This document shows positions 1 through 36,331 of a DNA stretch of 36,331 nucleotides, piece by piece (position 1 is the first letter of the stretch; every line of letters starts with the position of its first letter). The stretch comes from Acidimicrobiia bacterium (GTDB lineage Bacteria > Actinomycetota > Acidimicrobiia > Spongiisociales > JAOTWH01). Both the position numbers and the translations under genes were made by a program. The DNA is taken from NCBI GenBank assembly GCA_041621915.1, contig JBFJZV010000002.1, positions 1-36,331 of the forward strand, given 5' to 3'. Below the pieces are notes generated by a model, which did no database searches, was not told where the DNA came from, and was given only the letters and a program-made list of their open reading frames with translations.

Positions 1-1
1 C

Positions 2-418
2 GCCAAGGGCGCCGAGCTGGTCACCGGGGGCCACCGCCTCACGGACGGCGGCCTCGACCGGGGCTGGTTCTACGCCCCCACGGTGCTCAGCGGCGTGACG
101 GACGGGATGGTCATCTACCGCGAGGAGACCTTCGGCCCGGTCGCCGCGGTGATCCCCTTCGACGACGAGGCGGAGGTGCTGGAGAAGGCCAACGACACCA
201 TCTACGGCTTGGCCGCCTACGTCTACACCCGCGACCTGGCCCGGGCGCTGCGCATGTTCGAGGGGTTGCGCTTCGGGATCATCGGGATCAACGACATCAA
301 CCCCACTGCAGCCGCTGCCCCGTTCGGCGGCATGCAGCAGAGCGGGCTCGGCCGCGAGGGCGGCCACGAGGGGATCGCCGACTACCTGGAGACGAAGGTC
401 GCCGGCATCTCGATCTGA
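2..418 (+). CDS. aldehyde dehydrogenase family protein (succinate-semialdehyde dehydrogenase-like), C-terminal part; 5' end lies outside the window
   Basis: The frame is open from the window edge. The translation AKGAELVTGGHRL..GWFYAPTVLSGV..YREETFGPV..GLAAYVYT..PFGGMQQSGLGREGG matches the conserved ALDH C-terminal core. Track ORF 83..418 is only the part after an internal GTG. Confidence 0.85.
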   Translation, partial: AKGAELVTGGHRLTDGGLDRGWFYAPTVLSGVTDGMVIYREETFGPVAAVIPFDDEAEVLEKANDTIYGLAAYVYTRDLARALRMFEGLRFGIIGINDINPTAAAAPFGGMQQSGLGREGGHEGIADYLETKVAGISI

Positions 419-421
419 CCG

Positions 422-751
422 CTACATCGGCACTGGCATCAGCTCGAAGATGTCGATGGCGTAGTCGCCCTTGCCCTCGCTCAGGTAGGGGTGTCCCGAG
501 GTGAGCGCTTTGGCCGCGTCGAGGTCGGCGGCCTCGACGATCGAGTAGCCGGACATGGAGCTGGGGCTCGCCATGCTGCCGTCGTCCACGACCGACGCGC
601 CGGGACCGAACGGGGCGCCGACGTCGCTGAGTGCCGGGCCCACGCGCTGCATCCACTCGCCCCATTTGGCCATCACTTCCTGCTGCTCCTCGGGCGACAT
701 GTCGCCCATGTCGGTGGCCTCACCCCTGTACAGCATGATGAACTTCGCCAT
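422..751 (-). CDS. YCII-related domain protein
   Basis: 109-aa ORF MAKFIMLYRGE..MSPEEQQEVMAKWGEWM..GYSIVEAADLDAAKAL..HPYL with the typical YCII/DGPF-type small alpha/beta protein pattern. GC3 is high. Confidence 0.75.
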   Translation of the reverse strand: MAKFIMLYRGEATDMGDMSPEEQQEVMAKWGEWMQRVGPALSDVGAPFGPGASVVDDGSMASPSSMSGYSIVEAADLDAAKALTSGHPYLSEGKGDYAIDIFELMPVPM

Positions 752-916
752 CGGGGCTCCTCTCGCCAGATCCTGCCGGTATTCGCAGCCTACAGCCCGG
801 CCACGTTGGCTGTCGGGGCCACGGAGAACGCGAAAACCAACACATGGTCACCGCAGTGCGCGGGCGTTACCTTGCGCGCAGTTCGGGCCTGTTCCATCGA
901 GAGGGAGATCCCCCCA

Positions 917-2401
917 ATGACGAGGCTTCGCGCGCTACTCATCGTCCTCGTGCTCGCCGCGGCGAGCTTCCCGGCGGCGGCCGCCGTCGCCGGACCCGCC
1001 GCGTGCGACACGCGGGTGAACAACACCGTCGCCAAGCTGGTGGAGTGCGTCACCATCGACGGGGTGCGCGAGCACCAGGCGGTATTCCAGGCCATTGCGG
1101 ATGCCAACAACGGCATCCGCACCTCCGGTACTGCTGGCTACGACCAGTCGGCCGCCTACGTCGCGGACCGCCTGGAGGCGGCGGGCTACGACGTGACGGT
1201 CCAGTCGTTCCAGTTCCAGACCTTCATCTCCCTCACGCCCGCGGTGCTGGAGCAGGTGGCGCCCTCTCCCGCGGGGCCGCTGGTGAACAACATCATGTCG
1301 TACTCGGGCAGCGGCGACGTGACCGCGCCCGTGAGCACGGTGTCTCCCATCACCGGCTGCAACGCCACGGACTTCACCGGCTTCACGGCCGGCCACATCG
1401 CCCTCATCAGTCGGGGCACCTGCACGTTCGCGCTCAAGGCGACCAACGCCTTCAACGCCGGGGCGGCGGGCGTGGTGATCTACAACAACATCCCGGGCAC
1501 CCTCAACGGCACGCTGGGCAACTCGTTCACGCTGAACATCGGCGTCACGGCGGTGACCCAGGCGCTGGGCCAGCAGCTCGCCGCCACGCCGGGGCTGGTG
1601 CTTCGCCTCAAGACCGACACCTTCCGGGGCATCGCAACCACGACCAACGTGCTCGCCGAGTCGACGTCGGGCGACCCGAACAACGTCGTGATGGCCGGCG
1701 CGCACCTCGACTCGGTGAATGCCGGCCCCGGCATCCAGGACAACGGGTCGGGCAGCGCGGCGCTGCTCGAGGCCGCGGAGCAGATGGCCAAGGTCAAGCC
1801 CCGCAACAAGGTGCGCTTCGCTTGGTGGGGCGCCGAGGAGTCGGGCCTGGTCGGGTCGACGTTCTACGTCGACAGCCTCAGTCAGGCGGAACGCGAGAAG
1901 ATCGCGCTCTACCTGAACTTCGACATGATCGGCTCCCCCAACTTCGTGTACTTCATCTACGACGGCGACGACTCCGACGCCGTCGGCGCCGGCCCCGGGC
2001 CGGCGGGCTCGGCCCAGATCGAGAAGTTCTTCGAGGGGTTCTACGCTTCCCGCGGCTTGCCGTTCAAGGGCACCGACTTCTCGGGCCGCTCCGACTACCG
2101 GCGGTTCATCGAGTTCGGCATCCCCGCCGGCGGCCTGTTCACCGGTGCGGAGGGCATCAAGACCGCCGCCGAGGCGGCGACCTGGGGCGGCACCGCCGGG
2201 ATCGCCTACGACCCCTGCTACCACCTGGCGTGCGACACGTTCGCCAACGTGAGCCTGGAGGCGCTCGACGTCAACTCGGACGCGGTGGCCGCCAGCGTGC
2301 TCACGTACGCCATGAACACGGAATCGATCAACGGCGTGAAGGGCAAGGGGAACTTCAAGGTCCCGCCCTTGCCGCCGGAGGACCCGCCCGCCACTTCCTG
2401 A
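917..2401 (+). CDS. secreted M28 family aminopeptidase with PA (protease-associated) domain
   Basis: ATG at 917 is preceded by GAGGGAG. The signal peptide is MTRLRALLIVLVLAAASFPAAAAVA. The PA-domain stretch is GHIALISRGTCTFALKATNAFNAGAAGVVIYNN. M28 metal-ligand motifs are AGAHLDSV, QDNGSGSAALLE, WWGAEESGLVGS and NFDMIGSPN. The upstream part of track ORF 491..2401 is non-coding. Confidence 0.9.
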   Translation: MTRLRALLIVLVLAAASFPAAAAVAGPAACDTRVNNTVAKLVECVTIDGVREHQAVFQAIADANNGIRTSGTAGYDQSAAYVADRLEAAGYDVTVQSFQFQTFISLTPAVLEQVAPSPAGPLVNNIMSYSGSGDVTAPVSTVSPITGCNATDFTGFTAGHIALISRGTCTFALKATNAFNAGAAGVVIYNNIPGTLNGTLGNSFTLNIGVTAVTQALGQQLAATPGLVLRLKTDTFRGIATTTNVLAESTSGDPNNVVMAGAHLDSVNAGPGIQDNGSGSAALLEAAEQMAKVKPRNKVRFAWWGAEESGLVGSTFYVDSLSQAEREKIALYLNFDMIGSPNFVYFIYDGDDSDAVGAGPGPAGSAQIEKFFEGFYASRGLPFKGTDFSGRSDYRRFIEFGIPAGGLFTGAEGIKTAAEAATWGGTAGIAYDPCYHLACDTFANVSLEALDVNSDAVAASVLTYAMNTESINGVKGKGNFKVPPLPPEDPPATS

Positions 2402-2409
2402 CCGATCAG

Positions 2410-2441
2410 CCGGGGCGCGGCCCGCTCGGGTCGCGCCCCGG
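2410..2441 (+). terminator. GC-rich hairpin downstream of the M28 gene (candidate intrinsic terminator without a T-tract)
   Basis: CCGGGGCGCG (2410-2419) pairs perfectly with CGCGCCCCGG (2432-2441). The 12-nt interior can extend the stem (GCCCG/CGGGT). It begins 9 nt after the stop codon. Confidence 0.45.
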
Positions 2442-2496
2442 CCGCGCGCTCGGCGGGGGGTTGGGCCGCAGCCGGCCCGGGGGTACAGTCGGGCGC

Positions 2497-3573
2497 ATGG
2501 AGCCGTCGAAGTACGACCGCATCGCGTCCTTCCTCGCCGAGCGGGGTGAGCCGGCGTACCGCACGCGGCAGGTGTACGACGCCGTCTTCCGGGGTGGCCA
2601 CGGCGAGTTCGCCGACATGCACCCGCTGCCCCAGGGGATGCGGGCCGACCTCGCCACCGAGTTCGGGCCCGGCATCCTGAGCCTGAAGCCGGTGACCGCC
2701 AGCATCTCGCAGCAGGTCAACAAGACGCTGTTCGAGACGGCCGACGGCGAGCGGGTCGAGGCCGTGCTCATGCGCTTCGAGGCGGGCTGGACGTCGCTGT
2801 GCGTGTCGACGCAGGTGGGGTGCGGGCTGGGCTGCACGTTCTGCGCCACCGGCGCCGTGGGGTTGCGCCGCAACCTCACGGCGGACGAGATCAGCGACCA
2901 GGTGCTCGCCTTCCAGCTCGGGGGCGAGACCATCGACAGCGTCTCGTTCATGGGCATGGGCGAGGCGCTCGCCAACCGCGCCTCCTTCGGCGCTTTCGAA
3001 CTGCTCACCCGCGACGACTTGTTCAACCTGGGGGCGCGGCGGCTGAGCGTGTCGACGGTCGGGATCATCCCGGGCATGAAGCGCCTCACCGCCGAGTTCC
3101 CGCAGATCAACCTGACGTTCTCGCTGCACAGCCCGTTCCCCGAGCAGCGCCAGGAGCTGATCCCGGTGAGCCGCCGCTACCCGCTCGCCGACTGCCTGGA
3201 GGTGCTCGACAACCACGTCGACGTCACCGGGCGCAAGGTGTACCTGGCCTATCTGGTGATGGCCGGAGTCAACGACTCCGAAGAGCACGTCACCGGACTC
3301 GTCGACCTTGTGAAGGAGCGGGCGCACTGGGAGACGCGCTTCCACGTCAACCTGGTTCGCTTCAACCCCCTGGGCATCGAGTCGCCCATCGCCTACGAGA
3401 GCGCCGACGAGTCGGTGATGCGGCGCATCCTCGCCCGGTTGGATGGCGCCGGCGTGCACGCCACGATCCGGCGGTCGTTCGGCGTCGACATCGACGCCGC
3501 CTGCGGCCAGCTCTACGCCAAGTACCAGGCGCACGCCGGGCGGGCGATGCGGCCAGTCAGCTCGGGTCGGTGA
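2497..3573 (+). CDS. radical SAM 23S rRNA adenine-2503 methyltransferase, RlmN/Cfr family (Cfr-like by motif content)
   Basis: ATG at 2497. The CxxxCxxC cluster is CGLGCTFCATG and the C-terminal catalytic Cys motif is DIDAACGQL. The stretches IDSVSFMGMGEALANR, INLTFSLHSP, RKVYLAYLVMAGVNDS, HVNLVRFNP and GQLYAKYQ resemble Cfr more than canonical RlmN (comparison from memory). The rest of track ORF 844..3573 is an out-of-frame shadow of the M28 gene. Confidence 0.85.
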   Translation: MEPSKYDRIASFLAERGEPAYRTRQVYDAVFRGGHGEFADMHPLPQGMRADLATEFGPGILSLKPVTASISQQVNKTLFETADGERVEAVLMRFEAGWTSLCVSTQVGCGLGCTFCATGAVGLRRNLTADEISDQVLAFQLGGETIDSVSFMGMGEALANRASFGAFELLTRDDLFNLGARRLSVSTVGIIPGMKRLTAEFPQINLTFSLHSPFPEQRQELIPVSRRYPLADCLEVLDNHVDVTGRKVYLAYLVMAGVNDSEEHVTGLVDLVKERAHWETRFHVNLVRFNPLGIESPIAYESADESVMRRILARLDGAGVHATIRRSFGVDIDAACGQLYAKYQAHAGRAMRPVSSGR

Positions 3574-4945
3574 CCTGACCCACGAACAGCGGCTCACCCG
3601 TCGGCGTGTGGTCGATCACGAAGAAGAACGGCCGGTCGAGGCTCAGCTCGACCTTGGGCGGCAGCGAGGTCACCCCCACCACCACGGCGGTTGCGGCGGC
3701 GGCTTCGGTGCCCTCCTCGTCCACGGAGATGAACGCCTGGTGGACCACGTCCTGGATCACCAGCTCCTTGGCCGGGGTCATGCCGGTGAAGTCGGCGCCG
3801 CCGGGCAGCGCCGGGTCCGTGAAGGCGGCTTCTATGCCGAGCTGCTGGAGCGCCGTCTTCAGGCCCAGCTCCGATCGGAACTCGAACCGGGGCATCGACA
3901 GCGTCACGAGGAACGTCGAGAGGTTGGCGCGCACCTCGGTCAGCAGCGCCTCGTCGAAGCGGGCCGCCACCTCGTCGAAGCGGCCCTCGTCCGGCACCAC
4001 GAGGATCATCGACGCGTCGCCCTGGTAGTGGAGCTGCACCGCTTGGTACCCGGCGCCGGCCATGAAGGTGGTCCGGAGGTCTTCGTGGAGCATCATCGGC
4101 ACCGCCACCTCGTCGCCGGAGAGCGTCCGGAAGGCGCCGTCGGCGGTGAGCGACGGGTCGAACCGGTTGACCCACGAGGCCTTGAACCAGATCGCGTTGA
4201 CGATCACCAACCGGGTCAGCTCGTCCACCACGCCCTCGGGGATGAGGTCGACGATGCGGCCCTCGGTCTGCTCCTCCACCCGCCCGTTGATGGTCTCGCG
4301 GGCGTCCTCGGCCGCGGCCTCGAAGTCGACGAGGTTCATGCCGGCGTCGTAGTGCTCGGCCAGCAGCACCAGGAACTCGTCGAGGAACGGGTAGCCGGCC
4401 TGGCCCCACAGCGAGTTGGCGATGCGGACGGTGAACGGCTGACGGTCGTCGTCCGGATCCACCTCGGGCGGGGTGGCGATGAGCTGGTCGAGGGCGTTGC
4501 GGGCGGCGTGGATCCGGTCGTCGCCGAGGCCCAGCCCCAGCACGTCGCGCATCTCGGCGGCGGTGTCGCCACGGGCGCCGGTGTAGGTCATCGTGAGCGC
4601 GGCGGCGACGCTGTACGGGGAAATCACGGTGTTGTCGCCGGATGAGGCCGCCACTGCGAACAGGTCGTAGGCGAATGCGGCGTTGCCGGCGACGAGGGCG
4701 GCGAGCTCCGCTTCGGCGACGTCGGGCTCGGCCCGGGGCACGTCGGCGCGTGCCAGGGACGCGGGGAGCGGCTCGCGGGGCGGGGCGGTAGAACTCGTGG
4801 GCGGGGCGGTCGAAGGGGTCGACGGAGCCGCCGGGGGATCGCCGCCGGGCGTCGGAGCCGAGGTGGACGGCGCGGCAGCATCGCCGCAGGCGGCAGCCAG
4901 CAGCGCAAGCCCGAGGAGCAGCTGCCCGGTTCGCACCATCGTCAT
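3557..4945 (-). CDS. serpin family protein, predicted lipoprotein
   Basis: Lipobox LLAAAC follows MTMVRTGQLLLGLA (start 4945 or 4939). A Pro/Ser/Thr-rich linker follows. Serpin core motifs include ISPYSVAAALTMTYTGARGDTAAEM and NAIWFKASW. The inhibitory-type hinge is EEGTEAAAATAVVVG and the C-terminus is DRPFFFVI. Its 3' end overlaps the convergent methyltransferase gene by 17 nt. Confidence 0.85.
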   Translation of the reverse strand: MTMVRTGQLLLGLALLAAACGDAAAPSTSAPTPGGDPPAAPSTPSTAPPTSSTAPPREPLPASLARADVPRAEPDVAEAELAALVAGNAAFAYDLFAVAASSGDNTVISPYSVAAALTMTYTGARGDTAAEMRDVLGLGLGDDRIHAARNALDQLIATPPEVDPDDDRQPFTVRIANSLWGQAGYPFLDEFLVLLAEHYDAGMNLVDFEAAAEDARETINGRVEEQTEGRIVDLIPEGVVDELTRLVIVNAIWFKASWVNRFDPSLTADGAFRTLSGDEVAVPMMLHEDLRTTFMAGAGYQAVQLHYQGDASMILVVPDEGRFDEVAARFDEALLTEVRANLSTFLVTLSMPRFEFRSELGLKTALQQLGIEAAFTDPALPGGADFTGMTPAKELVIQDVVHQAFISVDEEGTEAAAATAVVVGVTSLPPKVELSLDRPFFFVIDHTPTGEPLFVGQVTDPS

Positions 4946-4997
4946 CACGGTAGAGACGCCCGCCGGGCGCTCCGGGTTCCCGAGGTACCGTCGCACC

Positions 4998-5816
4998 TTG
5001 CACGTCGAGCCCTTCACGGACCAGTACGACGCCGTGGCCGCGCTCATCGGCCGCTCGGCGAGCGAGCTGCGTGCCCGGGTGGCGCCCCGCTGGCTGGCGA
5101 TCGACGCCGGCCGGGCCGTCGCAGTCGCCACCGCGACCACCCGGCCGGACCGGCGGACGTTCGTGTCGCTCGCCGGCGACCTGGCGGCGTACGGCGAGCT
5201 GATCGAGGCTGTCGGCGCCGCGGCCCGGCGACCGCTGCACGCTCATGCGGACTGTGCCGACGCAGAGCTGCGCGGGGTGCTGGCGGCGGCCGGGTTCGTC
5301 GAGGTGATGGTCGCCGAGTCCTTCCGGGTACGGTTCGCCGACGCGCTCGACGCGCTGCACAAGGCCCGCACCGCTCCCTGGTTCACGCTCATCGCCGCCG
5401 GGGAAGCCGATCACGGACGGCTCTTCACACTCGACAACGCGATTCGCCAGGACGTGCCCGGCGCCGACGGATGGCGCGGCGACCGCGCGATGTTCCTCGA
5501 TGAGCTCGCCGACCCCGCTGCCTATGCGGTCGCCGTCGACGAGACCAACGGCGAGTACGCCGGGCTTGCCCGTGTGTGGCGCAACCCGTCGGGTCCCCGG
5601 TTCGGGCTCGTCGGCGTATTGCGGCAGTACCGGGGCACGCGGCTGGGGCCGGCGCTGATCCGAGGCGTGCTGGAGGAGGCCGCCGGCTGGGGACACGAGT
5701 CGTTCGTGACCGAGACCAGCCTGACCAACCGTGCCGTCCACCCCCGGCTGGCCCGGCTGGCCGCCGAGCGACTCGGGCAGTGGGCGCAGATGAGGCGCCC
5801 CGTTAGCCTGAGGTGA
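4998..5816 (+). CDS. GNAT family N-acetyltransferase
   Basis: The C-terminal half RFGLVGVLRQYRGTRLGPALIRGVLEEAAGWGHESFVTET fits the acetyl-CoA binding motif A (Q/RxxGxG/A). The start is uncertain: TTG 4998 was chosen because sequence upstream is antisense to the serpin start region. The stop overlaps the next gene's start (GTGATG). Confidence 0.65.
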   Translation: MHVEPFTDQYDAVAALIGRSASELRARVAPRWLAIDAGRAVAVATATTRPDRRTFVSLAGDLAAYGELIEAVGAAARRPLHAHADCADAELRGVLAAAGFVEVMVAESFRVRFADALDALHKARTAPWFTLIAAGEADHGRLFTLDNAIRQDVPGADGWRGDRAMFLDELADPAAYAVAVDETNGEYAGLARVWRNPSGPRFGLVGVLRQYRGTRLGPALIRGVLEEAAGWGHESFVTETSLTNRAVHPRLARLAAERLGQWAQMRRPVSLR

Positions 5817-7771
5817 TGCTCACCGACTACACCTCGATGACGCCTGAGCGCGCCCGGGGCGTCGTCATCATCGCCATTGCCGAGGGCGATGCGCTGGTCG
5901 CCGCCGTCCTCGCCGCCGCCGGGCCCCGCACGTACGCCAACACGCTGGCGCCGCTCGACCGGGCGCTGGTCGCGGTCAACGACGCCTACGGAGTCGGCGG
6001 TTACATGGCCAACGTCCACCCCGACGAAGCGGTGCGGGCCGCAGGCGCCGAAGCCGAAGAGCTGCAGCAGAAGTGGCTCTCCGACCTGGCGTTCAACCGC
6101 GAGCTGTACCTGGCCGTCGAGAGCTACTCGAGCACCGACGAGGCAGCGGGGCTGAGCGGAGAGAGGCGGCGCAACCTCGACTTCTTGCTCCGCGACTTCC
6201 GGCGGGCCGGCCACGGACTTGCCGACGGCGAGCGTGCCGAGGTGCAACGGCTGCGGCGGCGGCTCATCGAGCTGCAGGTCGCCTTCGACCGCAACCTGAA
6301 CGAGTGGGAGGACGGCCTCGACGTCACCCGGGACGAGCTGGCCGGGTTGCCCGACGACTACGTCGCCCGGCTCGGCCCGGGCGAGGCCGACGGCACGTTC
6401 CGCGTGACGGTCGCCTACCCGGACTACGTCCCCGTGATGCAGGACGGCGCCGACCGTGACCTGCGCCGCCGGCTACAGCACAAGTTCCTCAACCGGGCGG
6501 CGGAAGCCAACGTCCCGCTGCTCGACGAGGCCGTGGCGGTGCGGTGGGAGATCTCGGCCCGGCTCGGCTACCCGACGTTCGCCGAGTACGCGATGGAGCC
6601 TCGTATGGCCGACCCGCCTGCGGTCGAGGAGTTCTACGGATCGCTCATCCCGGGCCTCACCGAGGCCGGCGAGCGGGAGCTGGCCGCACTCCAGGAGCTG
6701 ATGGGCGCCGACCACCCGGGGGAGAGCCTCCAGCAGTGGGACTGGATGTACTACGACACGCAGCAGCGCAAGGCCGACTACGGCGTCGACGACCACGAGG
6801 TCGCCGCCTACTTCCCGCTCGAGGCAGTGGTCGATGGCATGTTCTCGATCTGCGGCGACATGTTCGGCATCGACTTCGTGCCGGTGGCCGAGCCGCAGGC
6901 GTGGCACCCCGACGTCGCCGTGTACGAGATCCGGGAGCGGGCAACCGGCGATCTCCTTGCCCACTACTACGCCGACCTCCACCCCCGGCCCGGCAAGTAC
7001 TCCCACGCGGCGTGCTGGCGGCTGCGCGCCGGCTTCCAGGAGGAAGGGGGCTACCGCCGGCCGGTGGCGGCGGTGGCGGCCAACTTCACCAAGCCCACCG
7101 CCGACACCCCGTCGCTCCTCAAGCACGACGAGGCGGTCACCCTGTTCCACGAGTTCGGGCACGTGCTCCACAACGCGCTCACCCGGGTGGAGCTGCCCCG
7201 CTTCTCCGGCACCCAGACCGAGCGGGACTTCGTGGAGGCGCCCTCGCAGATCATGGAGAACTGGATGTGGGAGCCCGAGGTGCTGCAGCGCTTCGCCCGC
7301 CACCACCGCACCGGGGAGCCAATCGCCGCCGGCCTGGTCGAGCGGATGGTGGCCGCCCGCAATCAGAACGTGGCACTGAAGACGCTGCGGCAGGTCTTCT
7401 ACGGCCGATTCGACCTTGCCCTCCACGGCGGCGACGGGCCCCGGCCTGCGTCGGAGGCCCACGCAGCGACCGCCGGGCTGACACTGGTGCCGCACCACCC
7501 CGGCACCCGATTCGCAGGCAGCTTCGGGCACATGATGTCGGACGGCTACGTGGCCGGCTACTACGGGTACCTGTGGTCGGAGGTGTACGGCGACGACATG
7601 TTCTCGGTGTTCACCCACGCCGGCGTGCTCGACCCCGAGGTTGGGCGCCGCTACCGGGAGGCGATCCTCGCCCGAGGCGGCACCGTCGACGGCGCCGACC
7701 TGCTGCGCGACTTCCTGGGCCGCGAGCCCTCACCCGACGCGTTCCTGCGGAAGATCGGCCTCTCCGAATAG
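5813..7771 (+). CDS. M3 family metallopeptidase (oligopeptidase / peptidyl-dipeptidase Dcp-like)
   Basis: 652 aa. The zinc motif is HEFGHVLH and a downstream EAPSQIMENW Glu ligand region is present. Length is typical for M3. Start is GTG 5813 or ATG 5816, overlapping the GNAT stop codon. Confidence 0.9.
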   Translation: MMLTDYTSMTPERARGVVIIAIAEGDALVAAVLAAAGPRTYANTLAPLDRALVAVNDAYGVGGYMANVHPDEAVRAAGAEAEELQQKWLSDLAFNRELYLAVESYSSTDEAAGLSGERRRNLDFLLRDFRRAGHGLADGERAEVQRLRRRLIELQVAFDRNLNEWEDGLDVTRDELAGLPDDYVARLGPGEADGTFRVTVAYPDYVPVMQDGADRDLRRRLQHKFLNRAAEANVPLLDEAVAVRWEISARLGYPTFAEYAMEPRMADPPAVEEFYGSLIPGLTEAGERELAALQELMGADHPGESLQQWDWMYYDTQQRKADYGVDDHEVAAYFPLEAVVDGMFSICGDMFGIDFVPVAEPQAWHPDVAVYEIRERATGDLLAHYYADLHPRPGKYSHAACWRLRAGFQEEGGYRRPVAAVAANFTKPTADTPSLLKHDEAVTLFHEFGHVLHNALTRVELPRFSGTQTERDFVEAPSQIMENWMWEPEVLQRFARHHRTGEPIAAGLVERMVAARNQNVALKTLRQVFYGRFDLALHGGDGPRPASEAHAATAGLTLVPHHPGTRFAGSFGHMMSDGYVAGYYGYLWSEVYGDDMFSVFTHAGVLDPEVGRRYREAILARGGTVDGADLLRDFLGREPSPDAFLRKIGLSE

Positions 7772-7775
7772 CCGC

Positions 7776-7964
7776 TCAGTCGAGGGGCCGGGTCGGGACG
7801 AGCGTCACCGACTCGGGGCCCGCCTCGAGGTTGGCCGGCCGTGTGCCGTAATGCCGGCCCACGACGCGATCGTCGATGCACTCGCCGCGGATCTCGCTGC
7901 GGAGGTCCTGGTAGGCGTCCCAGGACATCGGGATGCGGTCGCCCGGACGGAGCTTGGTCTGCAT
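7776..7964 (-). CDS. small hypothetical protein (62-65 aa)
   Basis: ORF MQTKLRPGDRIPMSWDAYQDLRSEIRGECIDDRVVGRHYGTRPANLE has strongly G/C-biased third positions. An alternative GTG start lies at 7973. I recognised no family. Confidence 0.4.
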   Translation of the reverse strand: MQTKLRPGDRIPMSWDAYQDLRSEIRGECIDDRVVGRHYGTRPANLEAGPESVTLVPTRPLD

Positions 7965-8092
7965 GCCGTGCACCGTACACCCCTTCCGCCTCCCCTTCGG
8001 GTCCGTGGACACCACGTTGCCGCGACAGAAACCCGGAAACCGCGCAGCGGCCGTCGGCGTCTCAGTGCGGTCCCACCGAAAAGGAGCACACC

Positions 8093-8590
8093 ATGTCCAC
8101 GGGCACCATCGAGCGCCCCCCGTCCACCGAGCCCGGCCGCCGCAACCGGCGCGTGTTGGCGCTGGTCGCCGTCGCGGCCGTCGCAGTCGTTGCGTTGATC
8201 GTCGCCGCGTTGCTGATCGGCGGCAACGACCCCGAGCCGCATGCAGCCCCGCTGGAGCTGTCCCTCGGAGAAAGCGACGCCCTGGCGTCGTGCCTGGCCT
8301 TCGACGTCGCCACGCTCGCCGGCATGTCGCCGGCGCTCGAGGGCACCGTCACGGCCAAGGACGGCGAGCGCATCACGCTGGCGGTCGACCGCTGGTTCAC
8401 CGGCGGCGACGCCGAGGAGGTCGCGCTGATCGGCCCTCATGGGCTCGAGGCGCTCATCGGCGGCATCGACTTCCAGGTCGGCAAGCAGTACCTGATCACC
8501 GCCGAGAGCGGCCAGGTCAACTACTGCGGCTACAGCGGCGAGGCCACCCCCGAGTACCGGGCCGCCTTCGAGCAGGCCTTCGGGGCCTGA
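8093..8590 (+). CDS. membrane-anchored hypothetical protein
   Basis: ATG at 8093 is preceded by AAAGGAG (8080-8086). An N-terminal TM helix VLALVAVAAVAVVALIVAALLIGG is followed by a roughly 120-aa extracytoplasmic domain with two Cys. Confidence 0.7.
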   Translation: MSTGTIERPPSTEPGRRNRRVLALVAVAAVAVVALIVAALLIGGNDPEPHAAPLELSLGESDALASCLAFDVATLAGMSPALEGTVTAKDGERITLAVDRWFTGGDAEEVALIGPHGLEALIGGIDFQVGKQYLITAESGQVNYCGYSGEATPEYRAAFEQAFGA

Positions 8591-8594
8591 GCCG

Positions 8595-9602
8595 TCACCT
8601 GCGGCCGGCGAGCCCACGGTGGGCCGCCGGCCGCTCTCCGTCTGGCGTGACCCGGGGCCGCTCGGTCCGGAAGAACCGGAAGAAGCTCCACGTGGCCAGC
8701 GCAGTCAGGAGATGCCAGATCGCGTGCGCCTGCACGACGGAGTCCGGGGCGCACCACTCGTGCTCGGCTGTGCCGGTCAACCAGATGGCGTAGGCGGCGA
8801 GGAACGACCCCACCCCCAGCCAGAACCACGGCACGTAGCGGCGCCGCGCCGGGGCAGGGTGGCGGGCGGCGAGCCCCGGCAGCCACATCGCGGCCATCCA
8901 CCAGTACTCACCGGGCGCAGCGGCCATGTCGGCGGGGGTGATGCCGAACACCGCGGCGACGGCGAACCCCACCAGCCCCGACGTCCACCGGAAGCCCGGC
9001 GACCACCAGCGGTACAAGGCCTCCGACACCAGCCACAGCCCGATCGAGGCCCCGAACAGGTCGAGGCCGATGCCGAGGTCCGGGCCGAAGAACCAGTAGC
9101 CAGCCGCGTAGGCGGCCAGCAGGCTGCCGTAGGTCCGGAACAGGGCGCGGTCGGTCCAGCGCCCAAGCGCCGCCACGTTCACCAGCCACGGGATCAGGAT
9201 GAACCCCACCATGGAGACGTTGTCGATCCACGCCCCGAAGAAGGTGTGGGTGCCGTGCATCACCATCGACCCGGGCCCCAGGAACACGACCGCCGCCGCA
9301 TAGAGCAGCGCCACCGACTGATTGCCGACGAACCGGTTGACGTGCGGCCGACCCGCCGTTTCGTCACGGGCCAGCACGGCGAACATGGCCAGCCCGGCGA
9401 CGACGAACCCGAGGTTGCCGAGGGTGTTCACCGGCTCCCGCAGGAACCCGCCGCTCACCCGCTCACACCAGCGGGACACCTCGCCGATCGCCTGCTCGTT
9501 GGCCGCCGGCGGCCCCCACCCTGCGATGCCGGCCAGCCCGAAGGCCGCCCCAAACGCCACCAAAGCGCCGGCGGCGACCGCGAGGGGGGTCGTGGTGCGC
9601 AC
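8595..9602 (-). CDS. ceramidase-like (alkaline ceramidase/PF05875-type) integral membrane protein
   Basis: Multi-pass membrane protein with REPVNTLGNLGF, GPGSMVMHGTHT..DNVSM and C-terminal HAIWHLLTALA. This is the EPxNTxSN / GSxxxH / HxxWH pattern of the ceramidase family. The GTG start at 9602 is inferred. Track ORF 8595..11189 extends upstream as antisense of the CE4 gene. Confidence 0.7.
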   Translation of the reverse strand: MRTTTPLAVAAGALVAFGAAFGLAGIAGWGPPAANEQAIGEVSRWCERVSGGFLREPVNTLGNLGFVVAGLAMFAVLARDETAGRPHVNRFVGNQSVALLYAAAVVFLGPGSMVMHGTHTFFGAWIDNVSMVGFILIPWLVNVAALGRWTDRALFRTYGSLLAAYAAGYWFFGPDLGIGLDLFGASIGLWLVSEALYRWWSPGFRWTSGLVGFAVAAVFGITPADMAAAPGEYWWMAAMWLPGLAARHPAPARRRYVPWFWLGVGSFLAAYAIWLTGTAEHEWCAPDSVVQAHAIWHLLTALATWSFFRFFRTERPRVTPDGERPAAHRGLAGRR

Positions 9603-9785
9603 GGCGTCACGGTAACCACACCGCCGCCACTGCTCTTCGTACACGAAATGACTACCGGTTGCGCGGACAAGGCCCGGTCGGAGTGATATCGTGCGGCTTG
9701 CGGGGGAGTCTGCTCGTAGCGCACGCAGCATGCGTTGCCTTCGGCAGTCCGGCGCACGTGAGGCAAGCACAGGGGAGTGTCGGAC

Positions 9786-11258
9786 ATGGATTACGCGGCC
9801 CGCCGCGTGCGACGCCGTCGGCTCGCGACCGCGGCCTGCATCGCCCTGGCCTCGATGGTCCCGGTCGCGACCGCGCCTGGGGCGACCGCACGGGCCGCCG
9901 GTGAGGGATGCCCCTCCGGGCCGGTGGCGTTCACCTTCGACGACGGTCCGGTGCCCGGACGGACCGATCGGGTGCTCGACGTGCTGGCTTCGTACCAGGT
10001 GCGAGCCACGTTCTTCGTCAACGGGCACAACTTCGACCGCGACCCGAAGGTCGTGCAGCGCATTGCGGCGGAAGGCCATGTGATCGCCAACCACACGTGG
10101 GGCCATACCCAGCTCGCCCGGGCCGCCGATGCAACGATCCGGCGTGAGGTGCTCCGCAACGTCGAGTCTGCCGAGGCAGCGGGGGTCACCATGGTGCCGT
10201 TGGTGCGGCCGCCCGGCGGATCGACCAGCGCCCGGGTCGAAGCCGTGCTCCGCGATCTCGGCATGACGCAGGTCATGTGGACGGTCGACCCTCAGGACTG
10301 GCGGGGCCACTCGGCGTCCACACTCGTCGGCCACGTACTGCCCCGCCTGTACTCGGGCGCCAACGTGCTGTTCCACGACGCCAGCCCGGCGAGCCAGGTG
10401 GCGCAGGCTCTCCCGGCGATCCTGACCGCCATGGCCGAGCGGGGCTTCTGCCCCGGCCTGTTCGACGCCGACGGGGTGGTTGTGCCTGCCGCCCATCTCG
10501 AGCCCGTACCCGTCGACCCGGGACCGGCATGTGTGGGGCCGGCGCCTTGCGACACGCTCGGGTTCATCGACGCCGCAGCCCGCTGGCAGGTGTTCGACGG
10601 GTTCGCTCAGGGCGCCGAGGCCCACACGTTCACCTTCGGGAACCCGGGCGATCGGCCGTTGGCAGGCGACTGGGACTGCGACGGGGTCGAGACCCCGGGC
10701 GTGTACCGGCCCTCCACCGGCCAGGTGCACCTGCGGAACTCCCTCTCGCCGGGCACCGCCGACCTCTCGTTCACGTTCGGCGACCCGGGCGACGTGCTGC
10801 TCGCCGGCGACTGGGACGGCGACGGCTGTGACACGCTCGCCGCATACCGCAGGTCGGAAGCCCGCATGTATGTCACCGACCGCCTCGGGGCCGGCTCGGC
10901 CGAGACGGTGTTCACGTTCGGCGACCCGGGCGACGTGCCGTTCGTGGGTGACTTCGACGGCGACGGGCGAACCGATCTCGCTCTCCACCGCCCGACCACC
11001 GGGCTGATCGCCTGGCGACTCGAGCAGCGGGCCGGTCCCGCCGACGGCGGGTTCACCTACGGGAACCCCGGCGACCGGGTCGTGGCGGGCGACTGGGACG
11101 GCGACGGGATCGACACGCCGGCCGCCTACCGGCCCTCGACCGGCGTCTGGTACGCCAAGCTGACCAACACGGGCGGCGCAGCCGATCACACCGTGCGTCT
11201 TGCGGCGCCGGCGGCGGTCACGTTCGTGGTCGGGGCGTTCGGCTTGCCGCCGGGCTGA
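9786..11258 (+). CDS. secreted polysaccharide deacetylase (CE4/NodB domain) with C-terminal FG-GAP/VCBS-like 'GDWDGDG' repeat module
   Basis: AGGGGAG (9771-9777) lies 8 nt upstream of ATG 9786. A signal peptide is present. NodB motifs are FTFDDGP, NHTWGH and RPPGG. From about 10560 there are four repeats of F-x-FG-x-PGD-x4-GDWDGDG-x-DT-x3-YR, ending in VGAFGL. Confidence 0.9.
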   Translation: MDYAARRVRRRRLATAACIALASMVPVATAPGATARAAGEGCPSGPVAFTFDDGPVPGRTDRVLDVLASYQVRATFFVNGHNFDRDPKVVQRIAAEGHVIANHTWGHTQLARAADATIRREVLRNVESAEAAGVTMVPLVRPPGGSTSARVEAVLRDLGMTQVMWTVDPQDWRGHSASTLVGHVLPRLYSGANVLFHDASPASQVAQALPAILTAMAERGFCPGLFDADGVVVPAAHLEPVPVDPGPACVGPAPCDTLGFIDAAARWQVFDGFAQGAEAHTFTFGNPGDRPLAGDWDCDGVETPGVYRPSTGQVHLRNSLSPGTADLSFTFGDPGDVLLAGDWDGDGCDTLAAYRRSEARMYVTDRLGAGSAETVFTFGDPGDVPFVGDFDGDGRTDLALHRPTTGLIAWRLEQRAGPADGGFTYGNPGDRVVAGDWDGDGIDTPAAYRPSTGVWYAKLTNTGGAADHTVRLAAPAAVTFVVGAFGLPPG

Positions 11259-11293
11259 TGCGGTAACCGCAGGCCGCGCCTACGCTTGAGGCG

Positions 11294-12748
11294 ATGGGAC
11301 TTCGACCGGCGGAAGCGAGGAGCCGGCGCAAGAGGGCGGGGGCGATCGCGGTGCTGGTGGCTGTGATGCTGCTTGCAGCGCCGCCGGCCCTCGCGGCGTC
11401 GGACATCGGCCTCGTCGATCCCGCCGACGGTCGCTGGCACCTCAGGGACGCCGGCACCGGGCTCGTGACGAGCTTCTTCTACGGCGACCCGGGGGACGTG
11501 CCGTTCACGGGCGACTGGGACTGCGACGGGGTCGACACCCCCGGGCTCTTCCGACCGTCGGACGCCTTCGCGTACCTCCGCGACGCCAACTCGACGGGCA
11601 TCGCCGGCATCCGCTTCTTCTTCGGGAACCCGTCCGACGTGCCGCTGGCCGGTGACTTCGACGGCGACGGCTGCGACACGGTCTCGCTGTACCGGCCGGC
11701 CGAACAGCGGTTCTACATCGTCAACGAGCTAGGCAGCGACGACGGCGGCCTGGGCGCCGCCGACTACACCTTCGACTTCGGCAACCCGGGCGACACGCCG
11801 TTCGTTGGCGACTTCGACGGTGACGGCGTCGACGAGGTCGGTCTCCACCGGCAGTCGACCGGCCTCGTCTACTTCGAGGACGCGCTGACGCCCAACGCGG
11901 GCGGCGGCGCCGCGGACCACGAGTTCATCTTCGGGGACCCCGGCGACCGCTTCGTCGCCGGCGACTGGACCGGCGCCGGGAACTCGACGCCGGCGGTGTT
12001 CCGGCCCACCGACTGCACCTTCTACCTCAAGCACGCCAACTCGCTCGGCGTCGCCGACGACACCGTCGCTTTCGGCGAGCCCGCCTGGCTGCCGGTCGCC
12101 GGCGATTTCGGCCTCACCGGGGGCGCCCCGCCCGGCCCGCCATGCCCGCAGCCGCCCGCTGCGTTCTCGGCGACCTACCGGCTGACGTTCACGTCCACGT
12201 GGAGCGCCGCCACCCATCCGGTCAGCTTCCCGGCCGTCCCGCACTTCTCGGGACTCATCGGCGGCGCCCACGACGCCCGGGTCAGCTTCTGGGAGTCGGG
12301 CGGGCAGGCCAGCCAGGGCATCGAGGACATGGCGGAGCTGGGCTCCAAGACGGCGCTCCGGGCGGAGGTCGAGGCGGCCATCGCAGCCGGCACGGCCCGC
12401 TCCGTGATCTCGGGCGGCGGCATCGGGCTGTCGCCAGGCTCGGTCGCCGTCACCTTCACGGTCGATCGCGACCACCCGCTCGCCACCGTCGTCGCGATGC
12501 TCGCCCCGAGCCCCGACTGGTTCGTCGGCGTGTCCGGGCTGGATCTCTTCGAGGGCGGCACCTGGGCCGAGCGCAAAGTGGTGACGCTCTACGGCTACGA
12601 CGCCGGCACCGACAGCGGTCCCAGCTACGGGTCGCCCGACGCCGACACCGACCCGGCGGAGCCGATCGCCCGGCTCGACACCCCGCCGGTGGGCAACGGC
12701 GCCCCGGTGGGCGAGTACGTCTTCGAGCTGGTATCGGTAGGTCCCTGA
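11294..12748 (+). CDS. secreted repeat-module protein with C-terminal spondin_N domain
   Basis: The signal peptide ends in ALAAS. Five FGxPGD..GD(W/F)DGDG repeats span about 11400-12115. After a PPGPPCPQPP linker comes a spondin_N-like domain (YRLTFTSTWSAATHP..HFSGLIGGAH..AELGS..MLAPSPDWFVGV..GYDAGTDSGPSYGSPD). Confidence 0.9.
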   Translation: MGLRPAEARSRRKRAGAIAVLVAVMLLAAPPALAASDIGLVDPADGRWHLRDAGTGLVTSFFYGDPGDVPFTGDWDCDGVDTPGLFRPSDAFAYLRDANSTGIAGIRFFFGNPSDVPLAGDFDGDGCDTVSLYRPAEQRFYIVNELGSDDGGLGAADYTFDFGNPGDTPFVGDFDGDGVDEVGLHRQSTGLVYFEDALTPNAGGGAADHEFIFGDPGDRFVAGDWTGAGNSTPAVFRPTDCTFYLKHANSLGVADDTVAFGEPAWLPVAGDFGLTGGAPPGPPCPQPPAAFSATYRLTFTSTWSAATHPVSFPAVPHFSGLIGGAHDARVSFWESGGQASQGIEDMAELGSKTALRAEVEAAIAAGTARSVISGGGIGLSPGSVAVTFTVDRDHPLATVVAMLAPSPDWFVGVSGLDLFEGGTWAERKVVTLYGYDAGTDSGPSYGSPDADTDPAEPIARLDTPPVGNGAPVGEYVFELVSVGP

Positions 12749-12767
12749 CCAGGCGGCGGCGCCGGGC

Positions 12768-13208
12768 TCAGCCCACGGGCTCGATGTCGAATCGGGCCAT
12801 GATCGACATCACGCGTTCCATGTCGGGCTCGCCGGGCCCGAGTTCCGCCAGCGCCGCCACGAACGCGGCGATGCCGGGTGCCGGCCACTGCCATGCCAGC
12901 ACCCGGGCCGGTTCGGTGCCGTGGTTGGTGAACCCGTGGGCTACCCCCCTCCCGGCGTAGGCGACGGTGCCTGCCGCCACCTTGTGCTCGTCGTCGCCGA
13001 TCGTGGCGGTCAGCTCGCCCGACAGCACGTAGAACGCCTCGTCGCTGTTGCGGTGGATGTGCTCGGGGAAGGGGTTGCCCGGCAGGAAGTCGACCTCGAT
13101 GACGTCGATCGACCCGCCGGTGTCGTCGCTCCCGACGCGCAGCAGCACTGGCGTGCCGAGCACGTCGAACGCCGAACCTTCGCCGGGAAGTGCCAGGAAC
13201 CCGCTCAT
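12768..13208 (-). CDS. cupin domain protein
   Basis: 146 aa, with GAGGAGG upstream of the ATG. The cupin motifs are PEHIHRNSDEAFYVLSGE and GVAHGFTN. Confidence 0.8.
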   Translation of the reverse strand: MSGFLALPGEGSAFDVLGTPVLLRVGSDDTGGSIDVIEVDFLPGNPFPEHIHRNSDEAFYVLSGELTATIGDDEHKVAAGTVAYAGRGVAHGFTNHGTEPARVLAWQWPAPGIAAFVAALAELGPGEPDMERVMSIMARFDIEPVG

Positions 13209-13263
13209 GGGGGCCTCCTCAGCTCGGGCGCCGGAGCGGCGCCGCTCGACGCGATGCTACGCC

Positions 13264-15621
13264 TCAGATGCGCACGGTGCCTGCGCTGCCGTCGACGGTG
13301 ACCGTGGCTCCGTCGGCGATGCGCGACGTCGCGTTCCCCGTGGCGAGAACCGATGGGATGGCGAACTCTCGGGCGAGCATCGCGGTGTGGCTGAGTGGCC
13401 CACCGGCGTCGCAGACGAAGGCGCCGGCGATGCCGAAGAGCACCGACCACGCCGGGTTGGTGATCGCGCAGACGACCACGTCGCCGGGCTGCACGCGGTG
13501 GAAGTCGGCTTCGGTGCGCACGACACGCGCCGTGCCGGTGTGGCGGCCGATGCCGCCGGCGAGGCCGCGCACCACGTCGCCGTCGGCCTCCCCGGCCGTG
13601 ATCGGCGCGAACTCCTGCTCCATCCCCCACAGCAGCGCACCGTTGATCCGCCGCCCGGCGGCCGGCAGGCCGCGGATGTCGGGTGGGGCGCTCGGCTCGG
13701 GCCCGATGCGGGCGGGGCCGGGGTGGGCGGCCACCCAGGCCCGTTCGGCGCTCCGCCGCCGCACCAGCGGCTGGAGGCCGCTCGGCCGGGCCAGCGCCTC
13801 CACCGCCTCGTCCCAGGCGAGGTAGAAGACGTCCGCTTCGGCACCGAGGGCACCGGCCGCGGCCAGCCGCCGGCCGATCTCGAGGCAGGCGCGCCGCAGC
13901 AGCGCCGCCGGCACGAGGGTGGTCAGGTAGACGTTGTCCTCGCGCACTGGGTAGACCTCGCGGGCCCGCGCCAGCAGCTCGTCGAAGCGGGCCGCGTCGG
14001 GCGGGGAGAGCCGCGCCCGCGCCTCGGCCTCGGTTGCGGCGGCGTCCTGCAGCTCGGTGCCGGAGGCGAGCTCGGACCGGATCATCCGCCCGATCAGGTC
14101 GGGCCGTTCGGCCAGGGTGGGCGAGGCGAAGTCGTAGTGCAGGGTCCGGAACCCGTAGCGGTCGATCCAAGCGTCGAGGGCGGCGGCGATGTCCGGGTCG
14201 GCGGCTCGCAGCCGCGCCACGAGGTCGCCGTCGGGGCCGTCGAGCGCCGCCCGGGCCGGCGTCGAGGCATGGATCTGGTCGACGACGCCGCGCAGGGCCG
14301 TGGTCGGCTCCGACGAGGCCGCCGAGCGGCCCGCCAGGAGTCGCATCGCGCGGCTGGCGTCCCATCCGAGCCAGCCCTCGCACGCCGCCACGAGCTCGTG
14401 CAGGCGCACCAGGTAGGGCACGAAGAGGTCGAAATGGACGTCGTGCGATCGATCGGCCAACGCGAACACCTCGTCCACGTGCGCGAGCAGGCCGGCGTCG
14501 TCCAGCGCGCCCACGTCGACCTTGCGCAGGCCAGCGATTGCGGCCGCCAGCTCCGGCTTCCAGCGCCCCTCCCACACCTCGTGGGGCGCCCGGAACACGC
14601 CGCCGGCGATGAAGTCCTCGGCGGCGGCCATGCGGCGACGCATCGCCGGATGGAGGCGCGCCACGATCGCGACCACCCACCACGGCGGGGTGGGGCCGCC
14701 TTCCTTGCCACCGAAGGGGACCGGGCGGAGATACAGCTCGCCGCCGCGCACGACGTGATCGAGGCCGTCGATGAGGAGCCCGGTGCGGCTCGCCCAGCGG
14801 GTGACCGCGTTTGCGTCCCGCCCGAGGAGCGAGGCAGCCAGCGGGCTGAGCGGGACGGGGTGGTGGGTGGCGTCCTTCTCCCAGGTGCCGGCCGGCAGGT
14901 TGGGCAGCTCGGGGCGGCGGGGGAGCGCGGTGATCGGGCGCGCCTGCAGCAGCCACAGCTCGGTGCCGTCATGGGCCCACTCGACGTCGACGGGCGCTCC
15001 GAGCCGGCTCGCGACGCGCTCTGCCAGCTCGGCGATCTCGAGCACCAGGCTGGGGTCGAGGGCGGCGGCAGGGCTCGCCCGCAGCTCGGGCCTGCCGGCC
15101 TGCACGACCCACTCCTCGCCGGCAGCCTCGCCGGCGAGCAAGCGGTCGGCCAGGCCGGGAACTGCCGAGACCACGACCTCGTCGTCTCCCGTCACCGGGT
15201 TCGCCGAGAAGGCGACGCCGGCGGCCGTCGCGGGGATCATGGGCTGCACGAGCACGGCGATCGGGGCGCCGTTGGCCGAGGCGATCACGTCCTGCGCGGC
15301 CGCCAGCACGGCCGCGCCGTCCGCCGCCACCTCGAGGACGCTGGTGTACTGCCCGGCGTAGGACTCGTCGGCCAGGTCCTCGGCGACGGCCGAAGAGCGG
15401 ACCGCAACCTCGGCGGCGCCGAGCGCGGCCAGCGCCTCGTCCATGCCGTTGGCGGCGGCCGCCTCCGCTCCTACGGAAAGAACGATCCCGGCGGGCACCC
15501 GCTCCCCGGCCGCAAGCAGCCGCGCGAGCGTGGCCGCCTTGGTGCCGGCGACTTCCGGGTCAGTGCAGGTGTCGAGGGGGCGCACGGCGTCAGCCTGCCA
15601 TGTCGCAATGTCAGGCGCCAC
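13264..15621 (-). CDS. PEP/pyruvate-binding plus PEP-utilising swivel-His domain protein (rifampicin phosphotransferase / PEP synthase-like architecture)
   Basis: N-terminal ATP-grasp motifs are AGTKAATLARL, VAVRSSAVAEDL..SYAGQY and VDVEWAHDG.ELWLLQARPIT. The C-terminal mobile domain is GTARVV..GDVVVCAITNPAWSVLF..AGGPLSHTAMLAREFAIPSV. Start is GTG 15621 (alternative GTG 15585), and it overlaps the upstream gene's stop by 11 nt. Confidence 0.85.
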   Translation of the reverse strand: MAPDIATWQADAVRPLDTCTDPEVAGTKAATLARLLAAGERVPAGIVLSVGAEAAAANGMDEALAALGAAEVAVRSSAVAEDLADESYAGQYTSVLEVAADGAAVLAAAQDVIASANGAPIAVLVQPMIPATAAGVAFSANPVTGDDEVVVSAVPGLADRLLAGEAAGEEWVVQAGRPELRASPAAALDPSLVLEIAELAERVASRLGAPVDVEWAHDGTELWLLQARPITALPRRPELPNLPAGTWEKDATHHPVPLSPLAASLLGRDANAVTRWASRTGLLIDGLDHVVRGGELYLRPVPFGGKEGGPTPPWWVVAIVARLHPAMRRRMAAAEDFIAGGVFRAPHEVWEGRWKPELAAAIAGLRKVDVGALDDAGLLAHVDEVFALADRSHDVHFDLFVPYLVRLHELVAACEGWLGWDASRAMRLLAGRSAASSEPTTALRGVVDQIHASTPARAALDGPDGDLVARLRAADPDIAAALDAWIDRYGFRTLHYDFASPTLAERPDLIGRMIRSELASGTELQDAAATEAEARARLSPPDAARFDELLARAREVYPVREDNVYLTTLVPAALLRRACLEIGRRLAAAGALGAEADVFYLAWDEAVEALARPSGLQPLVRRRSAERAWVAAHPGPARIGPEPSAPPDIRGLPAAGRRINGALLWGMEQEFAPITAGEADGDVVRGLAGGIGRHTGTARVVRTEADFHRVQPGDVVVCAITNPAWSVLFGIAGAFVCDAGGPLSHTAMLAREFAIPSVLATGNATSRIADGATVTVDGSAGTVRI

Positions 15622-16309
15622 GGCGCACCGCCGTGATCCCCGCAGCGATGGTCCAGCCCAGCCCCACCGGGACGACCGGCATCGCCAACGAGCTGCGGGC
15701 GTCGACGAGCAACCCCACGATGGCTAGCCCGCCGGCTGCCAGCGCAACCAGGGCCCAATTGAAGAGCCACCGGGGCACCCAGGTGTCCCGTCCCGCCTGG
15801 GCGACCGCGGCGGCGCCGACGGCCACGATGAGGATGGTCGCCACCCAGTCGGCCGTGGACACGGCGTGCGCCAGCGCGGCTGCCGTCCCGACGACGGCCT
15901 CGCCGGCTGCGTGCGCCGGAGCGAGCCCGAGGACGATGCCGAGCCAAAGGCTGAAGAACACGATCGCGGCGGCGGGCCCGGCGATGTAGGCGAAGCGGGC
16001 GACCGCGGCCGCTGGCGAGTCGGCGTCCCCCAGCCGCGCCAGCAGCAGGCCGCCGATGCCGAGCAGCACCACCCCGAGGATCCAGAGTCCGAGGTTGGCA
16101 GTGAGCAGCGTGGTGCTGCCTGCAGCCTCCACCAGGTACTCGGCGACGGTGCCGTCGTCCAGCGCCGCGTCGATGTCGGCGCCCGCCGCCGCCCAGAATC
16201 CGGTCCCGGTGAGCATCGTCGCTGCCCCGGCGATGGATGTGGCGCCGGCGGCCCGGAAGTCCGCGGCGGTGCGCGACCGTGGGGTGCGGGTCTCCTGTGC
16301 GATGGCCAT
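15611..16309 (-). CDS. multi-pass membrane protein (about 6 hydrophobic segments), function unknown
   Basis: ATG 16309 is preceded by GGAGGAGGAGA. The Ala/Gly/Leu-rich hydrophobic segments are separated by short loops. It is apparently co-transcribed with the PEP-utilising enzyme gene. Confidence 0.7.
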   Translation of the reverse strand: MAIAQETRTPRSRTAADFRAAGATSIAGAATMLTGTGFWAAAGADIDAALDDGTVAEYLVEAAGSTTLLTANLGLWILGVVLLGIGGLLLARLGDADSPAAAVARFAYIAGPAAAIVFFSLWLGIVLGLAPAHAAGEAVVGTAAALAHAVSTADWVATILIVAVGAAAVAQAGRDTWVPRWLFNWALVALAAGGLAIVGLLVDARSSLAMPVVPVGLGWTIAAGITAVRRGA

Positions 16310-16330
16310 GTCTCCTCCTCCGTGCGGCCA

Positions 16331-16391
16331 ACTTGCAGTAACACTACACAACATGCAAAGATTGTGCAAGTAATGCAAGACGTGGTAAGCT
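16331..16391. promoter_or_regulatory. AT-rich divergent promoter/operator region between the membrane-protein gene and tetR
   Basis: This is the only markedly AT-rich patch for kilobases. Toward tetR: TTGTGC (16362-67), N18, TAAGCT (16386-91), then 7 nt to ATG 16399, which suggests a leaderless transcript. Toward the membrane gene (minus strand): TTGCAC (16364-69), N17, TAGTGT (16341-46). Four TGCA-centred motifs occur (cTTGCAGt, aTGCAAa, gTGCAAg, aTGCAAg). Confidence 0.4.
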
Positions 16392-16398
16392 GCGATTC

Positions 16399-17010
16399 AT
16401 GACGACGTTGCGCGACGAGCACAAGCGCATCGCCCGGGACCGGATCATGGCCGCGCTGGCCGCCGAGATCGTGGAGCGAGGCGTGCTGGAGGTCTCGGTG
16501 CCGGCGGTGGCCGCTCGGGCCGGCGTGTCGGCGCGGACCGTGTACAACTACTTCGAGAGCAAGGACGGGCTGCTGGCCGCGCTCGGGCCGTGGGCCGACG
16601 AGTACATGGAACGACTCGGCGGGGTGATGACCGCGCCCGGGCTCGATGAGCTGCCGGAGGCGGTGCGCATCAACTTTCGGACCTTGACGGAGATGGGCGA
16701 CGTCGCCGACGCGTTGGCGCGGCTGAGCGCCGCCGTCGACCCCGGCTCGCCGCTGCTCTCCAGGACCCGCGAACTGCGGGAGCTCCGGACCGAGGCCTTC
16801 GTGGCCATGGTCGTCGCCCGGCGGCCAGATCTCGACCCGGAACACGCCCGAGCGGTGGCAGCCGCCGTGCGGGTCCTGGCCAGCTTCTCCACCTGGCACC
16901 GCATGACCACGGAGCTGGGCGTCGACGCCGCCGTGGCCGGGGAAGCCGCGGCGTGGCTGGTGGAACTCGCCGTGGCCGCGCTGGAAGAGAGGCGGAGCCC
17001 GTTCGACTGA
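16399..17010 (+). CDS. TetR/AcrR family transcriptional regulator
   Basis: The N-terminal HTH is VSVPAVAARAGVSARTVYNYFESKDGLLAAL. The 203-aa length is typical, and the gene is divergent from a membrane protein gene. Confidence 0.9.
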   Translation: MTTLRDEHKRIARDRIMAALAAEIVERGVLEVSVPAVAARAGVSARTVYNYFESKDGLLAALGPWADEYMERLGGVMTAPGLDELPEAVRINFRTLTEMGDVADALARLSAAVDPGSPLLSRTRELRELRTEAFVAMVVARRPDLDPEHARAVAAAVRVLASFSTWHRMTTELGVDAAVAGEAAAWLVELAVAALEERRSPFD

Positions 17011-17020
17011 CCGGCGCCCC

Positions 17021-18664
17021 TCAGCCCACCCGGCAGTAGCAGGACGCCTCGATCGGGACGTCGGCGCGGGCTGCAGCCAGGTCGAGGCGCTGCTTCACCA
17101 TCGCCGCCTCCGACTTCTTGCCGAGGCGCATCAGGCACTCGTGCAGGCCGTGCAGGCTCCACACGTTGTCGGGGTGCTGGTAGGCGCGCGCCAGCGAGCC
17201 GTCGAGGCCGAGATCGGCGCGATACACGGCCTCGGCCTCTTCGATGTGGCCCTGTTCCAGCAGCAGCGCGCCGTAGGCGTGGCGGGTGGGTTGCATCCAG
17301 CCCCACGGCTCGTCGTACGGCAGGTGGTCGTCGCGGTGGATGGCCTCCCGCAGGTGGGCGAAGGCGGCGTCGTGGTTCCCCTTGCGGTACTCCACCTCGC
17401 CGGCGAGCATCTCGGCTGCCACCGCCAGGATGTCGACGCAGGCGTTGTTGAACACGTAACGGCTGTCGGGGACCCGGCCGACGGCGGCCGTGAACAGCTC
17501 CTGCTGATCTTCGGCCTCGGCGACCCTCCCGGTGGCGGCGTAGGCGACGCCCTTCGCGTAGTGGGTCATCGCGGTAGTGACGCAGTAGAGCTCCGGGTCG
17601 TCCGGCAGCGGGGTGTCGATGATGTCCTGCCATCTGCCGAACCGGACCAGCACGTGCAGCTTCATCGGCACGAAGCCCTCCAGCCAGTCGGCCATCGGTG
17701 GCACCTCGACCTCGAGCAGCTCGCGGGGCAGCGTCTCGATCATCTCGTCCGCGGCTTCCAGCGCCGCGTCGAGCTGGCCCAGGAACATCGCCCCGTACAG
17801 CTTGAAATGGTAGTTGTGGGACCGGTACAGCGAGTAGAAGTTGAGCGCACCCTCCCGCTCCAGGTACTTGCGGTCGGCTTCGATGCCGCGGGTGTTGGAG
17901 TCGACGACGCGCTCGTAGTGACCGCACAGCACGTCGATGTGGGTGGGCATGTGGCGCAGGTGGCCGGCGTCGGGCACCAGGTCCCGCAGCCGGTCGCCGG
18001 CCCGGAGCGCGACCTCCGGGTGCGGGGACATCTCCATCAGGTGGACGTACATGTGCAGCACGCCCGGATGGCTGCGGGAGGCCGGGTCCTCCATCGCCCG
18101 CTCGAGCACGGCGCGGGCTTCGTGCGTGTGGGCCCCCGCTGCGACCGATCCCGACTCCAGGTCCCAGAGCTGCCAGGGGGTGACGTTCATCAGCGCCTCT
18201 GCGAACAGCGCCGCCAGGTCGAGATCGTCCCGGTGCGCCTCGTATGCCCCCCGCATGGCATCGGCGTAGGGCTGGTTCCACACGGCGCAGTCCTCGACCG
18301 GTTCCGGCTGGGGATAGCGGGCGGACAGCGCCCCGATCAGCGCCTGCTCCGCCGCCGTGGCGCCGGCGCCGAGCGCGGCGGCTTGCGCGGCGGCCGCGTG
18401 GGCGGTCGCGAGCGACCGCGCGAGGTCGACCGGGTCGAACGCTTCCCACGGCTTGTTGTAGTTGGGGCCGGCCGCATAGGCCACGCCCCAGTGCGCCATG
18501 GCGCAGCTCGGATCGTGCTCCAGAGCGAGGCGGAAGCAGGCGATCGCCTCCTCGTGGTTGTAGCCGTAGGTCCACACCAGCCCCCGGTCGAACCATCGCT
18601 GCGCGTCGGCCGACGAGGTGGTGATGGGGCGTGTGTGCGTGCCCAGGTCGTAGTAGTCGTGCAT
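17021..18664 (-). CDS. tetratricopeptide-repeat protein (TTC38-like conserved family)
   Basis: 547 aa, with AGGAGGAGGG upstream of the ATG. It is helical-repeat rich (GLVWTYGYNHEEAIACFRLALEHDPSCAMAHWG..). Overlapping track ORFs in other frames are Arg/Pro/Gly-rich shadows. Confidence 0.75.
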   Translation of the reverse strand: MHDYYDLGTHTRPITTSSADAQRWFDRGLVWTYGYNHEEAIACFRLALEHDPSCAMAHWGVAYAAGPNYNKPWEAFDPVDLARSLATAHAAAAQAAALGAGATAAEQALIGALSARYPQPEPVEDCAVWNQPYADAMRGAYEAHRDDLDLAALFAEALMNVTPWQLWDLESGSVAAGAHTHEARAVLERAMEDPASRSHPGVLHMYVHLMEMSPHPEVALRAGDRLRDLVPDAGHLRHMPTHIDVLCGHYERVVDSNTRGIEADRKYLEREGALNFYSLYRSHNYHFKLYGAMFLGQLDAALEAADEMIETLPRELLEVEVPPMADWLEGFVPMKLHVLVRFGRWQDIIDTPLPDDPELYCVTTAMTHYAKGVAYAATGRVAEAEDQQELFTAAVGRVPDSRYVFNNACVDILAVAAEMLAGEVEYRKGNHDAAFAHLREAIHRDDHLPYDEPWGWMQPTRHAYGALLLEQGHIEEAEAVYRADLGLDGSLARAYQHPDNVWSLHGLHECLMRLGKKSEAAMVKQRLDLAAARADVPIEASCYCRVG

Positions 18665-18738
18665 CGTGCCCTCCTCCTGGCCTCTGCCGCGATGTCTACC
18701 AGCCCGGGGGCCGGCCGTGTAGTAGGTTTTTGCGGCTC

Positions 18739-19938
18739 ATGCCCGCCGGACGCCTGACCATCTCTCTGCTCGCCGCCGCCATGCTGTGGCTGCTGCCCAC
18801 CGCCGTCGCCCATGCCGACGATTCGCCCGCCGGGATCGGCGTGGTCGACCCGGCAACCGGCACCTGGTACCTGCGCGACCCGGGGTCGGGCGCGACCACG
18901 TCGTTCTACTTCGGCAACCCGGCGGACGAGCCGTTCATGGGCGACTGGGACTGCGACGGCGTGGGCACGCCCGGGCTCTACCGCAAAGCCGACGGCTACG
19001 TCTACCTGCGCAACTCCAACACCCAGGGCATCGCCGACGTGTCCTTCTTCTTCGGCGACCCAGGCGACCAGCCGATCCCGGGCGACTTCGATGGAGACGG
19101 CTGCGACACCGTGTCGATCTACCGGCCCGCTGAGTCGCGGTTCTACGTGATCAACCGGCTGGGATCGGCCGACGCCGGCTTGGGAGCAGCCGACACGTCC
19201 TACCGCTTCGGCGATCCGGGTGACCAGCCGTTCAGCGGCGACTTCGACGGCGATGGTGTCGACACCGTGGGCGTGTTCCGGGCCGGCACCGCGTTCCTGC
19301 GTACTCCGAGCGGGGCGCCGCAGCGGGTGACGTTCGGCGGCGCCGGGGACGTCGCGCTGGCGGGCGCCTGGAGCGGGAGCGCCGACCTGCTGGCCGTCCA
19401 CCGGGCGGGCGTGTTCGCGTTGGGCGACGGACTCGGCGGCACCAGCGCCACCGTCGAGTACGGCCGGGAGTCCCAGCGTCCGATCGCCGGCCGGTTCGGG
19501 CCGCTGCCCGGGGGCGACGCCCCGCCGCCGGTGGCGCCGCCGTACCCCGACGTCGGTTCCGGCAAGCGGATCATCTACTCCAACACCGAGCAGCGGGTGT
19601 GGCTGATCGAAGCCGACGGCACGCTGGTGAAGACGCACGCGGTGTCCGGCCGGGCCGGGGTGCCCGCACCGGGCACGTATGCGGTGTTCTCGAAGTCGGT
19701 GAAGGCCTACGCCGCGTACGGCGGCATCACGATGACCCATATGGTCCGGTTCGCCCACGGGCGCCGGCTGCCCTACGGGTTCCACTCGATCCCGGTGTAC
19801 CCCGACGGCCGGCCTCTGCAGCTCGAGTCGGAGCTGGGCACCTACCAGAGCGCCGGCTGCGTCCGCCAGCAGATGGACGACGCCATCTTCCTCTACGACT
19901 GGGCCGACGTCGGCACCACGGTGCACGCCCTGCCGTAG
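18739..19938 (+). CDS. secreted repeat-module protein with C-terminal L,D-transpeptidase (YkuD) catalytic domain
   Basis: ATG at 18739. The signal peptide is LLAAAMLWLLPTAVAHA. Five FGxPGD..GD(W/F)DGDG repeats, the last two degenerate, run to about 19500. The YkuD motif follows: GFHSIPVYP..LGTYQSAGCVRQ. Confidence 0.9.
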   Translation: MPAGRLTISLLAAAMLWLLPTAVAHADDSPAGIGVVDPATGTWYLRDPGSGATTSFYFGNPADEPFMGDWDCDGVGTPGLYRKADGYVYLRNSNTQGIADVSFFFGDPGDQPIPGDFDGDGCDTVSIYRPAESRFYVINRLGSADAGLGAADTSYRFGDPGDQPFSGDFDGDGVDTVGVFRAGTAFLRTPSGAPQRVTFGGAGDVALAGAWSGSADLLAVHRAGVFALGDGLGGTSATVEYGRESQRPIAGRFGPLPGGDAPPPVAPPYPDVGSGKRIIYSNTEQRVWLIEADGTLVKTHAVSGRAGVPAPGTYAVFSKSVKAYAAYGGITMTHMVRFAHGRRLPYGFHSIPVYPDGRPLQLESELGTYQSAGCVRQQMDDAIFLYDWADVGTTVHALP

Positions 19939-19951
19939 GAGCCCGGGCTGG

Positions 19952-19971
19952 GGTGACAGCCCCTCGTCACC
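19952..19971. terminator. short hairpin between convergent genes (possible bidirectional terminator)
   Basis: GGTGAC (19952-57) pairs with GTCACC (19966-71) around an 8-nt loop. It lies between stop codons at 19938 (+) and 19967 (-). Confidence 0.3.
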
Positions 19972-20569
19972 TCCGGCGGAACACGCCGAAGAGCTCGCCG
20001 TCCTCCTCGTCGAGGCTCTCCAACTCCAGGCCGTGGTCGGCGAAGCCGAGGAGCTCTCGGCGGGACAGCGGCCACGGCGGGCCCACCGGTTCCTCGTCTT
20101 CGGGCCGCCCGTTGGCCACCGCCAGCAGCGTGCCGCCCGATCCCACGGGGGTGGCGACCGCAGCGACGACCTGGCCCCGCAGGTAAGGCGGCAGCGACTG
20201 AACGGTGCGCACGTCGACCACCAGCTCGAAGGCCCGCCGCCACTCGGCCGGGAGGTCGAACAGGTCGGCGACGACGTAGTCGACCTCGCTGGCGGGGAAT
20301 CGGTCCCGCGCCCAGCCGATGGCAGCCGGGGAGGCGTCGAAGGCGGTGACCGCGCAGCCCCGGCGGGCGAGCTCTTCAGCGTCGTCGCCGAGCCCGCTCC
20401 CCACGACCAGCGCCCGGCCTAGCGAGGAACGGCGAGCGTCGAGCCATCCGACGAGCCAGGGGTTCGGCTGCAGCGATGCCCAGGGGATCGCGCGCGGGTC
20501 GCGGTGCGCCCCGGCGTACATCACGTCGAAGAACTCGGACGCCTGCTCCCTGCTCAATTTGCCTGCCAC
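19967..20569 (-). CDS. class I SAM-dependent methyltransferase
   Basis: The SAM-binding motif I is ALVVGSGLGDDAEELARRGCAVTAFDAS, and the acidic loop is VVADLFD. The GTG start at 20569 is inferred; the upstream part of the track ORF is unlikely to be coding. Confidence 0.75.
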   Translation of the reverse strand: MAGKLSREQASEFFDVMYAGAHRDPRAIPWASLQPNPWLVGWLDARRSSLGRALVVGSGLGDDAEELARRGCAVTAFDASPAAIGWARDRFPASEVDYVVADLFDLPAEWRRAFELVVDVRTVQSLPPYLRGQVVAAVATPVGSGGTLLAVANGRPEDEEPVGPPWPLSRRELLGFADHGLELESLDEEDGELFGVFRRR

Positions 20570-20652
20570 AGAGGGCAAGGTAGCGCGGTCGGGTCCTCGT
20601 CCTCCGTCGCTTGGGACCAAGGTCTCTGCTCTCAGGGCAGGCGATGCCGATA

Positions 20653-20674
20653 GCTTGTGAAATGAATCACAAGC
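20653..20674. promoter_or_regulatory. perfect 8-bp inverted repeat (GCTTGTGA-N6-TCACAAGC) in a divergent intergenic region
   Basis: Read directly: 20653-20660 GCTTGTGA, a 6-nt spacer AATGAA, then 20667-20674 TCACAAGC. The patch is locally AT-rich and lies 30 nt upstream of ATG 20704. Confidence 0.3.
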
Positions 20675-20703
20675 AATGCGGAGCCACAAGGAGGCACCAC
20701 GAA

Positions 20704-21402
20704 ATGACGAAGCGATTCCAAGCCGTCGGCGTCATCTTCGTCGTCCTCGGGGTCGTGTTCCTGGCGATCGGTACGGTCGCCTGGATGCGGACCTCGGACG
20801 GCGCAGAGGCGCTGGACAAGTTCAGCGAGGCGCAGAACGTCACGCTGAGCTACAACGAGGACGGCCAGCTGACCGACCGGGGCACCACCGAGGGCGCCGA
20901 GGCGATCCTGACGCTGCTCGAGGACGATTGGGGCTACCCGGTGGACCGGGGCGCACTCGATCCTGCTGACCCGCTGGTCAACACGGCCACCGAGTACATG
21001 TTCCAGATGGCCACCATCGGCTACCACGTGCTGCACGGCACGCAGACGGTGGTGCTCGCCGAGGACGTCGAGTACAACGGGGAGCTGTTCCCGGCCGGCA
21101 CGTACGAGTTCGAGGTCGACGGCCGCTACTGGACCGACTTCGACCGCCAGCACCCGATCGAGGGCCCGGCTCGCAGCCAGGCGTGGAGCGGGACCGTCCA
21201 CGGCCTGTTCGGCGAGCTCGGCGTCGGCGTCGTCACCTGGACCACGCTCCAGGTGGGCTACACCCTCGCCGGCCTCTTCGCAGCCCTCGGGTTCGTGTCG
21301 CTGCTCGCCGGCGGCGGGCTGATCTGGGCCGTTCGCGGCAAGGACGAGGAGCTCGCCCCCGCAGTGCCCGACACCGTGCCCCAAGACCTGATGGTCCGAT
21401 AG
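20704..21402 (+). CDS. hypothetical membrane protein with N- and C-terminal TM helices
   Basis: AAGGAGG (20688-94) lies upstream of ATG 20704. TM1 is AVGVIFVVLGVVFLAIGTVAW. It is followed by a roughly 170-aa soluble domain and C-terminal hydrophobic segments (LAGLFAALGFVSLLAGGGLIWAV). Confidence 0.7.
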   Translation: MTKRFQAVGVIFVVLGVVFLAIGTVAWMRTSDGAEALDKFSEAQNVTLSYNEDGQLTDRGTTEGAEAILTLLEDDWGYPVDRGALDPADPLVNTATEYMFQMATIGYHVLHGTQTVVLAEDVEYNGELFPAGTYEFEVDGRYWTDFDRQHPIEGPARSQAWSGTVHGLFGELGVGVVTWTTLQVGYTLAGLFAALGFVSLLAGGGLIWAVRGKDEELAPAVPDTVPQDLMVR

Positions 21403-21424
21403 CGCCGACCCTGTCGCTGACAGC

Positions 21425-21448
21425 GGGGCCCCCGGCAACGGGGGCCCC
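21425..21448 (+). terminator. strong GC hairpin, candidate intrinsic terminator
   Basis: GGGGCCCCCG (21425-34) pairs perfectly with CGGGGGCCCC (21439-48) around a GCAA tetraloop. It lies 23 nt after the stop at 21402. Confidence 0.6.
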
Positions 21449-21527
21449 GGCGCGCGTGCAACCGATCCGGCGCCGGCGGTGTTCAAGGGATCGAAGTGGC
21501 CGACCCCAGCGATAGCCTCCCGACCCA

Positions 21528-22427
21528 ATGAGCGGCTCCATACTCACCACGAGCCGAGGGACCAACACCGGGCAGTTCACCCCTGTCGACTGGGCGCTCT
21601 TTGCGGGCATCAGTGGCATCTGGGGCGCCTCGTTCCTCTTCATCTCCATCGGGCTCGACGCCTTCGACCCAGGGCTCATCACCTGGGCGCGGGTGGGGTC
21701 GGGGGCGGCGATCCTGGCGCTGTTCCCCCGCGCTCGCCGGCCGATCGCGCCGGAAGACCGGCCGCGGGTGCTGGTGCTGTCGCTCATCTGGGTGGCCATC
21801 CCGTTCACGCTGTTCCCGATCGCCCAGCAGTGGATCGCCTCGGCCCTCGCCGGGATGCTGAACGGTGGGATGCCGATCTTCGCGGCGCTGATCGCGTCGG
21901 CGATGCTCGCCAGGGCGCCGCACGGCGCCCAGCTCCTGGGCCTGGTCGTGGGATTCGGCGGCGTGATCGCAATCAGCGCCCCGTCGCTGGGCGAAGGCGA
22001 GTCGCAGGCGATCGGGGTGGTGCTGGTGCTCGCCGCCACGGTGTTCTACGGGCTGTCCGTGAACATCGCGGCGCCCGTCCAACAGCAGTACGGCTCGCTG
22101 CCGGTGATGGCCCGCATGCTGGCCCTCGCCACCGTGTGGACCACCCCCTACGGGCTCTACGGCCTGGCCAACTCGAGCTTCGCCTGGGACTCGCTCGCCG
22201 CCGTTGCGGCCGTCGGGGTCCTCGGCACCGGGATCGCCTTCGTCATCATGGGCACCCTGGTGGGGCGGGTCGGCCCCACCAGGTCGTCGTTCATCACCTA
22301 CGCCATACCGGTGGTTGCGCTGGTGCTGGGAGTCGTGTTCCGCGACGAGACCGTCGAGGTGGTGGCGATCGTCGGGGTGGGTCTGGTGATCCTGGGTGCG
22401 TTGCTGGCGTCGCTGAGGGAGAGCTGA
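21528..22427 (+). CDS. DMT superfamily (EamA-like) transporter
   Basis: 299 aa with about 10 hydrophobic segments and two EamA-type halves (WGASFLFISIGL..; ..GTGIAFVIMGTLVGRVGPTRSSFITYAIPVVALVLGV). Confidence 0.85.
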   Translation: MSGSILTTSRGTNTGQFTPVDWALFAGISGIWGASFLFISIGLDAFDPGLITWARVGSGAAILALFPRARRPIAPEDRPRVLVLSLIWVAIPFTLFPIAQQWIASALAGMLNGGMPIFAALIASAMLARAPHGAQLLGLVVGFGGVIAISAPSLGEGESQAIGVVLVLAATVFYGLSVNIAAPVQQQYGSLPVMARMLALATVWTTPYGLYGLANSSFAWDSLAAVAAVGVLGTGIAFVIMGTLVGRVGPTRSSFITYAIPVVALVLGVVFRDETVEVVAIVGVGLVILGALLASLRES

Positions 22428-22438
22428 CGACACGGTGA

Positions 22439-22459
22439 GTGAGGCGGTTCGTCCCTCAC
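22439..22459. terminator. hairpin between convergent genes
   Basis: GTGAGG (22439-44) pairs with CCTCAC (22454-59) around a 9-nt loop. It spans the stop codon of the minus-strand lipoprotein gene. Confidence 0.3.
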
Positions 22460-23262
22460 ACGCAGAGCCCGTCCACGACGCCCCGGAAGCAGAACGCGGT
22501 CTCCTCGACGCTGTGGAGCGAGAAGCTCTGGCGGTCGTCACTGGGCCGGCCGAACACGTGCAGCCGGGCGCCGCTCACCGAGTCGTCGCCGAAGCCCACG
22601 ACGTCGTAGGTCACCTCGCCGAGGTCGTGCTCACCCCGGGGCGCCGCGACCAGCACGGCCTTCGCCGAGTCGTCGCCGAAGGTGACGGCGTCGGCCACGA
22701 GGAGGCCGAGCTCATCCAGCGTCGGGGCGGTAGGCCGCTCGCCGAGGAGCTGGATCACCGCCGCAGTCGAGTCGACGGTGGCGCCCAGGCGGGACAGGAA
22801 CCGCAGGTTGGCCCAGCCCACCGTGCCGCCGGCGTCCACCTCGACCCAGATGGCGCCGGCGTCGAGCCGGCGGGCTCGGCCGGTGGCCACCACGTCGGTT
22901 GCGAGGGGGCCGAGCCGGTCGGCGATCTCGTGGTCGACCCCCGGGCCGCGGCGCACGTTGAGCACGTCGTCGTGGGCGACGCCGACGACGGCGAGGCGGG
23001 CACCCCGCTCCGGCCCGAGCTCGAACGGCTCGCCGGGCAGGCCCGGCGCCTGGGTGGCGGGAGGCGCCAGGGTCGTGGGAGGCGCTTGGGTCGCCGGCGG
23101 CGCCTGCGTGGTGGGGGGTGCAGGAGCGGTGGGGTCGGGAGCGGCTTGCGTCGTGGGCGGCGCCTGGGTGGTCGGGTCGGGAGTAGCGGCCTGATCGGTG
23201 TCGCCGCAGGCGACGGCGAGCGCGGCAACCACCGCCAGGATGGCAATCAGTCGGAGTCGCAT
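22456..23262 (-). CDS. lipoprotein with Pro/Thr/Gln-rich linker and SH3-like domain
   Basis: AAAGGTGAGG lies upstream of ATG 23262. The lipobox is ALAVAC. The linker has PPTTQAP-type repeats. The segment VLNVRRGPGVDHEIADRL..IWVEV..GWANLRFL resembles bacterial SH3 domains. Confidence 0.7.
   Translation of the reverse strand: MRLRLIAILAVVAALAVACGDTDQAATPDPTTQAPPTTQAAPDPTAPAPPTTQAPPATQAPPTTLAPPATQAPGLPGEPFELGPERGARLAVVGVAHDDVLNVRRGPGVDHEIADRLGPLATDVVATGRARRLDAGAIWVEVDAGGTVGWANLRFLSRLGATVDSTAAVIQLLGERPTAPTLDELGLLVADAVTFGDDSAKAVLVAAPRGEHDLGEVTYDVVGFGDDSVSGARLHVFGRPSDDRQSFSLHSVEETAFCFRGVVDGLCV
23044..23181 (-). repeat. degenerate tandem coding repeat (PPTTQAP / PPATQAP units)
   Basis: The peptide PDPTTQAPPTTQAAPDPTAPAPPTTQAPPATQAPPTTLAPPATQAP is encoded by reiterated ggcgcctgggtgg-like units on the + strand. 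Confidence 0.7.
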
Positions 23263-23393
23263 GGTCCTCACCTTTCGCGGGTTGCGGGTGGCTTCTCCCA
23301 TAGGCAACCGCGGCGAGGTCACACCGCCCTCACCGCCGTGCAACGGTTGCGTTACGAGCGACGACCGGCCGCGGCCGGGTAGCGTCGGGGGCC

Positions 23394-24422
23394 ATGGCCG
23401 CATTGACCGTCCTCGACGAGGGCCGCCCGACAGAGGTGGAGTTCGCCCTGGCCGACGGCGTCGTCCGCATCCTTCGGTCGATGGTCGAGGCTGCGGTGGG
23501 CTGGCGGCTCGAGGATCGGGGCCTGTGCCGCGGCGACATCTGCATCCCCGTGCGCGACCCGGCGCTGGTCACCGCGGATGGGGTCTCGCTGCCGGGACTG
23601 GCCGCAGCCCTCCACCGGCCGCTGGCGCTCGACACCGACGAGCGGGCCGCCTACCTCGGGCCGTCCGCGGCCGACCGGGCGCCGCTGGCCGCCGGGTCGC
23701 CGGCGCCGCCGTTCTCGCTGCCCGATCTCGACGGGAGGCTCCACTCGCTGGCCGATCACCGCGGGTCCAAGGTGCTGCTGGCCGCCTGGGCGTCGTGGTG
23801 AGGATGCCGCTACGACCTGCCCGGGTGGCAGGAGATCCATGAGGAGCTGGCGGGGCTGATGGTCATCACGGTCGCCCTTGACCGGGCCGCCGACGCCCGC
23901 CGCTGGATCGAGCGGGCCGAGCCGACCCACCCCAGCCTCGTCGACGAGGGCCACGTCCTGGCGGACCGCTACCACATGGTCAACGTGCCCACCGTGGTGT
24001 GGATCGACGAGGACGGCCGGATCGCCCGTCCCAACGACGTGGCGTTCACCACCGAACAGGGCGGCAAGTACGCTGGGGTGTCGACCGCCGACCAGATGGC
24101 GCTGCTGCGCCGGTGGGTGGCGGGCGAGGCGCCACCCGCCGCCCCGGCCATGCCGGCGTCGGGGGCAGGGGGGCCGACGGCGGAGGCGGGGCTCGCCCGC
24201 GCCCACTTCGGCCTCGGCTGGTGGCTGTTCGAGCAGGGTCGGGGGGACGCCGCCAACCGCCACTTCTCCGTCGCCGGCGAGCTGGCGCCCGAGGACTTCA
24301 CCATCCGGCGGGGCACGATGCGCTTCCGCGGCGCCGACCCGTTCGGCCCCGAGTTCATGCAGATGGTCGCCGAGTGGCATGCGGGCGGGAATCGCTACTA
24401 CCTGCCGCTGCCCGTCGAGTAG
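23394..24422 (+). CDS. ResA/TlpA-like thioredoxin-fold protein with in-frame TGA at the active site (putative selenocysteine; motif W-A-S-W-U-G-C); alternatively a pseudogene
   Basis: Track ORFs 23394..23801 and 23859..24422 share one frame and are separated only by TGA 23799-23801. The joined product shows the redoxin layout: PAPPFSLPDLDG..GSKVLLAAWASW[TGA]GCRYDLP...VPTVVWIDEDGRIARP. GC3 is high on both sides of the TGA, and a hairpin follows it. Confidence 0.6.
23802..23838 (+). promoter_or_regulatory. candidate bacterial SECIS-like stem-loop immediately downstream of the in-frame TGA
   Basis: The lower helix is GGAT (23802-05) with ATCC (23835-38). The upper helix is CCTGCC (23816-21) with GGCAGG (23827-32). 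The apical loop is CGGGU (23822-26). The upper stem starts 14 nt after the TGA. Confidence 0.4.
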
Positions 24423-24430
24423 CCGCGCAG

Positions 24431-26155
24431 GTGCGCATCGTCGGTATATCGGCGTTCTTCCATGAGTCGGCGGCGAGCCTGCTCGTCGACGGGGAGCTGG
24501 TGGCGGCCGCCGCCGAGGAGCGCTTCACGCGGGTGAAGCACGACTCGCGGCTGCCCGTCAACGCCTACCGCTACTGCCTCGAAGCGGCCGGCCTGGGACC
24601 CGGCGACGTCGACGCCGTGGCGTTCTACGAGGACCCGGCGAAGAAGGCCGAGCGCCAGCACGCCCACGGCTTCACCGCACCACCGGGCCAACCGGACGCC
24701 CTCCACCCGGGCCGGCCCGAGCGGATGATCCGCGAGGTGCTCGGCCACGAGGGGACGATCCTCACCTTCGATCACCACCTCAGCCACGCCGCGAGCGCCT
24801 ACTTCTTCTCAGGGTTCGACGAGGCGGCGATCCTCACCGTGGACGGGGTGGGGGAGTGGGCGACGACGACCTACGGCACGGCGTACGGCGCCACGATCGA
24901 GCCGTTCGAGGAGGTTCGCTTCCCGCACTCGCTGGGCCTCTTCTATGCGACCGTCACGGCGTTCCTGGGGTTCCGGGTCAACGACGGCGAGTACAAGGTG
25001 ATGGGGCTCGCCCCGTACGGCGAGCCCCGCCTCGCCGACGCGTTGCGGTCCGTGGTGCGCTCCGGCCCGGGCGGGATGATCACCCTCGACATGGACCACT
25101 TCGACTTCGTCGACCGGATGTTCACCGACCGGCTGCCGGCGCTGCTCGGCGTGCCGCCCCGGGAGGAGGGGGCGCCTTTGGAGCATGCCCACGCCGACGT
25201 CGCCGCCAGCGCCCAACTCGTGCTCGAGGAGATCCTGCTCGAGAAAGCCCACCACCTCGCCGAGCGCACCGGTTCGGCGAACCTCTGTTACGCCGGCGGC
25301 GTCGCGCTGAACTGCGTCGCCAACGGGCGGCTGCTCCGGGAAGGGCCCTTCGCCCACCTCTTCGTCCCGCCTGCGGCCGGCGACGACGGCGGCAGCCTGG
25401 GCGCCGCGGCGCTCGCCCACGTCAGGCTCAGCGGCGAGCGGCCGGCAGCCAAGCCGATGACCCGCGCCGACCACGGCCCAGCCTACGACGCGGGCCGCGC
25501 CCTCGCAGGGAGCGGCCTCGCCGCCGAGCCCTACGTGCCGGATTCAGTGGCCGCCCGCCTCGAAGCGGGCCAGGTGATCGGGTGGTACTCGGGACGCATG
25601 GAGTTCGGCCCGCGTGCGCTGGGCCACCGCAGCATCCTCGCCGACCCCCGCGACCCGGGCATGCGGGAGCGACTCAACCGCCAGGTCAAGCGCCGCGAGG
25701 CGTTCCGTCCGTTCGCTCCCAGCGTGCTCGCCGGCCACGCGTCCGAGCACCTCGACCTCGACCATCCGTCGCCGTTCATGCTCGAGACGTGCCAGGTGCG
25801 GTCGCCGGTCGGCCTGCCGGCGGTCACCCACGTCGACGGGTCGTGCCGCCCCCAGACGGTCGATCCTGCCGTCGAGCCCCGTTACGCCGAGCTGCTCGCG
25901 GCGTTTCACCGCCGCACCGGCTGCCCGGTGCTGCTGAACACCTCGCTGAACGTTGCGGGAGAGCCGATCGCCTGCACACCCACCGACGCGTTGCTGACGA
26001 TGGCTGCAGCCGGGCTCGACGCGCTGGTTCTGGACGACGTCGTCGTCGAGAGGGCGGCGCTGCCGGCCGGCCTCCCCGAGCTCGTGGCGGCGTGGGACAC
26101 CGTGCCCCCGGCCGTGTTCGGCGCGGCGGCGCGCAACCTGTACTCGTTCGCATGA
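24431..26155 (+). CDS. carbamoyltransferase (NodU/CmcH family)
   Basis: GTG at 24431, 8 nt after the upstream stop. The N-terminus VRIVGISAFFHESAASLLVDGELVAAAAEERFTRVKHD is the family signature. The C-terminal domain carries RPFAPSV and HVDGSCRPQTV. Confidence 0.9.
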   Translation: MRIVGISAFFHESAASLLVDGELVAAAAEERFTRVKHDSRLPVNAYRYCLEAAGLGPGDVDAVAFYEDPAKKAERQHAHGFTAPPGQPDALHPGRPERMIREVLGHEGTILTFDHHLSHAASAYFFSGFDEAAILTVDGVGEWATTTYGTAYGATIEPFEEVRFPHSLGLFYATVTAFLGFRVNDGEYKVMGLAPYGEPRLADALRSVVRSGPGGMITLDMDHFDFVDRMFTDRLPALLGVPPREEGAPLEHAHADVAASAQLVLEEILLEKAHHLAERTGSANLCYAGGVALNCVANGRLLREGPFAHLFVPPAAGDDGGSLGAAALAHVRLSGERPAAKPMTRADHGPAYDAGRALAGSGLAAEPYVPDSVAARLEAGQVIGWYSGRMEFGPRALGHRSILADPRDPGMRERLNRQVKRREAFRPFAPSVLAGHASEHLDLDHPSPFMLETCQVRSPVGLPAVTHVDGSCRPQTVDPAVEPRYAELLAAFHRRTGCPVLLNTSLNVAGEPIACTPTDALLTMAAAGLDALVLDDVVVERAALPAGLPELVAAWDTVPPAVFGAAARNLYSFA

Positions 26156-27984
26156 GCGGCGTGGCCGTCTGGCGGCCATCGGAGGTCGACGGCGAGCCGG
26201 CGTTCGTCCGGCCGGCGCCGGCGCCGTTCGGCGATCACCATGCCGCCCGCCGGGTGATCCCGGCCGCCAAGGCGCCCGGGACGCAGCGGGTGTGCCTATT
26301 CGGCGAGTCCGCCGCCGCCGGCTACCTGTACGCGCCGCACCTCACCCCGGCGCAGGTGCTGGCGTCGCACCTGGGCGGCGGCTGGGAGGTCGTCGACCTG
26401 GCCCGCACGAACGAGACCCTCGCCGGGCTCGTCACCACAGCCACCGAGGCCGCCAGCCGCCTCGACCCCGACGTGCTGGTGGTGCTCACGGGCAACAACT
26501 GGAACCTGCTGGAGACGCCGGAAGTGTCTCCCTATTACCCGAGCGCCGCCGGGCGAGCCGAGTACGCGGCTGCGTTGCGAGAGGCGGGCCCGGCCGGTCC
26601 CATCGAGTTGGCCGGACGCCGCCGGCTGCGCAAGGCAGGAGACGCGCTGGCTCACCTGGCGTCGCTCGGTCTGCCGGTCGTGCTGGTGGTGCCGGACGTC
26701 AACGTCGCCGATTGGGAGGCGCGCCAGCCGCCCCCGTGGCTCCCCGGCGGCGCGACCCCGGCCTGGCACCGCCACTACGCGGCGGCCGCCGACGCGTTGG
26801 CGGCCGGGACGCCGGCCGTTGCCCGCGAGCACGCCGAGCGGATGATCGACCTCGACGGCGGCCTCACGCCCTCACCGTTCCGGTTCCTCGCCGCCGCCGG
26901 CGTTGCCGGCGCGGCGGCCGCGGAGGCAGCCGCGGACCACTACGCCACGATGTGCCTGCTCGGCGCCCCACGGGCCGCGCCGATCGACCAGGAGGTGCAG
27001 CGGCGGGCAGCCGGCCACCACGGTTTCCGGCTGGTCGACCTGCCTGCGCTCTTCGCGGGCCGCCACCTCTTCCTCGACTACTGCCACATGACGGCCGAGG
27101 GGATCGGCGTGGCCATGGCCGCCGTCGCCTCCGTAGTGCTGGGGCGGGGCGTGGGCCCGCGGGACCCGCGGCCGCCGCCCGCGGTGGAAGCCACCGCCCG
27201 GCTGGGGGCGGCCATCCACACCGCCCACCGGCACCTCCCGGTCGATCCGCGCAACGACACCGTCGCCGAGTGGCTCCGGCGGGCGCTGGCCGCCGACCCG
27301 GGAGTTGCTGCGGCCATGCTCGACGTGGCCGAGGCCAGGACCGCCCTCGTGCCCGAGGTGCTGACGCCGGCGCAGCAGCGCAACCTGGCGTCGCCCCATC
27401 GGCTCGGCTACCAGCACGGGTGGCGCTTCGACCACGTGGACGCCGTCCTGCTCGACGCCATGGCGGAAGTGCTCGGCGGGGAGGCCGAGGCGGCGCTGGC
27501 CCCGCGTGCCGCCGGGGCCGTTCCGGTGGAGCTGGTGGCGCCGCCGGATTACCTGTGGGAGCCCGCTTCCCGGTTCCATCCCGAGGTGGCGCCCTTCGCC
27601 GACGTGACCGTCCCGCCCTTCCTCCGATGCCCGTGGCCTTCGGTCTCCCTCGCGTTCGTGGCCGGCGGCGCAGTCGATCACGCAGTCGCGGTCACCGCCC
27701 GACTGCCGCGGCATGGCGCGCCAGGCGACGCGTCGATCACGGTCAACGGCATCGCCTTGGGCAGCACCGCCCTCGGCAGGCGATGGACCTCCTCGACCGT
27801 GCGGGTGCCGGGGGAGGTAGTGCGGCCCGGGCTCAACCGGCTCGACGTGGCCTGGCCGGAGCTGCCGCCGGTGGGCGACGCTGCGTTGGCCGATGTGGTC
27901 GACAGGCTGGGGCGAGGGCTGCCCGCCGACCTGCATCCGGTGTTCGGCGAGCTGTGGTCGGTGCGGGTGCGGCGAACGTCTTAG
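26152..27984 (+). CDS. SGNH/GDSL hydrolase-like protein with long C-terminal extension
   Basis: The start overlaps the carbamoyltransferase stop (ATGA at 26152-26155). Candidate block I is CLFGESAAAG, block III is LTGNNW and block V is LDYCHMT. The remaining roughly 350 aa have no family I recognise. The upstream part of track ORF 24856..27984 is a shadow frame. Confidence 0.65.
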   Translation: MSGVAVWRPSEVDGEPAFVRPAPAPFGDHHAARRVIPAAKAPGTQRVCLFGESAAAGYLYAPHLTPAQVLASHLGGGWEVVDLARTNETLAGLVTTATEAASRLDPDVLVVLTGNNWNLLETPEVSPYYPSAAGRAEYAAALREAGPAGPIELAGRRRLRKAGDALAHLASLGLPVVLVVPDVNVADWEARQPPPWLPGGATPAWHRHYAAAADALAAGTPAVAREHAERMIDLDGGLTPSPFRFLAAAGVAGAAAAEAAADHYATMCLLGAPRAAPIDQEVQRRAAGHHGFRLVDLPALFAGRHLFLDYCHMTAEGIGVAMAAVASVVLGRGVGPRDPRPPPAVEATARLGAAIHTAHRHLPVDPRNDTVAEWLRRALAADPGVAAAMLDVAEARTALVPEVLTPAQQRNLASPHRLGYQHGWRFDHVDAVLLDAMAEVLGGEAEAALAPRAAGAVPVELVAPPDYLWEPASRFHPEVAPFADVTVPPFLRCPWPSVSLAFVAGGAVDHAVAVTARLPRHGAPGDASITVNGIALGSTALGRRWTSSTVRVPGEVVRPGLNRLDVAWPELPPVGDAALADVVDRLGRGLPADLHPVFGELWSVRVRRTS

Positions 27985-28244
27985 TGGAGGCTCTCCCGCA
28001 CCAGCTTGGCCATGTCGTCGTGCAGGCTGAGCGGCCGCATGTCGGTCCACACTTCCTCGATGTACCGGGTGACTTCGGCCTTGGAGCCGACCGGGCCCGG
28101 CAGGTCGGCGAAGCCCTCGACCTCGGGAGGCGGGACCGACCGCCATCCGGCTGGGTCCTCGCGATCCGCCGGCCATATCGAGTACTGCTCCTCGTGGTTG
28201 ATCACCACCTTGTACCGAACGTCGTTCGGGAAGCCCTTGAACAT
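27981..28244 (-). CDS. MbtH-like protein
   Basis: GAGGAGCGG lies upstream of the ATG. The sequence is YKVVINHEEQYSIWPADREDPAGW...YIEEVWTDMRPLSL, with the three invariant Trp of the MbtH family. It carries an unusually long insert between the second and third Trp. Confidence 0.85.
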   Translation of the reverse strand: MFKGFPNDVRYKVVINHEEQYSIWPADREDPAGWRSVPPPEVEGFADLPGPVGSKAEVTRYIEEVWTDMRPLSLHDDMAKLVRESLH

Positions 28245-28275
28245 GTCGCCGCTCCTCGGTGTCGGGGTCGGAAGG

Positions 28276-29916
28276 CTACCCGCAGTCGCCGGGCGCCTCG
28301 GTGCCCGCCGGGGCGCCGCCGGCCAGCGTCTCTGCGACCGCCGTGCGGATCTTCTCCACGTGCGGGCGGGGATGACCCATTCCGTCGTCGCCCGCCGCGT
28401 AGCGGGGTGCGGTGAGCGCGACCGTGGTGATGTCCTCGAAGCCGAGGCCGGCGGCGTGCCCGACGAGATCGGGGAGCACGTCGAGCGGGACGTTGGTGGA
28501 GGCCGACGACCGGATGGCGTCGGCGAGGCGCGGGAAGGAGCGAGCCAGCGTCAACGGGTCCGCGGCGGCCGCGACCGAGCGCACCATGCAACGTTGCCGC
28601 TGCATGCGGGCGTAGTCGCTGCTGGTCTTGCGATCCCGCACGTACGCCAGTGCCTCGCGGCCGTGCAGGTGGTGGCGACCGGGCGCCAGGTCGACCTTGA
28701 TCCACGGCTCGCCGGGGAACGCCGGCGACACTTCGGCACGCACCCGCTTGGTCACGGTGACGTCGACGCCGTGGAGCGCGTCCACGAGCTCGACGAAGCC
28801 ACCCATGTCGACCAGCACGTAGTAGTCGATCGGCAGCCCCAGCATGTGCTCGACGGTCGCCCGCAGCGCCTCCATCCCCGGGTCGGGGGCGTCGGGGAAC
28901 GTCCGAGTCCAGTTGAGCGTCTCTTTGCGGAGTGCGTTGAGGATGTCCGGGAAGCAGCGGCACGGGCCCCGCGGCACACCGGGGTTGGTGGCCCGGATCT
29001 GCCGCTCACGATCGGCGAACGCATCCCGGAAGGACGGCGGCAGCGGAACCCAGCCGAAATTGCGGGGGATGCCGAACACCACCGCGCGGTCGGTCGTCAG
29101 GTCGAGCGTCGCGACCATCATCGTGTCGGTGCGCAGCCCGCCGCGGCCGGGCCCGGCGTCGCCACCGGCGACCAGTACCGTGATGCGGTCGGGCAGCGGC
29201 GACGGGTCAACCGGCGCGAGCGGCGCGTCCTCCATCCTCGCTTCGCGGGGGACGATCTCGGGGCGAAGCGGGTCCAGGTCGGCCTCCGGGATGAGCCGGC
29301 GCGCTTCGGCGGCGCTGCCGGGCCCAGTCGGGGCGATCGTCGGCGGCGGAGCCGGGAGCGTCGCGACGGTGGCCGGCTGAGGCGCCGGGCCCTGGTAGGC
29401 GGCCAGGTCCACGTCGGGCGACAGGGTGGGCTCGTCTCCGACGAACACCGAATCGAGCAGCCGGATGGTATCGACCGTGTACGCCCCGGCGACCACATGC
29501 GGAGCGGCGATCACCGCCACCCCCGTCAGAAGCGCCATGGCACGCAGCGGAGCCCGGCCCGACCGCGCCCACGCCGCCAGGCGATACGCGTCGGCGGCTG
29601 CAACCAGCCGCAGCATTGCCACCGCGGCGTTGACGACCAGCAGTGCCCACAGCCAGCGTGGCTGAACGGCCAGGCGTGCGAGGTACACCGGGCCCCGGCT
29701 GGCCAGCGCCGCAGCGGCGCCCACTGTGGCGGCGGTCGGCAGCAGGAACCAGAGGGAGCGGAGCAGCCGCCCGGCATACATCTGGCCGGCGCCCGGCACG
29801 ATCGAGGACAGCACCCCGGCGAGCCACGCTCGCCGCCACGGCACCACCGCGGGCGCCGAGGCGACCCCCAAGGGGTCCGCGGCTGCGCCGGGGAGCGGGT
29901 GCTGGCTGACCGACAT
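28276..29916 (-). CDS. LytR-CpsA-Psr (LCP) family cell-wall glycopolymer ligase with N-terminal membrane region
   Basis: GAGGTGGG lies upstream of ATG 29916. N-terminal TM segments are present. The LCP core is LRTDTMMVATLD..VFGIPRN..DYYVLVDMGGFVELVDALHGVDV..LHGREALAYVRDRK..DYARMQRQ. Confidence 0.85.
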   Translation of the reverse strand: MSVSQHPLPGAAADPLGVASAPAVVPWRRAWLAGVLSSIVPGAGQMYAGRLLRSLWFLLPTAATVGAAAALASRGPVYLARLAVQPRWLWALLVVNAAVAMLRLVAAADAYRLAAWARSGRAPLRAMALLTGVAVIAAPHVVAGAYTVDTIRLLDSVFVGDEPTLSPDVDLAAYQGPAPQPATVATLPAPPPTIAPTGPGSAAEARRLIPEADLDPLRPEIVPREARMEDAPLAPVDPSPLPDRITVLVAGGDAGPGRGGLRTDTMMVATLDLTTDRAVVFGIPRNFGWVPLPPSFRDAFADRERQIRATNPGVPRGPCRCFPDILNALRKETLNWTRTFPDAPDPGMEALRATVEHMLGLPIDYYVLVDMGGFVELVDALHGVDVTVTKRVRAEVSPAFPGEPWIKVDLAPGRHHLHGREALAYVRDRKTSSDYARMQRQRCMVRSVAAAADPLTLARSFPRLADAIRSSASTNVPLDVLPDLVGHAAGLGFEDITTVALTAPRYAAGDDGMGHPRPHVEKIRTAVAETLAGGAPAGTEAPGDCG

Positions 29917-30171
29917 ACCCACCTCACGGCTCGAGTACGAGGACAACGGACCGCCGCCCACCCCGGTTCCGGCTGTTACCTACTTGTGACGTTCTCAACC
30001 TACGCGCGGTTCACCCGATCGGCGAGGGGAGGAAGGCCCGACGACGCCGGTGCGCCGCTGCGTTTCCATCATCGCCGCCGGGTCGGCGGACACGCCCCAC
30101 CGGAACGCCCCGTGCCGGATGTCAATGGCCGAGCAGCGCGCCGGCGGCGGCCGCGGCGGCGCGCCACGAGC

Positions 30172-31323
30172 TCATCGCACCCGGGACAGCTTCACCGGGG
30201 CCCGCTCCTTCGCCGAGATGAGCGCCGCTTCGAGCACACGTTGCGTCTCATAGGCGTCCGCGAAGTCGGGGAGCGGCACGACGGGCCTCCGGCGTGAGAT
30301 CGCCCGGACGGTGTCGGCGGCTTGGTTGACGAAGCCGTGCTCGTAGCCGAGACCGTGGCTCTCGGGCCACCAATGCCCGGCGTAGGGGTGGCCGTCCGCC
30401 TCCCGGGTCACGTCGACGGTCGTCCAGCCGGCGGTGCGGCCCTCGCCGGTGGCGTCGTACACGGCAAGCTCGTTCATCCGGGAGAAGTCGAAGCTGATGG
30501 CGCCACGCTCGCCGTGGACCTCGAGCCGGTTCCGGTTGCGGTACCCGGTGGCGAGGCGGGTCGCCTCGAAGCTCGCCACCGCGCCGCCTTTGAAGCGGGC
30601 GAGGAACAGCACGGCGTCGTCGACGGTGCTGCGGCCGGTGCGCTTCGGGTCGTCCGGCAGCGGCCGCTCCTTCACGAACGTCTCGGCGATGGCGCCGGTC
30701 ACCTCGGTGATCTCGTCGCCGGTGACGAAGCGGGCCATGTCGACGATGTGGGCGTTGAGGTCGCCGTGGGCGCCGGTACCGGCCTGGCCCTTGCGGAACC
30801 GCCACAGCAGCGGCGTCTCGGGCCCGCCCCAGCTCTGCAGGTACTGCGCCCGCACGTGGTAGATGCGCCCGAGGCGGCCCTCCCGGACGAGCTGGTGGGC
30901 GAAGGCCACCGCCGGCACCCGCCGGTAGTTGAACCATACGAATGTCTTGCCTGCGGCGGGGCGGGCGGCCTGCATCATCTCCCGGGCATGGTCGAGGGTG
31001 CCCGCCAGCGGCTTCTCGCAGGCGACGTGCTTGCCCGCCTCCAGCGCGGCGAGGGCCTGGTCGCGGTGGATGTGGTTTGGCGTGCCCACGTCGACCAGGT
31101 CGACGTCGTCCGCGGTGGCGGCTGCACGCCAGTCGGTGGTCCATCGCCCCCACCCCCACCGGGAGGCGAAGGCCTCGAGGTCGGCGGCCTCGCGGGCGGC
31201 GGCTACCTGCATGATCGGCTGGCGGGGCAGGTCGAAGAACTTACCGACCTTGAGCCACGCGTTGGAGTGGGCTCGGCCCATGAACTTGGACCCGATCAAG
31301 GCGATGCGGAGGGGCTTGGGCAT
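30172..31323 (-). CDS. Gfo/Idh/MocA family oxidoreductase
   Basis: The N-terminal Rossmann motif is LRIALIGSKFMGRAHSNAW, followed by the EKPLA motif (VACEKPLAG). Length is 383 aa. Confidence 0.9.
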   Translation of the reverse strand: MPKPLRIALIGSKFMGRAHSNAWLKVGKFFDLPRQPIMQVAAAREAADLEAFASRWGWGRWTTDWRAAATADDVDLVDVGTPNHIHRDQALAALEAGKHVACEKPLAGTLDHAREMMQAARPAAGKTFVWFNYRRVPAVAFAHQLVREGRLGRIYHVRAQYLQSWGGPETPLLWRFRKGQAGTGAHGDLNAHIVDMARFVTGDEITEVTGAIAETFVKERPLPDDPKRTGRSTVDDAVLFLARFKGGAVASFEATRLATGYRNRNRLEVHGERGAISFDFSRMNELAVYDATGEGRTAGWTTVDVTREADGHPYAGHWWPESHGLGYEHGFVNQAADTVRAISRRRPVVPLPDFADAYETQRVLEAALISAKERAPVKLSRVR

Positions 31324-31351
31324 GGCCGGAACCCTACCGGTGGCGGGGTTG

Positions 31352-32080
31352 TCAGCCGACGAGAGGCAGGTCGCGAGGCACGCCCAGCTCGGCGGGGTCG
31401 AGCGGTTCGCCCAGGGCCGGCGGCGTCATCGGCCCCGGGTCGGGGAGCGGCGTGAACCCGTAGTCGATCGCCGTCGTGCCGCTCTGGATGACGGCGCCTC
31501 CCTCGGTGCGGATCACGTAGCTGCGCAGCGCCCCGTCGGCGCCGATGACCCACGCCTGGATCAGCCGATCGCCCCGGTGCGGGCTGTCGATCACCCAGCG
31601 GACCTCGCCGGCGGCGCCGGTCTCCCTGGACGCAACGGTCTCGCCCGCGACGTCGGCTGCGGGGGAGATGTCGCCTGCGGCGATCTCGGCCAGGTTCAGG
31701 CTGAGCGGGATGCGCTCGGTCGGGTCCTCGTCTAGGCGCGCCCACGGCCGGTCGCCGTCGCCGCCGCGCTGCGCCGAGTACAGGTCGCTCCCGATCTGGA
31801 CGAGCCCGAAGACCGCGGCTTCGCTGCCCGGCTCCTGGATCCCGGCGGCCACGTAGCGGTAGTCGCCGCCGGCCCGGTAATCGACCCAGTCCGCCCGGGT
31901 GACGGTGCGCTCCTCGCCCGTCCGGACTGCGGTGGCGGTGATCCGCGGGGCGGCGAGCAGCGCCCGGGTGGCGGCTCGTACCTCGGCCTCCAGCTCGGGC
32001 AGCCGGGTGGGCTCGCCGGAGTCGCCGCAGCTCGCCAGGGCCAGCGCCGGCAGCAGCAGCGCCGCCATCAACGCCTTCAT
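31352..32080 (-). CDS. hypothetical lipoprotein
   Basis: The signal peptide plus lipobox is MKALMAALLLPALALASC. The start lies 7 nt downstream of the preceding gene's stop, so it appears to be the middle gene of a three-gene minus-strand operon. Confidence 0.7.
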   Translation of the reverse strand: MKALMAALLLPALALASCGDSGEPTRLPELEAEVRAATRALLAAPRITATAVRTGEERTVTRADWVDYRAGGDYRYVAAGIQEPGSEAAVFGLVQIGSDLYSAQRGGDGDRPWARLDEDPTERIPLSLNLAEIAAGDISPAADVAGETVASRETGAAGEVRWVIDSPHRGDRLIQAWVIGADGALRSYVIRTEGGAVIQSGTTAIDYGFTPLPDPGPMTPPALGEPLDPAELGVPRDLPLVG

Positions 32081-32087
32081 GCGGTGG

Positions 32088-32513
32088 TCATTCCCGGCGG
32101 CGGGCCAGCTCCTCCTCGAGGGCGGCCGTCGAGTACGCCATCAGCGCCGGGTCCCACGCTCGCGCCACGGGGAGGCACGCCTCGACGTCGAGCAGCTCGG
32201 CCACGGTGTCCCGCAGGGTGCGCGCCCAGGCGCGGCCGGTCGCCACGCCATGCATGCTGAGCGTGCCGTCGGCGTTGGCCAGGTAGGCCCGCGCCTCGAC
32301 CTGCGGGTTCGCCCGCGACCCCCGCTCCCCGTAGACCACCAGCACGCACGGGGCAGGCAGGTCCTGCACGCCGCCGGCCGCCACGAAGTCGCCCTCGTAC
32401 GCCCAGCCGCCGGTCTTCTCGACGTCGACGTTGGTGACGACCTTCGCCCAGTTCTTGCGGCGCTCGTCGCCGAGAAGGGGGATCTCAACGGGCGTGGTGG
32501 TTGCGGTATGCAC
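32088..32513 (-). CDS. hypothetical protein (about 141 aa)
   Basis: The 3' part of track ORF 32088..34097 has normal amino-acid composition and high GC3 (PLLGDERRKNWAKVVTNVDVEKTGGWAYEGDF..). The GTG start at 32513 is inferred. Upstream of it the frame is antisense to real plus-strand genes. Confidence 0.5.
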   Translation of the reverse strand: MHTATTTPVEIPLLGDERRKNWAKVVTNVDVEKTGGWAYEGDFVAAGGVQDLPAPCVLVVYGERGSRANPQVEARAYLANADGTLSMHGVATGRAWARTLRDTVAELLDVEACLPVARAWDPALMAYSTAALEEELARRRE

Positions 32514-32627
32514 GGCTGCCGGCACCCTACCGGCGGGGTATGACGCAGCCCGGCAATGCCGAGGCCACTGCAACCCGAGGCTCGCTGCGTGCGCTAGCTT
32601 TTCGCTCGGGCCAGGAAGGGAGTCCTG

Positions 32628-33422
32628 ATGCGCGCCGCAAGTGTTCGGGTGCTGGTGGCGATGGCCGTGGCGGTGGCCGCGTTGGCGGGTTGGGCGCCCG
32701 CCGCGGTGGCCGGCGACGAGGTCGGCCTCGTGGATGTCAACACCGGCCACTGGAGGCTGCAGACCGATGGCGGCGGCGTGGTCCGGTTCACGTACGGCAA
32801 CCCCGGCGACGTGCCCGTGGTGGGCGACTGGGACGGCGACGGCGACCAGACGGCCGGCATGTACCGGCAGTCCGACGGTTTCTTCTACGCCCGCAACTCC
32901 AACACGACGGGCATCGCCGACGTCGAGTGCTTCGCTGGAGACCCCGACGACGTAGCGATCGCCGGCGACTGGGACGGCGACGGCGACGACACCCTCGGCA
33001 TCTTCCGGCGGTCCGAGGGCAGGTTCTACCTCTTCAACAAGACCTGCGTCGGCGCCCCGATGGGCGCCGCCGAGATCGAGTTCCCCTTCGGGGACCTCGG
33101 TGACCTGCCGGTGGCCGGCGACTGGGACGGCGACGGCCGGGATGAGGTCGCGGTGCACCGGCCGCCGCACACGTTGTACTACCGCAACACGCTCGATGCG
33201 GGCCCGGCAGACGGCCAGTTCACGTTCGCGGACCCCGGCGACTGGTTCGTCGCGGGGGACTGGGGCCCGGTCGACGGCGTGGACACGCCGGCTATCTGGC
33301 GCATCCGACAGGGATGGTTCGACGTATGGCACACGCTCGCGCAGTCGGCGGAGCCGGACGAGCGGATCGACTTCTTCGTGCCCGGCACGCAGCGGCCGGT
33401 GGCGGGGGAGTTCGGCCTGTAG
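32628..33422 (+). CDS. secreted stand-alone FG-GAP/VCBS-like 'GDWDGDG' repeat-module protein
   Basis: GGAAGGGAG lies upstream of ATG 32628. The signal peptide ends in AAVAG. Five repeats run from VGLVDVNTGHWRL to the C-terminal PVAGEFGL, with no additional domain. Confidence 0.85.
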   Translation: MRAASVRVLVAMAVAVAALAGWAPAAVAGDEVGLVDVNTGHWRLQTDGGGVVRFTYGNPGDVPVVGDWDGDGDQTAGMYRQSDGFFYARNSNTTGIADVECFAGDPDDVAIAGDWDGDGDDTLGIFRRSEGRFYLFNKTCVGAPMGAAEIEFPFGDLGDLPVAGDWDGDGRDEVAVHRPPHTLYYRNTLDAGPADGQFTFADPGDWFVAGDWGPVDGVDTPAIWRIRQGWFDVWHTLAQSAEPDERIDFFVPGTQRPVAGEFGL

Positions 33423-33464
33423 CCCTATGCTTTGAGCTCGTCGAGTGCCGGGTAGTTGGCCCTT

Positions 33465-34304
33465 ATGGATCGAGAAGCTTGCACGGTCGCCGTGATCCCC
33501 GCCGCCGGGCGGGGCACTCGCATGCGGCCCGCCACGAACGCCGTGCCGAAGGCGCTCCTGCCCGTTGTCGATCGGCCGGCGATCGACTACGTCGTCCAGG
33601 AGGCCGCCGCCGCCGGCGCCACCGAGATCGTGCTCGTCGTGGATCCCGAAGGCCGGGGTCTCATCCGCCAGCACTTCGCCGCCAGCGACTTCGGGCCCGA
33701 CGTCGAGCTCTCGGGCGTCGTGCAGGGGGAGCCGCTCGGGCTGGGCGACGCCATTCTGCAGTCGGCCGACCGTGTAGCCGGCCGCCCGTTCATGTGCCTG
33801 CTGGCCGACAACATCGCTCGTCCCGACGCGGACCTCATGGGCCCGTTGCTCGATGCTTTCGACGGCTCCAGCGTGGTTGCCCTCAACGAAGTGGAGGGCG
33901 ACGAGGTCGACCGGTACGGCATCGTCGCCGTGGACCGGTGGCGGGCTCCCGGCGTCGCAGAGCTCCGCGGCGCGATCGAGAAGCCGGGCGCCGATCGGGC
34001 GCCCTCCAACCTGGCGCTGGTGGGGCGGTACGTGTTCGCCGCCGAGGTGCTCGACGTGCTCGCCGGGCTCGAGCCCGGCCACGGCGGCGAGATCCAACTC
34101 ACCGACGCCATCGACCGGCTGGCCCGTGACGGCCGTTGCCTGGGCGCCGTGGTCCCGCCCGGGCTGCTCGACATGGGACGCCCGATCGGGCTGCTCGAGG
34201 CGTCAACGGTCATCGGCCTGCACGATGACGAGCTGCGCGACGACTACCTCGCGATCATCGATCGGGAGCGCCGCCGGGCTAGCGCGGCGGGTCGCACTCG
34301 GTAG
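33465..34304 (+). CDS. galU: UTP--glucose-1-phosphate uridylyltransferase
   Basis: Family motifs are VIPAAGRGTRMRPATNAVPKALLPVVDRP, GEPLGLGDAIL, EKPG..APSNLALVGRYVF and GGEIQLTDAI. Start is ATG 33465 (alternative TTG 33456). Confidence 0.85.
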   Translation: MDREACTVAVIPAAGRGTRMRPATNAVPKALLPVVDRPAIDYVVQEAAAAGATEIVLVVDPEGRGLIRQHFAASDFGPDVELSGVVQGEPLGLGDAILQSADRVAGRPFMCLLADNIARPDADLMGPLLDAFDGSSVVALNEVEGDEVDRYGIVAVDRWRAPGVAELRGAIEKPGADRAPSNLALVGRYVFAAEVLDVLAGLEPGHGGEIQLTDAIDRLARDGRCLGAVVPPGLLDMGRPIGLLEASTVIGLHDDELRDDYLAIIDRERRRASAAGRTR

Positions 34305-34333
34305 CAGCGGGCTCGACCGTATCCTCGCCGACC

Positions 34334-35212
34334 GTGGGACATTCGCGCAGGAGATGGAACCGGACGGCCGCTACGGCGCTCCTCGCGCTTGCGCTCGGAA
34401 CGAGCGGCACCGCGGCCGCCCAGCCGCTGTCGATGGAGGTCCAGAGCAACGGCACCGCCGTAGCCACGGTGAGTGTGACCAGCAGTGGCGTAGCCACCCT
34501 CACGGCGAGCCCCTCGCCCGTTGCCGTGTCGTTCGACCCCGTCCGGGGCGGCCCGGGCGACTGGCAGTCGTCGATGATCGTGCGCGGCAACGGCGCCGCC
34601 CCTGGCGACTACGCCTTCCGGGTGACGGTGAACGGCGACGACGGCGCCACGACCGGATTCGACGTGGCCATCCGCGTCAACCCCGCGCCGACCTCGACCA
34701 TCGCTCCGACCACGACCACCGCTCCGACCACGACCGCCGCATCGACGACGACCGGCGCGCCCACCACGACACGTCCGGCGGCGAGCGCCGGGACGAGCGC
34801 AACGACGTCGCCCACCACCACCACCACCACCAGCACCTCCTCCACCTCCTCCACCTCCACCTCCACCTCCACCTCCACCACCGCGCCGGCGTCGACAGCC
34901 GCAGCCCCAGGCACGATCGGCACGACGCCCTCCACCTCGACGACGTCGGCACCGGCGGCGAGCCCCGATACCAGCGCGCCAATCCCCGACACCGTCTCGC
35001 CGGACACCCGGCCTTCCGCCGCCGCACCTCCCGGGAGCGGGCGTGGCGGGCCTCCTGCCGCGCCGCTCACCCTCGCCGTCGTTGGCGGTGCCCTCCTCGT
35101 GGCCGGCGCGACCGGGTACCTGCTCCGGAGGCGGCCCCGGGTGGCCGGTGTCGCCCTGCCCTCGCGGGTCGTGCAGGTCGTGCCGCGCGCCCGCCGCCGC
35201 GCGATCGGCTGA
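34334..35212 (+). CDS. secreted Ser/Thr/Pro-rich protein with C-terminal membrane anchor
   Basis: GTG at 34334. The N-terminal signal is SRRRWNRTAATALLALALGTSGTAAA. A roughly 90-aa folded region is followed by a long T/S/P/A tract, then LTLAVVGGALLVAGATGYLL and a basic tail RRRPR. Confidence 0.7.
   Translation: MGHSRRRWNRTAATALLALALGTSGTAAAQPLSMEVQSNGTAVATVSVTSSGVATLTASPSPVAVSFDPVRGGPGDWQSSMIVRGNGAAPGDYAFRVTVNGDDGATTGFDVAIRVNPAPTSTIAPTTTTAPTTTAASTTTGAPTTTRPAASAGTSATTSPTTTTTTSTSSTSSTSTSTSTSTTAPASTAAAPGTIGTTPSTSTTSAPAASPDTSAPIPDTVSPDTRPSAAAPPGSGRGGPPAAPLTLAVVGGALLVAGATGYLLRRRPRVAGVALPSRVVQVVPRARRRAIG
34811..34882 (+). repeat. trinucleotide/hexanucleotide microsatellite inside the CDS ((CCA)n then (CCTCCA)n)
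   Basis: Read directly: cccaccaccaccaccaccaccagc followed by acctcctccacctcctccacctccacctccacctccacctccaccacc. This encodes TTTTTTSTSSTSSTSTSTSTSTT. Confidence 0.85.
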
Positions 35213-35277
35213 AGGCGACCTCTCCCGGACCGGCCACCCGGCGCGCGTGCCGCGGCATCCCGCCCGAGGCGATCCAG

Positions 35278-35819
35278 GTGTCGTTCGACACCTACTCCAG
35301 CGACGGCATCGTGGGCCTCATCCCCGTGCTGTCCTACGCCCGCATGGCGGGCTTCGGCCACGATGCCGGCGACGTGGAGGACCTCGGCGTCATGCTGCTG
35401 CCGGCCGGGTCGGTCGACGCCCCGTCCGCCTCCTTGCCGCCGGCCGGCTACCTCGAGACCTGAAGGCGGCCGCCGAGTTGCAGCATCGCATCGTCGACAT
35501 CGTCGGCTACGGCTGGACGCCGAGCTGGAGCCAGCCCGGCGGCATGACGTTCGAGAACGGCGGTGTCCGCAACGCCGGCACCTCGAAGATCAAAGGCTTC
35601 GGCAAGGGTTGGGTGCGCTATCAGCAGAACGCCGACGGCAACGGCACCGGCTCGGGCGTGTGCGTTGGGGACTCCGGCTCGCCGCAGTTCGACCGGGGCA
35701 CGTCCGTGGCGATTTCGGTCACCAGCACCGGCGACCGCCAATGCCGCGCCCACGCAACCGGGTACCGGCTCGACACGCCGCAGGCGCGGGACTTCCTCGC
35801 CGAGTACCTAGTGTTCTGA
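35278..35819 (+). pseudogene. trypsin-like (S1) serine protease remnant, frameshifted and lacking the His-containing N-terminal region
   Basis: Frame 1 gives VSFDTY..GDVEDLGVMLLPAGSVDAPSASLPPAGYLET and stops at 35461-63. The frame shifted by -1 continues LKAAAELQHRIVDIVGYGWT..GVCVGDSGSPQF..YRLDTPQARDFLAEY to 35819. The Asp-to-Ser spacing of about 98 aa fits the S1 fold. No TAAHC-type His motif or signal peptide is found upstream, because the previous gene ends at 35212. Confidence 0.55.
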
Positions 35820-36064
35820 GCCGTCAGTCCGTGCTGACTTCGCCGAGTCATCGGCGTTTCTGGCTAGGACGCACGACGAAGGCGCATCGGTGGATGCGTC
35901 GAGGCGGAGGACGCCGCCAGGGGGGTCGAGGGCCGGCGAAATTCTGGTGCATGACCTGCGACTCGGGGCACGCTGCCGTAGCGCGGTCAGCCAGCCAGGT
36001 CGGCCGACACGAGGTCACTTCGGCCACGCCGACGGGCAGCGTCAGATGGTTGTGACGGCGTGCG

Positions 36065-36331
36065 TCAGCCCGTGCGCAGCTCGCGGGCGATGATCGTGCG
36101 CTGGATCTCCGACGTGCCCTCGTAGATGCGGGGCGCCCGCACCTCCCGGTACAGGTGCTCCAGCAGGTGGCCGCGCTCGAGCGCGCGAGCGCCGTGGATC
36201 TGCACCGCCGCGTCGACGACGAACTGGGCGGTCTCGGTGGCGTGAAGCTTCGCCATGGCCGACGCGGAGGTCACCCCCGGGTGGCCGCCGTCGTAGGTGG
36301 CCGCCGCCCGGTACACGAGCATCCGGGCTGC
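36065..36331 (-). CDS. acyl-CoA dehydrogenase, C-terminal part; 5' end lies outside the window
   Basis: The sequence is AKLHATETAQFVVDAAVQIHGARALERGHLLEHLYREVRAPRIYEGTSEIQRTIIAREL, which matches the ACAD C-terminal helical domain signature (IYEGTxEIQ). The frame is open to the window edge. Confidence 0.85.
   Translation of the reverse strand, partial: AARMLVYRAAATYDGGHPGVTSASAMAKLHATETAQFVVDAAVQIHGARALERGHLLEHLYREVRAPRIYEGTSEIQRTIIARELRTG

Follow-up and report, generated by a model that had tools for sequence, protein, structure and literature searches.

The window analysed here (36,331 nucleotides from an Acidimicrobiia bacterium, GCA_041621915.1 JBFJZV010000002.1:1-36331) contains four genes on the plus strand, at 9786-11258 (gene 1), 11294-12748 (gene 2), 18739-19938 (gene 3) and 32628-33422 (gene 4), each encoding a putative signal peptide and one copy of a shared module of ∼235 residues. 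A preliminary description had proposed four signal-peptide genes with a common module, located N-terminal to a Spondin_N and a YkuD domain, C-terminal to a CE4 domain, and alone in the fourth protein. All four ORFs are present at these coordinates, the modules align collinearly over ∼236 residues, and Pfam agrees with the domain order.

Gene 1 encodes a putative signal peptide (9786-9896, plus strand; Arg-rich n-region RRVRRRRL, hydrophobic core and ARA/AG in the translation), a CE4 (NodB-type) polysaccharide/peptidoglycan deacetylase, a Pro-rich linker and a C-terminal module. The deacetylase domain is detected by Pfam (Polysacc_deac_1, residues 45 to 163, E 5e-33), and the CE4 motifs TFDDGP, HTWGH and RPPGG are readable in the translation. 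Its module (10548-11255, plus strand) covers positions 1-239 of the module HMM (E 1e-113) and has five blades, with the DxDxDG loops intact (4/4). Gene 2 starts 35 bp downstream on the same strand and encodes a putative signal peptide (11294-11395, plus strand, ending …AVMLLAAPPALA/AS), an N-terminal module (11399-12124, plus strand, E 1.2e-122) whose fourth calcium-type loop is degenerate (GDWTGAGNST), a Pro/Gly linker and a Spondin_N domain (Spond_N in Pfam, residues 293 to 463, E 2e-46; NF038123, E 1.3e-26). Gene 3 has a similar layout, with a putative signal peptide (18739-18816, plus strand, …LLPTAVAHA/DD), an N-terminal module (18829-19515, plus strand, E 1.3e-110), a Pro-rich linker and a YkuD L,D-transpeptidase domain (Pfam, residues 276 to 395, E 2.4e-11) carrying the H...SAGCVR motif; blades 4 and 5 of this module are degenerate, with the fold still predicted, and a 99.7% identical cluster representative, P0013, has a length of 399 aa. 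Gene 4 encodes only a putative signal peptide (32628-32711, plus strand, …GWAPAAVA/GD) and a module (32715-33419, plus strand, E 7.6e-119); a Pfam scan of the protein finds no domain in addition to the module, which here lacks the conserved Cys pair described below.

The four copies are 46-51% identical pairwise, with 61 invariant columns, and an HMM of the module recovers exactly these four copies when applied to the six-frame translation of the window. The layout proposed earlier, four to five units of ∼45 residues with a closing xAGxFGL strand, is borne out: four full FGxPGD...GDWDGDGxDT...YR units lie between an N-terminal three-strand piece (IGLVDPxxGxWxLRD...) and the C-terminal xAGxFGL strand, and a G-x-[WF] innermost-strand motif occurs five times per module, 42-52 residues apart. 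The opening strand, reported as conserved, is present as the IGLVDPxxGxWxLRD piece, but the CE4-linked copy begins with the variant LGFIDAAARWQVFD. Calcium-type loops reading D-[WF]-D-[GC]-D-G-x-[DET] are intact in 13 of 16 cases; loop four has degenerated in the Spondin and YkuD proteins, and in the stand-alone protein it contains an insertion. Identity between blades that occupy equivalent positions in different proteins is 49%, versus 38-39% for other blade pairs, indicating that the five-blade block was inherited whole.

Structural modeling yields a coherent repeat fold. The AlphaFold2 model of the gene 4 module is all-beta with 20 strands (pLDDT 93.7, pTM 0.90), and that of the gene 3 module (residues 1 to 235) likewise has 20 strands, with block pLDDT values mostly of 88-97 and one block at 82. 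The 20-strand model is read as a beta-propeller of five four-stranded blades, and fold searches return beta-propellers. In the gene 4 model, the DxDxDG loops (residues 39-46, 86-93 and so on) sit between consecutive strands. Each blade would run from strand 1 (xxGDW/F) through an eight-residue DxDxDG calcium-type hairpin loop to strand 2 (TxGxYR), then to strand 3 (FYLRN), a longer loop, strand 4 (xFxFG) and the FGxPGDxP loop. As the first strand of the chain would be strand 2 of blade 1 and its last would be strand 1 of the same blade (xAGxFGL), the ring would be closed by a C-terminal velcro strand. The closure and register are inferred from the order of the strands together with the precedent of integrin; a 1+3 velcro, as anticipated in the preliminary description, is compatible with this order.

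Several features point to an extracellular domain. Secretion, judged by eye from translations and by heuristics, is supported by the signal-peptide-like N-termini and by the extracytoplasmic partner domains, in keeping with the earlier assignment, and a hydrophobic N-terminal segment is found in 157 of 224 Met-starting homologs. A conserved Cys pair in the blade 2 and blade 3 calcium loops co-varies across homologs (both residues in 108, neither in 13, one only in 3) and probably forms a disulfide. Judged from sequence, this pair and the DxDxDG loops, which we infer to bind calcium, point to an extracellular, calcium-stabilised domain.

Profile libraries leave the module unannotated: in Pfam and NCBIfam, FG-GAP_3 (PF13517) remains below threshold, with 22.4 bits for gene 1 and 21.1 bits for gene 4 against a gathering threshold of 26.9, and FG-GAP (PF01839) reaches 16.9 bits against 22.1. 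Neither gene 2 nor gene 3 gives an FG-GAP or FG-GAP_3 match in Pfam at E<=1, and of 124 homologs only 6 match FG-GAP_3 with E<1e-3. Against PDB sequences, the sole significant match of the module profile is 9oee_A, the propeller of the Streptomyces umbrella-toxin lectin UmbA4 (E 1.5e-7). The proposed FG-GAP/VCBS kinship is thus upheld as a remote one, and these searches do not place the module in any annotated family whose ligand is known; it belongs to an unnamed, compact branch within the FG-GAP/VCBS superfamily, with ∼47 residues per blade. The same UmbA4 structure, bound to teichuronic acid, is the top Foldseek match (E 1e-5, TMq 0.56), followed by the GlcNAc-binding integrin-like lectins PVL, PAL and AAL2 and the matrix protein Bap1. 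Foldseek also lists many protein-binding propellers, among them KICSTOR, Cdh1/Cdc20, WIPI and EED, the WD40-type matches having weaker E-values and 9-17% identity. TM-scores against solved propellers are only ∼0.4-0.56 because these have six to eight blades.

The relationship to umbrella toxins extends to a Streptomyces protein of UmbA architecture (locus L037) that combines a signal peptide, an inactive trypsin domain (TAASC, GDTGGP; Trypsin, E 7e-23) and a homologous five-blade module, 41% identical to the window module (E 6e-35). On this sequence evidence, the module is tied to the UmbA-type lectin domain. Experiments have shown that UmbA propellers act as lectins on cell-wall glycopolymers, and some of their families are five-bladed (PMC13274773; PMC11062931).

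The family is large and its architectures are diverse. The module matches unrelated database proteins with E-values down to 1e-116, and at E<=1e-30 the family comprises 10,305 clusters at 50% identity, mostly from uncultured Acidimicrobiia, with the closest members in Acidimicrobiia MAGs. Across 90 proteins, 57 partner Pfam families are found, and the module lies at the N-terminus, at the C-terminus or alone, so that the earlier view of a lineage-expanded, heavily shuffled module is well founded. Partners elsewhere include GH6, GH9+GH6, GH26, Amidase_2, M23, YkuD, beta-lactamase-fold, CAP and DUF3152 domains, together with generic extracellular ones (Ig-like, cadherin-like, PKD, LRR, NHL, Calx-beta, active trypsin, M10 and Metallophos/phosphoesterase); the number of the latter indicates that the module is not specific to cell-envelope enzymes. 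Many partners are not carbohydrate-active, which speaks against a lectin and would suit a domain with a general role in interactions or stability. Where close family members are fused to trypsin, the catalytic motifs TAAHC and GDSGGP are retained, so these fusions are not UmbA-like.

Genomic neighborhood analysis gives a less striking picture than first described. An LCP gene (28276-29961, minus strand) and a GalU-like NTP_transferase gene (33456-34304) are confirmed by Pfam as envelope-related neighbours, but none of the ORFs scanned with Pfam proved to be the reported ceramidase-like gene. The clustering of four copies within 24 kb beside envelope genes was overstated: the genes between the copies are unrelated housekeeping genes, the Spondin-linked copy is ∼69% identical to proteins of other metagenomes and ∼50% to its neighbours in the window, and the four genes are, by these identities, old paralogs lying among unrelated genes. 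Gene 4 orthologs (75-78% identity) in two other MAGs both keep the downstream NTP_transferase gene, and one also has an LCP gene nearby; as this synteny is confined to close relatives, it may simply reflect shared descent.

On balance, and with considerable reserve, we think it probable that the module is an autonomous secreted five-bladed propeller, a portable lectin-like unit that anchors enzymes to a cell-envelope glycopolymer. Attached through Pro/Gly linkers on either side of many extracellular domains with catalytic or adhesive functions, it would take the place of LysM, SH3b or PG_binding in the CE4 deacetylase and the YkuD L,D-transpeptidase, most likely keeping both enzymes on the glycopolymer, while the stand-alone gene 4 product would act as a lectin, either in solution or bound to the wall. 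The glycan or cell-wall binding suggested here draws on analogues, namely the lectin propellers of UmbA (PMC13274773), the CBM-like placement of the module in GH6/GH9 cellulases and its partners among peptidoglycan enzymes; by the same analogy, the module may deliver different domains to the same envelope location.

The varied and often carbohydrate-unrelated partners, the protein-binding propellers among the Foldseek matches and the family-wide loop conservation, which fits either a single protein partner that is itself conserved or an exclusively structural role, would also suit a non-lectin propeller, that is, a calcium-stabilised scaffold or protein-interaction platform (integrin alpha, CRTAC1/ASPIC-type, WD40-like) serving stability, oligomerisation or partner binding in secreted proteins generally. 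This is the less likely account, though one to be taken seriously: the only significant sequence relative of known structure is a lectin propeller, the homologous module occupies the lectin position of an UmbA-type protein and the CBM position of GH6/GH9 cellulases, and the WD40-type matches are the weaker ones. Homology to the UmbA-type lectin domain and family fusions to lytic enzymes (M23, Amidase_2), a nuclease, proteases and glycoside hydrolases raise a further alternative, in which the proteins are outward-aimed weapons or scavenging enzymes whose module recognises the glycopolymers of other bacteria or environmental polysaccharides, in the manner of umbrella-toxin targeting. We consider this quite unlikely: YkuD transpeptidases and CE4 deacetylases normally act on the producer's own wall, the close-family trypsin fusions are catalytically intact in motif, and no inactive trypsin domain was detected by Pfam in the four proteins. 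Nor were UmbB/UmbC-like genes or a toxin domain found in the window by Pfam scans of its ORFs, which returned unrelated functions for the neighbours, and by gene sizes, no ORF with coding signal being long enough for UmbC, the ALF-repeat toxin; as Pfam may lack UmbB and ALF models, the absence of umbB/umbC rests partly on those sizes. A compositional or low-complexity artefact of Gly/Asp-rich stretches in a 72% G+C genome has virtually no probability left, since, for all the 69-76% G+C of the window and a motif rich in G, D and P, it is refuted by the collinear alignment at 46-51% identity, the thousands of database matches, the confident AlphaFold2 model and the lack of spurious HMM matches in the other five reading frames.

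A broader and doubtful reading is that Acidimicrobiia, along with some other Actinomycetota, use this module as their main domain for retaining proteins at the cell surface, as a calcium-dependent five-bladed lectin for a conserved secondary wall glycopolymer. It would then be a counterpart of LysM, SLH and CWB2 in other lineages and would organise much of the exoproteome on the envelope, from wall-remodelling enzymes to proteases and adhesins, and the stand-alone copy beside the LCP and GalU-like genes would help assemble or cap the wall polymer.

The finding is an annotation gap and not a new mechanism or kind of system. With the module missing from Pfam and NCBIfam, the label 'hypothetical' is attached to many multidomain secreted proteins. 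Giving the module a named model would improve exoproteome annotation for a lineage widespread in soil, freshwater and marine habitats, tie the Acidimicrobiia exoproteome to the now experimentally tractable umbrella-toxin lectin domains, and provide a testable candidate for the positioning of wall-remodelling enzymes in these Gram-positive bacteria. Among known systems, the UmbA lectins are likewise secreted actinobacterial propellers with short repeats and GDxDGDGxD calcium-type loops, and UAL-beta-prop-1 (families 5BP/6BP/7BP) equally lacks a Pfam ID. However, UmbA4 has six blades of ∼58-60 residues versus five of ∼47, UmbA proteins carry an N-terminal inactive trypsin-like domain that binds UmbB where the window proteins have CE4, Spondin_N and YkuD fusions or the module alone, and UmbA lectin pockets are hypervariable, in contrast to the strong conservation of every loop in this family, an observation that goes against a lectin. 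FG-GAP/VCBS propellers (integrin alpha; PVL, PAL, AAL2) share the fold, the FG motif before the innermost strand and the DxDxDG calcium-type hairpin between strands 1 and 2; the classical form has seven blades, whereas the module has five with shorter repeats and, unlike FG-GAP/VCBS, a conserved inter-loop Cys pair. Tachylectin-2, a five-bladed GlcNAc/GalNAc lectin of 236 aa with 47-aa repeats, matches the module in blade number, domain size and repeat length, and is a stand-alone lectin as the gene 4 product would be, but the resemblance is one of size and geometry only: it is not known to have DxDxDG loops, and it is neither a PDB sequence match nor among the best 50 Foldseek PDB matches. 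LysM, SH3b, PG_binding_1, SLH and CWB2, the cell-wall-binding modules of Gram-positive wall enzymes, differ entirely from the module in fold and are unrelated to it in sequence, yet they share its architectural role, as portable non-catalytic units connected through linkers to amidases, M23 peptidases, L,D-transpeptidases and deacetylases.

The four module-bearing ORFs of the window lie on the plus strand at 9777/9786-11258 (gene 1), 11294-12748 (gene 2), 18631/18739-19938 (gene 3) and 32628-33422 (gene 4), and in this G+C-rich DNA (69-76%) each displays the G+C bias at third positions that marks real genes. Read from the translations, all four N-termini are signal-peptide-like, with a positive charge, a hydrophobic core and an AxA-type site, and all four proteins repeat the FGxPGDxPxxGD(W/F)DGDGxDT...YR unit. 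The modules align collinearly over ∼236 residues, sharing 46-51% identity and 61 invariant columns, and an HMM of the module, run on the six-frame translation of the window, recovers exactly these four copies. These results confirm the preliminary description of four secreted-type proteins with one common module, and its domain fusions stand as well: the module is C-terminal to a CE4 deacetylase in gene 1 (Pfam Polysacc_deac_1, E 5e-33, also detected by NCBIfam), N-terminal to a spondin domain in gene 2 (Pfam Spond_N, E 2e-46, also detected by NCBIfam), N-terminal to an L,D-transpeptidase domain in gene 3 (Pfam YkuD, E 2.4e-11), and alone in gene 4. Because the CE4 motifs TFDDGP, HTWGH and RPPGG and the YkuD motif H...SAGCVR are legible in the translations, both enzymes look active. 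Recent local duplication is ruled out by the degree of identity among the paralogs and by nearer relatives in other genomes.

Structurally, each module contains five G-x-(W/F) innermost-strand motifs spaced 42-52 residues apart, the first four followed by a DxDxDG loop and the fifth formed by the terminal xAGxFGL. The full acidic signature is kept in 13 of the 16 DxDxDG loops of the four modules; in genes 2 and 3 the fourth loop has degenerated, and in gene 4 it contains an insertion. Since positionally equivalent blades of different proteins are the most alike (49% identity, versus 38% between different blades of one protein and 39% between different blades of different proteins), the five-blade block, not the single repeat, is the unit of inheritance. 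AlphaFold2, supplied with a 124-sequence alignment, models the gene 4 module with 20 strands (pLDDT 93.7, pTM 0.90), which can be read as five four-stranded blades, and places each DxDxDG loop in a hairpin joining two consecutive strands. The degenerate module of gene 3 again yields 20 strands (pLDDT by block mostly 88-97, with a single block at 82), and in the full mature gene 3 protein the YkuD half is modeled with low confidence from a shallow alignment. The coherent repeat fold anticipated earlier is thus recovered. In integrin-type propellers, the calcium loop connects strands 1 and 2 within one blade. By analogy with this loop position, and because the first segment of the module chain is of strand-2 type and the last of strand-1 type, we infer that the ring is closed by the predicted 1+3 velcro. 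Two cysteine positions, in the loop that follows strand 1 of blade 2 and in the loop after that, are both occupied in 108 of 124 homologues, both empty in 13 (gene 4 included) and unpaired in 3, a covariation that has the pattern of a disulfide and would fit an extracytoplasmic domain.

The family extends far beyond the window. A profile search of a 90%-clustered database returned at least 3,437 matches; among those listed, the best E-value was 1e-116, and nearly all were annotated 'hypothetical protein' without a Pfam domain over the module. The full HMMER scan, covering 1.84 billion representatives at 50% identity, identified 30,529 module clusters at E≤1e-3, 22,795 at E≤1e-10 and 10,305 at E≤1e-30, with several modules within some proteins. 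Five giant cluster representatives, P0121, P0122 (3432 residues), P0123, P0124 and P0125 (3436 residues), each contain 6-11 stretches matching the module profile, which are either tandem five-blade modules or longer propellers built from this repeat. Among the matches listed from species-representative genomes, those in Acidimicrobiia MAGs are the closest; more distant ones come from Georgenia, Actinotignum, Streptomyces, Lentzea, Actinoplanes and Virgisporangium, as well as Anaerolineae, Acidobacteriota, Planctomycetota and one clostridial MAG. Against plasmids, tblastn gave a single weak and uninformative match, unannotated, in Kitasatospora.

The heavy domain shuffling proposed from the four genes holds across this wider set. 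Among 265 homologues, many of them partial sequences, the module is C-terminal in 162, N-terminal in 53, alone in 45 and internal in 5, and 57 Pfam families accompany it across 90 proteins. Partners include enzymes and other domains (PD40/TolB-like, active trypsin, M10, S8, M23, Amidase_2, YkuD, SNase, Metallophos), generic extracellular domains (Ig-like, cadherin-like, PKD, Calx-beta, LRR, NHL), cupredoxin and C-type lectin, and, in more distant members, GH6, GH9+GH6, GH26, a beta-lactamase fold, CAP, DUF3152 and BNR_4. In two cellulase-type proteins the module takes a position that resembles that of a carbohydrate-binding module: in Virgisporangium aurantiacum it precedes GH6 (L029:2278-4008, plus strand), and in an Actinoplanes sp. 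it lies between CelD_N + GH9 and GH6 (L052:1054-4605, plus strand). Two or three module-bearing ORFs occur in 5 of the 51 loci examined. Loci L015 (1711-6633), L001 and L002 of Acidimicrobiia MAGs contain two to three neighboring module genes within ∼6 kb, such as one that joins a GH26-like domain to the module and then two more; local paralog clustering, as in the window, recurs in this lineage.

Genomic neighborhood analysis of the window rules out a functional operon or gene island over the four genes, since genes 1 and 2, separated by 35 bp on the same strand, are the sole adjacent pair and unrelated genes intervene elsewhere: Pfam identifies cupin, PPDK-like, TetR, TPR, methyltransferase, EamA transporter, weak SH3-like secreted, carbamoyltransferase, GDSL-like, LCP and GFO/IDH/MocA oxidoreductase genes. 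Downstream of the stand-alone module gene comes a gene for a GalU-like NTP_transferase, both in the window (32628-34304) and in two MAGs related to the window genome, at loci L083 (6001-7694) and L084 (1637-3342). Upstream of the module gene, 3-5 kb away, both the window and L083 have a gene for an LCP (LytR_cpsA_psr) ligase; L083 carries another module gene at 1201-2610. Because these genomes are close relatives, the arrangement is a weak hint of a tie to wall-polymer assembly.

Several other genes of the window merit description. The minus-strand ORF at 22456-23403 is marked as a real gene by its G+C phase and has a weak SH3_3 match (E 0.003); its product may be another secreted wall-associated protein. 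In the region 23999-27984 (plus strand), the gene for a carbamoyltransferase (Carbam_trans_N and Carbam_trans_C, E ∼1e-65) precedes a ∼610-residue ORF in a different frame (26152-27984, plus strand), whose one match, to GDSL/SGNH, is weak and whose long C-terminal part has no assignment. The two may form a polysaccharide or metabolite tailoring pair, and this region may be what had been taken for a ceramidase-like neighbor, a gene absent from the Pfam scans. Serpins are comparatively uncommon in bacteria; a full-length one (Pfam Serpin, E 1e-98) with a ∼150-residue N-terminal extension is encoded at 3557-5140 (minus strand), flanked by genes for a radical-SAM RlmN-like protein and a GNAT protein. 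ORFs with coding-type G+C3 and no Pfam match lie at 7772-9686 (both strands), 20611-21402 (plus), 31352-32080 (minus) and 34300-36060, with strand and frame ambiguous within 7772-8600 and 34300-36060.

The kinship with FG-GAP/VCBS propellers proposed in the preliminary description is borne out by fold and by profile, but Pfam FG-GAP_3 and FG-GAP are below the gathering threshold or absent in the four proteins. NCBIfam likewise has no model over the module, so the family is not one already annotated; full-text literature searches retrieved no papers for the repeat motifs GDWDGDG, GDFDGDG and GDWNGDG, and nothing relevant linking FG-GAP with cell-wall binding. Retinol-binding protein 3 is dismissed as a relative, its E-value of 0.09 in a one-module PDB sequence search being at chance level. 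The module profile has one significant match among PDB sequences, 9oee_A (E 1.5e-7, via its GDFNGDGRDD repeats), which also ranks first in Foldseek (E 1e-5, TMq 0.56), ahead of further propellers, among them the integrin-like GlcNAc lectins PVL, PAL and AAL2, and Bap1. Foldseek found no viral structure at E≤1e-3, and hence no link to phage receptor-binding proteins. The module is thus an unnamed, very large branch of the known FG-GAP/VCBS propeller superfamily. What it exposes is a substantial gap in annotation, together with a candidate wall-targeting domain for Acidimicrobiia that can be tested, rather than a new mechanism.

The 9oee entry is the cryo-EM structure of UmbA4, a lectin of the Streptomyces umbrella toxins, with teichuronic acid from S. 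griseus; its six-bladed propeller holds the polymer in canonical inter-blade pockets, and 12 five-bladed families occur among UmbA lectin domains (PMC13274773). An earlier paper defined 'UAL-beta-prop-1', a domain of propeller repeats that lacks a Pfam ID, in 849 UmbA proteins (PMC11062931 supplement). A 473-residue protein of Streptomyces sp. NPDC006512 (L037:1667-3085, plus strand) has UmbA architecture: its signal peptide is followed by a trypsin domain (E 7e-23) in which the catalytic His and Ser are replaced (TAASC, GDTGGP), and then by a five-blade module that shares the start and end register of the window modules and 41% identity with that of gene 4 (E 6e-35). The window module therefore appears, by sequence, to be a homologue of the UmbA-type lectin domain.

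We propose that the module is a portable lectin-like binding unit, since it is an apparently secreted, probably disulfide-bearing, calcium-loop propeller, placed at either end of many extracellular proteins and homologous to lectin propellers. In genes 1 and 3 it would replace the wall-binding domains usual in a CE4 deacetylase and a YkuD transpeptidase, probably retaining these enzymes on an envelope glycopolymer; the ligand and envelope targeting are conjectured from this reasoning. A scaffold or protein-binding role is a serious rival, because many partners are generic extracellular domains and the family is conserved on all loops. An umbrella-toxin locus is ruled out, as the window proteins lack a trypsin domain (Pfam) and Pfam scans of the neighboring ORFs show no UmbB- or UmbC-like genes. 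The window proteins are thus not UmbA. The propeller lectin domains of umbrella toxins, described in 2024-2025, are homologues of the module. Trypsin fusions of the close family keep the catalytic TAAHC and GDSGGP that the Streptomyces protein has replaced, and the all-loop conservation of the module family contrasts with the hypervariable pockets of UmbA.

Follow-up and report, generated by a model that had tools for sequence, protein, structure and literature searches.

A TGA-interrupted redoxin gene of an Acidimicrobiia bacterium probably encodes a single selenoprotein with a U-G-C active site

Two adjacent open reading frames in a stretch of Acidimicrobiia DNA (36,331 nucleotides in all, referred to here as the window) raise the question of whether they are two genes, one broken gene, or one gene whose internal TGA is translated as selenocysteine (Sec). 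The two frames, 23394-23801 and 23802-24422, form a single frame, and its sole interruption is one TGA. As a previous sequence-only reading had proposed, read-through of this codon gives 342 residues with WASW-[TGA]-GCRYDLPGWQ at the junction, and both sides look coding, with a third-position G+C of 0.88 upstream of the TGA and 0.95 downstream. The TGA is the only stop of its kind in the window: at no other does a plausible frame show a strong coding signal and stay otherwise open for 60 codons on each side. Neither half of the window copy contains a further stop or a frameshift, and a search of the window and of the flanks of related loci gave no other convincing TGA-split gene. TGA is also the commonest stop in the window, ending 12 of its 19 genes, so recoding at this one codon must be local. 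From comparison with related sequences, we estimate a probability of about 90% that the region is one gene for a soluble selenoprotein, with the UGA decoded as Sec. The features are collected in Table 1.

Table 1. Features of the predicted selenoprotein gene and its downstream neighbours (positions in the window)
Feature	Position	Strand	Details or basis
Predicted complete selenoprotein gene	23394-24422	+	342 codons, one of them the predicted Sec codon; stop codon TAG (24420-24422)
N-terminal beta-rich domain, residues ~1-99	23394-23690	+	Conservation and Cys-form model
Conserved N-domain Cys pair	C45, 23526-23528; C50, 23541-23543	+	Motif GW.L.P.GLCR.D.C.PV
Thioredoxin-fold (ResA/TlpA/DsbE-like) catalytic domain, residues ~100-225	23691-24068	+	Pfam, PDB profiles, Foldseek
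UGA, predicted Sec136, attacking redox residue of U-G-C	23799-23801	+	Alignment and codon counts
TGC, Cys138, probable resolving partner of Sec136 (U-G-C)	23805-23807	+	Invariant in alignment
SECIS-type hairpin, 17 nt	23816-23832	+	Stem 23816-23821/23827-23832 (CCUGCC/GGCAGG), apical loop 23822-23826 (CGGGU)
C-terminal helical domain, residues ~226-342	24069-24419	+	TPR-like hairpin, then DFTIRRGTM...YYLPLP
Carbamoyltransferase	24431-26155	+	Pfam Carbam_trans_N/C; 8-nt gap after redoxin gene
GDSL-like gene	26152-27984	+	Lipase_GDSL_2 below cutoff; ATGA overlap with carbamoyltransferase

We then compared the codon at this position among relatives. A genome search with the single protein gave no related loci, and an alignment query was needed to obtain them. 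The resulting 87 loci come from species-representative genomes and MAGs, the MAGs being labelled Acidimicrobiia, Rokubacteria/Methylomirabilota, Binatia, Chloroflexota and Myxococcota. They carry TGA in 70 cases, TGC in 15, TGT in two, and TAA or TAG in none. The closest relatives (60-74% amino acid identity) all have TGA, and more distant homologues carry Cys. In all 108 full-length homologues, which are 342-375 residues long and begin at a Met equivalent to that of the window gene, the same column is occupied by the leading Cys of an invariant SW-C-GC-RYDLP motif. PDB profile alignments to ResA set W-C-G-.-C against W-C-x-x-C, in agreement with the earlier proposal that the TGA occupies the position of the nucleophilic Cys with one residue fewer in the motif. 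In the protein collection searched, the closest relatives were represented solely by C-terminal fragments about 197 residues long; all 11 of the closest database homologues are such fragments, called from a Met just past the motif, and their DNA contains the same in-frame TGA.

These counts bear directly on whether the TGA could be a sequencing error or a strain-specific pseudogene mutation, with TGC changed to TGA at 23801. The two codons are one base apart and Cys forms exist in the family, but this TGA recurs in 70 loci, among them the four MAGs of the closest species and members of many other lineages, is never replaced by TAA or TAG, and is accompanied by a conserved hairpin that the Cys forms lack. 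TGC in close relatives together with an unconserved hairpin had been named beforehand as the pattern that would speak for such an event, and the opposite was found: the closest relatives have TGA and keep the hairpin with compensatory changes. We regard this explanation as effectively refuted.

The hairpin begins 14 nt past the TGA, and its nucleotides encode D-L-P-G-W-Q-E. The 6-bp stem with its CGGGU loop is present as first described. The published bSECIS model asks for a loop of 3-9 nt with G in the first two loop positions, a stem of 4-16 bp, a UGA-loop spacing of 16-37 nt and an MFE <= -7.5 (PMC13188914, Fig. 2A). The window hairpin, with a 5-nt loop (G at position 2, followed by G), a 6-bp stem, 20 nt from UGA to loop and -9.3 kcal/mol, falls within all four constraints, and its position and apical loop thus fit a bacterial SECIS as suggested. 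The single-sequence fold of 23795-23850 was insignificant (z = -1.03); the evidence was accordingly taken from comparison. Among 65 distinct Sec forms, all six pairs are kept in 55 and five pairs in the other 10, whereas only 2 of 16 Cys forms keep all six. The inner 5 bp show no broken cell in 54 distinct Sec-form sequences. Since the hairpin overlaps the strongly conserved DLPGWQ, much of its sequence conservation could reflect constraint on the protein. Support specific to the RNA consists of six compensatory cells at two pairs (CG to UA five times, GC to UA once), with a covariation score reached by 0 of 500 shuffles, and of the contrast between Sec and Cys forms. In five sequences a Leu codon change from CTG to TTG is paired with a Gln codon change from CAG to CAA, synonymous on both sides; there are also two G-U intermediates and one CTT/AAG variant, the latter at the cost of Q to K. 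The mismatched combination CTG..CAA is found in no Sec form and is present in L028, the nearest Cys form. A loop G[G/U] signature is found in 65 of 65 Sec forms versus 4 of 16 Cys forms. Together, the alternation of TGA and Cys and a hairpin conserved in TGA forms and degraded in Cys forms support the interpretation of the gene as a selenoprotein gene, and we propose that the hairpin acts as a bacterial SECIS, presumably by way of SelB.

Compared with the E. coli fdhF/fdnG-type SECIS and the bSECISearch consensus, the element is likewise a stem-loop in the coding region just 3' of the UGA; it shares with them a small apical loop with G and then G/U, and a spacing within 16-37 nt. It differs in that conservation is confined to a short stem of 5-6 bp, and neither a lower helix nor a bulged U is conserved. 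The lower GGAT/ATCC helix (23802-05/23835-38) of the sequence-only reading did not hold up: 58% of its cells are paired, it shows no covariation, and it is absent from the RNAalifold prediction. A scan of the window against Rfam at gathering thresholds gave no match, which says little because bacterial SECIS elements are poorly represented there.

The sequence downstream of the TGA is under constraint. The substitution pattern relative to homologues indicates purifying selection on both halves of the gene; the downstream half is the more conserved one. It shares 60-74% identity with relatives, and many of the codon changes are synonymous (in 205 codons compared with relative L002, 50 changes are synonymous and 51 non-synonymous). 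Gene callers annotate relatives as split, as would be expected if a 135-residue N-domain protein ended at the TGA and an independent C-terminal protein began at the ATG at 23859. Such an arrangement is hardly credible in view of what lies between. The 19 codons from the TGA to this first downstream ATG encode a conserved stretch (GCRYDLPGWQEIHEEL) that takes in the resolving Cys, which is invariant, and the beginning of helix alpha-1. The internal start is itself unconserved, the relatives being called from different Mets where the window has Ile; splitting the thioredoxin fold at the active site would deprive it of strand beta-1 and of the nucleophile; and the Cys-form homologues are single polypeptides.

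We looked for the genes that decoding of UGA as Sec would need. None of selA, selB, selD and tRNA-Sec was found in the window or in any of the redoxin loci, and scans for tRNA genes, covering the window and 50 loci, likewise gave no tRNA-Sec. The lone tblastn match to SelA, SelB or SelD of E. coli or Tsukamurella, in locus L008, was rejected as TypA/BipA. Among the matches listed by a SelA-motif DNA scan and by a scan led by Acidimicrobiales SelA, no assembly was in common with the redoxin loci. Other Acidimicrobiia MAGs do carry selA, selB, selD and tRNA-Sec. In addition, an Acidimicrobiaceae MAG has selA-selB-selD immediately downstream of the redoxin gene of locus L216, whose product is only 31% identical in protein sequence and which has the identical 17-mer hairpin at the same offset.

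The lack of sel genes and tRNA-Sec in the window is what one would expect if the lineage had once decoded the TGA as Sec and the source genome had recently lost the machinery, leaving translation to stop at 23801. One relative, L001, indeed shows apparent decay, its upstream half being frameshifted and a TAG lying two codons past the hairpin loop. We nevertheless consider such an inactivation very improbable for the window copy, which is intact in both halves, retains its third-position bias, has an unbroken hairpin within all bSECIS constraints, and differs from its relatives in a way that fits purifying selection on the downstream half. Alternatively, the UGA might be read as Trp or Cys by a near-cognate or suppressor tRNA, with no selenium involved. 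Hairpins can stimulate read-through of this kind, and Sec insertion here is a prediction. Against this, the recoding falls exactly on a catalytic Cys column, which is the signature of Sec/Cys pairs; in its loop G[G/U], spacing and size the hairpin agrees with the SECIS model for SelB binding; the sister gene that shares this hairpin forms part of a selA-selB-selD cluster; and the family is catalogued as a selenoprotein family (PMC2398784, PMC13188914). These points leave selenium-free read-through an exceedingly small chance.

With Sec as the preferred reading of the UGA, the expected course of translation can be outlined. The hairpin, with its G-rich 5-nt apical loop, would recruit SelB-GTP-Sec-tRNA(Sec) to the ribosome, where, by the E. 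coli paradigm, this complex would compete with release factor 2 at the UGA, so that the codon is decoded as selenocysteine. In the predicted product the usual W-C-x-x-C of the ResA/TlpA-type fold is shortened to W-U-G-C. Sec136 would be the attacking nucleophile, and Cys138, which aligns to the second Cys of the ResA CxxC with a one-residue deletion, would resolve the intermediate into a selenenylsulfide.

The predicted soluble protein of 342 residues has three parts, the catalytic fold being flanked, as we envisage it, by an N-terminal beta domain, which carries a second conserved pair of cysteines (C-x4-C), and by a TPR-like helical domain at the C-terminus. The fold is well supported: Pfam matches AhpC-TSA at residues 101-211 (E 7e-17) and Redoxin at 100-219, with PF00578 as the best match, and a PDB profile of ResA (1st9) matches residues 102-225 with E 6e-23. 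Structural modelling used the closest Cys form, P0001, as a proxy 51% identical to the window protein; for this model, Foldseek gave ResA/DsbE at a TM of 0.77-0.85 on the target. The N-terminal domain matched no Pfam family, and no PDB match was obtained outside the Trx domain, but it is modelled confidently as strands in the proxy, and G36, W37, G43, C45, R46, C50 and P52 are conserved at >= 90%. TPR similarity in the C-terminal domain, at residues 255-304, is weak. Residues of this domain that are invariant in the Sec-form clade include A268, R269, G275, W277, L297, A298, P299, D301 and F302, followed by R305, R306, G307, T308, M309, Y335, Y336, L337, P338 and L339. In a simple hydropathy scan no signal peptide or membrane anchor was apparent (maximum 19-residue KD hydropathy 1.24, with an acidic N-terminus), and the protein is thus probably cytoplasmic. 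There it would probably work as a thiol/selenol oxidoreductase or a peroxidase-like enzyme.

The catalytic fold, and the placing of the nucleophile behind a conserved Trp where helix alpha-1 begins, are shared with ResA, TlpA and DsbE (CcmG) (PDB 1st9, 1jfu, 3gl3). These proteins are Cys-only, have C-x-x-C, consist of a single domain, are membrane-anchored or secreted, and serve in maturation of cytochrome c or copper centres. In contrast, the window protein has a predicted U-G-C, no apparent anchor and two extra domains. Its scores stay below the curated NCBIfam cutoffs for ResA (58.1 versus 170 bits), TlpA (31.3 versus 230) and DsbE (21.9 versus 123). A family of UGC-motif redoxins is listed as selenoproteins in the literature (PMC2398784, PMC13188914), and shares with the window protein the thioredoxin/AhpC-TSA fold, a U-G-C motif containing one Sec, and numerous Cys homologues; this likeness (example MDE0950781.1) is one of motif and domain family, PF00578 being the family quoted in 2008.

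A product name given in the sequence-only reading proved to be a real model, NCBIfam NF041054.1 'ResA-like WAxxUGC motif-containing protein' (WAxxUGC_long, equivalog), and a literature search for 'WAxxUGC' found no papers. The proposed match stood in part. The motif W-A-S-W-U-G-C fits WAxxUGC, but the score of 232.7 bits lies below the cutoff of 300, placing the window protein in a sister clade rather than among strict members. It covers only profile positions 11-207 of 354, with about 208-354 unmatched. The cutoff is likewise missed by six other window-type Sec-form clades (243-264 bits) and by four Cys forms (202-267 bits), whereas L216, a true member and our positive control, scores 455.8 bits over positions 2-351. 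The window protein and NF041054 are alike in the N-terminal domain, the thioredoxin fold, W-A-x-x-U-G-C, the similar length and the identical SECIS-type hairpin at the same offset; they differ in the C-terminal region, and L216 also has an insertion of about 35 residues after the fold.

Most likely, then, the gene is real but ordinary, belonging to a selenoprotein family already catalogued. We see some room, though not much, for the window-type clade being a distinct selenoprotein subfamily uncaptured by curated models (about 345 residues, C-terminal ARAHFGLGWW...DFTIRRGTM...YYLPLP). C45-x4-C50, in an N-terminal domain packed on the thioredoxin fold, might in that case form with U136/C138 an intramolecular redox relay or a four-ligand metal or selenium site, with chemistry unlike that of ResA/TlpA, and the protein may be recruited in this lineage to a carbamoyltransferase/GDSL/MbtH tailoring cluster.

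The value of the result is mainly practical, as it concerns the annotation of a gene that gene callers routinely halve; at least 70 loci carry it with the in-frame TGA. Every window-type clade tested against NF041054 stays under the threshold, and automatic annotation is therefore likely to go on dividing the gene in two. Lowering the NF041054 cutoff, or building a separate model for the sister clade, would mend the annotation and sharpen estimates of selenium use in these soil and aquatic lineages. Knowledge of Sec decoding itself is unchanged, but the locus adds a well-supported case of a compact bSECIS, strongly conserved and retained by two families that share only 31% protein identity, and it points to an uncharacterised three-domain U-x-C redoxin.

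Finally, the redoxin gene had been placed at the head of an operon with the carbamoyltransferase and the GDSL-like gene. The gene placement is as described, but this neighbourhood occurs only in the closest lineage: homologues of the neighbours lie beside the redoxin only in L002-L005, not in any of the remaining ~80 loci, and the operon was rejected as a feature of the family. In the window itself, the two downstream genes are probably co-transcribed with the redoxin gene.

The redoxin gene proved to be a single frame, as the sequence-only reading had it: the ORF 23394..23801 stops at the TGA at 23799-23801, and the frame then stays open until the TAG at 24420-24422, giving a read-through product of 342 residues (...KVLLAAWASW-[TGA]-GCRYDLPGWQEIHEEL...). 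Third-position bias was, as claimed, strong on both sides of the TGA, with a G+C of 0.88 upstream and 0.95 downstream. We looked through all 36 kb of the window for stops with 60 stop-free codons on each side and strong coding composition, and this TGA was the sole qualifying stop in a plausible coding frame. Since TGA is the most frequent normal stop here, terminating 12 of the 19 genes in the window with Pfam support, recoding must be local and not a genome-wide reassignment. From these and the following comparisons we judge it very probable (about 0.9) that the redoxin gene is a genuine selenoprotein gene cut by ORF callers, as originally inferred.

The joined product, with C in place of U, had 453 homologues in a protein search. 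Among the best 120 listed, 108 were full-length matches (40-51% identical), from Acidimicrobiia MAGs, Streptomyces, Catenulispora, Kitasatospora and others, and in all 108 the TGA aligned with the first Cys of an invariant SW-C-G-C-RYDLP, which places it at the catalytic Cys position as proposed. The 11 closest matches (60-74% identical) were fragments of about 197 residues with a start Met just past the motif; this suggests that they too were cut by gene callers, and their DNA bore this out. WASW-TGA-GCRYDLPGWQ lies in a single frame in four MAGs of the closest species (L002-L005) and in a more distant contig (L006). With 80 further loci from an alignment-driven scan of species-representative genomes, the homologue search that had been called for yielded homologues with either TGA (70/87 loci) or Cys (17/87; TGC in 15, TGT in 2) in this column, and never TAA or TAG. 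TGA forms occurred in MAGs labelled Acidimicrobiia/Ilumatobacteraceae, Rokubacteria/Methylomirabilota, Binatia, Chloroflexota/Dehalococcoidia and Myxococcota, a phylum spread that may be somewhat overstated, since near-identical Acidimicrobiia-type copies in MAGs labelled Acidobacteria, Gammaproteobacteria or Boseongicola (L008, L010, L013, L014, L062) suggest mis-binning or mislabelling. Cys forms came from Microthrixaceae, Streptosporangiales, Cryptosporangium and Streptomyces.

Both halves of the gene were under purifying selection, the downstream half being better conserved; of 205 codons compared with L002, 50 differ synonymously and 51 non-synonymously. This selection, together with the TGA/Cys pattern across loci, excluded a strain-specific error or a pseudogene. 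Two independent genes were likewise excluded, because the residues encoded by the 19 codons from the TGA to the next ATG are conserved, the invariant second Cys among them, and conservation does not extend to the putative internal start.

The 6-bp stem noted earlier (23816-21/23827-32, loop CGGGU) is present. Because its local fold alone was unremarkable (z = -1.03), we tested it comparatively. At a fixed 14 nt past the UGA, six pairs form in 55/65 distinct Sec forms (TGA at the motif codon) and five in 10/65, in which only the outermost pair fails; six pairs are kept in just 2/16 Cys forms. The inner five pairs were unbroken in every cell of an alignment of 54 sequences. One stem pair was CG in 47, UA in 5 and UG in 2, with Leu CTG to TTG accompanied by Gln CAG to CAA, synonymous on both sides; another was GC in 53 and UA in 1, CTT occurring with AAG at the price of Gln to Lys. 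The mismatch CTG..CAA was absent from all Sec forms and present in the nearest Cys form (L028). None of 500 shuffles reached the covariation score, pairing fell from 96.9% to 22-67% when the 3' arm was slid, and RNAalifold independently recovered the same stem. Since the hairpin encodes the conserved peptide DLPGWQ, its sequence conservation could largely reflect selection on the protein; what speaks for the RNA itself are the compensatory changes and the difference between Sec and Cys forms. The proposed lower helix GGAT/ATCC did not hold up, with 58% of cells paired and zero covariation. The bSECIS model describes a loop of 3-9 nt, a stem of 4-16 bp, a UGA-to-loop distance of 16-37 nt, an MFE <= -7.5 kcal/mol and a G as first or second loop nucleotide, with G or U usually next (PMC13188914). 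The suggested fit to a bacterial SECIS was good in every respect (5-nt loop, 6 bp, C-G-G, 20 nt, -9.3 kcal/mol), and the loop carried G[G/U] in 65/65 Sec forms vs 4/16 Cys forms. An Anaerolineaceae MAG (L037, CAYMDV010000002.1) holds tandem UGC redoxin copies at 5289 and 6400, both with in-frame TGA and hairpin, and a tRNA-Ser(UGA) gene about 500 nt upstream of the first. Another copy (L001 9561-10588, ERZ28763718 ctg111959) has a frameshift in its upstream half and TAG in place of the Gln codon in the hairpin 3' arm (TGG TAG), reflecting either a decaying pseudogene or long-read assembly errors.

A tRNA scan of the 36-kb window found no tRNA; no Rfam family matched the window, its Pfam-annotated ORFs included no sel gene, and tblastn searches with SelA/B/D from E. 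coli and actinobacteria gave no match in the window or at the redoxin loci, save one TypA gene. We then surveyed Sec genes by a SelA PLP-site motif scan, followed by a scan led by Acidimicrobiales SelA. Indirect evidence for Sec machinery was good: among the matches listed, many Acidimicrobiia MAGs carry selA, selB, selD and tRNA-Sec. No assembly among these matches had both a window-type redoxin and sel genes. In an Acidimicrobiaceae MAG (L216, contig CAWABU010000006.1, 1.27 Mb; cluster 1722-7024), a gene encoding VLVSW-A-P-Y-TGA-G-C-AWDLPGWQ lies about 190 nt upstream of selA-selB-selD on the same strand. This redoxin is a true member of the NCBIfam family NF041054 (455.8 bits vs a cutoff of 300, full-length match), and the adjoining gene is a true selA (TIGR00474, 388 bits vs 268). 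The L216 redoxin gene has a 17-nt hairpin identical to that of the window, again 14 nt past the TGA, despite a protein identity of only 31%. A selenoprotein gene is thus embedded in the Sec-machinery cluster of L216. A complete fdnG - selD - tRNA-Sec - selA - selB cluster was also seen in Tsukamurella tyrosinosolvens (L089 4709-4804; NZ_LR134459.1, a plasmid-labelled record).

Selenoproteins of Prx/TlpA-like type with a UGC motif have been catalogued before: the GOS data contain 46 Sec sequences and 855 Cys homologues of a family entered as 'Prx-like (UGC-containing)', pfam00578 (PMC2398784). By fold and motif the window gene appears to be a member of this family. The suggested 'ResA-like WAxxUGC motif-containing protein' does exist, as NF041054, but the window protein falls below its cutoff (232.7 vs 300 bits), covering only profile positions 11-207 of 354, as do six other window-type Sec-form clades (243-264 bits) along with four Cys forms (202-267 bits); with motif and fold shared and the cutoff missed, the window clade is a sister of NF041054. 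The two are alike in N-terminal domain, catalytic domain, motif and SECIS, and differ in the C-terminal third. The redoxin gene thus joins a known kind of selenoprotein, within an under-annotated sister clade.

Pfam placed AhpC-TSA/Redoxin at residues 100-219, and in a profile search of PDB sequences only residues ~100-225 matched ResA, TlpA, DsbE and their relatives, with weak TPR-repeat similarity at 255-304. Its alignments (W-C-G-.-C vs W-C-x-x-C) agreed with the claim of one residue fewer between the redox pair. Unlike ResA and TlpA, the window protein has no hydrophobic segment, and is therefore probably cytoplasmic. The predicted structure of the closest full-length Cys form (P0001, 51% identical) was very confident (pLDDT 95.7, pTM 0.93) and showed a single compact unit of an N-terminal beta-rich domain, a thioredoxin fold and a C-terminal helical domain, of which only the central one matched the PDB in Foldseek (TM ~0.8 target, 0.35 query). 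A second Cys pair, more than 90% conserved, lies in the N-terminal domain (C45-x4-C50 in GW.L.P.GLCR.D.C.PV).

As the upstream gene lies on the opposite strand, the redoxin gene is first in its transcription unit. The operon proposed earlier stands in its gene order, gap and overlap; the arrangement, however, recurs in L002-L005 only, the other ~80 loci all lacking it, and this neighbourhood is lineage-specific and of little functional guidance.

Features of the window around the redoxin gene and elsewhere
Feature	Position	Strand	Remark
Serpin, full-length	3557-5140	-	Pfam Serpin, E 1e-98
Region of ~2 kb	7771-9762		weak coding signal only
Longest + strand ORFs of this region	7841-8590; 8619-9686	+	without Pfam match
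Long ORF	8595-11189	-	opposite to the two preceding ORFs
Spondin_N-domain protein	11294-12748	+	E 2e-46
Methyltransferase	19967-20689	-	TPMT family, E 2.8e-8; 2.7 kb from the selenoprotein gene
Upstream gene	22456-23403	-	opposite to redoxin
Redoxin gene	23394-24422	+	
Carbamoyltransferase	24431-26155		8-nt gap after redoxin gene
GDSL-like gene	26152-27984		ATGA overlap with carbamoyltransferase
MbtH-like gene		convergent	after GDSL-like gene

Serpin and Spondin_N, both present in the window, are mainly eukaryotic families and uncommon in bacteria. Bacterial homologues of TPMT, the family matched by the methyltransferase, have been linked to selenium/tellurium methylation.
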